The notes: generated by a model from the letters alone, not told the origin. 64,000 nt of DNA from Myxococcota bacterium (GCA_965247115.1 CBDFGR010000001.1:96001-160000), one strand, 5' to 3'. Counted from the first letter of the stretch, positions 1 to 64,000 are shown. Numbers and translations: made by a program.

Positions 1-1404
1 GAGCTGTTCCTGCTCCAGGTGGGTATCACACTGCGCCGCTCTGCCCTCGCGAGCCGTCGGGCGGCGCCGCTCGACGTCCGCTCTCCCGAGGTCCGCCAAG
101 CGCTTCGCGCGCTGCCATTCACGCTCACGAAGGACCAGGTGCGGGCGTGGGACGAGATCGGCGCCGACCTGGCGCGGCCCCGTCCCATGAATCGGCTGCT
201 GGTTGGCGACGTGGGCACCGGGAAGACGGTGCTCGCGGTGCTCGGCGGTGTGGCGGCGCACGTGTCGGGAGCGTTGACAGCCGTGCTCGCGCCCACGGAG
301 ATCCTCGCCGAGCAGCACTTCGAGACCTTTCGCAGTCTGGCGGGACCGCTGGGTCTGCGCGTTGCGCTCCTCACTGGCAGCACACCGCTGCCGGAGCGAC
401 GCTCGCTCTTGCGGCTGCTGCAGCTGGGCGAGATCGCGATCGTAATCGGGACGCACGCACTGCTCTCCGGCTCGGTCGCACTGCCCTGGCTGGGTCTCTG
501 CGTCATCGACGAGCAGCACCGCTTCGGCGTAGCACAGCGCCGCAGCCTGGGGCGCAAGGGCGACAATCCGCACCTGCTTGTCATGTCCGCCACGCCGATT
601 CCGCGCACGCTCGCGCTGACGGCCTTCGGCGATCTCGACCATTCGACGCTGCATGAGCGCCCGCCCGGACGCTCGCCCGTGGAGACTCGGGTCGTCCCTC
701 CCTCCGCGGGACGTCAGGTCTTCGAGGAGCTCCGTCGAACGCTCGCCCGCGGCGAGCAGGCGTACGTGGTGTACCCGCTGGTGGAGGAGTCGGAGAAGCA
801 GGACCTGCAGGATGCGACGCGGGGCTTCGAACGACTGCGCAAGGCGCTCCCGGGAGTGCCGCTCGCGCTCATGCACGGCAGGTTGGACGCGTCCGAGCGG
901 AGCCGAGTCATGGCGCGCTTCAGCACTGGCGAGGTGCGAGTTCTGGTGTCGACGAGCGTGATCGAGGTCGGCCTCGACGTGCACGACGCCACCTTGCTGG
1001 TGGTACAGCACGCGGAGCGCTTCGGCCTGGCCCAGCTCCACCAGCTGCGGGGTCGGGTTGGACGCGGCAAGAAGGCGGGTCTGGCCATGCTGATGGCGGA
1101 GCCAAAGGGCGAGGGGGCGTCGCGCCGGCTGGCGGTGCTCGAGGCGAGCGATAGCGGCTTCGAGATCGCGGAGGAAGACCTGCGCATCCGCGGCGCTGGC
1201 GAGTGGCTGGGTACCCGCCAGGCGGGCCGCCTTCCGGAGCTGCGCCTCGCGGACCTGGTCCGGCACGGCGAGCTGCTGCCCCGCATGCGGACCGCGGCCA
1301 CCCGCCTGCTGCGCAGCGACCCCGGGCTCGAGAAGAACGCCCGGCTCCGCGCCACCGTAGAGCGTCGCTGGGGTGACCGTCTGGACTTCAGCTCTGTGGC
1401 ATAG
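1..1404 (+). CDS. recG: ATP-dependent DNA helicase RecG (5'-truncated by window edge)
   Basis: Motifs MNRLLVGDVGTGKT, DEQHRFGV, MSATPIPRTL, AERFGLAQLHQLRGRVGRG, EDLRIRG. Confidence 0.97.
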   Translation, partial: ELFLLQVGITLRRSALASRRAAPLDVRSPEVRQALRALPFTLTKDQVRAWDEIGADLARPRPMNRLLVGDVGTGKTVLAVLGGVAAHVSGALTAVLAPTEILAEQHFETFRSLAGPLGLRVALLTGSTPLPERRSLLRLLQLGEIAIVIGTHALLSGSVALPWLGLCVIDEQHRFGVAQRRSLGRKGDNPHLLVMSATPIPRTLALTAFGDLDHSTLHERPPGRSPVETRVVPPSAGRQVFEELRRTLARGEQAYVVYPLVEESEKQDLQDATRGFERLRKALPGVPLALMHGRLDASERSRVMARFSTGEVRVLVSTSVIEVGLDVHDATLLVVQHAERFGLAQLHQLRGRVGRGKKAGLAMLMAEPKGEGASRRLAVLEASDSGFEIAEEDLRIRGAGEWLGTRQAGRLPELRLADLVRHGELLPRMRTAATRLLRSDPGLEKNARLRATVERRWGDRLDFSSVA

Positions 1405-1456
1405 CTGCCACCCGGCGGCGCTTGCACCGAGGCCAAGGGATCCCGAGACTGTGCGC

Positions 1457-2629
1457 ATGAGTCGCTTCGAGAAGATCGATCGACTGCCCCCTTATGGGCT
1501 GTCGATCGTCAACGAGCTCAAGCTGGAGGCGCGACGTCGGGGCGAGGACGTGATCGACCTCGGGTTTGGCAACCCGAATCACGCCACCCCACCACACATC
1601 GTCGAGAAGCTGGTCTCGGCCGCTCGGGATCCGCGCAACCACCGCTACTCCTCCTCACGGGGCCTGCCGAACCTGCGCCGCGCCATCAGGGACTGGTACC
1701 GGCGGCGCTTCCAGGTCGACCTCGACGCCGAGACCGAGGTGCTCACGACGATCGGCGCCAAGGAGGGCCTCTCGCACTTCGTCATGGGGACGATCTCTCA
1801 TGGCGACGTCGTGCTCTGCCCCGATCCTTGCTACCCGATTCACGCCTTCTCGGTGGTGATCGCTGGGGGCGACATCCACCGCGTCCCGCTCCAACCCCTG
1901 GACACCTTCGTCGAACGCCTCGAAGACGCGATCTCATTGTGCTGGCCGCGCCCCAAGCTGTTGATCGCGTCCTTCCCGCACAATCCGACCACCGCCTCGG
2001 TCGACCTGGCGTTCATGACCCAGCTGGTTGACCTGTGTCGCGAGCAGGAGCTTTTCCTGGTCCACGACCTCGCCTACGCCGAGATCTGCTTCGACGGCTA
2101 CCGACCACCGAGCGTGCTGCAGGTGCCGGGGGCGCGCGAGATCGCGATCGAGTTCACGTCGCTCTCCAAGTCGCACGCCATGCCAGGCTGGCGGGTCGGC
2201 TTCGCGGCTGGAAACGCAGAGATGGTGCAAATGCTGGCGCGGGTGAAGAGCTATCTCGACTACGGGACCTTCCAGCCGATCCAGATCGCCGCCATCGTCG
2301 CGCTGGACGGTCCACAGGACGTGGTCGAAACCGTGGTCTCAGACTACCAGGCCCGGCGCGACGCCCTGATCGAGGGCCTGGGAGCGGATTGGAAGATCGA
2401 GAAGCCTCCGGCGACCATGTTTGTCTGGGCGCCGCTGCCCAGCGGGTTCGACCAGCTGGATTCGCTTGCGTTCTCGAAGCTGCTGCTGGAGCGAGCGCAG
2501 GTAGCGGTGTCCCCGGGTATCGGCTTTGGTCCATCCGGCGAGGGCTACGTGCGCTTTGCCCTCGTCGAGAACACACACCGGACTCGCCAGGCGGTCCGGA
2601 ACATCCGGAGGCTCCTCAAGAGTGGCTGA
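1457..2629 (+). CDS. alaC: PLP-dependent class I/II aminotransferase, AlaC-like
   Basis: DLGFGNP, HRYSSSRGL, SLSKSHAMPGWRVGF (PLP Lys), SYLDYGTF; lies upstream of hom-thrC. Confidence 0.8.
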   Translation: MSRFEKIDRLPPYGLSIVNELKLEARRRGEDVIDLGFGNPNHATPPHIVEKLVSAARDPRNHRYSSSRGLPNLRRAIRDWYRRRFQVDLDAETEVLTTIGAKEGLSHFVMGTISHGDVVLCPDPCYPIHAFSVVIAGGDIHRVPLQPLDTFVERLEDAISLCWPRPKLLIASFPHNPTTASVDLAFMTQLVDLCREQELFLVHDLAYAEICFDGYRPPSVLQVPGAREIAIEFTSLSKSHAMPGWRVGFAAGNAEMVQMLARVKSYLDYGTFQPIQIAAIVALDGPQDVVETVVSDYQARRDALIEGLGADWKIEKPPATMFVWAPLPSGFDQLDSLAFSKLLLERAQVAVSPGIGFGPSGEGYVRFALVENTHRTRQAVRNIRRLLKSG

Positions 2630-3929
2630 GCGCGCTGTCAGGCTGGGGCTCGTAGGCCTCGGCACGGTTGGAACTGGGGTGGTGCGGATCCTCCAGGAGG
2701 GCGGAGCGCGCATTGCGGAACGCCTGGGCTTTCCGCTCGAGCTGGTGACGATCGCCGTCCAGGATCCACGCAAGGAGCGGAGCGTGCCGCTCGACGGCTA
2801 CACGCTGACGGGTGACTGGCGTCGAGTTGTCGACGATCCGGAGATCGACCTCGTGCTCGAGCTCGTGGGCGGCACCGACGTCGCGCGTAGCGTGGTGCTC
2901 GCGGCGCTGGACGCGGGCAAGAGCGTCGTGACTGCGAACAAGGCGCTGCTGGCCGAGCACGGGGAGGAGGTCTACGCACTCGCCGCCTCCAAGCGCGTCG
3001 AGGTCGCGTTCGAGGGAAGTGTCGCGGGGACGATCCCGGTTCTGCGCGCACTGCGCGAGGGCCTGTGCGCGGACAGGATCGACTCTGTGCTGGGCATCGT
3101 GAACGGCACCTGCAACTTCATCCTCACGGAGATGGAAGAGCGACGGGAGTCGTACCAGGCGTGCCTCCTGCGTGCGCAGGAGCTCGGCTACGCGGAGCCG
3201 GACCCGACCTTCGACGTGGACGGCACTGACTCCGCGCACAAGCTGTCCATCCTGCTCGCCATGGCGTTCGGCGTTCGCGTCCGTCCGGGAGACTTCGCGG
3301 TCGAGGGCATCCAGCGCATCGCGCCGATCGACGTGGAGGTCGCGCAGCGCATCGGTCTGCGCATCAAGCTCCTGGCCGTCGCAAAGCGCGGTGAGCACGG
3401 AATTGAGGCCCAGGTCCATCCGACCATGATCCCGACGAGCAGTGTTCTGGCCCAGGTTGACGGGCCCATGAACGCGGTCGAGGTGCAGGGGCTCCACTCG
3501 GGCCCCACGCTCTACTACGGAGCCGGCGCGGGGCCGCTCCCCACGGGGAGCGCCGTCGTGGGCGACGTGATGGAGCTCGCCCGGAGCCGCCGGCTGGGAG
3601 CGCCGCTGCGCGTGCCGCCGCTCGGGACTCCAGAGCTTGCGGCACTGCCGCTCGCCCGGCCAGAGGATCTGGAAGGGGAGTACTATCTGCGTGTGGGTGC
3701 GCTGGATTCACCCGGCGTCCTGGCGCGGATCGCCGGGGCACTGGGAGAGGCCGGGATCAGCATCGCGTCCGTCCTGCAGGAGGAGCGTCGCGCCGCACGC
3801 GTCGTACCAATCGTGATCACTACCCACATCGCGCGCCAGGCGAGCCTCGACACGGCCCTGCACGGGATCGAGCAGCTCGCGGAGGTCACGCAGCCCGTGC
3901 AGGTGATTCGGATCGAGCGAGGGATCTAG
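2622..3929 (+). CDS. hom: Homoserine dehydrogenase with C-terminal ACT domain
   Basis: [44 protein letters not shown] start overlaps the alaC end. Confidence 0.96.
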
Positions 3930-3931
3930 CC

Positions 3932-5287
3932 ATGCAGGAACACCACGTCGAAGGTCGCTTCGAGAGCTGGTTCGAGTGCTTCGCTGGCTGTGACGGCCGC
4001 TGGCCCCTCACAGAGGTGATCTACCGCTGCCCGCGCTGCGACGGACTGCTGATGGTGACGCCCGACATGGAGGCCCTCAAGAAGATCCCCGGTGAGAGGT
4101 GGAGAGCTGTCTTCGAGGGGCGGGACCACACGACCGAGTGGCCGTACGCGAGTGGGGTCTGGGGCAAGCGCGAGCTGGTCTGCCCGATCGTGCAGCCGGA
4201 CAACATCGTCTCCATGTACGAGGGCCAGACGAATCTCTTCTGGGCGCGACGCCTGGGTCAGCAGCTGGGCTTGCCGGACCTGTGGATCAAGCAGTGCGGC
4301 AATACCCATACAGGAAGCTTCAAAGATCTCGGTATGACGGTGCTGGTCTCGGTCGTGAACGAGATGATGAGCCGTGGCCAGCAGGTGCGCGCGGTGGCCT
4401 GCGCGTCCACAGGCGACACCTCGGCCGCACTGGCCGCGTACGCCGCCTACGCCGGTATTCCGGCCATAGTCCTGCTGCCGAAGGACAAGGTATCCATCGC
4501 GCAGCTCGTGCAGCCTGTGGCCAACGGCGCCATCACCCTTTCGCTCGATACCGACTTTGACGGCTGCATGGAGATCGTGCAGCAGATCGCCGTGCAAGAT
4601 GGCATTTACCTCGCGAACTCGATGAACTCCCTGCGCATCGAGGGTCAGAAGACCGTCGGTATGGAGATCGTGCAGCAGTTCGACTGGGAGGTCCCGGACT
4701 GGATCGTGATTCCCGGGGGGAACCTGGGCAACGTCTCGGCGCTGGGCAAAGGACTGCTGGAGTTCCAGGAGCTGGGGATCATCGATCGCCTGCCGCGGAT
4801 CGCTTGCGCCCAGGCGGAGCGCGCGAACCCGCTATACAGCAGCTACGTGCAGGACTTCGAGAAGTTCGAGCCGATGGAGGCGCAGCCCACTCTGGCGACA
4901 GCGATCCAGATCGGTCACCCGGTCTCGTACGAGAGGGCGATCGACGTCCTGCGCCGCTTCGACGGAGTTGTCGAGCAGGCCACCGAGCAGGAGCTGGCGG
5001 ACGCCTCGGCCGAGGCCGACCTCACGGGTCTCTTTAGCTGCCCGCATACGGGCGTCGCGCTCGCTGCGCTCCGAAAGTTGCTCGCCCGAGGCGTCATCAA
5101 GCGCGACGAACGTGTCGTCGTGATCTCGACCGCGCACGGTCTCAAGTTCACGGATTTCAAGGTTCGCTATCACGAGGGGGAGCTGTCGGGGATCGCGTCG
5201 CGACACGGGAATCCACCGATCGTGCTTCCGCCGGACTACCGCGGCGTGCGGGACGAGATCTTCCGACAGATCGAAGCGCGTTTCTGA
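3932..5287 (+). CDS. thrC: Threonine synthase
   Basis: [27 protein letters not shown]. Confidence 0.95.
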
Positions 5288-5318
5288 GCTACGCCAGCAT
5301 TCAGCCAGGAGGGATCTG

Positions 5319-6275
5319 ATGAGCCTCGATCGAAATTTGGCGCTCGAACTGGTTCGCGCGACAGAAGCCGCTGCACTTGCATGCAGCGGCCTGATGGGCA
5401 GGGGCGACGAGATGGCGGCCGATCAGGCTGCGGTCGACGCTATGCGGGGTGCGCTGAATCGGATCGAGATGGACTCGGTCGTCGTGATTGGCGAGGGCGA
5501 GCGCGATCAGGCCCCCATGCTCTACATCGGTGAGAAGGTGGGGACCGGAAGTGGCGAGAAGCTCGAGATCGCGCTCGACCCGCTGGAGGGCACCACCATC
5601 TGTGCCACCGGGGGCCCGAACGCGCTCTCGGTGATCGCTGCCGCCGAGGAGGGCGGTTTTCTCCACGCGCCGGACACCTACATGGACAAGATCGCGGTCG
5701 GGCCCGCCGGCCGAGGCGCGATCAACATCGACAAGAGCCCGACAGAGAATCTACGGGCGGTCGCCGAGGCGAAGCGCGTGCCCGTGGACGAGCTGACGGT
5801 CGTGATCCTCGACCGGCCGCGGCACGAGAATCTGATCGAGGAGGTGCGCAGTGTTGGTGCCCGCATCAAGCTGATCAAGGACGGGGACGTCTCGGCGGCG
5901 ATCGCGACATGCAGCCGCGAGCACAGGGTCGATCTGCTGATGGGGATTGGCGGCGCGCCGGAGGGGGTGATCGCCGCGGCCGCTCTCCGCTGCCGCGGTG
6001 GCGACATGCATGGCCGGCTCATGCCGCGCAACGCCGAGGAGGTGGAGCGCGCGCGGGGGATGGGCGTCACGGATATCCACGCCAAGCTCACACTCGAGGA
6101 TCTGGCCTCCGGGAACGTCATGTTCGCCGGCACCGGAGTCACGTCCGGGGACTTCTTGCACGGCGTGAGTTTTCGACCGGAGGGCGCCGTAACCCACTCC
6201 GTCGTGATGCGGAGCGAGACCATGACCACGCGCTGGATCGAGGCCGAGCACAACTTCCGGTACGATCCGGCCTGA
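5319..6275 (+). CDS. glpX: Class II fructose-1,6-bisphosphatase
   Basis: VIGEGERDQAPMLYIGE, DPLEGT, GIGGAPEGV. Confidence 0.96.
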   Translation: MSLDRNLALELVRATEAAALACSGLMGRGDEMAADQAAVDAMRGALNRIEMDSVVVIGEGERDQAPMLYIGEKVGTGSGEKLEIALDPLEGTTICATGGPNALSVIAAAEEGGFLHAPDTYMDKIAVGPAGRGAINIDKSPTENLRAVAEAKRVPVDELTVVILDRPRHENLIEEVRSVGARIKLIKDGDVSAAIATCSREHRVDLLMGIGGAPEGVIAAAALRCRGGDMHGRLMPRNAEEVERARGMGVTDIHAKLTLEDLASGNVMFAGTGVTSGDFLHGVSFRPEGAVTHSVVMRSETMTTRWIEAEHNFRYDPA

Positions 6276-6285
6276 GGCAGCCGCC

Positions 6286-6900
6286 ATGTTCACGGGCATT
6301 GTCGAGGCCGTCGGAGAGGTCGCTCGGATCGAGCCACAAGGCGACGGGGCGGCGCTCGTGATCGCGGTGCCCTCCGACCTGTGCGCGGGCGTGAAGGTCG
6401 GGGACAGCATCTCGATCAGCGGCTGCTGCCTGACCGTGACGGCTGCGGCGCCCGCCCACCTTTCCTTTCAGGCGATCCCCGAGACCCTGCGCCGCACGGC
6501 GCTCGGAACTCGTGCCGTCGGGGACCGCGTGAACCTCGAGCGCGCCATGCGCGCAGACGCGCGCTTTGACGGGCACATCGTGCAAGGACACGTCGATGCG
6601 ACTGGCGAGATTCGCTCGATTCAGCGGGCTGGCCTGGACGTGATTCTCCGGACCGAATGTGCAGTGGAGCTCGCGCGCCAGCTGGTGCCAAAGGGTTCGA
6701 TCACAATGGACGGCGTATCGTTGACCGTGATCGAGCCCGACGTTTCCGGCTTTGGGGTGGCCTTGATCCCCCACACGCTGGAGGCCACCACACTGGGGGA
6801 ACGTCGCGAAGGGGATGCCGTGAACCTCGAGCTCGACGTCCTTGGCAAGTACGTGCTCCGCTATCTCGACCAGCGACTGGAGCCCTCACAGAGCCGCTGA
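6286..6900 (+). CDS. ribE: Riboflavin synthase
   Basis: MFTGIVE N-terminus, GCCLTV, GHIVQGHVD, VNLELD. Confidence 0.96.
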   Translation: MFTGIVEAVGEVARIEPQGDGAALVIAVPSDLCAGVKVGDSISISGCCLTVTAAAPAHLSFQAIPETLRRTALGTRAVGDRVNLERAMRADARFDGHIVQGHVDATGEIRSIQRAGLDVILRTECAVELARQLVPKGSITMDGVSLTVIEPDVSGFGVALIPHTLEATTLGERREGDAVNLELDVLGKYVLRYLDQRLEPSQSR

Positions 6901-7034
6901 CGCGGGCAGAGTCTACCCTCGAATTTCCTGCCGTCCCCGTTGTAGGATAAGTCTGACCGCGCCGGCGAAAGTCAGCTGACTGTAAAAGTGCGTCCTGGGC
7001 GGAAGCTCGAACCGGCTGTGGTCGGGAGTTCGCG

Positions 7035-7268
7035 ATGAAGGAGTTGGTCGAACAGATCGTGTTTGCGCTGGTAGATAAGCCTGAGGCTGTGCATATCACG
7101 GAGATCCGGGGCACCCACGCCCATGTGATTGAGCTGAGTGTGGCGAAAGAGGATCTGGGGAAGGTCATCGGAAAGGGAGGGGCTCACGCCTCTGCGATTC
7201 GGACGATTCTCTCAGCAGCAAGTGGGAAGGAGAACAAGCGATACATCCTGGAGATTATCGAGGACTGA
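7035..7268 (+). CDS. khpA: KH-domain RNA-binding protein (KhpA/YlqC family)
   Basis: 77 aa; MKELVEQIVFALVDKPE, DLGKVIGKGG. Confidence 0.9.
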   Translation: MKELVEQIVFALVDKPEAVHITEIRGTHAHVIELSVAKEDLGKVIGKGGAHASAIRTILSAASGKENKRYILEIIED

Positions 7269-7387
7269 TCGCCGTCTCCCTGCTCCGTTTTCCTGTGCCG
7301 TGCCCGCATGGCAAGCGTGTCACCCAAAGAACCTCTCACCTTTCCCCCGCGTCTGGCCGATACGTGACGCGGAGAGACCTCCTGGGA

Positions 7388-7888
7388 ATGGGTGACGTCA
7401 GCATGCAGAGTGAGCTTTCAGCAAATGAACATCACCGCACTGGACTCGAGCTCCTAGAGGGCGGCGAGGGGCAGCGGGGCTTCGACCATCTCACTCGCGC
7501 CTATCTAGAGGCGCCGGACTGCGCCAGCTATCGCTCTTCGTACGCACTGGCTCTGGCGCTCGTGCGGGGCCAGTTCCTGGGTGCAGTCGAGCTGGCGCGA
7601 GCTTCGGTCCGACAGGAGTTCTACAACCCGGACCTCTATCTGAACCTCTCACGGATCTACCTCGCCTTCGACTTCCGCGCGGAGGCGGTCCGTTTTCTGC
7701 GCCGCGCTCTCATGGTCGACCCCGAAAACGAAGGGGTGCATAGGCAGCTAGCGCAGCTCGGTGTCCGCAGACGTCCCCTTATCCGTTCCCTTCCGCGCAG
7801 CCACGTCTTGAACCGCTGGCTCGGTCGGGTGCAGTCACGCGTGCTCGGTATGTCGAGCTGGTCGGGAGCTGGCACACAGAACGCTTGA
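7388..7888 (+). CDS. Tetratricopeptide-repeat protein
   Basis: NPDLYLNLSRIYL...RRALMVDPEN TPR pattern; start uncertain (7388 or 7403). Confidence 0.7.
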   Translation: MGDVSMQSELSANEHHRTGLELLEGGEGQRGFDHLTRAYLEAPDCASYRSSYALALALVRGQFLGAVELARASVRQEFYNPDLYLNLSRIYLAFDFRAEAVRFLRRALMVDPENEGVHRQLAQLGVRRRPLIRSLPRSHVLNRWLGRVQSRVLGMSSWSGAGTQNA

Positions 7889-7912
7889 CAAGCTTCCGTC
7901 GACGGATAACCT
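7885..7912 (+). promoter_or_regulatory. Putative sigma70 promoter for the bS22 gene
   Basis: TTGACA (7885-7890), 16-nt spacer, TAACCT. Confidence 0.5.
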
Positions 7913-7939
7913 CCGCCGCAGCTCAAGAGCGGAGTCCGT

Positions 7940-8032
7940 ATGGGAAGCGTGATCAAGAAGCGCCGGAAGAAGATGCGCAAGCACAAGTACAAGAAGCTCC
8001 GGGCGCGGAATCGACACAAGCGCAAGCGCTAG
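7940..8032 (+). CDS. 30-aa AURKAIP1/COX24-domain protein (ribosomal protein bS22-like)
   Basis: Translated by hand: MGSVIKKRRKKMRKHKYKKLRARNRHKRKR*; GGAG SD upstream; too short for the ORF track. Confidence 0.9.
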   Translation: MGSVIKKRRKKMRKHKYKKLRARNRHKRKR

Positions 8033-8100
8033 TCGACTTCTCACGCATCGCGCGGACGCACCGATGACCCCTCATCGGTGCGTTTTTTTTGCGATTTTCG

Positions 8101-8130
8101 TTGACAGCGGGAAGATTCAGTGCCTACTGT
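8101..8130 (+). promoter_or_regulatory. Putative sigma70 promoter for the histone-like gene
   Basis: TTGACA, 18-nt spacer, TACTGT, preceded by a T-tract. Confidence 0.4.
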
Positions 8131-8328
8131 GTCCCGCATCCGAGGCCTGGAACCTCGCGTTTCGAATCGGGAAACGTCACTTCATGCTGCTTGGCCGAAG
8201 GGACTTGCCCGAAGAGACCGCAAGCAAAGGCAGCTCGGGCGTGCTCGAAGCCAAGGTCGAAACGCGGAGACGCGCTAGTACTGACGGGTCGGACACGAAA
8301 ACTAACAGCAACTGGGGGGTGAAAGAGC

Positions 8329-8631
8329 ATGGCAGCTCGACGCAAGAAGGCCACTCGCAAGAAGGCGAGAAAGAAGGCCACTCGCAAGAAGGCCACGCGG
8401 AAGAAGGCGCGGCGCAAGAAGGGTACTCGCAAGAAGGCCACGCGGAAGAAGGCGCGGCGGAAGAAGGCCACTCGCAAGAAGGCCCGGCGGAAGAAGGCCA
8501 CTCGTAAGAAGGGGCGGCGCAAGAAGGCCACACGAAAGAAGGGCACTCGCAAGAAGGCCCGGCGGAAGAAGGCCACCCGCAAGAAGACGCGGCGCAAGAA
8601 GGCCACACGAAAGAAGGCTCGAAGGGGCTAG
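8329..8631 (+). CDS. Histone H1/protamine-like basic repeat protein
   Basis: 100 aa of RKKAT/RKKAR pentapeptides with synonymous variation between repeats; followed by a hairpin. Confidence 0.85.
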   Translation: MAARRKKATRKKARKKATRKKATRKKARRKKGTRKKATRKKARRKKATRKKARRKKATRKKGRRKKATRKKGTRKKARRKKATRKKTRRKKATRKKARRG

Positions 8632-8651
8632 CCGCCTTCGACGCCACGGAA

Positions 8652-8686
8652 GGAGCCCCCGTCGCCGAGTGGTGACGGGGGCTTCT
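8652..8686 (+). terminator. Hairpin, putative terminator after the histone-like gene
   Basis: GGAGCCCCCGTCGCC-gagt-GGTGACGGGGGCTTC. Confidence 0.6.
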
Positions 8687-8751
8687 CGCGTCTGGCGTGT
8701 TGACTGACCTCCCTGACCCGTTACTGTTCCGGCGGGTCGAGGAGGACCGAA

Positions 8752-8982
8752 ATGGCGCGTGTCACCATCGAAGACTGCCTGGAGCAGGCTCCCAATCGCT
8801 TCGCACTCGTGATCATGGCTGCGGTCCGGACCAAGCAGCTCATGCGGGGAGCACGGGTGTTGGTCCAGGGGAGCGAGAACCGCTCGGTCGTGACGTCGCT
8901 GCGCGAGGTCGCCGCCGGCTACGTCCAACCTGACGCCGAGCTGGACGCCGAGGCCGAGGAGCCGGCCACTCCGGAAGAGTAG
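8752..8982 (+). CDS. rpoZ: RNA polymerase omega subunit
   Basis: MARVTIEDCLE...NRFALV...SLREVAAG. Confidence 0.96.
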   Translation: MARVTIEDCLEQAPNRFALVIMAAVRTKQLMRGARVLVQGSENRSVVTSLREVAAGYVQPDAELDAEAEEPATPEE

Positions 8983-8998
8983 TCCCGAAGTCCCGAAG

Positions 8999-10225
8999 CT
9001 ACAGGACGGTTACGGGCAGCGTGAAGCTGAAGCGAGAGCCCGTTCCGATCTCGCTTGAGAAGCTGATCGCCCCGCCCAGGCTCTCGACCAGTGCCTTGGC
9101 AAGCGTCAGACCGAGGCCCGCACCGCGGTGCTTGCTGTCGGGCGAATTGTCCACCAGGAAGAACTCGTCGAAGATCTCGGATTGATCGTCCGGGGCCACC
9201 CCGATCCCAGTGTCCGTCACGGCGCAGAGCAGCTGACCCTCCTCGAGCCGGAGCTCGAGCTCGATCGAGCCGCGATGCGTGAACTTCGCGGCGTTGTCCA
9301 GCAGGTGCCACAGGATCTGGTTCAGCTTGGCCAGGTCGGTGCGGACCTTCGGCAGGCTGGGGCCGACGCTCCTCTGAAGGGAAACTTCGGGATGGAGCGA
9401 GTCCCGAACATTGAACACGGCCTCTTCGACGATCTCTGCGAGGTTCACTTGCTGGAGCTCCACGCGAAGCTCGTTCTGCTTCACGCGCCACAGGTCCAGG
9501 ATGTTCTGCAACGTGCGGAGGAGCGCGTTTCCGTCATCGAGGGCCCCGCGCAACGCCTCGCGTCCCGCCTCCGAGAGGTGCTCGTGCTCGGTTGCCAGGA
9601 CGGAGATCACGCGTTCGATGATGCTGTTGAGCGGCGTACGCAGCTCGTAGCTCATCTTCTCGATCAGATCACTCTTCAGCTGCTCGACCTGTCCCAGCCG
9701 TTCCTCTTGCTTGATCAGTTCGAGGTCTTGCGCGAACAGCTGCTCCGACAGCCTCAGCACCTCATCCGACGGATCGCTGCTTTCGGGGGACTCCGTGATC
9801 GCGCAGTGGTCGAGGATGAGTGAGACCTGCCTCAGGATCGACTCGACCTCGGCGTTCCGCATGCGCGGCCACTCGGCGGGATAGCCAAGGATTGCAACAC
9901 CCCGTGTTCGCCCGCAGTGGCTGAGTGGAAAGCCGAAGACGCCTCCCGCCGCCCGAGACCAGATGCGTCGCGGCTCATCCGGAGCTTCGGTTCGCAAGGG
10001 TCGGTCCGCGTACGTTGCTTCCTGGATGAACTCCGCCAGCAGAGAGCCCGCCGCCATCGCGTCGCTCGCACAGGTGAAGCCGGCCCAGCCGTCGGGCTCG
10101 GAGAGGTTCGCGCCCGAACGGTAGATCAGGGCGAAGCCCTGGAGCGTGCCTGCCAGGTGTCTCGCGCCCGCGGCGAGCGCAGAGTTGAGCGTCTCGGGAG
10201 TGGAGTAGAGCCCGAGGATCTCCAT
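8999..10225 (-). CDS. Histidine-kinase-like protein (GAF-like, HisKA, HATPase) with Tyr in place of the phospho-His
   Basis: SYELRTPLNSI, LLDNAAKFT, DTGIG, GAGLGL. Confidence 0.9.
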   Translation of the reverse strand: MEILGLYSTPETLNSALAAGARHLAGTLQGFALIYRSGANLSEPDGWAGFTCASDAMAAGSLLAEFIQEATYADRPLRTEAPDEPRRIWSRAAGGVFGFPLSHCGRTRGVAILGYPAEWPRMRNAEVESILRQVSLILDHCAITESPESSDPSDEVLRLSEQLFAQDLELIKQEERLGQVEQLKSDLIEKMSYELRTPLNSIIERVISVLATEHEHLSEAGREALRGALDDGNALLRTLQNILDLWRVKQNELRVELQQVNLAEIVEEAVFNVRDSLHPEVSLQRSVGPSLPKVRTDLAKLNQILWHLLDNAAKFTHRGSIELELRLEEGQLLCAVTDTGIGVAPDDQSEIFDEFFLVDNSPDSKHRGAGLGLTLAKALVESLGGAISFSSEIGTGSRFSFTLPVTVL

Positions 10226-10236
10226 CGTATCGGCTC

Positions 10237-11367
10237 CTAGAACCGCGACCCGTCGCCGATGTTCAGCGATCCGTCGTCGGCCTCCACGGCTGCTTCTCCC
10301 TCGAGCGCCAGCTTCGTGGCGAAGTCGCGCGGGTTCGACGCGGCGTCGGAAGCCGTCTCGAGCGTGATCTTCGCAGCCTGGTACAGGCTCAGGAGATGCT
10401 GATCGAAGGTTTGCATCCCGAGATCGGACCCACCGGCGCTGATGTGGTCCGAGATCTCGACGGTGCGGTTCGGATCCCGAATGCACTCGCGAATGGAGCG
10501 CGTCGTGCGCATGACCTCGACGGCGGGTACGCGACTGTTGCCCTTCTTGTTCGGCAGCAGGCGCAGGGAGACGATCGCCTGAATGTTCTCGGAGAGCCGA
10601 TCCCGAATCTGACTCTCCTCCTCCGCCGGGAAGAAGCTCAGGATCCGGCGCAGCGTCATTGCAACGTCGATCGTGTGGATCGACGAGAACACAGCGTGTC
10701 CCGTCTCAGACGCCTTCAGAGCGGTGTCTACCGTCTCTGCGTCGCGCATCTCGCCGACCATGATTACGTCGGGGTCCTGGCGGAGCGCAGCGCGTAGCGC
10801 GTCGGGGAAGCCCATGGTGTCGGTGCCGATCTCGCGTTGAGTGATGATTGCGAGCTCGGGCTTGAAGATGAACTCCACCGGATCCTCGATCGTCACGATC
10901 TTGCATTTCCGCGCTAGGTTGATCTCCTGCAGCATCGTGGCGAGGGTCGTCGACTTTCCCATCCCTGTGGCGCCGGTGACCAGGGTCAGTCCGCGAGGAA
11001 TGGGTGCGATCTCGCGCAGCACGGTGGGCAGGTTGAGCTCTTCGAACGACTTGATGCTGAGCGGGATGACCCGGAGTACGATGTTGTGCGCCCGACGCTC
11101 ACGGCTGATGTTGACGCGGAATCGACCCTCTCCCGGCAGCTCGTACGCGAGATCCACCTCGCGCTGGCCATCGAGGTCCTGCCCGCTGCTCTCGACCAGG
11201 AGCCGCGCGATGCTCGCAGTGTCTTCTGGTGAGAGCACCTTGTACTTGAGCTCTACGAGCTCGCCATTGAAGCGGTACAGCGGCAGATAGCCGGCCTGGA
11301 AGTGGATGTCTGAGGCGCCCTTGTCGAAACCCAGGCGGAGCAGGCGATGGAGTCGCTCAAGGTCCAT
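10237..11367 (-). CDS. PilT/PilU-family type IV pilus ATPase
   Basis: ASDIHF, GATGMGKSTT, TIEDPVEF, ALRQDPDVIMVGEMRD, GMQTFDQ. Confidence 0.93.
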   Translation of the reverse strand: MDLERLHRLLRLGFDKGASDIHFQAGYLPLYRFNGELVELKYKVLSPEDTASIARLLVESSGQDLDGQREVDLAYELPGEGRFRVNISRERRAHNIVLRVIPLSIKSFEELNLPTVLREIAPIPRGLTLVTGATGMGKSTTLATMLQEINLARKCKIVTIEDPVEFIFKPELAIITQREIGTDTMGFPDALRAALRQDPDVIMVGEMRDAETVDTALKASETGHAVFSSIHTIDVAMTLRRILSFFPAEEESQIRDRLSENIQAIVSLRLLPNKKGNSRVPAVEVMRTTRSIRECIRDPNRTVEISDHISAGGSDLGMQTFDQHLLSLYQAAKITLETASDAASNPRDFATKLALEGEAAVEADDGSLNIGDGSRF

Positions 11368-11478
11368 GCAGAATTCCAGTTTCCGCATCAACAGATAGAT
11401 GCGGTTCCTTCACCTTTCGGTATTCGAATCCTTGCGCTTGATGCGATCGGGCCGGGCGAGTCCTCTATACTTGAGCTC

Positions 11479-11949
11479 ATGAAAGTGGCGCTATTGACCG
11501 CGCTAGTCGTCTGTCTGACCCTGGCCGGCGGGAGTCAGGCTTTCGCGGACGAGCTCCAGGAGGGCTCCGAGGCCCGTCCGGTCCCTAACCTGAATCTGGA
11601 TCGGCTGCTAAGGCCGCGTTCCATGCCCACGGTGTACACGCAGTACGGTGGCAGGGGCCGCAGCGCCTGGGAGGCGGAGTTCGCACAGTCCCGCAGCGAA
11701 GTGGGAGAGCTCGAGCTCAAGGTGGCGGAAGCCAAGGTCAAGTATCGGGCAGCCTCCGGCGGCGAGTGGAGCTACTCGCCCATAGGGGGGGGCCAGGGCA
11801 CCACGGCGACGGACCCCGAGGTGCTCAAGATCCGGGCCGAGATCAAGCGCGATCGGCAGTCCCTGGAGACCTCGCGAAAACGCCTTCGGGAGCTGGGAGT
11901 CGAGGCTTCCCTGGCCGGCGTCCCGGACGAGTGGACCCTGCCGAGATAG
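11479..11949 (+). CDS. Hypothetical secreted coiled-coil protein
   Basis: Signal peptide MKVALLTALVVCLTLAGGSQAFA; C-terminal AGVPDEW. Confidence 0.65.
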   Translation: MKVALLTALVVCLTLAGGSQAFADELQEGSEARPVPNLNLDRLLRPRSMPTVYTQYGGRGRSAWEAEFAQSRSEVGELELKVAEAKVKYRAASGGEWSYSPIGGGQGTTATDPEVLKIRAEIKRDRQSLETSRKRLRELGVEASLAGVPDEWTLPR

Positions 11950-12049
11950 GTCTTGTGGGACCCGGCCGCGGGCGGCCGCGGCCACCCACCTTCGCTCAGG
12001 CCTAGCGGCCTTCGCTGCGCGCGCCGCTTTGCGGCGCTTGCGGGGTGCC
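11950..12049 (+). repeat. REP-like three-hairpin element, copy 1
   Basis: GTCTTGTGGGACCCGG...CCACCCACCTTCGCTCAGG...CCTTCGCTGCGCGCG...GCTTGC. Confidence 0.9.
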
Positions 12050-12213
12050 TTTGCGGCTGGCTTCAGGAGGTCGGGAACTGGGGTCCGCGGAGGCGCGCAG
12101 GGTAGTGCGCACTTGGCGGTTCGCTTTCGATGGGGCGGGCTCTGGTTCGCGGGGTTAGGGGTGGGGTTGCGTGTTTTCTGCGTTGGGTATCCAAACTGCA
12201 ATGTTGCTGGGAC

Positions 12214-13121
12214 ATGGCAAGGGCCTGGCTACAACTCGTGCTGCTCGGAGCGCTCACCTTTGGGGTCGGCTGTCAGAGCTTTCGTGGGGATCCGGAGCTG
12301 GCGCTGCAGAGGCTCGACGGGGACACGCTCACAGCGGTGGTGGCCGAGCTCAAGGTGCACCTTGGCGAGGATCGCTATCGTTTCCACCGCGCCGTGACCG
12401 CAGACGGCCGCGACCTGATTGCGGTATTGCTCTGGAAGCTCGACCGCCTGCAGCAGCTTCGCTCTGTGCCGCGTCAGGACTGGCAGAACGTCGACCTCGT
12501 CATCGAGTTCGCGCGTGCTCGCGCGCTCGAGCGCCTGCGCCGCTACGAAGAGGCAGGAGCGGCGTTCGCACGCGTTGCGGCGAGCGGCTCCGTGCTCGCG
12601 GCCCCGTCCCAGGAGGCGGCAAGCGTGATGACGCGCTTTGTCGGCTCCGGGGGAGAGCTCGCGCAGACGCCTCTGCAGGAGATCGAGCGGATCCAGGCGC
12701 AGCTGCTGCGCTGGCGAGCGCTCTCGCGCGAGCTCGCGGAGACCGCCTACGAACCGCTCGCGCTGGAGGAAGCGGAGCTCTGGGAGATGCTCCGCGTCGA
12801 TTGGCTCCTGCGCCACAAGGGACAGGAGCACGCCGTCGAAAGCTGCATGAGGCTCATCGAGCAGAACCGCGATTCCAAGCTCTACTCCAGGCATCTTCTG
12901 CGCCTCGGTGATCTCTAGCCGACCTCGCCGGGAGCGTGTATCTGCACGCGCAGACTCGCTGGTCCGTCGATCTTGCAGAGTATGAGCTGCTGATCGATCG
13001 GGCTCTGGCGGCGTACGAGCTCGCAGCAGAAGATCGTCGTCCCGGTCTGCGCAGCGAGGCGAGCGCTCGGATCGAGGCACTGCTTGCCACGCACCGGGGA
13101 GCTGTTGCGTATGCCCGCTGA
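12214..13121 (+). pseudogene. TPR-like lipoprotein split by a 1-bp frameshift near 12917 (real or sequencing error)
   Basis: Lipobox FGVGC; the ORF stops at LRLGDL*; adding one base gives LRLGDLYADLAGSVYL, joining ORF 12936-13121. Confidence 0.65.
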
Positions 13122-15114
13122 TCGCGACCAGGTGATCCGCGTGGGGATCCGTCTCGTCCTCGTCGCGTTTGCCGCTGGCTTGCTCGTGCTGGCCCTCTCA
13201 AACAGCGCGTTCTCACGGGAGCTTCCGGAGTCCGTCGAGGAAGCGACGAAGCTGTTGCTTGCTCACGAGCCGGTGACTGCCGAAGCGCGGGTCGACGAGG
13301 CGCGCGAGATCCTGCGAGACGAGAGGCAGGAGCGACTGACACGGATGGGGAGCGCGCTCTTCGACCTGGGCTGGAGAGGGGCGACGCCGGGCTCGCCGAA
13401 GCGGGTGCTGGACTCGGGAAGACGTCTCGCGCGCGAGATCCGACACTGGAACTCTCGCTCCTCTGCGGAAGACCGCGCACTTGCGCTGCTCGAGAGCGAT
13501 GTCCGTGAACAGGCGAGCGACGATCGGGGCCGGGCGCTCTACACCCGATTGAAGTCACGTGAGGATGAGCAGCTAGTGTCTCGCTTCGTCCGCGAGGCCG
13601 AGGTTGCACTCTCTCGGGGCGAGCTCGACACTGCGCGGCGCCGGGTCGACCGGATTGCAGCGTTGGAACCCGCGGAGCGAGGTCTCCCGGAGCTACGCCT
13701 GGCGCTCTTGGAGGCGGGCGAAAGCTCCGCCCCGCAGACGGTGGATCCTGTCGCGGGGATCGCGAGCTGGGAAGCCCCGCTCGCGGCCGCGCTGTTGACC
13801 GATGGATACGACGCCGTGCTCTCCTTTCCGGAGGCCCGAGCCGACGTAGAGCTCGCCCAGGCGGTGGCCGCCTTCCTTTCGGGGGACGGAGCAGGCGCTG
13901 TCGCCAGGCTGGAGCAGCTCGAGGACCGGGAGGGTCCACCCGCCGAGCTGGCCGCTGCCTGGCTTGCCAGCGAGAGCTTCAATCCCGAGGCAGCACTCGT
14001 GAGCTCGGCGCGACGCTTCCGCGTCCAGCGGGCACTCGGCTGGCTGGGTGGAGACGAGCTCGAGGACCACGGACTCTCGTTCTCGCGCGACGGCTACAAG
14101 GCCTGGCAGGCCGCGCTCTCGCCGCTCAACCTCGCCCTCGCTCTGCCGGCTCGGCTGATCAGTAGGCGCCGTCCAGAGTCCACCGACCTCCATGCCGCAG
14201 CGAGCGGGTACCTCGATCGCGTTCCCTTCGGGCCGAGTGCCAACGCGGCGAAGGCCTGGCTCGAACAGGGCAGTAGCGGCTTGGGGAGCCGCAACCAGCG
14301 CGCCTTCGACGATGGCCGCTTCGTCCTGCCACCCGCGACGACGCGCTACCGAGCGCACGACCCGTTGCGCCTCCTGGTGACGCCAGCGGGACTCGACGTT
14401 GTCAGCCGCGATCGCTTCACGCGCCTCGGCATCCGCATGGAGACCGACTCCGCACTGCTTCTCACGACGGTCAACGGCGAGGTCCCGAACACGGCCATCA
14501 CTATTTCGCGTGACACAGCACTGCGTCTGGCTGCAGGGCTCGCACACGGGGTGGAGCAGGGCGCGTTGATACCGGTCGCAGGAGATGCGACGGCGCTACT
14601 CGAAGGGCTCCGGCGCCTGGACGGGGACCTGCGCCGCGGAGCGAACCTGGTACTGGAGCCCTGGCACCCTCGCGCCGAGGGGGCCAGAACGGAGCTGAGT
14701 CGAGCGCTGCTGGAGGGCGGCTCGCCCGCACAGCTTCAACAGCTCCGGATCGCCCGGTCTCGCAAGTCGGTGCGGGTCGAGCGCGAGCTGTTCGCTCGCG
14801 CCACCGACTGCCCGGTGGAGGCCACGCTGTGCATCGACCGTGCGCGCTCGTATGAAGGTCGGCTGTTCGCCCGCGTCGATGACGACGGCGAGATGCGTCT
14901 GGGGCTCGGCGGGAAGCTCGCCCGTGCCAGCCTCTCACTCGAGGTCGGTCGTTCCGGCCCGAGAGCCGCCATCACGCTCCCCTTGGGTCATTGGCTCGGG
15001 ATCAGTCGCTGGCTTCCGGCCGAGCTGCACCTGAACGTGGGCGCAGACGGCGTGGCGGCGAAGCCCACGCTCGGACGCCACCGAGCCCGGGGCTACGCCT
15101 TCGCAGGTCGCTAG
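13111..15114 (+). CDS. Hypothetical exported protein (helical N-part, beta-strand-like C-terminus)
   Basis: Long ORF with hydrophobic N-terminus, overlapping the upstream gene. Confidence 0.65.
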   Translation: MPADRDQVIRVGIRLVLVAFAAGLLVLALSNSAFSRELPESVEEATKLLLAHEPVTAEARVDEAREILRDERQERLTRMGSALFDLGWRGATPGSPKRVLDSGRRLAREIRHWNSRSSAEDRALALLESDVREQASDDRGRALYTRLKSREDEQLVSRFVREAEVALSRGELDTARRRVDRIAALEPAERGLPELRLALLEAGESSAPQTVDPVAGIASWEAPLAAALLTDGYDAVLSFPEARADVELAQAVAAFLSGDGAGAVARLEQLEDREGPPAELAAAWLASESFNPEAALVSSARRFRVQRALGWLGGDELEDHGLSFSRDGYKAWQAALSPLNLALALPARLISRRRPESTDLHAAASGYLDRVPFGPSANAAKAWLEQGSSGLGSRNQRAFDDGRFVLPPATTRYRAHDPLRLLVTPAGLDVVSRDRFTRLGIRMETDSALLLTTVNGEVPNTAITISRDTALRLAAGLAHGVEQGALIPVAGDATALLEGLRRLDGDLRRGANLVLEPWHPRAEGARTELSRALLEGGSPAQLQQLRIARSRKSVRVERELFARATDCPVEATLCIDRARSYEGRLFARVDDDGEMRLGLGGKLARASLSLEVGRSGPRAAITLPLGHWLGISRWLPAELHLNVGADGVAAKPTLGRHRARGYAFAGR

Positions 15115-15115
15115 G

Positions 15116-16213
15116 TCAGAGAAGCTGTCTGAGGGCGGTGAGGAGGCGGGCGACGACTTCGGGGCGGGCGTTTTCTCCCATCAGGCCGATGCGCCAGACT
15201 CGACCGGCGAGCTTGCCGAGGCCGGCACCGATCTCGATCCCATAGTCGGAGAGTAGCTGCTTGCGGATCGTGGCTTCGTCCGCGACGGGCGGAATCACAG
15301 TGTTCAGCATGGGCAGCTGGTGGGCGGGCTCGACGAGCATTTCGAAGCCCAGCTCGGTCAAGCCCAGGACCAGGGCACGGTGGGCCTCGTAGTGGCGGGC
15401 GAAGCGCGCCTCGAGCCCCTCATCCAGGACGCGCTCGAGGGCGGCGTGGAGCGCAAGGATCATGCTGACGGGGGCAGTGTGATGGTAGACCCGCTCGTCT
15501 CCCAGGTAACGGCCGATCAGGCCGAGGTCCAGGTACCAGCTCTGCACCGGTTTCTGGCGCCCGGCGAGCCGCTCAAGCGCGCGCGGCCCGAAGGCCAGGG
15601 GAGAGAGTCCCGGCGGACACGACAGACACTTCTGTGTGCCTGAATACGCCGCGTCGATGGCCCAGTCGTCGAACCGCACAGCCATGCCCGAGAGCGAGGT
15701 CACACAGTCGAGCACGACCAGGGCGCCGGCCGCCCGCGCGGCGTGCGCCACGTCGCGCACCGGCTGGGCCACGCCCGTCGAGGTCTCGGCGTGGACAAGC
15801 GCCACCAGGTCCGGTCGCGCGGACTGCACCTCTGCGATGAGCCGCTCCGGCGGGATGATCTCGCCCATCTCCGCCTCGACGCGGATTGCCTGCGCTCCCG
15901 CCCGCTCGATGACGGAGACCATGCGCTCGCCGAATACCCCCTGGACTGCCACCAGTGCCCGATCCCCTGGCTCGAGCAGGTTGACCAGGCACGCCTCCAT
16001 CCCCGCACTCCCGGTCGCGGACAGCGGAAGGGTGAGCGCATGCTCGGTGGCGAAGACCGTGCGCAGCTGCTCCTGCACCCGGTCGAGGACGCCGAGGAAC
16101 GCCGGGTCGAGGTGTCCGATCATCGGGTGGGCCAGTGCGCGCAGCACCGGCTCCGACACGTTGCTGGGACCGGGCCCGAGGAGGAGTCGCTCCGGTAGCT
16201 CGAGATCACTCAC
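15116..16213 (-). CDS. Alanine-glyoxylate/serine-pyruvate aminotransferase (class V)
   Basis: LLLGPGPS, HAETSTG, YSGTQKCLSCPPG, YHHTAP. Confidence 0.93.
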   Translation of the reverse strand: MSDLELPERLLLGPGPSNVSEPVLRALAHPMIGHLDPAFLGVLDRVQEQLRTVFATEHALTLPLSATGSAGMEACLVNLLEPGDRALVAVQGVFGERMVSVIERAGAQAIRVEAEMGEIIPPERLIAEVQSARPDLVALVHAETSTGVAQPVRDVAHAARAAGALVVLDCVTSLSGMAVRFDDWAIDAAYSGTQKCLSCPPGLSPLAFGPRALERLAGRQKPVQSWYLDLGLIGRYLGDERVYHHTAPVSMILALHAALERVLDEGLEARFARHYEAHRALVLGLTELGFEMLVEPAHQLPMLNTVIPPVADEATIRKQLLSDYGIEIGAGLGKLAGRVWRIGLMGENARPEVVARLLTALRQLL

Positions 16214-16260
16214 AGCCCGATGATAGCGGCTTATCGGTAGACTGGGTTCGGGAGGATCGC

Positions 16261-16611
16261 GTGGACCGTCTGGACTGTCTATTTTGCAAGATTGCTGCCG
16301 GAGAGGTCCCGGCCAACCTCGCCTTCGAGAACGAGCGCGTCGTCGCCTTCACCGACATCAACCCGCAGGCTCCTACCCACCTGCAGATCATTCCGCGCGA
16401 GCACATTGCGAGCTCGCTCGAGGTCACCGAGAGCAATCGGGATTGCATCGGCGAGCTGGTCGAGGTCGCAGCGCACCTGGCGCGGGAGCTCGGTCTGGCC
16501 GATGCCGGCTATCGCCTGGTCTTCAACACGGGCGGCGCGGCAGGCCAGACCGTCTATCACATCCACCTGCACCTTCTCGGAGGACGCTCGTTCGGCTGGC
16601 CGCCGGGGTAA
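16261..16611 (+). CDS. hinT: HIT-family nucleotide-binding protein
   Basis: DCLFCKI, GQTVYHIHLHLLGG, WPPG. Confidence 0.92.
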   Translation: MDRLDCLFCKIAAGEVPANLAFENERVVAFTDINPQAPTHLQIIPREHIASSLEVTESNRDCIGELVEVAAHLARELGLADAGYRLVFNTGGAAGQTVYHIHLHLLGGRSFGWPPG

Positions 16612-16633
16612 AGCCCGCTACTGTCTTGCGAAC

Positions 16634-16921
16634 ATGTTTCGAGTCCTTTTTCTGACCCTTGTGTTTGGCGCTGTCGCGATTTGCTTCGAGCCGGGCTGGG
16701 ATGGCAAGCAGCGTACGTTCTCTCTCCGGCTGCGCGCTCCGAACGAGATTGCTCAGCTCGTGGGCCGCATCGGGACGGAGCTCGTGGCCCGCAGTGCGTC
16801 CGCGGTAGAGCGAAACGACGCGGTGCCGGCCGTTGCTTCGGGTCCTTTCGATCCCGAGCGGATCACCGAGGCCGATCGCAAGAACCTGGATCGTCTGCTC
16901 GAGGAGAAGCTGCGGGAGTAG
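16634..16921 (+). CDS. Small hypothetical membrane/exported protein
   Basis: Hydrophobic N-terminus; C-terminal ITEADRKNLDRLLEE; fills the hinT-dgt gap. Confidence 0.55.
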   Translation: MFRVLFLTLVFGAVAICFEPGWDGKQRTFSLRLRAPNEIAQLVGRIGTELVARSASAVERNDAVPAVASGPFDPERITEADRKNLDRLLEEKLRE

Positions 16922-16928
16922 AACGCGG

Positions 16929-18080
16929 TTGCGCCACTTGGAGCAGATCGAGAAGCAGGAAGATGAGCTGCTCGCCCCCTATGCATCTCGATCCAGCCAG
17001 ACTCGGGGGAGGCTTCGCAGGGAGCCACCCCACCGCTACCGCACCGATTTTCAGCGCGATCGCGATCGCGTGCTCCACTCGCGCGCCTTCCGTCGCCTGC
17101 AGTTCAAGACGCAGGTGTTCCCCTTCCAGGTTGGCGACCACTTCCGGAATCGACTCACACACACGCTAGAGGTCGCGCAGATCGCGCGCACTGTGGCCCG
17201 GGCGCTCGGCGCGAACGAGGATCTCACCGAGGCCATCGTGCTCGCGCACGACCTTGGACACCCGCCGTTCGGACACGCTGGCGAGAAGGTTCTGGACGAG
17301 CTCTCGAGCTCCGTTGGTGGGTTCGAACACAACCGCCAGAGCCTGCGGATCGTGGACTTCATCGAGCGCCGCTCGGAGCACAACGTTGGACTCAACCTGG
17401 TGCACGAGACCCGCGCCGGTTTGCTGAAGCATGGCGCCGAGTACTCCCGCTATGACCACCCGGTTCCACTGCCCGAGCTGAGCTCGCAGCCCAGCGTGGA
17501 GGCACAGATCGCGAATCTCGCCGACGAGATCGCCTATCACAGCCACGACCTGGATGATGGCCTGCGCTCCGGACTCCTGGCTTGGGATGGCCTCTGCGGT
17601 CTCTCGCTCTGGCAGCGTGCACTCGAGGATGGCGCAGCGGAAGGGCCGGAAGACCAACTATTCCTGCGCTCGCGCGTGATTGTCCGCGTCATCGATCTCC
17701 TGGCCTCGGATCTCATCGAGACGTCCGCACGTCAGCTGGCCGCGAGCGGTGTGCGCTCGGCGCAGGACGTGCTGCGGGCAGAGGCCCCGGTCGTGAGCTT
17801 CTCGGACGAAGTGCGCCAGATGACGCGCGAGGTGGCGCGCTACCTGTTCGACAACTTCTACCGACACCGTGAGGTGATCCGGATGGTGGACGAGGCGGAG
17901 CGCATCCTGCGCGACCTGTGGACCGGCTATCGCGACGACCCACGCCGCATCCCCACACACGTGCGCGATATCGAGGGCGACACGATGGGGCGAGCGATGG
18001 CAGACTACGTGGCAGGTATGACGGATCGGTTCGCCATGGACGAGCATCGCAAGCTCTTGACTCCTCCCGCGCTTGTCTGA
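16929..18080 (+). CDS. dgt: dGTP triphosphohydrolase (HD family)
   Basis: FQRDRDRVLHSRAFRRL, RNRLTHTLEV, HDLGHPPFGHAGE, DYVAGMTD. Confidence 0.96.
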   Translation: MRHLEQIEKQEDELLAPYASRSSQTRGRLRREPPHRYRTDFQRDRDRVLHSRAFRRLQFKTQVFPFQVGDHFRNRLTHTLEVAQIARTVARALGANEDLTEAIVLAHDLGHPPFGHAGEKVLDELSSSVGGFEHNRQSLRIVDFIERRSEHNVGLNLVHETRAGLLKHGAEYSRYDHPVPLPELSSQPSVEAQIANLADEIAYHSHDLDDGLRSGLLAWDGLCGLSLWQRALEDGAAEGPEDQLFLRSRVIVRVIDLLASDLIETSARQLAASGVRSAQDVLRAEAPVVSFSDEVRQMTREVARYLFDNFYRHREVIRMVDEAERILRDLWTGYRDDPRRIPTHVRDIEGDTMGRAMADYVAGMTDRFAMDEHRKLLTPPALV

Positions 18081-19221
18081 CTCCGCGCTCGAGAGGCTGC
18101 GCGAATCCTTGCCGGCGGAGCTCCGCGAGCGGCTCGCAACCGAAGAGCACGTGGATGCGTGGTTCGAGGCGGTGGGCGACGAGCTGCCGAGGGCATGGTT
18201 GCAGCTCGCGGGCGGTGAGCTCGAGCAGGTCGTGGAGCTGCTCGTCGAGGCCGGGCTCGAGTCGGCCCATGTGCTGCGCCGTCTCGACGAGCTCGCGCCG
18301 ACCAAGGCCGCCCGCAAGCTCGTTCGAGTGGCCATTCACCGCCTGAAGAGCCGCGGCATCGACGTGGAGCCGACACCGCGTGGGGTTACGCGGAGCGTGC
18401 TGCGCCCCGTGAGCGGGTCGCGAGGCTGGGGCCTCGCGACCCCCCCGGACGCGCTGGGTCGGCGTTCGCTGTTCCTGATTCTCCCGGTGCCCGGCGGCGT
18501 ACGCATGTACGAGATCGGGGTCTCCGACGTGGATGGCATTGCCCACCTGGAGGTCTTTCGGGCGAAGCGCCGGGATGCGCGGGCCTTCGGGCGGCGTCTG
18601 CGCGAGCGCGACGGTGTGTCCACCGTCGAGGTCGAGGCGGGCGAGCTGCGCGCGCTCGTTGCGCGATCGAAGGACTCTGCCGAGACTCACGTCGATCCGA
18701 AGCTCCTCGAGGAGGTGGTGAGAGATCCCGGCGGGGAGACCCCGGGCGAACGGCTGCGTCGCGAGCTGGCGCCCGCGGTGCAGGAGCTCGATGACCAGAC
18801 GGCGGATGAGCTCGTCGGCGCCGCAGTCCGGGCGGCCGAGCTGCAGGCGTGGCCGCCCGTGGGAGAGGCCGTTGACGGGCTCGCGGCGCGGATCGAGGCG
18901 ATCGAGCACAGCCCGCTGGTGCTGACCGGGCTGCAGCAGACCGAGCGCCGCATCGAGCTGATCCGGGAGTCCCGGGGCCGCGTGCTCGACTCGAGCTACC
19001 GAGAGCGCGTGGCAGTCCGCCTCGAGGAGTCCGCTGTCTTCCTGCGCGAGGCTGGCAAGCTCGAGACCGGGACCGCGGCGCTCCAGGTCGCGGGCCGGGT
19101 GCGTCACGCGGAGGATCCGCTCCACGTATCGTTCCTGGAGCTCATGCTGACCATCGCCCTGGACGCGGCTGCGAAGCGCGTCGACAAGCGCGACCCCACG
19201 CGTCTGATCGTTCCGCGCTGA
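18073..19221 (+). CDS. Hypothetical protein
   Basis: 382-aa ORF overlapping the dgt end, genome-typical codon usage. Confidence 0.7.
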   Translation: MSDSALERLRESLPAELRERLATEEHVDAWFEAVGDELPRAWLQLAGGELEQVVELLVEAGLESAHVLRRLDELAPTKAARKLVRVAIHRLKSRGIDVEPTPRGVTRSVLRPVSGSRGWGLATPPDALGRRSLFLILPVPGGVRMYEIGVSDVDGIAHLEVFRAKRRDARAFGRRLRERDGVSTVEVEAGELRALVARSKDSAETHVDPKLLEEVVRDPGGETPGERLRRELAPAVQELDDQTADELVGAAVRAAELQAWPPVGEAVDGLAARIEAIEHSPLVLTGLQQTERRIELIRESRGRVLDSSYRERVAVRLEESAVFLREAGKLETGTAALQVAGRVRHAEDPLHVSFLELMLTIALDAAAKRVDKRDPTRLIVPR

Positions 19222-19298
19222 GCTCTGCACTGGAACCGGCCGGCCGGTAATGCAACCGTGTGTCCGGATCTTTGGCTAGGGCCTTGCGGACCGCCACC

Positions 19299-21848
19299 AT
19301 GGAGGATGATGTGAGACGACGGGGAGTCTGGCGTAGCCGACGGGGTGGGGGTGGTGCGAACCCATTGCTGGAGCGCCTGCAGCAGCTGAAGCGACTCGGT
19401 CTCTTCGATGTGCGAGCACTCGAGAGGCTTCCCGGAGTCCCCGAAGGAATCGAGCTCGGCTGCGGGCGTCGTGACGACCGTTCTCTGGCCATCGTCGCCA
19501 GCAATCGCGATGGCCTGGATCTACCCGGCTGGGCAGCCGTGGCAGCGCTGCGAGCCGAGGAAGATCAGCCCGTGCATGAGGTGATGATCGCGGCACCGCT
19601 ACTGGGCCCGCGAACGCGCCAGGCGGCGCGCCGCGCGAGCGAATCCGGACCCGCATTCCTGCTGCTCTCGGTGCCCGGGCTGGCCTCCGCGTCGCAGGAG
19701 ATCTTCGCCCTCGCATCTTCAAGCGGCGGACGCCTCGAAGCGCCGCTGGACCCGTCCTCTCCCGTCGTCACGCGAGTGGCTCGCGTGATCGAGGGTGCCG
19801 TGGCGGTCACGTCTTCCGGTGGGGTCCGGGCTACGAGCGACGGGCATGCCATCTATCTGCGCGGCGAGCGGGTCGGCGTGATCGTGCGCGAGGGCGAGGG
19901 TGCTGCGGTGACAATGCTGACGCCCGACCGACATCGCATTCACGTCACGGAGGGCAACTTCGCTCGCTGGGGTCCGGACCTGCACGAGATGATCGTCCAG
20001 CTCGCACAGGACCCCCGCTTGCTGGAGAGCGACGCCGCCGGGCACTCGCGCGCGTTCGAGCGAGAGGCGGAAAGGGTGGGGGCCCGTATCACGACTCGCT
20101 GGATCCCATGGAACGACGAGGGCAGCGATCCGCTCGACTGGGCAGGTGTGGACGCGTCAGGGCATGCCCTCCTCGGTGCCAGTGGAACGAGCCTTGGGCT
20201 CGCCGACGTCCCGCGACTCCGGGCCGGTCTGCACCTGCTCGAGGCGGAGCGCGAGCTTTGGGTGCCCGGCTCGAATGGCCCGCCCCGGCTCGCCACCGCG
20301 TACGACCAGGTGGACTCCGAGGCGCGTACCCTGCTGGGTTCCGCCCTCGTCGAGCGCGCGCCCGGACCCATGGACGAAGAGGCGGACGAGATCCAGGAGC
20401 CCAGACCCCGGCGGGGTCGGCGGCGCTCCCGGCGTAGGCGGCGCGGACGCGCGGAAGAGGGCGACCGCGAGGAGACGAGCCGCGCGGATGCCGAGGTCGA
20501 GGGTGCAGCCGACGAGTCTCCCTCCGTCTCCGATGACGTCGAGTCCGGATCCGGGTTCGACGTTCGCGAAGAGCCGGAGGCTGCGTTCGAAGAAGCCGAG
20601 GCGCCGCGAGAGGAGCCGCGCCGCTCGAGAAGTCGCCGCTCCCGAGGCCGGCGCGGAAGACCGGAGCGGGGCGCAGCCACGACCGAGCAGGCCGCCGAAC
20701 CGGCCGCGGCCAGGGACGCGGTCGAGCCACCAGAAGAGGAGTCCGAGCCTCTAGAAGCAGAGGCAGAACGACCGGTGGAAGTGGCTCTCGAGGCGCCGGA
20801 GACGGACGAGCAGCCTGAGGGCGTCGACCTCGAAATCGAGGCTGCCCTGGCGGAAGCCGAGGAGCCCGCCGCTGCGGAGGACGAGCCGGTCCTCCGGCGG
20901 CGCTCCCGCGCAGCGATCATCGTGCGCGACGAGCCGGACAGTGTCCTCGCCGCCCTGGTGCTCGCTCGCGAGCGGCGCAGTGTCGTCTCGTTCCGGGTCT
21001 GCCCGCAGGACGGGCTGATGGATTTCTTTCGCGGCCCCGCTACGGATATCCCAGAGAACACGGACGTGCTCCTGGTTGGCTTCACCTGCCATCCACACCC
21101 GACAGATACCCTCAACACCGCGGAGCTGTTCCGCGGGCGCCTGCGCTGGTTCGACCACCACGAGTGGGCGGTTGAGGACATGGAGCGGCTCCGCCGCGCG
21201 ATCGGAGAGGAGGCGACCCTGATCGTGGAGGGAGCGGCGAGCCCGCTCGCTGCCATTCTGCGCACGGCTGAGCGTCGGAGTCGGTTCACCGACAAGCTCG
21301 TTGAGCTCTCGGCGCGACGCCTGGCTGAGGGCGACATGGAGAAGTGGGGCTACCGGGTCATGGGGCTGGTCGACAAGATGGCGACCAAGCCCGGCGAGTA
21401 TCGCAACGAGATCTCTCCGCTGCTATCCGGAAAGCCCGGGGACCTGCCAAGCTCCGACTCGGTCTATCGCGAAGAGGCCGAGTGGGTGAAGGAGAACGAT
21501 CCCCGCATTGTCCATTTCGGCGAATATCAGCTTGCTGTAGTTCGGGTGCCGAACGGGCTCGATGCCGGTGAGGTGGGGCGGCGGGTGCGCATGAGTACTG
21601 GTGCGCGTCTCTCCCTTTCAAGCCGCGAGGGCGAGGACCTGCTGCTGATCGGCTGCAACGAGGAGAAGCGACCGATCAACGTGCTGGGTCTCGCGGACCA
21701 AGTCGGCGCACGCGTTTCGTGGGCGGAGACCAAGCCCGGAGGGGACCGGGTGGGTCGGATCCGCGTGGCGGAGCTCGACAGCCACCCCGACCGCATCGAG
21801 ACGCTGATCGGCGAGATCGTCCGCAACCGCTCCATCCTGTATGGCTAG
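19299..21848 (+). CDS. Large hypothetical protein: globular N-domains, Arg/Glu-rich disordered linker, degenerate DHH-like C-domain
   Basis: ~850-aa ORF; LRWFDHHEW; RRRSRRRRRG tracts; start uncertain. Confidence 0.75.
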   Translation: MEDDVRRRGVWRSRRGGGGANPLLERLQQLKRLGLFDVRALERLPGVPEGIELGCGRRDDRSLAIVASNRDGLDLPGWAAVAALRAEEDQPVHEVMIAAPLLGPRTRQAARRASESGPAFLLLSVPGLASASQEIFALASSSGGRLEAPLDPSSPVVTRVARVIEGAVAVTSSGGVRATSDGHAIYLRGERVGVIVREGEGAAVTMLTPDRHRIHVTEGNFARWGPDLHEMIVQLAQDPRLLESDAAGHSRAFEREAERVGARITTRWIPWNDEGSDPLDWAGVDASGHALLGASGTSLGLADVPRLRAGLHLLEAERELWVPGSNGPPRLATAYDQVDSEARTLLGSALVERAPGPMDEEADEIQEPRPRRGRRRSRRRRRGRAEEGDREETSRADAEVEGAADESPSVSDDVESGSGFDVREEPEAAFEEAEAPREEPRRSRSRRSRGRRGRPERGAATTEQAAEPAAARDAVEPPEEESEPLEAEAERPVEVALEAPETDEQPEGVDLEIEAALAEAEEPAAAEDEPVLRRRSRAAIIVRDEPDSVLAALVLARERRSVVSFRVCPQDGLMDFFRGPATDIPENTDVLLVGFTCHPHPTDTLNTAELFRGRLRWFDHHEWAVEDMERLRRAIGEEATLIVEGAASPLAAILRTAERRSRFTDKLVELSARRLAEGDMEKWGYRVMGLVDKMATKPGEYRNEISPLLSGKPGDLPSSDSVYREEAEWVKENDPRIVHFGEYQLAVVRVPNGLDAGEVGRRVRMSTGARLSLSSREGEDLLLIGCNEEKRPINVLGLADQVGARVSWAETKPGGDRVGRIRVAELDSHPDRIETLIGEIVRNRSILYG

Positions 21849-22533
21849 CGGGCGCGGCGCCGACGCCCAGAGTCTGCTCGTCAAGGAGATCTATCGCTCC
21901 ATTCAGGGAGAGTCTAGCCTCGCGGGCTGGCCCTGCAGCTTCGTGCGGACGACCGGCTGCGACATTCGCTGCGTCTACTGCGACGAGGAGCACGCCTTTC
22001 GAGGCGGCGAGCGGCTGACACTCGACGAGATTGTAAAGCGCGTAGAGGCGCTGGAGGTGAGCGGGCTCGTGCCGGGACCCACGAGGCTCGTGGAGATCAC
22101 GGGGGGCGAGCCCCTGCTCCAGCGCGGCGTGCCCGAGCTGGCGCGACGTCTGCTCGACTCGGGCTGCGAGGTGCTGATCGAGAGCGGGGGGCACCGCGAC
22201 ATCACGGAGCTCGACCCCCGGACTCGACTCATCCTCGACGTCAAGACTCCTGGGAGTGGCATGGTCGAGCACAATCATCTCGAGAACCTGACGCGCCTCC
22301 GCGAGCGCGACGAGCTCAAGTTCGTGCTGTGCGACCGCACCGACTACGAATGGGCACGCTCGTTCCTGCGCGAGCACCCTCTAGATGCCCGGATCCCCGT
22401 GCACTTCTCGCCGGTCCACCCTGGCCTTGCGCCGGACGAGCTCTGCGCCTGGATCCTTGCAGACGGACTGCCCGTGCGGCTCAACCTGCAGCTGCACAAG
22501 TACATCTGGGGGTCTGACGCCCGCGGCGTCTAG
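21841..22533 (+). CDS. queE: 7-carboxy-7-deazaguanine synthase (radical SAM)
   Basis: EIYRSIQGES, CDIRCVYCD, TGGEPLLQ, QLHKYIW. Confidence 0.93.
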   Translation: MASGRGADAQSLLVKEIYRSIQGESSLAGWPCSFVRTTGCDIRCVYCDEEHAFRGGERLTLDEIVKRVEALEVSGLVPGPTRLVEITGGEPLLQRGVPELARRLLDSGCEVLIESGGHRDITELDPRTRLILDVKTPGSGMVEHNHLENLTRLRERDELKFVLCDRTDYEWARSFLREHPLDARIPVHFSPVHPGLAPDELCAWILADGLPVRLNLQLHKYIWGSDARGV

Positions 22534-22632
22534 TCTTGTGGGACCCGGCCGCGGGCGGCCGCGGCCACCCACCTTCGCTCAGGGCTACGCCCTTCGCTGC
22601 GCGCGGCGCGGTTCGCGCCGCTTGCTGGGTGC
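22533..22632 (+). repeat. REP-like three-hairpin element, copy 2
   Basis: Same consensus as copy 1; starts at the queE stop codon. Confidence 0.9.
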
Positions 22633-22714
22633 TCTTACTGGCGTGCGGCTGCCCACTCTCGCTTCTTTGTGGCACGCGTCTCGTGCGGCGTTTTCGCGGG
22701 GACGGCGGGGGGAG

Positions 22715-24600
<1,886 letters not shown>

Positions 24601-24715
24601 GGAGCGGCTGTTGCCGCGCGGCGCCGTATCGTAGCCGCGCCCAGCTGCAGGATCCATTATGTTCCGCCGCAGCGCCGCGTGAGGCGCCAGAACCCTCCCC
24701 CGTAGGAGCGAGCTC

Positions 24716-26209
24716 GTGGAATCTACCGAGGGACTCTTCGCCCAGCTCGAGAGCCTCTTCAACAGCGGTGTCGTGGGCCCCCTGGCCGGGGTGCTCTTCT
24801 GGGACCTGGCATTCTGGGATAACGCCGGCGCGGACACGATCCAGCTACCCATCGTTGTGGCCTGGCTGGTTTTCGGGGCGGTCTTCTTCACGCTGCGCTT
24901 CCAGTTCGTGAACTTTCGCGCCTTCCGTCACGCCATCGACTGCGTGCGGGGGGTCTACTCGCAGCCGGGCGAGACCGGCGAGATCTCGCACTTCCAGGCC
25001 CTCTCCGCTGCGCTGTCCGCCACCGTCGGCCTGGGCAACATCGCCGGGGTGGCGATCGCCGTCGGAGTCGGCGGGCCCGGGGCCGTCTTCTGGATGATCG
25101 TGGCTGGCTTCCTCGGCATGAGCTCCAAGTTCGCGGAGTGCACCCTCGGCCAGAAGTACCGCGTCGTGCGACCGGACGGTCACGTATCGGGCGGGCCCAT
25201 GCACTACCTGCGCGACGGTCTGGCGGAGCTCGGTCTGCCACGACTGGGAAGGGGCCTCGCCCTGATCTTCGCGGTCATGTGCGTGGGCGGGAGCTTCGGC
25301 GGCGGCAACATGTTCCAGTCGAACCAGTCGTATGCGCAGGTCGCGGTGGTGCTCCCGTTCTTGTCGGGAGAGCTAGGCGCAGCCGTCTTCGGTCTGCTGC
25401 TCGCCGTCCTGGTCGGGCTCGTGATCATTGGCGGGATCCGGCGCATCGGCGAGGTCGCTGGCTACCTCGTGCCCGTGATGTGTTCGGTCTACGTGGTCTG
25501 CGGCCTGTTGATCCTGATGGTGCACGCCACGTCGATTCCCGAGGCCTTCGGCATTATCTTGAGCCACGCCTTCTCGCTCGAGGCGGGCTTCGGGGGCTTC
25601 CTTGGTGTCCTGATCCAGGGCTTCCGCCGCGCGGCCTTCAGCAACGAGGCGGGCATCGGCTCGGCGTCGATCGCTCACTCGGCGGCGCGCACAGAGGAGC
25701 CGGTGCGAGAGGGCGTCGTCGCCCTGCTCGAGCCCTTCATCGACACGATCGTTGTCTGCACGATGACCGGCCTCGTGGTCGTGGTGACCGGCGCGTACGC
25801 GGATCCGGCTGCGGGCACGGGCATCCAGATGACTTCCTTCGCGTTCGCCAGCGTGCTGCCCTGGTTCCCGGTCGTGCTCTCGGTCACGGCGGTGCTCTTC
25901 GCGTTCAGCACGATGATCTCTTGGAGCTACTACGGGGAGCAGTGCTGGGCGCAGCTGTTCGGGCTGCGCTCGACCATCGTCTTCAAGGCCCTCTTCGTGC
26001 TGTGTACGTGGCTTGGTGCGATCTTCCAGGCGCAGGCGGTGCTGGATTTCGGAGACCTGATGGTCCTGGGGATGGCGTTTCCGAACATCACTGGGGTGCT
26101 GCTGCTGTCGGGAAAGATCAGGACGGATCTGGAGATGTATATGGAGCGCTTGAGGGCAGGGGGGTTCACCAGGTATCGGGACGCTGCGCCTGCGCTGGCT
26201 GGCGACTAG
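24716..26209 (+). CDS. Alanine/glycine:cation symporter (AGCS family)
   Basis: SATVGLGNIAGVA, GGPGAVFWM, AAFSNEAGIGS, EPFIDTIVVC. Confidence 0.95.
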   Translation: MESTEGLFAQLESLFNSGVVGPLAGVLFWDLAFWDNAGADTIQLPIVVAWLVFGAVFFTLRFQFVNFRAFRHAIDCVRGVYSQPGETGEISHFQALSAALSATVGLGNIAGVAIAVGVGGPGAVFWMIVAGFLGMSSKFAECTLGQKYRVVRPDGHVSGGPMHYLRDGLAELGLPRLGRGLALIFAVMCVGGSFGGGNMFQSNQSYAQVAVVLPFLSGELGAAVFGLLLAVLVGLVIIGGIRRIGEVAGYLVPVMCSVYVVCGLLILMVHATSIPEAFGIILSHAFSLEAGFGGFLGVLIQGFRRAAFSNEAGIGSASIAHSAARTEEPVREGVVALLEPFIDTIVVCTMTGLVVVVTGAYADPAAGTGIQMTSFAFASVLPWFPVVLSVTAVLFAFSTMISWSYYGEQCWAQLFGLRSTIVFKALFVLCTWLGAIFQAQAVLDFGDLMVLGMAFPNITGVLLLSGKIRTDLEMYMERLRAGGFTRYRDAAPALAGD

Positions 26210-26240
26210 AGGGCGGCGGTTCCTGGGTCGGGCTGTATAG

Positions 26241-26864
26241 TTGGTGCTGGTGAAGAAGGATCATGCCGGTGGGGGGCGGCAGCTGCTGGTGTACGAGCCG
26301 GATGGGCTCGTGTGCGAGCGGGTGCGGCAGATGGCTCGGGCGGAGGGGTTTCGCAGCTGCGGGGTGGACGACATCGGGCTGTTCCGGCAGCTCCAAGCCG
26401 AGGTCCCCTTCGAGCTGTTCGTGGTGGGAGTTCGCAGCCCTGAGGAGCTCGAGGAGCTTGACCTGCGCGAGAAGCTGCAGCCGCTCGTGCTACTCGCGCC
26501 GCTCTTCGAGCAGAGCTCGTCTACATATTATCGTGTCGCTCTTCCCGATGCGCTGCTCGTGGATCGAGGGCTCCGAGATCCCGACGCCATTCGGCGCGTG
26601 TTGGGAGTGCAACGAGTCCACAGGCCAGAGCAGCCCGAGGGCGACGCGGTGCGCCGCACCTTCGGACCCTTTGGATTGTCAGAGCGCCAGCTCGAGGTGC
26701 TGGGTCGTGCCCTCCTGGGTGAGACGAGTGCGGAGGTGGCGCGCAAGCTCTTCATCAGCGAGCTCACCGTCCGCAACCACCTTCACGCCATCTACGAGCG
26801 CATCGGCGTCAGCGGCCGCCGGGAGCTACTGGGCCGCTTCGTACAGGCTCTGATCGAGGCGTGA
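26241..26864 (+). CDS. LuxR-family HTH regulator with a degenerate receiver-like N-terminus
   Basis: LSERQLEVL...VARKLFISELTVRNHLHAIYERIGV. Confidence 0.85.
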   Translation: MVLVKKDHAGGGRQLLVYEPDGLVCERVRQMARAEGFRSCGVDDIGLFRQLQAEVPFELFVVGVRSPEELEELDLREKLQPLVLLAPLFEQSSSTYYRVALPDALLVDRGLRDPDAIRRVLGVQRVHRPEQPEGDAVRRTFGPFGLSERQLEVLGRALLGETSAEVARKLFISELTVRNHLHAIYERIGVSGRRELLGRFVQALIEA

Positions 26865-26871
26865 CTTGTGG

Positions 26872-26965
26872 GTCTTGTGGGACCCGGCCGCGGGCGGCCG
26901 CGGCCACCCACCTCCGCTCAGGCCGAAGGCCTTCGCTGCGCGCGCCGCGTTCCGCGGCGCTTGCA
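26872..26965 (+). repeat. REP-like three-hairpin element, copy 3
   Basis: Same consensus; tail motif GCGCTTGC reiterated up to ~27010. Confidence 0.9.
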
Positions 26966-27035
26966 AAGGAGTCCGCGCGCTTGCGGGGGAGGTCCCGCGG
27001 GGCGCTTGCAAGGGTGGGGTGGTCGTGGCGGTGGG

Positions 27036-27791
27036 TTAGAGGAGTTTCAGGTACTCGATGAGTTGGTGGCGCTCGATGTCGTTGAGCTCGACGTCTGTTT
27101 CCCGGAGCATGGCGTCGGTGACGGACTCCAGGGTTGGCCAGCGGCCGTCGTGGCCGTAGGGAGGGGTGGAGGTGAGGCCGCGCAGGGTCGGGGTGTCGAT
27201 CTTTAGGCCCGTTCCCATGTCGTGGCGCTCGGGAAGTGTGAAGGCGGGGGCAGGGTGACAGTCATCGCAGGCCGCCTTCTTGTATACGGCGGCGCCCCGC
27301 CGGGAAGACAGTGTGGCCGGCTCTATGGGAGTGCCGTCGGGCTCGAGGCGGCCGCGGTCGAACGGCTCGAAGGCCAGCACGTAGGCCTCGAGCGCCGCGA
27401 GGTCGTAGTCGGCGAGGGTGGAGCCGCCCATCTCGATGGACAGCATGCGCTTCAGAGTGGAGCGGACGTCAGCGAGGCTGCCGTCCCACAGGTACGGTGG
27501 CGTCTGCCACAGGCCGCGCAGGGCGGGCACGTTGCGGGCGCCGGGAGTGCCGGGCTCGACCTCGACGCCGGCTCGGTAGGTGAGTCCGTTCGAGCCCCCG
27601 CCGGGATGGCAACTGGCGCAAGGGCGCTGGCCATCCGCCGAAGTGCGGGGATCCATGAAGACGAAGGCTCCGCGCTGCACGAGGTCCGGGTTGAGCGCGG
27701 GCGGCTCCAGCGGAACGATGGGCGGTGTCTCGCAGCCGACGAGCAGCCACGGGACCAGCAAGAGAAGTCTAGCTCTGCTCCAGCAGCGCAT
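27036..27791 (-). CDS. Di-heme cytochrome c peroxidase/MauG-like lipoprotein
   Basis: CASCH and CDDCH, RNVPALRGL...PYLWDGS, TPTLRGL...PYGHDG; lipobox LVGC. Confidence 0.8.
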   Translation of the reverse strand: MRCWSRARLLLLVPWLLVGCETPPIVPLEPPALNPDLVQRGAFVFMDPRTSADGQRPCASCHPGGGSNGLTYRAGVEVEPGTPGARNVPALRGLWQTPPYLWDGSLADVRSTLKRMLSIEMGGSTLADYDLAALEAYVLAFEPFDRGRLEPDGTPIEPATLSSRRGAAVYKKAACDDCHPAPAFTLPERHDMGTGLKIDTPTLRGLTSTPPYGHDGRWPTLESVTDAMLRETDVELNDIERHQLIEYLKLL

Positions 27792-29250
27792 GCTTCTGCA
27801 CCTTCCCCGAGGCTGTACGAGGCAACTCGGCCACGACGACCACGTCGAGTGGAACCTTGAACGCCGCCAGTCGCTTTCGCGTCCACTCGAGAAGCTCGGC
27901 CGTGTCGAGGGGGGGGTGGGCGGGAACGACGTACGCGCGGCCGCTTTCGCCCCAGCGGTCGTCCGGAACCCCGACCACGGCCACCTCCGACACGTTCTCA
28001 TGCCCCTCCACGACACGCTCCACCTCGGCAGGATAGACGTTCTCTCCGCCGCTGATGAAGAGCTCTGCGCGGCGGCCGACGAGAGTGACGAACCCGTCCT
28101 CGTCCATGACTCCGAGATCGCCCGTGCGGTGCCACCCGTCGAGGCGCGAGGCCTCGGTTGCCTCGGGCTGGCCCCAGTAGCCCGACATCACGATCCGACC
28201 GCGGACTAGGATCTCGCCTTCGTGGCCCGGCGTTACCGTGGCGCCCTCCGCATCTGCGATCCGCAGCTCGCAGTTCCCGACCGGCCGGCCCACAGAGCCC
28301 GCGTTTCGGATCACGTCTTCCGTGTCAAGGCAGCAAAGGATCGAGGTCTCGGTCTGGCCGTACCCCTGCTTGAGGCGTACTCCGGCGTCGAAGAAGCGGT
28401 GGATGGTCGCGACGTCGAGCGGCGCTCCCGCGCCGAAGGCGAAGCGCAGGCTCCGCCAGCAGTCTCCGCGTAGGCCGGCCTCGAGCATGCGTCGGTACAT
28501 CACAGGAACGGCTCCGAGCAACGTAGCCTGGTGTCGGCCGATGCACTCCTGCAGCCCGACCGGGTCGAAGCGATCCACCAGCACGATCGTGGCACCCGCG
28601 AACAGCGTCGGCACCGAGAGGATCTTGAGCCCGTACGAGTGGAACAGCGGGACCGGCACCACGACGACGTCCTCGGGCCGCAGTCCCAGGTACACCTCCG
28701 CGTTGAGCGTGTTGCAGAGCGTCTTCCGGTGCGGAAGGACGGCGCCCTTCGGTAGCCCGGTAGTGCCACTCGTGTACATGATCGTCTGCGCCGTCTCCCC
28801 GCCGGCTGCCAACGCGGGCTCCTCCGCGCTCGTGGGTAGCTCCGCACAAAGCTCGTCCGCACTGAGGAGCTCCATGCCGCAGTCGGCTGGCATGTCGACG
28901 TCTCGAGCGCGGATCACGAGGCGCGGCCGACAGTCCTGGATCTGAAAGCCGAGCTCGGGCGGTGCGAGCCGTGTATTCAACGGCACACTGATAGCTCCGA
29001 GCTTCGCCGCGGCGAAGTAGACCGCGAGCGTCAACGGCTCGCTGCGCAGCGCCATCGCCACCCGCTCCCCGAGCCCGACCCCACGCAGCTCCAGGCTGCG
29101 CGCGACCCTGTTCGTGAGTGCATTCAGCTCGCAGTACGAGAAGCACTCCCCGGTCGCCTCGACCGAGATCGCCGGATGCTCCGGTCGCTCCGCGGCGCGA
29201 TGCGTGAGCCAGCTCCCAATGTTCACGTCGGGACGACGAAGAGCATCCAT
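27769..29250 (-). CDS. Acyl-CoA synthetase (AMP-forming; FadD/MenE-like)
   Basis: YTSGTTGLPKG, GYGQTET, TGDLG, GGENVYPAEVE, PRTASGKVQK. Confidence 0.93.
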   Translation of the reverse strand: MDALRRPDVNIGSWLTHRAAERPEHPAISVEATGECFSYCELNALTNRVARSLELRGVGLGERVAMALRSEPLTLAVYFAAAKLGAISVPLNTRLAPPELGFQIQDCRPRLVIRARDVDMPADCGMELLSADELCAELPTSAEEPALAAGGETAQTIMYTSGTTGLPKGAVLPHRKTLCNTLNAEVYLGLRPEDVVVVPVPLFHSYGLKILSVPTLFAGATIVLVDRFDPVGLQECIGRHQATLLGAVPVMYRRMLEAGLRGDCWRSLRFAFGAGAPLDVATIHRFFDAGVRLKQGYGQTETSILCCLDTEDVIRNAGSVGRPVGNCELRIADAEGATVTPGHEGEILVRGRIVMSGYWGQPEATEASRLDGWHRTGDLGVMDEDGFVTLVGRRAELFISGGENVYPAEVERVVEGHENVSEVAVVGVPDDRWGESGRAYVVPAHPPLDTAELLEWTRKRLAAFKVPLDVVVVAELPRTASGKVQKHALLEQS

Positions 29251-29376
29251 GCTCGCGGCAGTATGACTCGCCGCACACCCAACCGCGCAAGCGCCGCGCC
29301 CCACCGGCCAGCTCCCACAGCCAACGCACTCCCCAGTTCAGACTCCGGAGAGAACGGCCAACCTCCTACGGGGCTT

Positions 29377-29480
29377 GGCACCCATGCAAGCGCCGCGGAA
29401 CGCGGCGCGCGCAGCGAAGGGCAAAGCCCTGAGCGAAGGTGGGTGGCCCGCGACCGCTCGCGGGCCGGGTCCCACAAGAC
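29377..29480 (-). repeat. REP-like three-hairpin element, copy 4
   Basis: Reverse complement matches the consensus; abuts the kinase stop codon. Confidence 0.9.
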
Positions 29481-31520
29481 TTAGAAGCTCGCGTTGTCGA
29501 TGAAGTGCGATAGGGCCTCGGCCATGTCGTTCGCGGACTCGAAGCGGTCCTCGGGCTCCTTCTCGCAGGCCGTGCGGATGACCTGCGAGATCACGTCTGG
29601 CAGCTCCGGCTGGTGCTGCCGGGGGTCCGGCAACGTCAGATGGAGCTGCTGATCGACGATGTCCTCCCCTCCGAAGGGGCGGCGGCCCGTCGCCATCTCG
29701 AACATGGAGATGCCGAGCGCGTACAGATCGGCCCTGCCGTCGAGCTCGCTGCCAAGAATCTGCTCGGGCGGCATGTACTGCGGCGTCCCCTTCGCCTTGT
29801 TCAGTCCTTCGCCGCCCGCCTCCACCGCTCGGCTGATCCCGAAGTCCATCAGCTTCGCCTTGCCGTCGGGCGCGATAAGCATGTTGCTTGGCTTGATGTC
29901 GCGGTGCACCACATTTTGGGTGTGCGCGAAGGCGAGCGCGTGACAGATCTCGCGGCCGATCTCCGCCACCCGCAAGGGACGCAGGGCCTGCCGCTGCTTC
30001 GAGTCCGGAACGGTCATCAGCTCTCGGACCGTCCGGCCCTGCACGTACTCCATCACGATACAGGGCTGGGCGCCGATCACCGCGACGTCATAGATGTGGA
30101 CGATGTTCGGATGGTTCATGGCCGCCGCGGAGCGGGCCTCCTGGCGGAACATCTTGAGGGCTGCGGGATTCGACGCCAGCTCCGCCGGCAGGAACTTGAT
30201 TGCGACCGGTCGCTCGAGCTCCTTATCCCAGGCGCGGTAGACGATACCCATGCCGCCGCGTCCGATCTCCTCGCGCAGGTCGTAGCGCTCGGTATGGTAC
30301 GCGGCAGCGCTCTCGCTAGAGGCGCCCCAGACACGCTCCTGTAGACGTTCGATTCGCGCTGCGACGTCGCCGAAGCTGGAGTCCACGTCGACGATCTCGT
30401 TCAGCACGTCGAGCGCCCCCATGGCATCCTCCGAGCGCTCGAGCGTCTCGGCGAGCTGGGCGAGCAGCTCGAGGTCATCCTTGCTGGTCGGGCTCTCGGG
30501 GCGGATCGAGAGCAGTGTGTCGCGCGCACGATCGAACAGCCCCTTCTCGTGAAAGATGCGGGCCAGGAGCTGGCTCGCCGGTCGGCGATCGACGGAGTCG
30601 TCGGGGACGGTCCGGAGCACGTCAGCGGCCCGTTCGTAGGAGCCCAGCTCGTAGAAGGCATTCGCAGCGGCCAGGTGGTGGCCGAGTCGTACGCTCATGG
30701 AGGCCGCCCGCATGCGATTGCCGGCCCGCTCGAAGCTGTCGCGCGCCTTTTCGATCGCCCCCGCCTTCTCGTAGGCCAGCGCCGCTCGCGACCAGGCACC
30801 ATCCTGGGCGTAGGCTTCCGCAGCGGCGTCCAACTCGTCGCGCTCCTCCAGCAGCTCCGCCGCACGCGAGAGCTCCCCCGCCTCCATCCAGCACTCGGCG
30901 GCGCGCTTCGAGGCACCCGCGGCCTGAAACTGCTCCGCGGCGCGGCGGAGTACGGCGGGTGAACGCCCCCTGGCCGCGAGCAGAGCCTCGCCCGCCTCGA
31001 CCCCCATGCTCGCCCTGGCGTACAGGCGCGCGGCGCTCTCGGCGTCTCCGATCGTGCTCAGGATCTCAGCGGCGGTGTCGAGCTGGTCCGCCCGCTCGTA
31101 GAGCTCGGCCGCCTCGCGATCGCAACCGAGCTGGTGCAGGCAAGTGGCCGCATCCGCCCACTGTCCCGCCGCCTCGAAGTAGTGGGCCGCCTCCGCCAGA
31201 CGACCGATTTCCCGGTACGTTTCCGCGGCTCTTACCGGCTGCTTCAGGCGCAGGTGGCACTGCGCGACCTTGGCCAGCTCGCCCGCGTTCTGAAACAGCG
31301 CCAGCGCACTCCGGACCTGACCCTCGGAGAGGCGCAGCTCGGCCGCCTGTTTGTAGTTCCCGGCCTCGATCAGGCGGCGCACGCTCGCGTCGATGCTCTC
31401 GGCGGCCGCAGGTGCGCGCTGGCGCCGCGCGACCCACGCCCCGGCCACGAGCAGGGTGCCAAGCAGCAGCGCGACGCCGACGAGGACGATGTCCATGGCG
31501 AGCATCTCGAACTCGCTCAC
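29481..31520 (-). CDS. Membrane-anchored Ser/Thr protein kinase with TPR/SNAP-like repeats
   Basis: N-terminal TM, AAELYERA-type repeats, IGRGGMGIVY, VAIK, HRDIKPSN, DFG, GTPQYM. Confidence 0.92.
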   Translation of the reverse strand: MSEFEMLAMDIVLVGVALLLGTLLVAGAWVARRQRAPAAAESIDASVRRLIEAGNYKQAAELRLSEGQVRSALALFQNAGELAKVAQCHLRLKQPVRAAETYREIGRLAEAAHYFEAAGQWADAATCLHQLGCDREAAELYERADQLDTAAEILSTIGDAESAARLYARASMGVEAGEALLAARGRSPAVLRRAAEQFQAAGASKRAAECWMEAGELSRAAELLEERDELDAAAEAYAQDGAWSRAALAYEKAGAIEKARDSFERAGNRMRAASMSVRLGHHLAAANAFYELGSYERAADVLRTVPDDSVDRRPASQLLARIFHEKGLFDRARDTLLSIRPESPTSKDDLELLAQLAETLERSEDAMGALDVLNEIVDVDSSFGDVAARIERLQERVWGASSESAAAYHTERYDLREEIGRGGMGIVYRAWDKELERPVAIKFLPAELASNPAALKMFRQEARSAAAMNHPNIVHIYDVAVIGAQPCIVMEYVQGRTVRELMTVPDSKQRQALRPLRVAEIGREICHALAFAHTQNVVHRDIKPSNMLIAPDGKAKLMDFGISRAVEAGGEGLNKAKGTPQYMPPEQILGSELDGRADLYALGISMFEMATGRRPFGGEDIVDQQLHLTLPDPRQHQPELPDVISQVIRTACEKEPEDRFESANDMAEALSHFIDNASF

Positions 31521-31675
31521 GGCTTGCCGCACTCCTTCTGGTCCGATCTGTCCACCACGGGCGCTCCTGTCTCTCGCGCGAGGATCCGCTCTTCCGCACC
31601 ACGCGCTCCACGAAGTTTCGGCCTCTGGCAGGCTGGTGTTTAGCCACGCCGCGGCGAGCTCCCTATCCTCTCGAC

Positions 31676-33043
31676 GTGCACCTGCTTCACAAGGAGCTCT
31701 CCCGCTTCCTGCGGGAGATGGGCGTCTCGCGAGAGGAAAACGTCCTCGTGGCGGTGTCGGGGGGAGCGGATTCGGTCGCGCTCCTGCACGGGCTCGCAAG
31801 CATCGGCCAGCGCGTGGCCGTCGGTCACGTACACCACGGCTTGCGCGGGGCAGCGGCTGATGCAGATCTCGTCTTCGTTCGTGGGCGCTGTGCGGAGCTC
31901 GGGCTGGAGTTCCGGGCCGCGCGGGTTGACGCGAGCCGGCGCGATGCGCGCTCTCCGGAAGCTCGCGCGCGGGAGCTCCGCTACTCGGAGCTCGAGCGCA
32001 TGCGGAGGGAGCTCGGCTGTGCGTGGACCGCGACGGCGCACACGCTCGACGACCAGGCGGAGACCGTACTGCTGAGGGCGATCCGGGGCAGCGGCCTGAC
32101 AGGGCTCGCGGGCATTCACCCGAGGCTGGAGGACGGACGCGTCCTGCGTCCCACGCTTGGCTTGCGACGCGAGCTCTTGCAGAGCTACCTGCGGGAGCGC
32201 GGGCTTGGCTGGCGCGAGGACCAGACGAACGCCGATGTCTCGATTCCGCGCAACCGACTCCGGGCCGAAGTCCTTCCTGTGCTGGAGCAGGTTCACTCCG
32301 GCGCGGCGCGCAAGCTCGCCCAGCTGGCGCGGATTGCGCGCGAGACCGAGGCGGCTGCCGACCATGAGGTCGAGCGGCGCCTCGCACGGGCGACTTCCAG
32401 GAGCGACGGCGGGGTGTGGCTCGACACGCGCGAGCTGGACTCGCTCGGAACCGAGCCGCGAGTGCGCGCGCTGAGGCTGCTACTCGGCCGTGCGGGACTG
32501 GCCAACCGGGTCACGAGTGTGCACCTGCGCCGCGTCGAGACCTTCTGTTTCCATGCGGACCGGGCGCCCTCGCTCTCGCTGCCGCGCCAGCACATGTTGT
32601 TCCGTGACGGCGCCCGGATCTGGCTCGGGCCGCTGCCCGGACCGCGCTTTCCCGCGCCCGTCAGCGTCTGGCTCGGGCCGCCGGACCGCCTCGAATTCCC
32701 GGAACGAGATGTCCGTCTCAGCTGGAGAGAGCCGGACGAGCGCGCTCTCGGGGGGAACGCTCTGATCCTGCCTGCCCGACCCACCCCACTCCTGTGTATC
32801 CGCAGCCCGCGCCCTGGGGACCGAGTCCTGCTGCGCGGCCGCAGAGCGCCAAAGCCGCTGGCAAAGCTGTTCCGCGCCGCACACTGGAGCAAGGGGGAGC
32901 GGGCCAGGGCGCTCCTCGTCGAGAGTGCTGGCGAGATCGTCTGGGTGCCCGGGCTGACCGCTGCCGCTCCGCGCTCCGAGAGCGATTCGGGGGTCTGGCA
33001 GCTCGTCGTCGAGCCGCTTTCGAGGGCAGCGCAGAGTTGGTAA
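31676..33043 (+). CDS. tilS: tRNA(Ile)-lysidine synthetase
   Basis: VAVSGGADS, TAHTLDDQAETVL, PRNRLR; precedes ftsH. Confidence 0.95.
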   Translation: MHLLHKELSRFLREMGVSREENVLVAVSGGADSVALLHGLASIGQRVAVGHVHHGLRGAAADADLVFVRGRCAELGLEFRAARVDASRRDARSPEARARELRYSELERMRRELGCAWTATAHTLDDQAETVLLRAIRGSGLTGLAGIHPRLEDGRVLRPTLGLRRELLQSYLRERGLGWREDQTNADVSIPRNRLRAEVLPVLEQVHSGAARKLAQLARIARETEAAADHEVERRLARATSRSDGGVWLDTRELDSLGTEPRVRALRLLLGRAGLANRVTSVHLRRVETFCFHADRAPSLSLPRQHMLFRDGARIWLGPLPGPRFPAPVSVWLGPPDRLEFPERDVRLSWREPDERALGGNALILPARPTPLLCIRSPRPGDRVLLRGRRAPKPLAKLFRAAHWSKGERARALLVESAGEIVWVPGLTAAAPRSESDSGVWQLVVEPLSRAAQSW

Positions 33044-33092
33044 GATTCTATGACTTCTCGCGTGCTTAGCGCGACCGCGGCACGGAGGCCGT

Positions 33093-35006
<1,914 letters not shown>

Positions 35007-35030
35007 CCCCTCGAACAGGAGTGAGTCGGC

Positions 35031-35879
35031 GTGACCGAGGCGCTCTTCGAATGGCTCACTGACCTCTCGACGTCGCTGTCCGAGAACTTCCACCCGGTCT
35101 GGGACACGCTCGACATCTTCGTCGTGGCCTGTGCAGTCTATTGGCTCCTGATGCGGATCCGCGGCACACGCGCCGCACAGATGACCCTGGGCCTGTTGAT
35201 CCTGGTCCTGATCTGGCGCCTGAGCGATCTCTTCGAGCTTGCCACCGTCGGGTTCCTGCTCGACCGCTTCTGGACCTCGGGGCTGATCATCCTGATCATC
35301 ATCTTCCAGAGCGACATCCGCCGGGCGCTGACACGGGTCGGTGGCGGTCTGTTCGCTGCCGGCCGCAGCCAGGGGGCGCGCTCGATCGAGGAGATCGTGC
35401 GTGCCTGTCAGGCGCTGGCGCAGCGGCGTGTCGGTGCGCTGCTCGCGATCGAGCGCGAGATCGAGATCGGCGAGTTCGTGGAGCCCGGAACGACGCTCGA
35501 CGCCGAGCTCTCGCGCGACCTGCTGATCGCCTTGTTCCTGCCGTACTCGCCCCTTCACGACGGCGCGGTGGTGATCCGGCGCGACCGCATTGCCTCGGCA
35601 GGCTGCATCCTGCCGCTCGCCCTGCGGAGCGACATCCCGACGGCCCTCGGGACGCGGCACCGGGCAGCCGTCGGCATCACGGAGGAGACCGATGCCCTCG
35701 TGGTGGTGGTCTCGGAAGAGACGGGCAGAATCTCGCTTGTGACGGCTGGTGAGATCGCCGAAGACCTCGACGGCCCGCACCTTCGGGAGGCGCTGCGGCG
35801 GCTTACCGGCGGAGCTCGCGGTGAGTCGATGGACCTGGAGGAGTCGCTCCAGGAGCCCGCCCCGCAGAGTGCGAGCTGA
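35031..35879 (+). CDS. cdaA: Diadenylate cyclase CdaA
   Basis: Three TMs; PLHDGA and GTRHRAA motifs. Confidence 0.95.
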   Translation: MTEALFEWLTDLSTSLSENFHPVWDTLDIFVVACAVYWLLMRIRGTRAAQMTLGLLILVLIWRLSDLFELATVGFLLDRFWTSGLIILIIIFQSDIRRALTRVGGGLFAAGRSQGARSIEEIVRACQALAQRRVGALLAIEREIEIGEFVEPGTTLDAELSRDLLIALFLPYSPLHDGAVVIRRDRIASAGCILPLALRSDIPTALGTRHRAAVGITEETDALVVVVSEETGRISLVTAGEIAEDLDGPHLREALRRLTGGARGESMDLEESLQEPAPQSAS

Positions 35880-35882
35880 GCC

Positions 35883-36560
35883 GTGCGGATCTTCGACAAC
35901 CTGATCTACAAGATCGCAGCGCTCCTGGTGGCCACTGTGCTGTGGGCGACTGCGCAGGGCTTCCGCTCGGTCGAGCAGGGACTGGACCTGCCGATCGTTC
36001 TGCAAGACGTGCCTTCGGAGCTCGTCGCGGTCGACCAGTCTGCGCACGAGATCAACCTGCGCATCGTCGGTAGCCGGGCTGCCCTGCGCCAGGCTGAGAA
36101 GAACCTGCTCCGGTATCCGCTCTCCCTGTCCGACATCAAGCCCGGAGAGGCCCGCTTCTCGGTCACCACGGACCAGCTCAGTCTGCCTCGAGGGGCGCGC
36201 ATCTCGGCGCGCTCCCCCTCGACGATCACGCTCCAGATCGAGCGTGTGCTGACGAAGCGCGTCAAGGTGCGTCCGGACCTGGGCGGCGCGCTGCCAGAAG
36301 GCCTGCGCGTGGAGGCGGTCAGCGTGGAGCCCGGGGAGGTCGTCCTGGAGGGTGCCCGGAGCAGTATGCGCCGGATTCGCGAGGTGATGACCGACCGGAT
36401 CGACCTCGCACGCCTGCGGGAGACCACTACCCTGGAGACCACCCTGATTCTGGGCTATCCGCACGTCTGGAGGCAGGAGCCGGAGAACGGTCCCGTGCGC
36501 GTACACATCGATGTCGTGGCCGACCCGCAGGAGGGCGAGCTGGACGGGACCACGAGCTGA
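35883..36560 (+). CDS. cdaR: CdaR/YbbR-domain protein
   Basis: N-terminal anchor, YbbR-like beta domains, position between cdaA and glmM. Confidence 0.85.
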   Translation: MRIFDNLIYKIAALLVATVLWATAQGFRSVEQGLDLPIVLQDVPSELVAVDQSAHEINLRIVGSRAALRQAEKNLLRYPLSLSDIKPGEARFSVTTDQLSLPRGARISARSPSTITLQIERVLTKRVKVRPDLGGALPEGLRVEAVSVEPGEVVLEGARSSMRRIREVMTDRIDLARLRETTTLETTLILGYPHVWRQEPENGPVRVHIDVVADPQEGELDGTTS

Positions 36561-36576
36561 TGGAGGTGGCCGAGTC

Positions 36577-37947
36577 ATGAGCGAGCGCGAGCTCTTCGGA
36601 ACGGATGGGATCCGCGGCCGCGCGAACGTGTATCCCATGACCGCCGAGGTGCTGATGGAGGTTGGACGCGCCATGGCCCACGTCTTCCGGCTCGGCGGCA
36701 CCGGCTCGCACCAGGTCCTGATCGCCAAGGACACGCGCCGCTCCGGCTACATGTTGGAGGACGCGCTGGCCGCCGGCCTTTGCTCCATGGGCGTGAACGT
36801 TCTGCAGGTCGGCCCGATGCCGACACCAGGCCTCGCCTTCCTGACGGCCGACATGCGCTGCGACGCCGGCGCCATGATCTCCGCCTCGCACAATCCCTTC
36901 CAGGACAACGGGGTCAAGTTCTTCTCCCGCGAAGGCTTCAAGCTCCCGGACGCCGTGGAGGTCGAGATCGAACGCCTCGTACACTCCGCCGAGCTCGCCG
37001 ACCAGCGCCCGGTCGGTGCCGATCTAGGCTATGCGCGCCGGATCGACGAGGCTGGCGGCCGCTACATCGTGTTCCTCAAGAAGACCTTTCCACGGGAGTA
37101 CACGCTCGAGGGGCTGCGTATCGCGGTGGACTGCGCCAACGGTGCGGCCTACAGGGTTGCGCCGGCCGTGCTCGCAGAGCTCGGCGCGGAGGTGATCCCG
37201 GTCGGGACCGAGCCGAACGGTGTGAACATCAACGCGGGCTGCGGTGCCCTGTATCCACAGAACGTGGCCCAGACGGTGCGCGAGTACCGTGCGGATCTCG
37301 GGATCGCGCTCGACGGAGATGCAGACCGCGTGATCATGGCCGCCGAGGACGGGACGATCGTCGACGGGGATCACATCCTGGCGATGTGCGCGCTGGAGAT
37401 GCAGAAGAGCGGCACGCTCTCGGGTGGTGCCGTGGTTGCGACGGTCATGAGCAATCTCGGCTTGGAGCGCGCGCTCCAGCGGGCGGGCATCGAGCTCGTG
37501 CGCTGCGACGTGGGCGACCGCTACGTGGTGGAGACGATGCTCCGCCATAACCTCAACCTGGGTGGCGAGCAGTCCGGGCACCTGATCTTTCTCGACCACA
37601 TCGCCACGGGTGACGGGATCCTCTCCGCGCTGCAGGTGCTCGCGCTCATGTGTCGGGAGCAGCAACCGCTCTCGCAGCTCGCCCGCCTGATGGAGCCCGT
37701 TCCCCAGGTGCTGCGAAGCGTGCGGGTGCGCGCCAAGCCTCCACTCGGGGAGCTCGAGCGCCTGCAAACGAAGGTGAGCGATATCGAGGCCGAGCTCGGT
37801 ACCGAGGGCCGAGTCGTGGTTCGCTACTCCGGGACCGAGCCGCTGGCGCGCGTGATGATCGAAGGCGACGATGCCCGCCGAATCGAGACGCTGGCCGCAG
37901 AGTGCTGCGAGGAGATCACCAAGGCACTGGGGGAGGACGTCGAGTGA
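36577..37947 (+). CDS. glmM: Phosphoglucosamine mutase
   Basis: [36 protein letters not shown]. Confidence 0.97.
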
Positions 37948-38657
37948 GCCGACCCCGACTGGTTGTGAATGTGGACCACGTGGCCACCCTGCGTCAGGCG
38001 CGGCGGGGCGTCGAGCCCGACCCGGTCGCGGCCGCGACCCTCGCTCTGCTTGGCGGCGCCGAAGGCATCGTCGTCCATTTGCGCGAGGATCGGCGTCACA
38101 TTCAGGATCGTGACGTGCGCCTCCTGCGCCAGGTCGTGCATGGGCTCTTCTGCCTCGAGATGGCCGCCACGCAGGAGATGCTCAAGGTTGCTCTCGAGGT
38201 GCGACCCAGCTCCGTCACGCTCGTTCCCGAGCGGCGCGAAGAGCTCACGACCGAAGGCGGCCTGGATCTGGTCGGGCAGCTGGGCGAGATCGGAGAGGTC
38301 GTGCGCACGCTCGGCGAGTCGGAGATCCGCAGCTGCGTGTTCATCGATCCAGACCTGGATCAGATCAAGGCCGCCCACCGTGTCGGGGTGCAGGCCGTCG
38401 AGGTCCACACGGGACGCTACGCTGACGCCGGGGACGCCGCCCAGGACGAGCTCCGGCGCGTCTGTGATGCCGTGCGCCTGGCTGCGAAGCTGAAGCTCGA
38501 AGTGGGCGTCGGGCACGGGCTCGACTATCAGAACGTGCGGCCGCTGGTCGACGTCGAGCAGATCGAGGAGTATTCGATCGGACACTCCATCGTGTCACGG
38601 GCCGCCCTGGTCGGCATGGAGCGCGCCGTCTTCGAGATGCGTTCCCTTGTCGGCTGA
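37944..38657 (+). CDS. pdxJ: Pyridoxine 5'-phosphate synthase
   Basis: [31 protein letters not shown]. Confidence 0.97.
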
Positions 38658-39039
38658 GCTCGTCGGCGTCGCCGTTCGCCTGATCGAGGTCGAGCGTCTG
38701 CGGCGCGCGCTGGAGCGCTTCGGCGATCGGCTGCGTTCGCGGGTCTTCACGTCCGCCGAGCTGGCCTATGCAGCCCGCAAGCGAAACGGGGAGCAGAATC
38801 TGGCCGCCCGGCTCGCGGCAAAGCTCGCCGCGCGACAGCTGCTGCGCGAGAGCTCCGGCTCGAGTGCGCGGCTCCGCGATCTCGAGGTCGTGCGCAAGCG
38901 CAGCGGCGAGCCGGAGCTGCGCGTGCGGGACGGGCAGCGCCTGCCGGTCTCTCTGACCCACGACGCGCGCTTCGCCCTGGCAAGCGTCTGGCTGGAGGGG
39001 CCTCGCCGGCCTATCTCGCGATGTACAAGCGCCGGGTAG
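38647..39039 (+). CDS. acpS: Holo-ACP synthase homologue with degenerate catalytic motifs
   Basis: [25 protein letters not shown]; pdxJ-acpS-nnr synteny. Confidence 0.8.
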
Positions 39040-39043
39040 CGGT

Positions 39044-40633
39044 GTGAGTCTGCACGAGCTCCGGGCAGGGGGGTGGCCGTGCCCGACCGGCACCGAGATG
39101 GGCCACGTCGACGCCTATGCGATCGAGACGTGCGGCATTCCGGGACGCGTGCTGATGGAGGCCGCGGGCCGTGCGGTCGCAGAGGCCGTGCGGCGCGCGT
39201 ACCCCGACACACGGCGTCCGCTCGTGGTCTGCGGCGGCGGCAACAACGGCGGTGACGGCTTCGTGATCTCGCGTTTGCTCCGCGACTGGGACCGCACCTG
39301 TCGACCGGTCGTGATCTCCTTTGCGGAGCAGGAGCGCCAGAGCCCGGAGGCGCGGGAGAATCTCGAGCTTCTGCTGAGCTCTGGAGTAGAAGTCACTGTC
39401 AGGCCGGGCCCGAAGGAGATTAAAGGACTCCTCGAGGGTTGCGACCTCTTGATCGATGCGGTCTTCGGCGTCGGCCTCTCCCGCTCGATCGAGGGTCCGC
39501 TCGCGGAGATCCTCCGCGCGCTCGCTGAGGCACGCCTGCCGACGGTGGCTGTGGATCTGCCGACCGGCATCTCGAGCGATCGGGGCACCGTGCTCGGGAC
39601 CGAGCTGCCGAGCGACGTGGTGGTCACGCTCGGCTTGCCAAAGCTCGGACTCGCCCTGCACCCCCGCTTCGCCGACGTCTGGGTCGCGGACATCGGCCTG
39701 CCGGCGGGCGCCGTGAAGCAAGCTGGCATCCGCCAGTTCCTGCTGAGCGCGGCTGCGGCGGCGCGCCTGCTGCCGGGCCGACCCCGCGAGGGGCACAAGG
39801 GCAGCTTTGGCCATGTGCTCGTGGTCGCGGGCTCGCTCGGAAAGACGGGTGCGGGCGTGCTGGCCGCCGAGGGCGCACTTCGCGCCGGCGCGGGTCTGGT
39901 CACCGTCGGCGTCCCCAGGAGCCTAAACTCGATCTTCGAGACCAAGCTGACAGAAGCGATGAGCCTGCCCGTGGGAGACGACGCTCCCTACCTCAGTGCG
40001 GACTCCATCGCGCTGCTGGCCAGCGAGGCCGCGAGGCGAGACGCGCTGGTCCTGGGACCGGGGCTCGGAACCGAGTCCGCGACGGTCGAGCTCGCGGTCG
40101 CGCTGCTCGAGCAGGTCACCGTCCCGGCGGTCGTCGACGCCGATGGGCTGAACGCCTTTGCGGGTCGGCCCGAGGCCATCGCGAGCTCCGCCCCGAGGGT
40201 GCTCACCCCGCATCCGGGCGAGGCTGCCCGCCTGCTGGGCTGGGCGAACGCCGCCGTGCAGGCCGACCGGGTCGGGGCGGCTCGCGCGCTAGCTGAGCGC
40301 TCGCGCGCGGTAGTCCTGCTCAAGGGCGCGAGGAGCCTGATCGCCTCGCCCGACGGAGAGCTGTGGATCAACCCGACGGGCGGCCCTGGGCTGGCCAGCG
40401 GAGGAACCGGGGACGTGCTGGCGGGCGTGGTCGGCGCCCTGCTGGCCCAACAGCTTCCGCCCCTCGATGCGGCGCGCCTCGGTGCCTATCTCCACGGCCT
40501 GGCCGGTGACCTCGGTCCCGCGGTCGGCGGACTGGCCGGGGAGGTCGCGGCGCGTCTCCCGGTAGCCTGGCAGCAGCTTCTGGAGCGAGAGGATGAGATC
40601 CGTGAGCCGGGACCGCTTACTCGCTTCCCGTAG
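39044..40633 (+). CDS. nnr: Bifunctional NAD(P)H-hydrate epimerase/dehydratase
   Basis: GNNGGDG, HKGSFG, TPHPGE, GGTGDVLAG. Confidence 0.95.
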   Translation: MSLHELRAGGWPCPTGTEMGHVDAYAIETCGIPGRVLMEAAGRAVAEAVRRAYPDTRRPLVVCGGGNNGGDGFVISRLLRDWDRTCRPVVISFAEQERQSPEARENLELLLSSGVEVTVRPGPKEIKGLLEGCDLLIDAVFGVGLSRSIEGPLAEILRALAEARLPTVAVDLPTGISSDRGTVLGTELPSDVVVTLGLPKLGLALHPRFADVWVADIGLPAGAVKQAGIRQFLLSAAAAARLLPGRPREGHKGSFGHVLVVAGSLGKTGAGVLAAEGALRAGAGLVTVGVPRSLNSIFETKLTEAMSLPVGDDAPYLSADSIALLASEAARRDALVLGPGLGTESATVELAVALLEQVTVPAVVDADGLNAFAGRPEAIASSAPRVLTPHPGEAARLLGWANAAVQADRVGAARALAERSRAVVLLKGARSLIASPDGELWINPTGGPGLASGGTGDVLAGVVGALLAQQLPPLDAARLGAYLHGLAGDLGPAVGGLAGEVAARLPVAWQQLLEREDEIREPGPLTRFP

Positions 40634-41081
40634 CGCGGAGGAAACTCGCCGGCTGGGCGCCCTGCTCGGAGAGCTTCTGGTGGGCGGCGACGTCGTCGGC
40701 GTGTCCGGCGAGCTCGGAGCGGGGAAGACCTGCCTGGTGCAGGGCATCGCGCTCGGCCTCGGCGTCGATCCGGCGATCCCCGTCACCAGCCCGACCTTCA
40801 CGCTGGTTGGCGAGTACCCAGGTCGCGTCGCCTTGCGGCATGCGGACTTCTACCGAGTAGAGAGCTACGCTCGACTCGACGCTGCGGGCTTCGTCGACCT
40901 GCTCGACAGCTCCGGAGTCCTGGTCGTCGAGTGGCCGGAGCGCTTTCCAGAGGCCCTGCCGGAGGAGCGCCTCGAGTTCACGATCGAGCTCGTCTCGGAG
41001 TCCGCGCGGCGACTCCGGCTCGCGTGCAAGGGAGAGCGTGCCGAGCAAGTGGGAAGGAGGCTCTGCGAGAAATGGGGCTGA
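40602..41081 (+). CDS. tsaE: t6A biosynthesis ATPase TsaE
   Basis: GELGAGKT, VTSPTFTLV, HADFYR, VEWPE. Confidence 0.96.
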   Translation: MSRDRLLASRSAEETRRLGALLGELLVGGDVVGVSGELGAGKTCLVQGIALGLGVDPAIPVTSPTFTLVGEYPGRVALRHADFYRVESYARLDAAGFVDLLDSSGVLVVEWPERFPEALPEERLEFTIELVSESARRLRLACKGERAEQVGRRLCEKWG

Positions 41082-42310
41082 TCGTTCAGAAGTTCGGCGG
41101 CACCTCTGTCGAGGACATCGCCAGGATCCACCGGGTCGCGCGCCGCGCGGTCGACGCGCAGAAGGCGGGGAACGACATCGTGGTCGTGGTCTCTGCGATG
41201 GCGGGCGAGACGAACGAGCTCGTGGAGCTGGCTGCGGAGGTGACGGGTGCGCCCGATCCGCGCGAGTACGACGTGCTGGTCTCCACCGGCGAGCAGAAGA
41301 GCGCGGCCCTGCTGGCCATGGCGATCCAGGTGCTCGGCGTGCCGGCTCGCTCGTTGCTCGCCAGCCAGGTGAAGATTCACACGGACAGCCAGCACGGGCG
41401 TGCTCGCATCCACCGGATCGATGGCGAGCTCATCCGCGCCGAGCTCGAGCGCGGCGCGGTCGTCGTCGTGCCGGGCTTTCAGGGCGTGTCCCCGCAGGGC
41501 GACATCACGACCATCGGTCGCGGGGGATCAGACACCAGCGCGGTTGCCCTTGCGGCTGCACTCTCTGCCGACGTCTGCGAGATCTACAGCGACGTCGAGG
41601 GCGTGTTCACGAGCGATCCGAACGTCGTGCCCAAGGCCCGCAAGCTCTCACGCGTCTCGCACGACGAGATGCTCGAGATGGCGAGTCTCGGTGCCAGGAT
41701 CCTGCAGACGCGGTCGGTCAAGTTCGGCAAGCAGTTCGGCGTGCCTATCCACGTGCGCAGCAGCTTCAACGACAAGGAGGGGACCTGGGTGGTTCCAGAG
41801 AACGAGATCATGGAGCGCCTGATCGTCTCGGGCGTGACCTACAACCGTGACGAGGCGAAGATCACCATCTTCGGGGTGTCCGACGTCCCCGGGGTGGCCG
41901 CCCGCATCTTCGTGCCCATGTCGGAGTCCGGAATCGTCGTCGACGTCATCGTCCAGAACGTGTCAACGCAGGGGCACACAGACGTGACCTTTACGGTTGC
42001 GCGCTCGGACCTCGAACGCGCGCTACCGATCGCGGAACGTCTGGTCGAGGAGCTCGGCGCGGTCGGCGTGGAGAGCAATGACGCGATCGCAAAGATCTCC
42101 GTGGTCGGCCTTGGCATGAAGGACCACGCCGGCGTTGCGGCCAAGATGTTCAAGGCGCTCTCGGACGAGGGCATCAACATCGAGATGATCAACACGTCCG
42201 AGATCAAGATCTCGGTTGTCGTGGAGGAGAAGTACACCGAGCTCGCGTGCCGCACTCTCCACGACGCCTTCGAGCTGGAGCAGATCGAGCCGGAGCAGGA
42301 GGAGCTCTGA
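41072..42310 (+). CDS. lysC: Aspartate kinase
   Basis: QKFGGTSV, GRGGSDTSA, two ACT domains, NTSEIKIS. Confidence 0.96.
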   Translation: MGLIVQKFGGTSVEDIARIHRVARRAVDAQKAGNDIVVVVSAMAGETNELVELAAEVTGAPDPREYDVLVSTGEQKSAALLAMAIQVLGVPARSLLASQVKIHTDSQHGRARIHRIDGELIRAELERGAVVVVPGFQGVSPQGDITTIGRGGSDTSAVALAAALSADVCEIYSDVEGVFTSDPNVVPKARKLSRVSHDEMLEMASLGARILQTRSVKFGKQFGVPIHVRSSFNDKEGTWVVPENEIMERLIVSGVTYNRDEAKITIFGVSDVPGVAARIFVPMSESGIVVDVIVQNVSTQGHTDVTFTVARSDLERALPIAERLVEELGAVGVESNDAIAKISVVGLGMKDHAGVAAKMFKALSDEGINIEMINTSEIKISVVVEEKYTELACRTLHDAFELEQIEPEQEEL

Positions 42311-42762
42311 AGGACCTGCCCCGGGTCCCGCGGGTACACAGTGCTCGAGGGCTGCTCTGGGCGGGCCTCTCTCTTGCGACGCTCGCCCACGTGTGGGCCC
42401 CTGCAGCGCCACCGGACGTGGCGGTCGTTCGCACGGCCGGCGGCTGTCGCCTCGACGCAGCCGGCAGTCTCCCATGTCCGTGCCGGAGCACGCCCGCGAA
42501 GATCCGGGTCCTGCTCCGTCTCCCGCTGCCACTCAATTCTGCCAGTGCGAGCGATCTCGAGGCGATCCGCGGGATCGGTCCGGTGCGCGCCGCAGCCATT
42601 ACCGCGGAGCGGGAGATCCGTGGTGCGTTCGCGTCCGTGGGCGCGCTCAAGCGGGTTCGCGGCGTGGGTCCGGTCATGGCCGAGCGTCTCGGCGAATTCC
42701 TCTTCGTGGGAGGGGTGGATCCGGCCTGCTCGATGAGCGGGTCGCAGCCCTCGTCACCGTGA
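42307..42762 (+). CDS. ComEA-like helix-hairpin-helix protein (start uncertain)
   Basis: LNSASASDLEAIRGIGPVRAAAI...RVRGVGP. Confidence 0.8.
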   Translation: MKDLPRVPRVHSARGLLWAGLSLATLAHVWAPAAPPDVAVVRTAGGCRLDAAGSLPCPCRSTPAKIRVLLRLPLPLNSASASDLEAIRGIGPVRAAAITAEREIRGAFASVGALKRVRGVGPVMAERLGEFLFVGGVDPACSMSGSQPSSP

Positions 42763-42854
42763 GGGGCCAGGAGGCGTCAGCAACGTCCCTTGGCGCGGGC
42801 GCGTCCGGCCTTGAAAGTGCATGAAGCCCGATTGCGACCGATACGGGTTCAGCA

Positions 42855-44051
42855 ATGGTGGCTTGGACGAACCAGATCCTGGCCCGACCCGTGGGAGTCT
42901 GGCGCCGCTCGTACACGGTGCGCTGCCTGGGTCGGACCCTGACCGGCTTCCTGCGCGACCGCTGCGCCCTGCGCGCCTCTGCCCTCACGTTCACAAGTCT
43001 GCTCGCGCTGGTGCCGTTCCTTGCGGTCGTCCTGGCTCTTCTCAAGGGCGCGGGCTTCGAGGAATCGCTCCGTCCCTTCCTGCTGACCAGAGTTCCGGTC
43101 CTGGGCGAGGTCCTGGTCGACCAGCTCCTGGCATACATCGATCGGGCGAACGCGCAGGCGGTCGGCGGCATCGGCTTTGCGGCGCTCTTGTTCTCGTCCT
43201 GGACGTTGCTCTTCAACGTCGAGAACTCGTTGAACCACATCCTGGGCGTGCGCAAGCCGCGCAGCACGCTTTTGCGCTTCGGCGAGTACGTCGCGATGCT
43301 GATCGTGGGCACCACGATCCTCGTGGCGTCGACACTGCTGCAGACCGTGCTCGGCAACCCCATGCTCTTCCAGAAGCTGATCGGGCCAGCCGCCGCGAGC
43401 GGCTTCTCGGGAGTGGCGCTGACGACACTTCCCTGGCTCAGTGTCTGGGTGGGGTTCGCGTTCCTGTACAGCTGGATGCCGGCGATCCGCCTCCAGGCCG
43501 AGGCGCGCATGCTCGCGGCCTTCGTTGCCGGTACGCTCTTCCAGCTCGTTCAGCTCGGCTATATCGAGCTGCAGCTCGGCTTTGCCCGCCTGCACGTGAT
43601 CTACGGTGCGCTCGCTCAGCTACCCATCGTGCTGGTCTGGATTTACCTGTCGTGGCTGGTCGTATTGCTCGGCGCGGAGCTCGCTAGCGCCTTCACCACC
43701 CGCCGCATCGCGAAAGACCCCGGCGCCATCAGGGGTCCGCGGAGCGCCGTGCCGCCGCTCGCGCTGGGGCTGATGGCCCTGCGCGCGACCCTCGCGGCCT
43801 TCCGGTCGGGAGCCGGCACGCAGCGCGCCGACGAGTTGGCGGCGCGCTTCGATACCAGCGCCCACGCCGTCCGAGAGGCTGTGGAGCCGCTGCTCCGGGC
43901 GGGGATCCTGGTGGAGCCGGACGCAGAGCATGGCTATCTCCCGGCGACCTCTCCTTCGACGATCTCGCTCGAGCGGGCGCTCCTCGCGCTTGGTGAGGAG
44001 CTCGTCCTCGAGGAGGAGGCGAGACCCACAAGCCGCTCCCGCCGCGAGTAG
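42855..44051 (+). CDS. YihY/BrkB-family membrane protein with C-terminal winged-helix-like extension
   Basis: RASALTFTSLLALVP, IYGALAQLPIVLVWIYLSW..LLGAEL. Confidence 0.9.
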   Translation: MVAWTNQILARPVGVWRRSYTVRCLGRTLTGFLRDRCALRASALTFTSLLALVPFLAVVLALLKGAGFEESLRPFLLTRVPVLGEVLVDQLLAYIDRANAQAVGGIGFAALLFSSWTLLFNVENSLNHILGVRKPRSTLLRFGEYVAMLIVGTTILVASTLLQTVLGNPMLFQKLIGPAAASGFSGVALTTLPWLSVWVGFAFLYSWMPAIRLQAEARMLAAFVAGTLFQLVQLGYIELQLGFARLHVIYGALAQLPIVLVWIYLSWLVVLLGAELASAFTTRRIAKDPGAIRGPRSAVPPLALGLMALRATLAAFRSGAGTQRADELAARFDTSAHAVREAVEPLLRAGILVEPDAEHGYLPATSPSTISLERALLALGEELVLEEEARPTSRSRRE

Positions 44052-44067
44052 CTACCCTTACCCGGCC

Positions 44068-45246
44068 ATGCGGCGCATCTACCTCGACTACAACGCAACG
44101 ACCCCCCTGCGCGCGGGGGTCCTCCAGGCGATGACCGAGGTTCTGGAGCACCACTTCGGCAACCCGTCGAGCGTGCACTGGGCAGGCGCCGATGCGCGCC
44201 ACAGCATCGACACCGCGCGGCGTCAGGTAGCGGAGCTCGCTGGCGTCGAGCCGGACGGGGTCGTCTTCACGAGCTCTGCGACCGAGGCGAACAACACCGT
44301 GCTGCGCAGCGTGGTCCAACGCGCGGCGGCGGGCCAGGACCACATCGTCACCTGCGCCACTGAGCACCCCTCGATCCTCGAGTCGCTGGAGGAGCTGCGC
44401 GAGAGCGGCGTGCGAACCACCGTGTTGCCGGTAGAGCGCGACGGGCGCGTGGCCCCGGAGCGCTTTGCCGCCTGCCTCGACGAGGGGACGCTGCTGGCCT
44501 CCATCATGTGGGCCAACAACGAGACCGGCGTGGTCCAGCCCATCCCGGAACTGGCCCGGATTGCAGCGGAGCGCGGCGTGCGCTTCCACACCGACGCGGT
44601 CCAGGCCCTGGGGAAGCTGCCGCTCGAGCTGGGGGCGCTTCCCGTCGATTTCGCCTCCTTCTCGGCGCACAAGCTCGGCGGCCCCAAGGGCATCGGTGCG
44701 CTCTATGCCTGCCCCACGAGCCGTTTCACACCGCTGCTGCGGGGCGGACCGCAGGAGCGAAACCGACGCGCGGGAACCGAGAACGTGCCGGGGATCGCGG
44801 GCTTCGGGGCGGCGTGCGCCGCAGCGGGAGCCGACATGGAGGAGCGCTCGGCCCACCTGGCCGGATTGCGCGATCGACTGTGGAGCGGGATCCAGGCGAA
44901 GATCCCCGAGGTACAGTCGAACTCGCCTGCAAACTCGCTCCCGCACACGCTAAACGTCTCGTTCGCCGGTGCCGACGGCGAGGCCCTGGTCGAGGCCCTC
45001 GACGTGGAGGAGATCGCCGTGGCTTCGGGAGCGGCCTGCCACTCGGGCTCGACGGAACCCTCGCACGTGCTCCTCGCTATGGGCGTTCCCATCGATCTGG
45101 GAGCGGGCTCCATTCGTTTCAGCCTCGGTCCGGAGTCGCGGGCTGAAGAGATCGAGCACGTCATCGACATCCTTCCTGGCCTCGTCGAGCGGGTGCGCAG
45201 CGCGACGCGGGCGGAGCGTGCCGCCCGGCAGAACCAGCAGCGATGA
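44068..45246 (+). CDS. iscS: Cysteine desulfurase
   Basis: [32 protein letters not shown]. Confidence 0.93.
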
Positions 45247-46325
45247 GCGACCGCTGGATCGTTGCCATGAGCGGCGGCGTGGACTCGTCGGTGGCGGCTG
45301 CGCTGCTGGCCAGCCAGGGCAAGGACGTAGTGGGAATCACCATGGATATCGGCGGCGAGGCCCCGCCGCGGCGGACAGCGTCCAGCAAAAAGTGTTGTGG
45401 GCTGCCCGACGCGGACGATGCGCGAGCGGTCGCCCGCACGCTTGGCATCAAGCACTACGTCGCGAACTACAGGAGCGCGTTTCGAGAGGCGGTGGTCGAG
45501 CCCTTCGTCGAGGACTACCTCGCGGGACGCACGCCCATCCCCTGCATCGCCTGCAATCGTGTGCTCAAGTTCGACATCCTGCTGCAGCGCGCGAGGGCGC
45601 TTGGCGGGCGGGGCGTCGCGACAGGTCACTACGCTCGCATTGCCCCCGGTCCCGACGGAGAGCTGGCCTTGTACCGCCCCCGCGATCGCGGGAAGGACCA
45701 GACCTACTTCTTGTTCGATCTGCCGCGTGCCGTGCTGCCCTCGCTCTCCTTTCCGCTCGGCGAGCTCGAGAAGTCGGAGGTGCGGGAGATCGCGCGCAGG
45801 CTCGGGCTGGCGACCGCGGACAAGCCCGAGAGCCAGGGCATCTGCTTCATCCCCGACGGAAACGTGCGCTCTGCCCTCGACCGGCTGCGCCCCGGTCACG
45901 AGCGGCGGCCCGGCGCGATCGTCGACGGGGGCGGTCTGGTGCTGGGCCAACACGACGGGGCGCTCGGCTACACGCTCGGCCAGCGCAAGGGACTCGGCCT
46001 GTCGGGCGGACCCTGGTACGTGAGCGAGGTGAAGCCGGCGGAGAACCAGCTCAGGGTGAGTCGCGCGGAGCGGCTGTGGCGGCGAGAGGTGCACGTGAGG
46101 GGCTTGTGCTGGTTCGATGGCCAGCCTCCGCGGAATCCCGTTCGGGTGCAGATCCGGCATCGGCAGGCCAGCGTGACAGCCCGTCTCGAGCCGGCCGCGA
46201 GCGCGGCCGGAACGCTGCTGCTCGAGGAGCCCGCCTGGGCGCCCGCACCGGGCCAGGCTGCGGTCGTCTACGATGCGGCAGACTCGCGCGTGCTCGGAGG
46301 AGGCTGGATCACTGGCTCGGTCTAG
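45243..46325 (+). CDS. mnmA: tRNA 2-thiouridylase
   Basis: [39 protein letters not shown]. Confidence 0.97.
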
Positions 46326-47019
46326 ACCCCGGAACGAGCTAGAGCGCTGCCTCGGACACTCCTTCTCGAAGCCCGAGTTGCTCGAGCGGGCGCTGACGCA
46401 CGGCTCGCGCGCTCACGAGTTCGGCAGTGACGAGGGCTCGAACGAGCGCCTCGAGTTCCTCGGCGATGCCGTTCTGGATCTGCTCGTGTCCGAGCGCCTG
46501 ATGGAGGCAAATTCCAGCGCCGACGAAGGCGCCCTCTCGCGCGCCCGAGCCGAGCTCGTGAACACAGCCGCGCTGGCCGTTCGGGCGCGGGCGCTGGAGC
46601 TCGGAAGCTGGCTGCGCCTGGGCAAGAGCGAGGAGAGGAGCGGCGGCCGCGACAAAGAATCGATCCTGGCCGACCTGTTCGAGGCGGTGCTGGGAGCCAT
46701 GTACCTGGACGGGGGACTGGAGCCCGTGCGCGCGCTCGTGGCTCGGGAGCTCGGGCAGGACATCGCCGAGGCGGCCAGCGGCGAGCGTCCGCTACGCGAC
46801 GCGAAGTCTCGCCTGCAAGAGGCCCTGCACGCGAAAGGCGAGCCCGGCCCCGTCTACACGATCACCACGGAGTGCGGGCCGGCGCACGCCCGCGAGTTCG
46901 ACGTCGAGGTGAGCGTGGCAGGTCGGGTGCTCGGATCGGCCACGGCGCGCTCCAAACGCGCCGCCGAGCAGGGCGCTGCGCAGGGCGCTCTGCGCAGGCT
47001 CGACGAGTCCGGCTCGTGA
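46312..47019 (+). CDS. rnc: Ribonuclease III (start uncertain: CTG 46312 or ATG 46273)
   Basis: [23 protein letters not shown]-terminal dsRBD. Confidence 0.96.
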
Positions 47020-47891
47020 CCTCGTCGGCGCGGGCCGACCAGGGGCCTCACCGCTGCGGCGTCGTGGCACTGCTCGGCCGCCCCAACGCGGGGAAATCCA
47101 CGCTGCTGAACGCCGTCCTCGGCGAGAAGGTCTCCATCTCGGCGGCGCGCGCCCAAACGACACGCAGTCAGCTGCTCGGCGTGCTGACTCGGCCCGAAGT
47201 GCAGATCCTTTTCCACGACACACCGGGTGTGAACCGAGGCCGAGCCCGTTTCAACCTCGCTCTTACCGAGCGCGCGCTCCGCTCGGCCGAGGACGCGGAT
47301 CTGCGCGTGATCTTGTTCGAGGGCGGATCTGATTGGGAGCCCGTCGAGGAGCGGCTGGCGGAGCTTCCCGGACCCTCGCTGTTGCTGCGCACCAAGTGCG
47401 ACCAGGGCCCACCGGGGCCCGTGCCAGACCCGCATCGCTTTGCCGCTGTGCTGGAGGTCTCGGCTCGAACGGGCTCTGGACTCGAGGCCTTTGTCGAGCG
47501 GGTCACCGGACTTCTACCCGAGGGTCCGGCTCTCTATCCCGCCGACTTCCTCACAGATGCTCCGCTGCGCTTCCTGGCGGCCGAGCGGATCCGCGAGGTC
47601 GTCTTCGACACGTACGCCGACGAGATCCCGTACGCGATCGCGGTGGAGGTCGAGAGCTGGAAGGAGACTCAGGACGAGCTGCGCGTGGCCGCCAACGTGC
47701 TGGTGGAGCGGGACTCGCAGAAGGCCATCGTGGTGGGGCGGGGCGGCCAGATGCTCAAGAAGGTCGGTATCGAGTCGCGCAAGAGGATCGCCGAGCTGTG
47801 CGGGCTGCGCGTGCATCTCAACTTGTGGGTCAAGACCGACAAGAACTGGTCAAAACGACCCAGGCGTGCCAGACAGCTGGGCTACCTGTAG
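47016..47891 (+). CDS. era: GTPase Era
   Basis: GRPNAGKSTL, QTTR, DTPG, EIPY, KH domain. Confidence 0.96.
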   Translation: MTSSARADQGPHRCGVVALLGRPNAGKSTLLNAVLGEKVSISAARAQTTRSQLLGVLTRPEVQILFHDTPGVNRGRARFNLALTERALRSAEDADLRVILFEGGSDWEPVEERLAELPGPSLLLRTKCDQGPPGPVPDPHRFAAVLEVSARTGSGLEAFVERVTGLLPEGPALYPADFLTDAPLRFLAAERIREVVFDTYADEIPYAIAVEVESWKETQDELRVAANVLVERDSQKAIVVGRGGQMLKKVGIESRKRIAELCGLRVHLNLWVKTDKNWSKRPRRARQLGYL

Positions 47892-48025
47892 TTGGCACGG
47901 GTGGCATCTTCGGGTACGGTGCTTGGGAAGCTGAAGGACCGGCCTCGTAAACTACACCTGACAGTGTTGTTGTCGTTGGAGCGCACCCCGAAGTGGCCTG
48001 CGCGCCAACATGTGGAGGAGCGGCG

Positions 48026-49558
48026 GTGAGCGAGCGGAGCGACCTGCACGGCCACATCGACCGGATCCTGGAGGGCGGCTCTCCAGCTGCGCACGAGCGG
48101 GCGAAGAAGCAGGCCAAGCTCTTCGCTCGCGAGCGCGTCGCGCTGCTGCTCGATACGGACTCCTTTGTCGAGGACGCCCTGTTCGCGAACACTCTCGCCG
48201 ACGATCTTCCCGCCGATGGAATCGTTATCGGGACCGGACGGATCGGCGGTCGCGTAGCGTGCGTGATGGCGAACGACTCCACCGTCAAGGCGGGCTCCTG
48301 GGGACGGCGAACCGTCGAGAAGATCCTGCGCATCCAGGAGACGGCGGAGCGGCTCCGAGCTCCACTCGTCTACCTGGTCGACTCCGCGGGTGCCCGCATC
48401 ACGGACCAGGTCGACATGTTCCCCAACCGCCGCGGCGCGGGCCGGATCTTCCACAACCAGGTGCGTCTGTCCGGACTCATCCCCCAGGTCTGTTGCCTGT
48501 TCGGCCCCTCTGCGGCCGGCGGCGCCTACATCCCCGCGTTCTGCGACATCCTCTTGATGGTGGAGGGGAACGCGAGCATGTACCTCGGCTCGCCGAGGAT
48601 GGCGGAGATGGTGATCGGGCAGAAGACCACGCTGGAAGAAATGGGGGGCGCCCGCATGCACTGCAGCAAGAGCGGCTGCGGTGACGTGCTCTGCACCGAC
48701 GAGCGCGAGGCGATCGAGGGGGCGCGACGCTACCTGTCCTACCTGCCCGGTTCTACAGGGGACGTGCTTCCACGCGCCGAGGCGCGGCTGCCGACTCGCA
48801 CGTGCCAGGACCTGGGAGCTGCGATCCCAGAGGACGAGAACCGGCCCTTCGACATCTTCGAGGTGATCGATCGAGTGGTCGACGAGGACTCCTTCTTCGA
48901 GATCAAGCAGCTCTGGGCGCGCGAGCTCGTGACGGGCCTCGCGCGCATCGACGGGCAGCCGGTCGGGGTGGTTGCGAACCAGCCGAAGTGGAAGGGCGGC
49001 GTGCTCTTCGTCGACTCCGCCGACAAGGCAGCACGCTTCATCCAGATCTGCGACGCCTTCGGGCTTCCGCTCCTGTACCTGGCAGACGTCCCGGGCTTCA
49101 TGATCGGGTCGAAGGTCGAGCGCGAGGGCATCATTCGCGCCGGCGCGAAGATGATCTCCGCAGTCTCGGAGGCCACCGTGCCGCGCATCTCGGTCATTGT
49201 GAGGAAGGCCTACGGCGCGGGGCTGTACGCCATGTGCGGTCCCGGTTTCCGTCCCGACGTCTGCATCGCCCTGCCCACGGCAAAGATCGCCGTGATGGGT
49301 CCGGAAGCCGCGGTCAACGCGGTCTTCTACAACCGAATCCAGGCCACGCCGGAGGAGGAGCGAGCGTCGCTGGTCGCCGACCTCCGAGCGGAGTACGAGC
49401 GCGACGTCGACCTCATGCTGCTCGCATCAGAGCTCGTCATCGATGACATCGTCCCACCGGAACGCCTGCGCGAAGATCTCGTGCGGCGCTTTGCGCTGAT
49501 CAGCGACCGTCCCGAAGACGAATCCCCACCGAAGAAGCACGGGATCATTCCCGTCTAG
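48026..49558 (+). CDS. Acyl-CoA carboxylase carboxyltransferase (beta) subunit
   Basis: ANDSTVKAGSWG, DSAGARI, AGGAYIP, DVPGFMIG. Confidence 0.93.
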   Translation: MSERSDLHGHIDRILEGGSPAAHERAKKQAKLFARERVALLLDTDSFVEDALFANTLADDLPADGIVIGTGRIGGRVACVMANDSTVKAGSWGRRTVEKILRIQETAERLRAPLVYLVDSAGARITDQVDMFPNRRGAGRIFHNQVRLSGLIPQVCCLFGPSAAGGAYIPAFCDILLMVEGNASMYLGSPRMAEMVIGQKTTLEEMGGARMHCSKSGCGDVLCTDEREAIEGARRYLSYLPGSTGDVLPRAEARLPTRTCQDLGAAIPEDENRPFDIFEVIDRVVDEDSFFEIKQLWARELVTGLARIDGQPVGVVANQPKWKGGVLFVDSADKAARFIQICDAFGLPLLYLADVPGFMIGSKVEREGIIRAGAKMISAVSEATVPRISVIVRKAYGAGLYAMCGPGFRPDVCIALPTAKIAVMGPEAAVNAVFYNRIQATPEEERASLVADLRAEYERDVDLMLLASELVIDDIVPPERLREDLVRRFALISDRPEDESPPKKHGIIPV

Positions 49559-49603
49559 CGCCGACGCTAACGCCGGGTCCCACAAATGAGCTAAGGTTCT
49601 TCC

Positions 49604-52600
49604 ATGAGCACGGTTCAGGCGAGTGTCGACGTGGCGACCGCGGGACGGGGGCCAGTGCGGGTCGTGACGGCAGCGTCGCTTTTTGACGGGCACGACGCCG
49701 CGATCAACATCATGCGGCGGCTGCTGCAGCAGATGGGGGCCGAGGTGATCCACCTCGGGCACGATCGCTCTGTGGACGACGTGCTCACTGCTGCCATCCA
49801 GGAAGACGCGGACGCGGTGGCGGTGTCCTCGTATCAGGGGGGACACGTCGAGTTCTTCAAGTACCTGCTCGATCGACTGCAGGAGGCAGGGGCGCCACAC
49901 GTGCGGGTCTACGGGGGCGGGGGTGGTGTGATCTCTCTCGACGAGGTCGAGGAGCTGCATCGCTACGGGATCACGCAGATCTTCCGCCCCGAAGACGGGC
50001 AGAAGCTCGGCCTCGAGGGGATGATCCGACAGATCGTCGATGCCGGCGTGAGTCGTCCCGACGTTTCCTGGGAGGAGGAGCTCGAGCGCGTCGGCGTCGA
50101 GCGGCCGACGTCCCTGGCCCGCTTGATCAGCCTGTTCGAGGAGCGCGCGGGCACGGAGGATGGTGAGCTGGCACAGCTACGCGTTGCGCTGGACCGGCTT
50201 CGGCGCGAGGCCGCACCCGTGGTGGGCTTTACGGGGACCGGTGGGGCGGGCAAGTCGAGCCTCGTCGACGAGCTGGTGCGTCGCTTTCGGCTGGAGGATC
50301 CGGAGCGCTCCATCGGCGTGATCTCGATCGATCCCACGCGGCGACGCTCGGGCGGGGCCCTGCTCGCCGATCGGCTGCGCATGAACTCCATCCAGCCACC
50401 GCGGGTGTTCGTACGCTCGCTTGCAACGCGGCAGGCACACGTCGCGATGTCGCGCTCGGTCGCGGACGGGATCCGCGTGCTTCAAGCTGGCGGCTTCGAC
50501 CTGATCCTCGTTGAGACGGCGGGCATCGGACAGGCCGATTCGGAGATCATCGATCTCGTCGACCTCTCGGTGTACGTGATGACGCCCGAGTACGGTGCGC
50601 CCTCGCAGCTCGAGAAGATCGACATGCTGGAGCTCGCCGACGCAGTCGTCGTGAACAAGTCCGACCGTCGGGGCGCGAGCGATGCCCTGCGCGACGTACG
50701 CAAGCAGTGGCGCCGCAACCACGGCGGCGTCCAGCGCTCGGATGCGGAGACGCCGGTGTACGCGACGATCGCGAGTCGCTGGGACGATCCGGGCACGGAT
50801 CGCTTCGGCCAGGCGCTCGGTGCACTGATTGCCGAGCGCGGCTTCCGAACGTTCCCACGTCGACTCGTTGGACCGCCGCTCGAGCCCACGGGTCGGCCCA
50901 TGATCGCCCCTAAGCGCACGCGCTACCTTGCAGAAATTGCGGAGACGCTGCGCGCCTATCGTGCCCGGGCACTCGAGCAGGCGGAGCGCGCGCGCCGCGC
51001 CTGGGCCGTAGCCCAGGCACTCGAGGAGCTGAGCGAGGAGTCGCCAAAGCTGAGCAAGGAGTCGCCAAAGCTGGGCGAGGAATCGCCAAAGCTGAGCAAG
51101 GAGTCGCGGGAGGGGGACGCGTACCCGGAGGCGGTGACCGAAGAAGGCGTGGCGTCACCCGAGATCCTGGCGCTTCGGCGCACCTACAACAGGCTCCTCG
51201 CCGAGCTCGATCCGGAGCTCGTCCGCGAGCTCGCCGCATGGCCGCGGGTGCGCGAGCGCTATCGCAGAGAGAGCCAGTCTTACGAGGTCCGAGGTCGCGA
51301 CATCCCGATCGCGAACCACGTCGAGACGCTCGCCGGTCTCTCCGTGCCTCGGGTGGCGGTGCCCGAGCTCGACGACTGGGGCGAGCGCGCTCGGTTCCTC
51401 GCCTTCGAGAACCTGCCCGGCCACTTCCCGTTCACGAGCGGCGTGTTTCCCTTCAAGCGCACCGAGGAGGAAGATCCCGCCAGAATGTTCGCGGGGGAGG
51501 GCACGCCCGAGCGCACGAACCGCCGCTTCCACCTCCTGTGCCGGGGACAGCCCGCGAGGCGTCTGTCCACGGCGTTCGACAGCGTGACCCTCTACGGGCG
51601 AGACCCGCACGAGCGGCCCGACGTGTACGGTAAGGTGGGGACCTCCGGCGTCTCTGTCTGCACGGTCGACGACGCCAAGAAGCTCTACTCCGGCTTCGAC
51701 CTCACAGATCCGAAGACCTCGGTCTCGATGACGATCAACGGTCCGGCCCCCGTGCTGCTCGCGTTTTTCTTCAACGCGACCATCGATCAATGCGTCGAGA
51801 AGCATCTGACCGAGACGGACCAGCTCGAACGCGTGGTGCGTGAGCTCGCGGCGCGGGGCCTGCCCGGCTACACGGGCGAGCTGCCCGAAGGGCACAGTGG
51901 TCTGGGTCTGTCGCTACTGGGAGTCTCGGGTGACGAGCTCGTGGAGCCAGAAGTCTACGAGCGGATCAAGAGGGACGCGCTCCGCAGCGTCCGGGGTACG
52001 GTCCAGGCGGACATCCTCAAGGAGGACCAGGCCCAGAACACCTGCATCTTCTCCACGGAGTTCGCTCTCCGCATGATGGGCGACATCCAGGAGTACTTCT
52101 GCGAGAACGAGATTCAGAACTTCTACTCGGTGTCGATTTCGGGCTACCACATCGCCGAGGCGGGAGCGAACCCGATCAGCCAGCTCGCGTTCACGCTGGC
52201 CAACGCCTTCACGTACTGCGAGGCGTACATGGCCCGCGGGCTCGAAGTAGACGACTTCGCGCCCAACTTCTCCTTCTTCTTCAGCAACGGTCTCGATCCG
52301 GAGTACGCGGTGATCGGACGCGTCGCGCGGCGTATCTGGGCCGTTGCCCTGCGCGAGCGCTACAGGGCACTCGAGCGCAGCCAGAAGCTCAAGTACCACA
52401 TCCAGACGTCGGGCCGCTCGCTGCACGCGCAGGATATGGCGTTCAACGACATTCGAACGACCCTCCAGGCCCTGCTCGCGCTCGGAGATCACTGCAACAG
52501 CTTGCACACGAACGCGTACGACGAGGCCGTCACCACGCCCACGGCGGAGTCCGTGCGCCGTGCGCTGGCAATTCAGCTCGTGCTGAATCGGGAGTTCGGT

Positions 52601-53092
52601 CTACTGAAGAACGAGAACCCGTTCCAGGGCTCGTACGCCGTCGAGGAGCTGACCGTTCTCGTGGAGGAGGCGGTGCTGCAGGAGTTCGAGCGGATCTCGG
52701 AGCGGGGCGGCGTGCTTGGCGCCATGGAGCGGATGTACCAGCGCGGCAAGATCCAGGACGAGAGCCTGCTCTACGAGGCAAAGAAGCACTCGGGCGAGCT
52801 GCCCGTGGTCGGAGTGAACACCTTCCTGAACCCCGCAGGGGAGAGCGCAGCAGAGCCCCGCGAGCTGATCCGCGCCTCCGAAGGAGAGAAGGGCCAGCAG
52901 CTCGAGAACCTGCACCGCTTCCAGGAGCGCAACGCGGGCCGGGCGGAGCAGGCGCTGCGCAGACTCCAGGCAGTAGCCTCGGCGGGGGGGAATGTGTTCG
53001 CCGAGCTGCTCGAGGTCACGAAGGTCGCGAGCCTGGGGCAGATTTCCGACGCCCTCTTCGAAGTGGGCGGACGCTACCGAAGGGCGATGTAG
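49604..53092 (+). CDS. icmF: Fused isobutyryl-CoA mutase/G-protein IcmF
   Basis: B12-binding FDGHDAAINI, GTGGAGKSS, RMFAGEG, KYHIQTSGRSL. Confidence 0.95.
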   Translation: MSTVQASVDVATAGRGPVRVVTAASLFDGHDAAINIMRRLLQQMGAEVIHLGHDRSVDDVLTAAIQEDADAVAVSSYQGGHVEFFKYLLDRLQEAGAPHVRVYGGGGGVISLDEVEELHRYGITQIFRPEDGQKLGLEGMIRQIVDAGVSRPDVSWEEELERVGVERPTSLARLISLFEERAGTEDGELAQLRVALDRLRREAAPVVGFTGTGGAGKSSLVDELVRRFRLEDPERSIGVISIDPTRRRSGGALLADRLRMNSIQPPRVFVRSLATRQAHVAMSRSVADGIRVLQAGGFDLILVETAGIGQADSEIIDLVDLSVYVMTPEYGAPSQLEKIDMLELADAVVVNKSDRRGASDALRDVRKQWRRNHGGVQRSDAETPVYATIASRWDDPGTDRFGQALGALIAERGFRTFPRRLVGPPLEPTGRPMIAPKRTRYLAEIAETLRAYRARALEQAERARRAWAVAQALEELSEESPKLSKESPKLGEESPKLSKESREGDAYPEAVTEEGVASPEILALRRTYNRLLAELDPELVRELAAWPRVRERYRRESQSYEVRGRDIPIANHVETLAGLSVPRVAVPELDDWGERARFLAFENLPGHFPFTSGVFPFKRTEEEDPARMFAGEGTPERTNRRFHLLCRGQPARRLSTAFDSVTLYGRDPHERPDVYGKVGTSGVSVCTVDDAKKLYSGFDLTDPKTSVSMTINGPAPVLLAFFFNATIDQCVEKHLTETDQLERVVRELAARGLPGYTGELPEGHSGLGLSLLGVSGDELVEPEVYERIKRDALRSVRGTVQADILKEDQAQNTCIFSTEFALRMMGDIQEYFCENEIQNFYSVSISGYHIAEAGANPISQLAFTLANAFTYCEAYMARGLEVDDFAPNFSFFFSNGLDPEYAVIGRVARRIWAVALRERYRALERSQKLKYHIQTSGRSLHAQDMAFNDIRTTLQALLALGDHCNSLHTNAYDEAVTTPTAESVRRALAIQLVLNREFGLLKNENPFQGSYAVEELTVLVEEAVLQEFERISERGGVLGAMERMYQRGKIQDESLLYEAKKHSGELPVVGVNTFLNPAGESAAEPRELIRASEGEKGQQLENLHRFQERNAGRAEQALRRLQAVASAGGNVFAELLEVTKVASLGQISDALFEVGGRYRRAM
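51029..51107 (+). repeat. In-frame 21-bp tandem repeat (~3.8 units) inside icmF
   Basis: CTG(A/G)GC(G/A)AGGA(G/A)TCGCCAAAG units encoding LSEESPK/LSKESPK/LGEESPK/LSKES. Confidence 0.95.
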
Positions 53093-55240
53093 ATGCAGGA
53101 TCCAAAAGGCAAGGCAGATCTCGGTGCCTGGCGTGAGGCCGCTGCCAGAGAGCTCGGCGGAGCAGACCCGGAGAGCCTCGAGTGGACGACGCCCGAGGGC
53201 ATCTCGATCAAGTCGCTCTACACGGCGGTGGACCTCGAGAACCTCGAGTACACCGACAGCGTCCCCGGCCTGGCACCGTTCCTGCGCGGCCCGCGCGCCA
53301 CGATGTACACGAACCGACCCTGGACGGTACGGCAGTACGCAGGCTTCTCGACGGCAGAGGAGTCCAATGAGTTCTACCGCGCGAACCTGAAGGCGGGCCA
53401 GCGCGGGCTCTCGGTCGCCTTCGATCTCGCGACCCACCGCGGCTACGACTCGGATCACCCGCGCGTGATCGGCGACGTGGGCAAAGCCGGCGTGGCGATT
53501 GACTCCATCGAGGACATGAAGATCCTGTTCGATCAGATCCCGCTGGACCAGATGTCCGTGTCCATGACGATGAACGGAGCGGTGATCCCGACCCTCGCCT
53601 GCTTCATCGCGGCCGGAGAGGAGCAAGGCGTCCAGCCGGCAAAGCTCACCGGGACCATCCAGAACGACATCCTGAAGGAGTTCATGGTCCGGAATACCTA
53701 CATCTACCCGCCCGAGCCGAGCATGCGCATTGTGGCGGACGTGATCGAGTTCACGTCGAGGAACATGCCGCGCTTCAACTCGATCTCGATCAGCGGCTAC
53801 CACATGCAGGAGGCTGGCGCGACGCAGGTCCAGGAGCTGGCCTTCACCTTGGCGGACGGTGTCGAGTACGTGCGCGCGGCCCTGAGTCAGGGGCTCGGCA
53901 TCGACGAGTTCGCTCCACGACTCTCGTTCTTCTGGGCGATCGGCATGAACTTTTTCATGGAGATCGCGAAGATGCGCGCCGCGCGCCTGCTTTGGGCACA
54001 GTTGATGAGTGGCTTCAACCCGAAGGACCCACGTTCCTCCATGCTGCGTGCGCACTCGCAGACCTCGGGGGCGAGCCTCACCGAGCAAGACCCCTACAAC
54101 AACGTGGTCCGCACCACGATCGAGGCCATGGCCGCGGTGCTCGGGGGCACCCAATCCCTCCATACAAACGGCTTCGACGAGGCGCTGACCCTGCCCACGC
54201 CTTTCTCGGCACGCATCGCGAGAAACACCCAGCTCATCCTGTCCGAGGAGACCGGGATCACTCGTGTGATCGATCCCCTGGCCGGCAGCTACTACCTGGA
54301 AAGTCTGACGCACAGCATCGCCCGCGAGGCCACGAAGCTGATCGAAGAGGTCGAGGAGCTCGGGGGCATGACGAAGGCCATCGAGGCTGGAATGCCGAAG
54401 CTGCGCATCGAGGAAGCCGCGACCCGGCGCCAGGCGCGCATCGACCGGGACGAGGAGGCCATCGTCGGCGTCAACCGCTATCGGGTCGAGGAGAAAACCG
54501 AGGTCGAGGTTCTCGACATCGACAACACTGAGGTGCGACGCCTTCAGATCGGGCGGCTCGAGCGCGTCCGGTCGGAGCGCGACGACACGCGCCTGCGCGG
54601 GGTGCTCGAGGCGTTGACGGCGGCTGCGGGCGACCGGAGCGAGAACCTGCTCGCGCACGCGGTCGAGGCTGCGAAGGCGCGGGCCACCGTGGGCGAGATC
54701 TCCGAAGCGCTGGAGAAAGTGTATGGCCGACACCGCGCCGAGATCCGCAGCGTGTCCGGCGTCTACGCCTCCGCCTACAGGGACGATGCGGAGTTCCTTG
54801 CGCTGCGCCGCGACATCGAGGATTTCCTGGAAGATGAGGGCCGACGTCCGCGCATCCTCGTGGCCAAGCTCGGGCAGGACGGCCACGACCGCGGCGCCAA
54901 GATCATCGCCACCGCGTTCGCCGACATGGGCTTCGACGTCGACATCGGAACCCTGTTCCAGACTCCGGAGGAGGTCGCCCGGCAGGCCGTGGAGAACGAC
55001 GTGCACGTGGTCGGCGTTTCGAGCCAGGCCGCGGGACACAAGACGCTGGTGCCCCAGCTAATCGAGGCGCTGGCGAACGAGCGCGCGGAAGACGTGACCG
55101 TCGTGTGTGGCGGCGTCATCCCGCCTCAGGACTACTCGTTCCTGCACGAGAGGGGCGTGGCAAAGATCTTCGGCCCGGGGACGGCCGTGCCGGCGGCGGC
55201 CCGCGAGGTGCTTCAGGCTGTTCGTGATCGCCGCGCATGA
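53093..55240 (+). CDS. scpA: Methylmalonyl-CoA mutase
   Basis: [37 protein letters not shown]. Confidence 0.97.
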
Positions 55241-56241
55241 GCCGCCGCGGCCTCACCGCCGCCGACTACTGTAAAGGGGTGCTGGCGGGCGAGCGGCGCC
55301 TGGTTGCAAAGACCATCACGCTGCTGGAGAGTCGCCGCGACGATGACCGAGCGCTCGGCCAGCAGGTCCTCGACAAGCTGGTGCCGCACACCGGAGCCGC
55401 CACGCGCGTCGGCGTCACGGGTCCCCCCGGCGTCGGCAAGAGCTCGTTCATCGAGGCGCTGGGCCTGGAGCTCGTCGGTGCCGCGCACCGCGTAGCCGTC
55501 CTCGCAGTGGATCCGTCGAGCCCCGTCAGCGGCGGGAGCATACTCGGCGACAAGACCCGGATGGAGCTGCTGACTCAGCAGGAGAGTGCGTTCATCCGAC
55601 CGTCGCCCTCGGGCGGTATCCTGGGGGGCGTCGCTCACCGCACCCGCGAGGCCATGCTCGTCTGCGAGGCCGCCGGCTTCGACGTCGTGCTGGTCGAGAC
55701 GGTCGGAGTTGGACAGTCGGAGGTCGAGGTCCGCTCCATGGTCGACTTCTTCGCGGTTTTGCTCCAGCCCGGCGCCGGAGACGATCTCCAGGGGATCAAG
55801 AGGGGGGTGCTCGAGCTCGCTGACGCCCTTGTCGTGAACAAGGCGGATGGCGAGAGCATGGCTCAGGCCGAGCGTACACGTGTCGACTACGAGCACGGCC
55901 TGGCGCTGCTGCACGCGGGCGGCCCATGGCGGGCTCCTGTGCTGACGGTGAGCGCCCGACTCGGGAACGGGATATCCGAGTTCTGGGGGACCGTCGTGGC
56001 CCACCGGGAGTGCCTGTTGAAGGGCGGCGAGTTGGAGAGTCGGCGCCGCGCTCAAGCGCGGGCCTGGCTTTGGCGCCTGGTCGAGGACGGGCTGGAGTCC
56101 GCGTTCCGCTCGGATGCCCGCACTGCCAAGCGCCTGCTCGAGCTCGAGCAGGAGGTCGAGGTGCGCAGCATGACCGCCCCGCGGGCGGCCAGCCTGCTGC
56201 TCGAGGCTTTTCTGGGCCGCTCGGTGCGAAAGCCGCAATAA
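55237..56241 (+). CDS. meaB: Mutase-associated GTPase MeaB
   Basis: [36 protein letters not shown]. Confidence 0.96.
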
Positions 56242-56298
56242 GCGCCTCAATCAGGGCAGGTATCCCGCCGATATGCAGGGCGTAGGTATAGGCCCGAC

Positions 56299-56970
56299 AT
56301 GCCGCAGCTGAATCTAGAAACGCGCGAGATCGCGCTCAAGATCGTCTACTACGGACCGGCACGCTCCGGGAAGACGACCAACCTGCAGCAGATCCATCAT
56401 CTGCTGTCGCCCGAGTCGCGCGGCGAGATGGTCACGCTGGATACCCAGGATGACCGCACGCTCTACTTCGACTTCCTCCCCGTCGAGTTCGGTGTCGAAG
56501 GTGGCTATAAGGTGCGGCTCAAGCTCTTCACTGTCCCCGGTCAGGTGCTCCACCGTTCGACGCGACGCGTCGTCCTCGCGGGTGCCGACGCCGTCGCCTT
56601 CATCGCGGACTCCCAGCGCTCGACGGCCTCCGCCAACGCCTACTCCTACCGCGACCTCGAGACGAACCTCCGGCTGAACGGGCTGGCCATCGACGAGATT
56701 CCGCAGGTCGTGCAATTCAACAAGCGCGACCTGCAGGACATCAAGTCGCTGGAAGAAATCCGGGAGGCCTGGAAGGGCACGGGCATCCCCACCGTGCCTG
56801 CCTCGGCGACGCAGGGCGTCGGCGTGCTCGAGACGCTCGAGGCGCTGCTGGTTCGCCTGTATCGCCACCTGGACCACGGCCACTCCTTCTCCTCGAAGTT
56901 CGGTCTCGATGAGGAGCGCTTCCTCGCTGGCGTGATGCGCAACCACGTCGCGGAGGAGAAGCCAGAGTAG
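56299..56970 (+). CDS. MglA/SofG-like small GTPase
   Basis: KIVYYGPARSGKTTNL, DRTLYFDF, TVPGQV, NKRD. Confidence 0.92.
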   Translation: MPQLNLETREIALKIVYYGPARSGKTTNLQQIHHLLSPESRGEMVTLDTQDDRTLYFDFLPVEFGVEGGYKVRLKLFTVPGQVLHRSTRRVVLAGADAVAFIADSQRSTASANAYSYRDLETNLRLNGLAIDEIPQVVQFNKRDLQDIKSLEEIREAWKGTGIPTVPASATQGVGVLETLEALLVRLYRHLDHGHSFSSKFGLDEERFLAGVMRNHVAEEKPE

Positions 56971-57096
56971 GTCTGTGGGACCCGGCGCGCGGGCGGCCCT
57001 CCCGCGGGTCAGCGACCCGCGGGCCGCTGACGGCCACCCACCTTCGCTCGCCTCCGGCTCGCTGCGCGCGCCGCTATCGCGCCGCTTGCAGGGTGC
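56971..57096 (+). repeat. REP-like element, copy 5 (variant with enlarged hairpin 1)
   Basis: GTCTGTGGGACCCGG...GGCCACCCACCTTCGCTC...CTCGCTGCGCGCGCC...GCTTGCAGGGTGC. Confidence 0.85.
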
Positions 57097-57120
57097 TCGA
57101 GAGTGACCGCCGACCCACAT

Positions 57121-57222
57121 GCACCCTGCAAGCGCCGCGATAGCGGCGCGCGCAGCGAAGGGCAAAGCCCTGAGCGGAGGTGGGTGGGCCGCGGCTGCCC
57201 GCGGCCCGGGTCCCGCAAGTAC
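57121..57222 (-). repeat. REP-like element, copy 6 (inverted partner of copy 5)
   Basis: Reverse complement matches the consensus; 24-nt spacer from copy 5. Confidence 0.85.
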
Positions 57223-57226
57223 AGAA

Positions 57227-57255
57227 TTGACGCGAGAATCAGCCCCTGATACGTT
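57227..57255 (+). promoter_or_regulatory. Putative sigma70 promoter of ribBA
   Basis: TTGACG, 17-nt spacer, TACGTT with extended TGn. Confidence 0.5.
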
Positions 57256-57334
57256 GCGGACGTGTATCTACTCGGCCCTCGGGTAGTGTGCGTGCCCCGG
57301 AGGTCCCCCCCTGGGCACCCCGTGGAGGACCTCT

Positions 57335-58603
57335 TTGGGCAACCCAAGCAGCGGGGAGGGGACCGTCCCCCCGACTGAGAGCCGAAGCGAAATCTTCACG
57401 CAGGTCGAGCGGGCTCTGGAAGATATCGTCGCCGGGAAGATGATCATCCTCGTCGACGACGAGGACCGGGAGAACGAAGGCGACCTGTGCATGGCCGCCG
57501 ACCTCTGCTCGGCGGAAGCCGTCAACTTCATGGCGCTACACGGCCGCGGCCTGATCTGCCTGGCACTCACCCCGGAGCGCGCGCAGGAGCTCGAGCTGTC
57601 GATGATGGTGCCAGACGCCGCAAACACCACGCCCTACGGCACGGCCTTCACGGTCTCGATCGAAGCTCGCGACGGGGTGACGACTGGTATCTCCGCCGCA
57701 GATCGGGCGCGCACCATCCAGGTTGCGATGGACCCGGCCAGCACGCCCTCCGACCTGAGCCGGCCGGGCCACGTGTTCCCGCTGATCGCGAAGCCGGGCG
57801 GCGTGCTGCGTCGCACCGGTCAGACTGAGGGTGCCGTTGACCTGGCCCGGCTGGCCGGTCTGCAGCCGGCCGGCGTGATCTGCGAGATCATGAACCAGGA
57901 CGGAACGATGGCGCGCCGGCCGGACCTCGAGATCTTCGCCCGCGAGCGCGGTCTGCGCATCCTCTCGATCGCGGAGCTGATCAAGTACCGGACGCGAACC
58001 GAGCAACTCGTTCGGCGCTCGGCGGAGGCCACGCTGCCGTCGCAGTTCGGCGATTTCCGCGCAGTCGTGTTCAAAAACGAGATCGACTTCGTCGACCACA
58101 TTGCGCTGGTGCGCGGCGAGATCAAGCGCGACGTGCCCACGCTGGTGCGCGTGCACAGCGAGTGCCTGACGGGCGATGCGTTCGGCTCCCTTCGCTGCGA
58201 CTGCGGCGAGCAGCTCCAGACCGCGCTCAAGCTGATCCAGGAAGAGGGCACCGGAGTGCTGCTCTACATGCGCCAGGAGGGGCGCGGGATCGGACTCGTG
58301 AACAAGATCAAGGCCTACGGACTGCAGGAGAACGAAGGGCTCGACACCGTTGAGGCGAACGAGCGCCTGGGCTTCCCACCGGACATGCGGGACTTCGGGG
58401 TCGGGGCGCAGATTCTCGCCAACCTCGGGGTATCTCGGATGAGGTTGCTCACGAACAACCCGTCGAAGCGAGCTGGTCTCGAGGGCTACGACCTGGAGAT
58501 CGTCGACCAGATCCCGCTCGAAGCTCGGCCCAACGAGGAGAACTTCGAGTATCTGAGGACCAAGCGGGAGAAGCTTGGGCATCTGCTGAATCTGATGAAC
58601 TGA
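57335..58603 (+). CDS. ribBA: Bifunctional DHBP synthase/GTP cyclohydrolase II
   Basis: [46 protein letters not shown]. Confidence 0.97.
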
Positions 58604-58685
58604 GCGATCGAAGCCCGCAGGTTTCTCGAGGTCTCGTACTCGCGTATGCTCGGCCAGTAGGAGAATCCACGGGCTGGAGGAAGAC

Positions 58686-59672
58686 ATGTTCGACACGGTA
58701 GAGGACGTCCAGAAACGGCTTCTGGAGCAGAAGTACATCGCCGGCAAGAACATCGGCACCGTGGTGTTCCTGGCTCTGAAGCTCAACAAGCCGGTCCTCG
58801 TCGAGGGTCCAGCAGGTGTCGGCAAAACCGATCTCGCGAAAGTCGTGGCGGGGGCCCTTGGACTCCCGATGACGCGTCTCCAGTGCTACGAGGGCCTGGA
58901 CGAGTCCAAGGCGCTCTACGAGTGGGAGTACTCCAAGCAGCTGCTCTACACGCAGATGCTGCGTGACAAGATCGGCGAGGTGATCGCCGGTACCAAAAGT
59001 CTGCGCGAGGCCTCCGAGCGGATCGGCGAGCAGGACGACGTATTCTTCAGCGAGCGCTTCATCGTCGCCCGTCCGCTGCTCGATGCGATCACGTCCAAGG
59101 AGCGCCGGCTGCTGCTGATCGACGAGGTCGACAAATCCGACCCCGAGTTCGAGGCCTTCTTGCTCGAGGTGCTCTCGGACTACACGGTGAGCATCCCCGA
59201 GATCGGTACGATCCAGGCGAACAACATCCCGGTCGTGTTCCTGACCTCGAACGACGCGCGGGAGATGACTGACGCGCTCAAGCGCCGCTGCCTGCACCTC
59301 CACATCGATTTTCCCAGCGAGGAGGAGGAGGTGCGCATCCTGGAGCTCAAGGTCCCGGGGATCGGTCAGCGCCTGGCGGAGGACATCGTCGAGCTGATCC
59401 AGCGCATCCGCGCGCTCGACCTGAAGAAGACCCCCTCCATCGCGGAGACGCTGGACTGGGCGCGGGCCCTGCTCGTGCTGAACGCGGACACCCTGGATTC
59501 CAACCTCGTGAGCGACACGCTGAACATCATCCTCAAGCACCAGGGCGACATCCATAAAGCGCAGTCCGAGCTCGATGCCCTCTTGAAGAAGAAGGCGAGC
59601 GAGGTCCAGGCGGGGCAGCCGCAGGCGGCAGCAGAGCCTGCCGCGGCAGCCAAGAAGAGCGTCCTCCACTAG
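58686..59672 (+). CDS. MoxR-family AAA+ ATPase (CoxD-like)
   Basis: EGPAGVGKT, RLQCYEGLD, LIDEVDK, DALKRRC. Confidence 0.93.
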   Translation: MFDTVEDVQKRLLEQKYIAGKNIGTVVFLALKLNKPVLVEGPAGVGKTDLAKVVAGALGLPMTRLQCYEGLDESKALYEWEYSKQLLYTQMLRDKIGEVIAGTKSLREASERIGEQDDVFFSERFIVARPLLDAITSKERRLLLIDEVDKSDPEFEAFLLEVLSDYTVSIPEIGTIQANNIPVVFLTSNDAREMTDALKRRCLHLHIDFPSEEEEVRILELKVPGIGQRLAEDIVELIQRIRALDLKKTPSIAETLDWARALLVLNADTLDSNLVSDTLNIILKHQGDIHKAQSELDALLKKKASEVQAGQPQAAAEPAAAAKKSVLH

Positions 59673-59682
59673 GCGAGCGTCA

Positions 59683-61092
59683 ATGGAAAAGAAGATCGTC
59701 GAGTTCACGAACATCCTGCGGAAGGCCGGCGTGCGCGTCTCGGTGGCCGAGACCCTCGACTCGTTCATGGCCATCGAGGAGATGAGCCTCAGCGACCGCG
59801 AGCTGTTCAAGGACGCCCTGCGTACCACGATGGTCAAGCGCGGTGACGATATCGACACCTACGATCGTCTCTTCGATCTGTTCTGGTCGGGCTTCCACGA
59901 CCAGCTGAAGGAGCAGCTGGCTCAAGCACTCGGCGGCATGTCGGGGGACTTTGATCTCGAGCAGATGCTCGAGCGCCTGCGTGACGTGCTCCAGAACATG
60001 GACATCGACCTTTCGGAGCTGGCGCAGGCCCTGCTCAGCATGGACGAGAACTCGCTCGAGCAGCTGGTGAACCAGGCGGGCGACGACGCGGACATCGCCA
60101 ACATCCGCAACATGCTTCAGATCGGCTTCTTCAGCCGGCGCATGCTCGAGCAAATGGGGCTCGACTCGGCCGGAGGCGAGCTCCAGAACCTGATGGAGCA
60201 GATGCGCGAAGCTGGCATGTCGGAGGAGGAGCTCGCCCAGCTCGGCGAGCTGCTGAGCGCCCTTCAAGATGCGCTCCGCCGTGCGGTGCGGCAGTACGTC
60301 GAGCGCGAGCTCGACAAGCAGAACCACGACTACATGGAGCGCTTCCACCGCGAGAGCCTGCAGGAGAAGAGCTTCTACAATCTGACGGAAGAGGATTTGC
60401 GCAACATGCGCGACGTCGTGAACCGACTCGCGCAGAAGCTCAAGAACATCGTGTCGATGCGGCGCAAGCGCCAGCGCAAGGGCAAGTTCGACCTCAAGTC
60501 GACCATGCGCAAGAACATGGGCCACGGCGGGTTGCCGTTCGAGCTGATCTTCAAGCATCGCAAGAAGGAGCGACCGAAACTAGTTATCCTGTGTGACATC
60601 TCGAGCTCCGTCGCGAACGTCTCGCGCTTCTTCCTGCAGTTCGCCTACAGCCTACAAGAGGTCTTCACGAAGATTCGCAGCTACGTCTTCGTTGCAGAGC
60701 TCGGCGAGGTCACCCAGCTGTTCCGGGACAACGACATCTTCGATGCGATCGACAAGTCGGTCGACGGGGGCGACGTCATCAACCCGTACACTCGCTCCAA
60801 CTTCGGCATGGCTTTTCACGTCTTCTGGCGAGACTTCCTGTCCTCGCTGGACCTGCGTACCACGGTGGTCGTGATCGGGGACGCCCGAAACAACTACAAC
60901 GACCCCCAGGCCTGGTGCCTGCGAGAGGTGCACAACAAGGCCAAGAACGTGGTCTGGATCAACCCGGAGGCCCCCGGAGCCTGGGGCTTCGGCGATAGCG
61001 TGATGGACAAGTATTTGCCCTACACAGACGTCGCCGAAGAGTGCCGGAACCTGAAGCAGCTGAACCGGCTCGTCGACAAGCTGGTCTTGTAG
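59683..61092 (+). CDS. VWA-domain protein (CoxE-like)
   Basis: LCDISSSV MIDAS-like motif, GDARNN, WINPE. Confidence 0.9.
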   Translation: MEKKIVEFTNILRKAGVRVSVAETLDSFMAIEEMSLSDRELFKDALRTTMVKRGDDIDTYDRLFDLFWSGFHDQLKEQLAQALGGMSGDFDLEQMLERLRDVLQNMDIDLSELAQALLSMDENSLEQLVNQAGDDADIANIRNMLQIGFFSRRMLEQMGLDSAGGELQNLMEQMREAGMSEEELAQLGELLSALQDALRRAVRQYVERELDKQNHDYMERFHRESLQEKSFYNLTEEDLRNMRDVVNRLAQKLKNIVSMRRKRQRKGKFDLKSTMRKNMGHGGLPFELIFKHRKKERPKLVILCDISSSVANVSRFFLQFAYSLQEVFTKIRSYVFVAELGEVTQLFRDNDIFDAIDKSVDGGDVINPYTRSNFGMAFHVFWRDFLSSLDLRTTVVVIGDARNNYNDPQAWCLREVHNKAKNVVWINPEAPGAWGFGDSVMDKYLPYTDVAEECRNLKQLNRLVDKLVL

Positions 61093-61106
61093 AGGCTTCG
61101 AGCGCC

Positions 61107-61220
61107 GTCGGAGGGCGGGGAACGTCCCCCGGCGGACTCCGCTCCTTGCGTGCACAGGGGCATCGCTCGCCTCGAGCACCGCTACCACAGTCCTCCGGGG
61201 GACGTTCCCCGCCCTCCGAC
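61107..61220. repeat. 32-bp inverted repeat pair with 50-bp spacer
   Basis: GTCGGAGGGCGGGGAACGTCCCCCGGCGGACT at 61107-61138 and its complement at 61189-61220, one mismatch. Confidence 0.9.
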
Positions 61221-61251
61221 GTCTTGCCGGACCCCAGTGTGCTAAGGGCCC

Positions 61252-61289
61252 AACAGAAAACCCCCCGGCACCGTAGTGCCGGGGGGTTT
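61252..61289 (-). terminator. Intrinsic terminator, possibly bidirectional
   Basis: CCCCCCGGCAC-loop-GTGCCGGGGGG followed by TTTTCTGTT on the minus strand and TTT on the plus strand. Confidence 0.85.
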
Positions 61290-61423
61290 GAAGGGTCGGA
61301 GAGGGCGGCGGATCACTTGTGGGGGGTGAGAGGTTGGACATTTCAAGACCGAAATGCCGACTCCGCCGCCTTCTCCGTAAGAACTCTCTGAGTGACTCCT
61401 GTGTGGGTCAGCTGCGACCCGAC
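61255..61423 (-). ncRNA. Candidate structured small RNA (~170 nt)
   Basis: Lies between a sigma70-like promoter and a terminator; 14/15-bp stem enclosing two hairpins; no convincing ORF. Confidence 0.55.
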
Positions 61424-61429
61424 GGACAC

Positions 61430-61457
61430 ATTATGCATCGGTGGCCAGAGATGTCAA
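61430..61457 (-). promoter_or_regulatory. Putative sigma70 promoter of the candidate sRNA
   Basis: TTGACA (61457-61452), 16-nt spacer, CATAAT (61435-61430), AT-rich upstream region. Confidence 0.6.
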
Positions 61458-61661
61458 TTCCTTTTCTATAGCGTCCGATGCCGTACCGAGTGTCGTCGAA
61501 TAGGCTCGAAAGTACATGAATAATTCATCTCTATCTCACTGGAAAATAAGGACAATCCGTTCCCCTTGAGCGCTCCCGGTCTTCCGCCTGGGTGCGAACT
61601 CTCGACCCCGGTACTGGCGCGGATGGCCGGTTCGAACCGCTCCGCTACCCTCGCACACGCC

Positions 61662-63050
61662 ATGTCCGGTCGTTTTCAGATCCGCACCTTCGGCTGTCAG
61701 ATGAACCAGCACGACGCCGAGAAGATGTCGAATCTCCTCCACCACGAGGGCATGCGCCCGACCAGCGACGCCGGTGAGGCGAACCTGATCCTGGTGCACA
61801 CCTGCTCGATCCGCGAGAAGGCCGAGCAGAAGCTCTACTCGGAGCTCGGAGCGTTGCTTCGCCGGAAGCGCCGGGATCCCGAGCTCATCATCGGCGTCGG
61901 GGGCTGCGTCGCCCAGCAGGAAGGTGGCACGCTGCTCCGGCGCTTCCCGGAGCTCGATTTTGTCTTCGGGCCGCAGAACCTGGTGCACCTACCGGTGCTG
62001 GTCTCGAACGCGAGGGCTCGGATTCGCGACCTGCGAGTGGACTACGACGATGAGCCCACGGCGCGCTTCGAGCTGCCCGAGCGGCACCCCGAGTACACCT
62101 CGCCCACTCTCGGGCGTGCCTTCGTCACTGTGATGGAAGGCTGCGACCTGTTCTGCACCTACTGCGTCGTGCCCAGGACCCGCGGCCGCGAGGTGAGCCG
62201 TCCGAGTCCGGCGATCCTCGGTGAGGTGGCCGGACTCGCCGAGCGGGGTGTCGTGGAGGTCACGCTGCTCGGCCAAACGGTCAACGCCTACGGTCGGCGT
62301 CGACCGGGGCGCGTCGAGGGCGAGCTCCCCTTCGGCGAGCTCATCCGGCGCGTCGGGTCGACGCGGGGCATCGAGCGCGTTCGTTTCACCAGTCCCCACC
62401 CGAGCTTCGTCACCCAGGATCTGCTCCGGGCCTATGCGGACGTTCCTGAGCTCTGTCCGCATATTCACCTGCCGGTCCAGAGTGGCTCGACGCAAGTGCT
62501 GAAGCAGATGAACCGGCGCTACGACAGGGACGGGTACCTGCGCGTCGTGTCCGAGCTGCGCAGGGCGCGTCCGGAGCTGGCGATTACGACCGATTTGATC
62601 GTCGGCTTTCCTGGCGAGACACGGGCCGACTTCGCCGAGACCATGAGCCTGATGCGAGAGGTCGGCTTCGTCGACAGCTTCTCTTTCAAGTACTCGGCTC
62701 GCCCGGGAACGCCGGCCGCGCGCCGCGGCCTCGTCGGTGTGGACCCCGCCGAGTCGCAGGCGCGCCTGGAGGAGCTCCACGCGCTCCAGCGGGAACTCAC
62801 GCTCCACGCGCATCAGAAGCGGGTCGGCGAGGTCATCCCCGTCCTCGTCGAAGGAGCAAGCCGCCGGGGCGGCCCCCAGCTTCGCGGCCGCGGCCCCTAC
62901 AACCGCGTTGTGAACTTCACGGGCCCCCCACACATCCGCCCGGGCACCATCCAAGACGTCCACATCACCGCCGCCTCCCCCCACTCCCTCCTGGGCCACC
63001 ACGCCGACCCGACCACCCCCCAAGAACTCCCCCTCCTCGCCCCCCACTAG
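61662..63050 (+). CDS. miaB: tRNA-2-methylthio-i6A37 synthase
   Basis: TFGCQMN, TCSIREKAE, GCDLFCTYC, HLPVQSGS, DLIVGFPGET. Confidence 0.97.
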   Translation: MSGRFQIRTFGCQMNQHDAEKMSNLLHHEGMRPTSDAGEANLILVHTCSIREKAEQKLYSELGALLRRKRRDPELIIGVGGCVAQQEGGTLLRRFPELDFVFGPQNLVHLPVLVSNARARIRDLRVDYDDEPTARFELPERHPEYTSPTLGRAFVTVMEGCDLFCTYCVVPRTRGREVSRPSPAILGEVAGLAERGVVEVTLLGQTVNAYGRRRPGRVEGELPFGELIRRVGSTRGIERVRFTSPHPSFVTQDLLRAYADVPELCPHIHLPVQSGSTQVLKQMNRRYDRDGYLRVVSELRRARPELAITTDLIVGFPGETRADFAETMSLMREVGFVDSFSFKYSARPGTPAARRGLVGVDPAESQARLEELHALQRELTLHAHQKRVGEVIPVLVEGASRRGGPQLRGRGPYNRVVNFTGPPHIRPGTIQDVHITAASPHSLLGHHADPTTPQELPLLAPH

Positions 63051-63104
63051 CCCCCCACACCCCCCGCCCGAGCAGATACCCCGCCTCCCTCCCCCCCGGG
63101 TGCA

Positions 63105-63207
63105 GGCACCCTGCAAGCGTCGCGGAACGCGGCGCGCGCAGCGAAGGGCCTGGCCCTGAGCGAAGGTGGGTGGCGCGCGACCGCTCGCGCGCCGGGTCCC
63201 ACAAGAC
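63105..63207 (-). repeat. REP-like three-hairpin element, copy 7
   Basis: Reverse complement matches the consensus. Confidence 0.9.
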
Positions 63208-63337
63208 CCGCAGCAGGAATTCCCCTCAGCGACCGAAGAGTAGGGGGAACCCGTTGCGGCCCAGAGAGAGGTTGCACTCGGCGGGTTGCCGGGAGGCGGA
63301 TGGTTGGGGCGGCACCCCACTGTCCCGAGGAGGGTAC

Positions 63338-64000
63338 TTGGCGACGGAGCTGGCGACTCCTGCGAGCGAGGCCGAGGCACCCTTGCGTCACGAGAGTCTG
63401 GTCAACGAGAACCTCGAGTTCATGGCGCGACTCTCGCTTATCGAGCAAGCGCTCCCCCTCCTGCGCATGCGTGGGCTGGGGCGTATCGCGGAAGCCGTTC
63501 TGTCGCTTCTGTGCGCGGAGGCTGGCGCACCGGATGGCGTGATCTGGGGGAACGCAACAGGCGGGGAGAGCTTGGAGCTGCTGGCAACCCGCGGGAACAC
63601 GCGTGTCGCCGAGGAGCCGCGCTACTGGTCGGACCCTCGCGTCCAGGCGGGCGAAGCATTGCACTCGGGCCACGCGGTGCGCGTGGCGGCCGAGTCGGGG
63701 GCTGCGGCGCGGGTCCTGGTTCCGTGCGACGATGGAGATCAGCTGCTGGCGGTGGCCAGGCTCTCAGGCTGGGAGGCCGGAAGTGAGCCCTCCGAACGGG
63801 TCCTCCTGGCCTGCGAGAAGATCGCCGAGATCGGCACGCTCGCGTTCCAGGCGAGCGGCGAGCGTACGAAGAACTCAGCCTCGAGCGTGCGGGACCAGGA
63901 GACAGATCTGCCGACCTGCGCCTTCCTGGAGGAGGTGGCGAAGACCGAGCTGCCAAAGGCCCGCCGCTTCGGTCGGCGGATCTCACTGATCTGCCTCGAT
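63338..64000 (+). CDS. GAF-like + GGDEF-domain protein (3'-truncated)
   Basis: TTG start after GAGGAGG; the window ends ...RDQETDLPTCAFLEEVAKTELPKARRFGRRISLICLD, which resembles the start of a GGDEF domain. Confidence 0.7.
   Translation, partial: MATELATPASEAEAPLRHESLVNENLEFMARLSLIEQALPLLRMRGLGRIAEAVLSLLCAEAGAPDGVIWGNATGGESLELLATRGNTRVAEEPRYWSDPRVQAGEALHSGHAVRVAAESGAAARVLVPCDDGDQLLAVARLSGWEAGSEPSERVLLACEKIAEIGTLAFQASGERTKNSASSVRDQETDLPTCAFLEEVAKTELPKARRFGRRISLICLD

Follow-up and report, generated by a model that had tools for sequence, protein, structure and literature searches.

The closest described systems are the REP/BIME elements with their RAYT enzymes and the repeats of the TIRYT group. 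The in vivo role of RAYT and TIRYT enzymes has long been open, the evidence being mostly in vitro. A cut by an enzyme of the HUH type leaves a 3′-OH, and the 5′ end of the downstream strand is capped by the enzyme tyrosine. As described in the accessible parts of PMC3333891 and PMC8266576, REP/BIME elements are high-copy intergenic hairpins in tandem and inverted arrangements, with a dynamic presence, and an HUH Y1 enzyme nicks single-stranded DNA near the repeat; TnpA_REP cleaves such DNA on either side of a REP, at a distance as well, and tandem arrays are proposed to arise by rolling-circle-like synthesis primed at the nick. The repeat family considered here (family A) is similar in copy number, location, arrangement and dynamic presence but, unlike REP/RAYT systems, it has no adjacent Y1 gene and its consensus lacks the GTAG tetranucleotide 5′ of the hairpin. 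Downstream of E. coli REPs, the part of PMC6061677 dealing with them gives C over G, which is the opposite sign to that reported below. Ssn nucleases are single-strand nucleases recognising dispersed hairpin repeats, and flank skew is not mentioned in the accessible part of PMC11893778; in contrast, our genome had a single GIY-YIG match, in a 669-aa frame. GIY-YIG and DUF559 partners were rejected as candidates, with one long-frame match each and neither of them linked to the repeats.

We analysed a stretch of 64,000 nt (hereafter the window) from an uncultured Myxococcota lineage, the genome of which (G000) is 5.17 Mb in length with 66% GC; genes were called by a self-trained gene caller. Family A is a 100-nt three-hairpin element with seven copies within the window. 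A profile search of the whole genome gave 201 matches, 163 of them near full length and 153 of these 163 intergenic. Same-orientation neighbours at most 600 bp apart numbered 27, and the pairs within the same distance were tail-to-tail in 21 cases and head-to-head in none. GTGG (within GTGGGAC) was found in 46 of 70 copies and GCGG in 10 of 70; an Rfam search of the window matched tRNA only. Two further families were found: family B (30 nt, 94 copies), present in the spacers of tail-to-tail family A pairs, and family C (a 115-nt long hairpin, 31 copies). The three families occur in composites, and the motif CTTG(T/G)GGGAC at the 5′ end is common to family A and family B, the latter being the inverted repeat of a transposase gene. 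For comparison we used a sister genome (G002, 87% identity), sampled over 2.34 Mb of its 5.8 Mb and chosen partly for repeat density. The features of the window are the following, with skews on the element strand at 30-230 bp from the element for the five flanks named in the initial annotation:

11950..12045, + strand: family A element, directly 3′ of a stop codon; the orthologous G002 site has no element
12046..12300, + strand: C-poor footprint reaching into the 5′ end of a gene on the same strand; skew +0.27; bases confirmed by a contig
22532..22629, + strand: family A element; G002 has two tandem copies at the site
22630..22900, + strand: footprint over the thiC 3′ end; skew +0.23
22715..24439, - strand: thiC, convergent; last ~65 codons recoded
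26872..26967, + strand: family A element; the G002 site is empty
26968..27250, + strand: footprint over the 3′ end of the cytochrome c gene; skew +0.39
27036..27761, - strand: di-haem cytochrome c-like gene, convergent
29150..29330, - strand: remaining footprint of the 29382 copy; skew +0.18, the extension being partly included
29331..29380, - strand: conserved 3′ repeat extension from a composite module in which, at other sites, the transposase inverted repeat is found; inherited, not footprint
29382..29481, - strand: family A element
56970..57096, + strand: long family A variant, first half of a tail-to-tail pair that is absent in G002
57124..57221, - strand: family A element, second half of the pair
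61107..61221, + strand: family C element, 115-nt long hairpin; own footprint weak (+0.10)
61623..63050, + strand: miaB, convergent; 3′ end recoded, with C at 40 of the last 50 third positions
62850..63108, - strand: strongest footprint of the window; skew +0.51
63109..63207, - strand: family A element, also present in G002

At about 15115 of the window there is no element in G000 and one in both G002 and run X5, hence presence varies within the species.

The initial annotation had described the sequence 3′ of the unpaired elements as C-poor on the element strand, and all five flanks were so, with skews from +0.18 to +0.51 against a standard deviation of 0.089 for random windows. At 29270-29376 this holds for the footprint, while the part within 29331-29380 belongs to the repeat extension. 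Genome-wide, we considered the 110 family A copies without another copy within 1.5 kb downstream. In successive 50-bp bins on the 3′ side, the element-strand GC skew was +0.10, +0.21, +0.18, +0.14 and +0.08, and it fell to 0.005 at 400-450 bp; the 58 plus-strand and the 52 minus-strand copies behaved alike. The skew is specific to the element, polar and dependent on its orientation, as had been claimed. A positive 3′ skew was present in 92 of 105 copies before masking and, with all repeat modules masked, in 60 of 70 (mean +0.147), 26 of the 70 exceeding the 95th percentile set by 3472 gene-boundary windows free of elements (mean +0.008). Around solitary copies (n = 59) the footprint was strictly polar, with C changed by -0.085 at 60-180 bp on the 3′ side and by +0.01 to +0.025 on the 5′ side. 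The C-poor zone is a real strand-specific footprint of about 250 bases on the 3′ side of the repeats.

The skew was similar in four gene layouts (+0.17, +0.16, +0.12 and +0.16; n = 19, 40, 19 and 20), hence the footprint is independent of gene layout, and it was also similar by a local replication-skew proxy. The flanks of 51 tRNAs gave +0.03. When the genome was scanned without bias in 200-bp windows, the 15 with the strongest skew (|z| ≥ 5.5) included 13 that adjoined family A, B or C; at |z| ≥ 4.5 this was so for 36 of 56, compared with 1.9% of random windows. Skews linked to replication and transcription arise from deamination of single-stranded DNA, the exposed strand being richer in G than in C and in T than in A; the footprint has the same signature but is local (250 bp), anchored to repeats and independent of layout, and it is about ten times the replichore skew of G000 (0.01-0.03). 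An origin-like symmetric switch at family A disappeared after the exclusion of neighbouring B and C copies, and selection for G-quadruplexes was rejected, the motif being present in just 3 of 70 flanks. Sequence variants of family A did not predict the skew (best P = 0.08), and the seven A-like loci obtained by pattern scans, a small number, ranged from 0.0 to +0.26.

The footprint extends into coding sequence. It had been claimed that convergent genes change codon usage in these zones: among the Glu/Gln/Lys codons of thiC, A is the final base in 8 of the last 13 but in only 8 of the other 66, the figure across the genome being 12.7%, and the codon runs quoted for the ends of the cytochrome c gene and miaB were exact. 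Element-free gene ends, which had been proposed as the control, did not show the effect, since the third-position skew was -0.12 at 797 element-free convergent ends and -0.48 at 35 element-facing ends; a generic gene-end effect is thus ruled out. In codon-matched comparisons the proportion of C changed by -0.120 in convergent genes, twice the shift in genes reading away from the element (-0.057, CI -0.089 to -0.029; 25 of 33 loci). In four genes the orthologues of other genera, near which no element was detected, had a normal C content, with G000 < G002 < outgroups; precisely, the third-position C counts in about 65 codons of G000, G002 and the outgroups were 9, 20 and 23-34 for thiC, 7, 12 and 18-28 for miaB, and 8, 17 and 22-31 for aroC. 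Judged by these outgroup and G002 orthologues, C loss is the derived state, as the initial annotation had supposed. The silent codons of neighbouring genes are rewritten by the footprint, and small repeats can in this way alter the choice among synonymous codons in essential genes (thiC, miaB, aroC).

G002 carries all three families with the same polarity as G000, and the skew over the first 100 bp was +0.06 vs +0.17 for family A, +0.11 vs +0.26 for B and +0.17 vs +0.23 for C (G002 vs G000). Substitutions were compared in 79 alignable flanks of the two genomes. At sites where both have the element, C loss exceeded gain in G000 in 39 vs 8 of 49 loci (485 vs 219 changes); at sites occupied in G000 only, there were 217 C losses and 137 gains, but by locus the ratio was 16 vs 11 of 30 (P = 0.44). 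Changes polarised near elements gave, in small numbers, 11 C losses and 3 gains on the G000 branch, compared with 2 and 6 on the G002 branch; seven orientation-flip sites gave no informative result. The net changes were C>T, C>G, A>G and, slightly, T>G. On the element strand of the thiC 3′ end we counted 18 C>T vs 3 T>C and 5 C>G vs 1 G>C relative to G002, and at the aroC 5′ end the ratios to the reverse change were 8/2 for C>T, 7/2 for C>G and 7/1 for A>G. The C loss that had been proposed is hence correct, with the amendment that C goes to G as often as to T and that some A is lost too. An early hint of dinucleotide-specific loss (CT/CA nick sites) was dropped, no sharp dinucleotide motif being found in the later substitution analysis.

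Diversity-generating retroelements and other targeted hypermutators also make local, element-guided changes in coding DNA; the footprint differs in having no hypervariability and in being directional and mostly silent. Divergence beside elements was 1.1-1.3 times background (fourfold positions 0.31-0.33 vs 0.28, twofold 0.18-0.19 vs 0.14, amino acids 0.142 vs 0.115), which indicates a directional bias and not hypermutation; the diversification suggested by the initial annotation is not supported.

The genome had been proposed for a search for Y1 transposases. We obtained 17 matches in G000, one of which (L001) is bracketed by a repeat family with the same scar. Precisely, family B forms its terminal inverted repeat, a 34-nt inverted pair of which one half lies 82 bp upstream of the core and the other 407 bp downstream. 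The Y1 core scored 34.4 bits with PF01797, above the cut-off, and 76.2 bits with NF047646, just under the cut-off of 80; a C-terminal HTH (HTH_23 / Bac_DnaA_C) was matched at E-values of 5e-4 and 6e-3, below the cut-offs and in the frame after a frameshift. The stretch GGGGACGG of the family B repeat agrees with the motif GGGG[AT][CG]A[CG] at 7 of 8 positions. Compared with TIRYT / TnpA_Y1 subclass 2.1, as characterised in the accessible parts of PMC3733652 and PMC6006769, the likeness lies in the Y1 core and the bracketing inverted repeats, which form a dispersed family (94 copies) and come close to the GGGG type, together with a possible C-terminal HTH; as far as its sequence allows, L001 with family B fits this subclass. 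It differs in the 250-bp outward skew recoding host genes and in the composites with A and C, the activity of L001 itself being putative. The outward flanks of L001, which cover the 3′ end of mutY and the 5′ end of aroC, were skewed by +0.42 and +0.41, and family B copies without family A gave +0.25 (n = 33). Family C has a 3′ footprint like that of family A; an effect on both of its sides (n = 14) was not borne out by a codon-matched test (C -0.002, 21 loci).

L001 is frameshifted in the G000 strain and in run X1, and it is one base shorter in X3 and X4, in which the frame would presumably be open. A second Y1 allele, about 84% identical and with another C-terminal part, was found at the same aroC-mutY site in X1, X3 and X4 (L001:1005-2180); X5 had no contig covering the gene. 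The mutY flank of X3, with 22 differences in 170 bp, was left out, since it goes with the divergent allele and may be a recombined tract. A miniature element of about 200 nt with family B at both ends lies between inverted A copies in G000, e.g. at C3:154321-154700 and C2:1005465-1005880, and in the window a short perfect palindrome resembling the family B core is present at 57358-57370, upstream of ribBA.

The elements are of known kinds; the footprint and its link with TIRYT loci seem not to have been described. In the openly accessible main texts that were searched, we met with no account of a one-sided C-poor zone next to REP or TIR repeats. No flank base skew of the sign of family A is described in the REP/RAYT papers as far as their accessible parts extend, and the word "skew" is absent from those parts of PMC6006769 and PMC3733652.

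Our preferred reading, to which we assign a probability of about 0.5, is that Y1 nicking at the repeat exposes the strand on its 3′ side to deamination, the C-poor zone being a mutational scar. A Y1/HUH transposase would nick at the repeat, 200-300 nt would be peeled off by strand-displacement synthesis or a helicase, and the displaced strand would remain single-stranded for a time, in which its cytosines could deaminate, before it re-anneals or is re-ligated. Displacement of the capped strand would expose precisely the C-poor strand, on the correct side. An exposed single strand shows G over C, T over A, loss of A and no sharp context. C>T and A>G would thus build up, while C>G could come from abasic-site bypass and/or from later T>G under the GC-favouring pressure of the genome. 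At fourfold positions, the sites occupied in G000 only had T 0.17 and G 0.50, and the shared sites T 0.08 and G 0.69 (n = 155 and 130), although this contrast was slight in the larger set; T-rich younger sites and G-rich shared sites are what a ratchet of C>T and then T>G would give. The most tentative step is that a Y1 enzyme may also act on family A, to which it is tied indirectly by the shared 5′ motif, the composites with B and C and the gradient across genomes given below. Of the polar, local, element-directed mutagenesis first proposed, the polarity and the derived C loss stand; the action of a Y1 enzyme on family A, and a mutational in place of a selective cause, are putative.

Some observations count against nicking followed by deamination. 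Uracil glycosylases are present in G000, C>G as common as C>T exceeds the yield of plain deamination, and the shift in convergent genes is twice the co-directional one, whereas a process blind to transcription predicts no such difference. The distance of the Y1 genes from family A, the locus counts at G000-only sites, the skew of empty sites, the few genomes behind the gradient, the frameshift in L001 and the sign at GTAG REPs also weigh against it. Mutation and selection may both contribute. The wider claim, that Y1/HUH transposases are chronic local mutators at hundreds of dispersed repeats and recode host genes by their deamination scar, may hold, but we favour it less. If true, the scar would preserve a fossil record of enzyme activity, giving its sites, its strand and its lineage, and it would assign enzyme-less repeat families such as A to Y1 enzymes. 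A polar footprint readable from sequence and tracking the presence of the enzyme would make in vivo RAYT/TIRYT activity testable from genomes alone.

With regard to such tracking, the 3′ skew of family A was +0.17 in G000 (17 Y1 matches), +0.06 in G002 (4), +0.05 in G010 (0) and +0.01 in G011 (0), a gradient based on few related genomes. The Y1 search gave no match in G010 (100% complete), G011 or G023, the A-like hairpins of which had per-locus skews of +0.036, +0.028 and +0.030 (n = 22, 7 and 6). The A-like elements of G010 (L255-L284) have a different 5′ end without the GGGAC motif, and a tandem sub-repeat of their own. G002 has no L001 homologue, the syntenic site holding only a collapsed repeat. 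In other genomes, a GGGG-type inverted pair was present at 18 of the 29 best L001-homologue loci, and at these 18 the outward skew was +0.119 near and 0.000 far from the pair (near > far in 24 of 33 flanks, Wilcoxon P = 3e-4). Within G000, the nearest Y1 gene is 3.1 kb from any family A copy, with none within 3 kb. A second Y1 family of G000 comprises 16 loci (e.g. L002-L006) of about 236 aa with a conserved upstream palindrome; third positions in its genes have a low C content (0.21-0.34 vs 0.45) and the sign switches at the upstream end of the genes, but being paralogues they are not independent. Beside classical GTAG REPs of Stenotrophomonas (G413, L251-L254; a sample of 80 kb plus 8 loci) the 3′ flanks were C-rich, with a skew of -0.10 (n = 21); this opposite sign indicates that the footprint is not universal to REPs. 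The Stenotrophomonas sign is that expected for Rho zones.

Selection at the RNA level is an unlikely alternative, by which the opposite strand would be kept C-rich and G-poor as a Rho-loading or unstructured zone before the hairpin, ending convergent or antisense transcripts. Rho is encoded in G000, but also in G002, in which the footprint is much weaker. Such selection would agree with a shift greatest in convergent genes, with the removal of C by any silent route open to it (C>G at fourfold and C>T at twofold sites) and with a divergence hardly raised; however, the C-rich zone in convergent genes is mostly translated, the intergenic skew is equally +0.2 where there is no convergent gene, and genes that read away from the element show recoding toward T/G at their 5′ ends. 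The geometry is also at odds with it, since a same-strand gene lies just upstream of 92 of the 163 near-full-length copies, its transcript enters C-poor sequence, and such a gene running into family A is itself barely changed (C +0.03). In E. coli, according to the part of PMC6061677 on this subject, the C-rich rut zone sits downstream of the stem-loop on the transcript.

We regard as slightly less likely still a host process that exposes or resynthesises the strand, be it a helicase, a primosome or a hairpin-cutting nuclease at the repeats, or short repeat-fired transcripts leaving the non-template strand exposed. Three different repeat families carry the scar and B alone is tied to a Y1 gene, as a host process would allow, and error-prone resynthesis, for which there are three Y-family polymerase matches, could explain C>G. 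But single-copy hairpins of similar stability (arm 12-19, 168 intergenic loci) had no footprint, by which a generic hairpin effect is ruled out, and the very similar hairpins of G010, G011 and G023 reached only +0.03. Moreover, gaps left by hairpin-stalled polymerases, or 5′ resection of a break, would be expected to expose cytosines with the opposite polarity.

It is improbable that causation runs in reverse, with elements entering or persisting at sites already G/T-rich on one strand. The presence of elements is highly dynamic (56 of 100 mapped family A copies of G000 had no G002 counterpart), and empty orthologous sites were skewed in both genomes, mildly so in G002 opposite G000-only elements and by +0.22 at G000 sites without an element where G002 has one (n = 293). 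These empty sites are explained by past occupancy, as at about 15115 of the window, where one strain has an element and G000 none; in addition, the same codons have normal C in outgroup orthologues, and at shared sites it was G000 that lost more C than G002.

An artefact, be it an error of sequencing or assembly beyond hairpins or the counting of G-rich repeat extensions as flank, is scarcely credible, since, although a conserved extension does follow some family A copies, the effect survives repeat masking and recurs in a separate genome, reading frames are kept with silent sites favoured, and the read error envisaged in the initial annotation is ruled out by independent contigs, which match 12015-22557 with 0 differences (X1, public contigs possibly of the source sample) and, from the different study X5, cover 26940-27839 and 28348-29411 with 15 and 11 differences.

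Elsewhere in the window, a 15-bp unit is repeated about 16 times in an array at positions 8326-8670.
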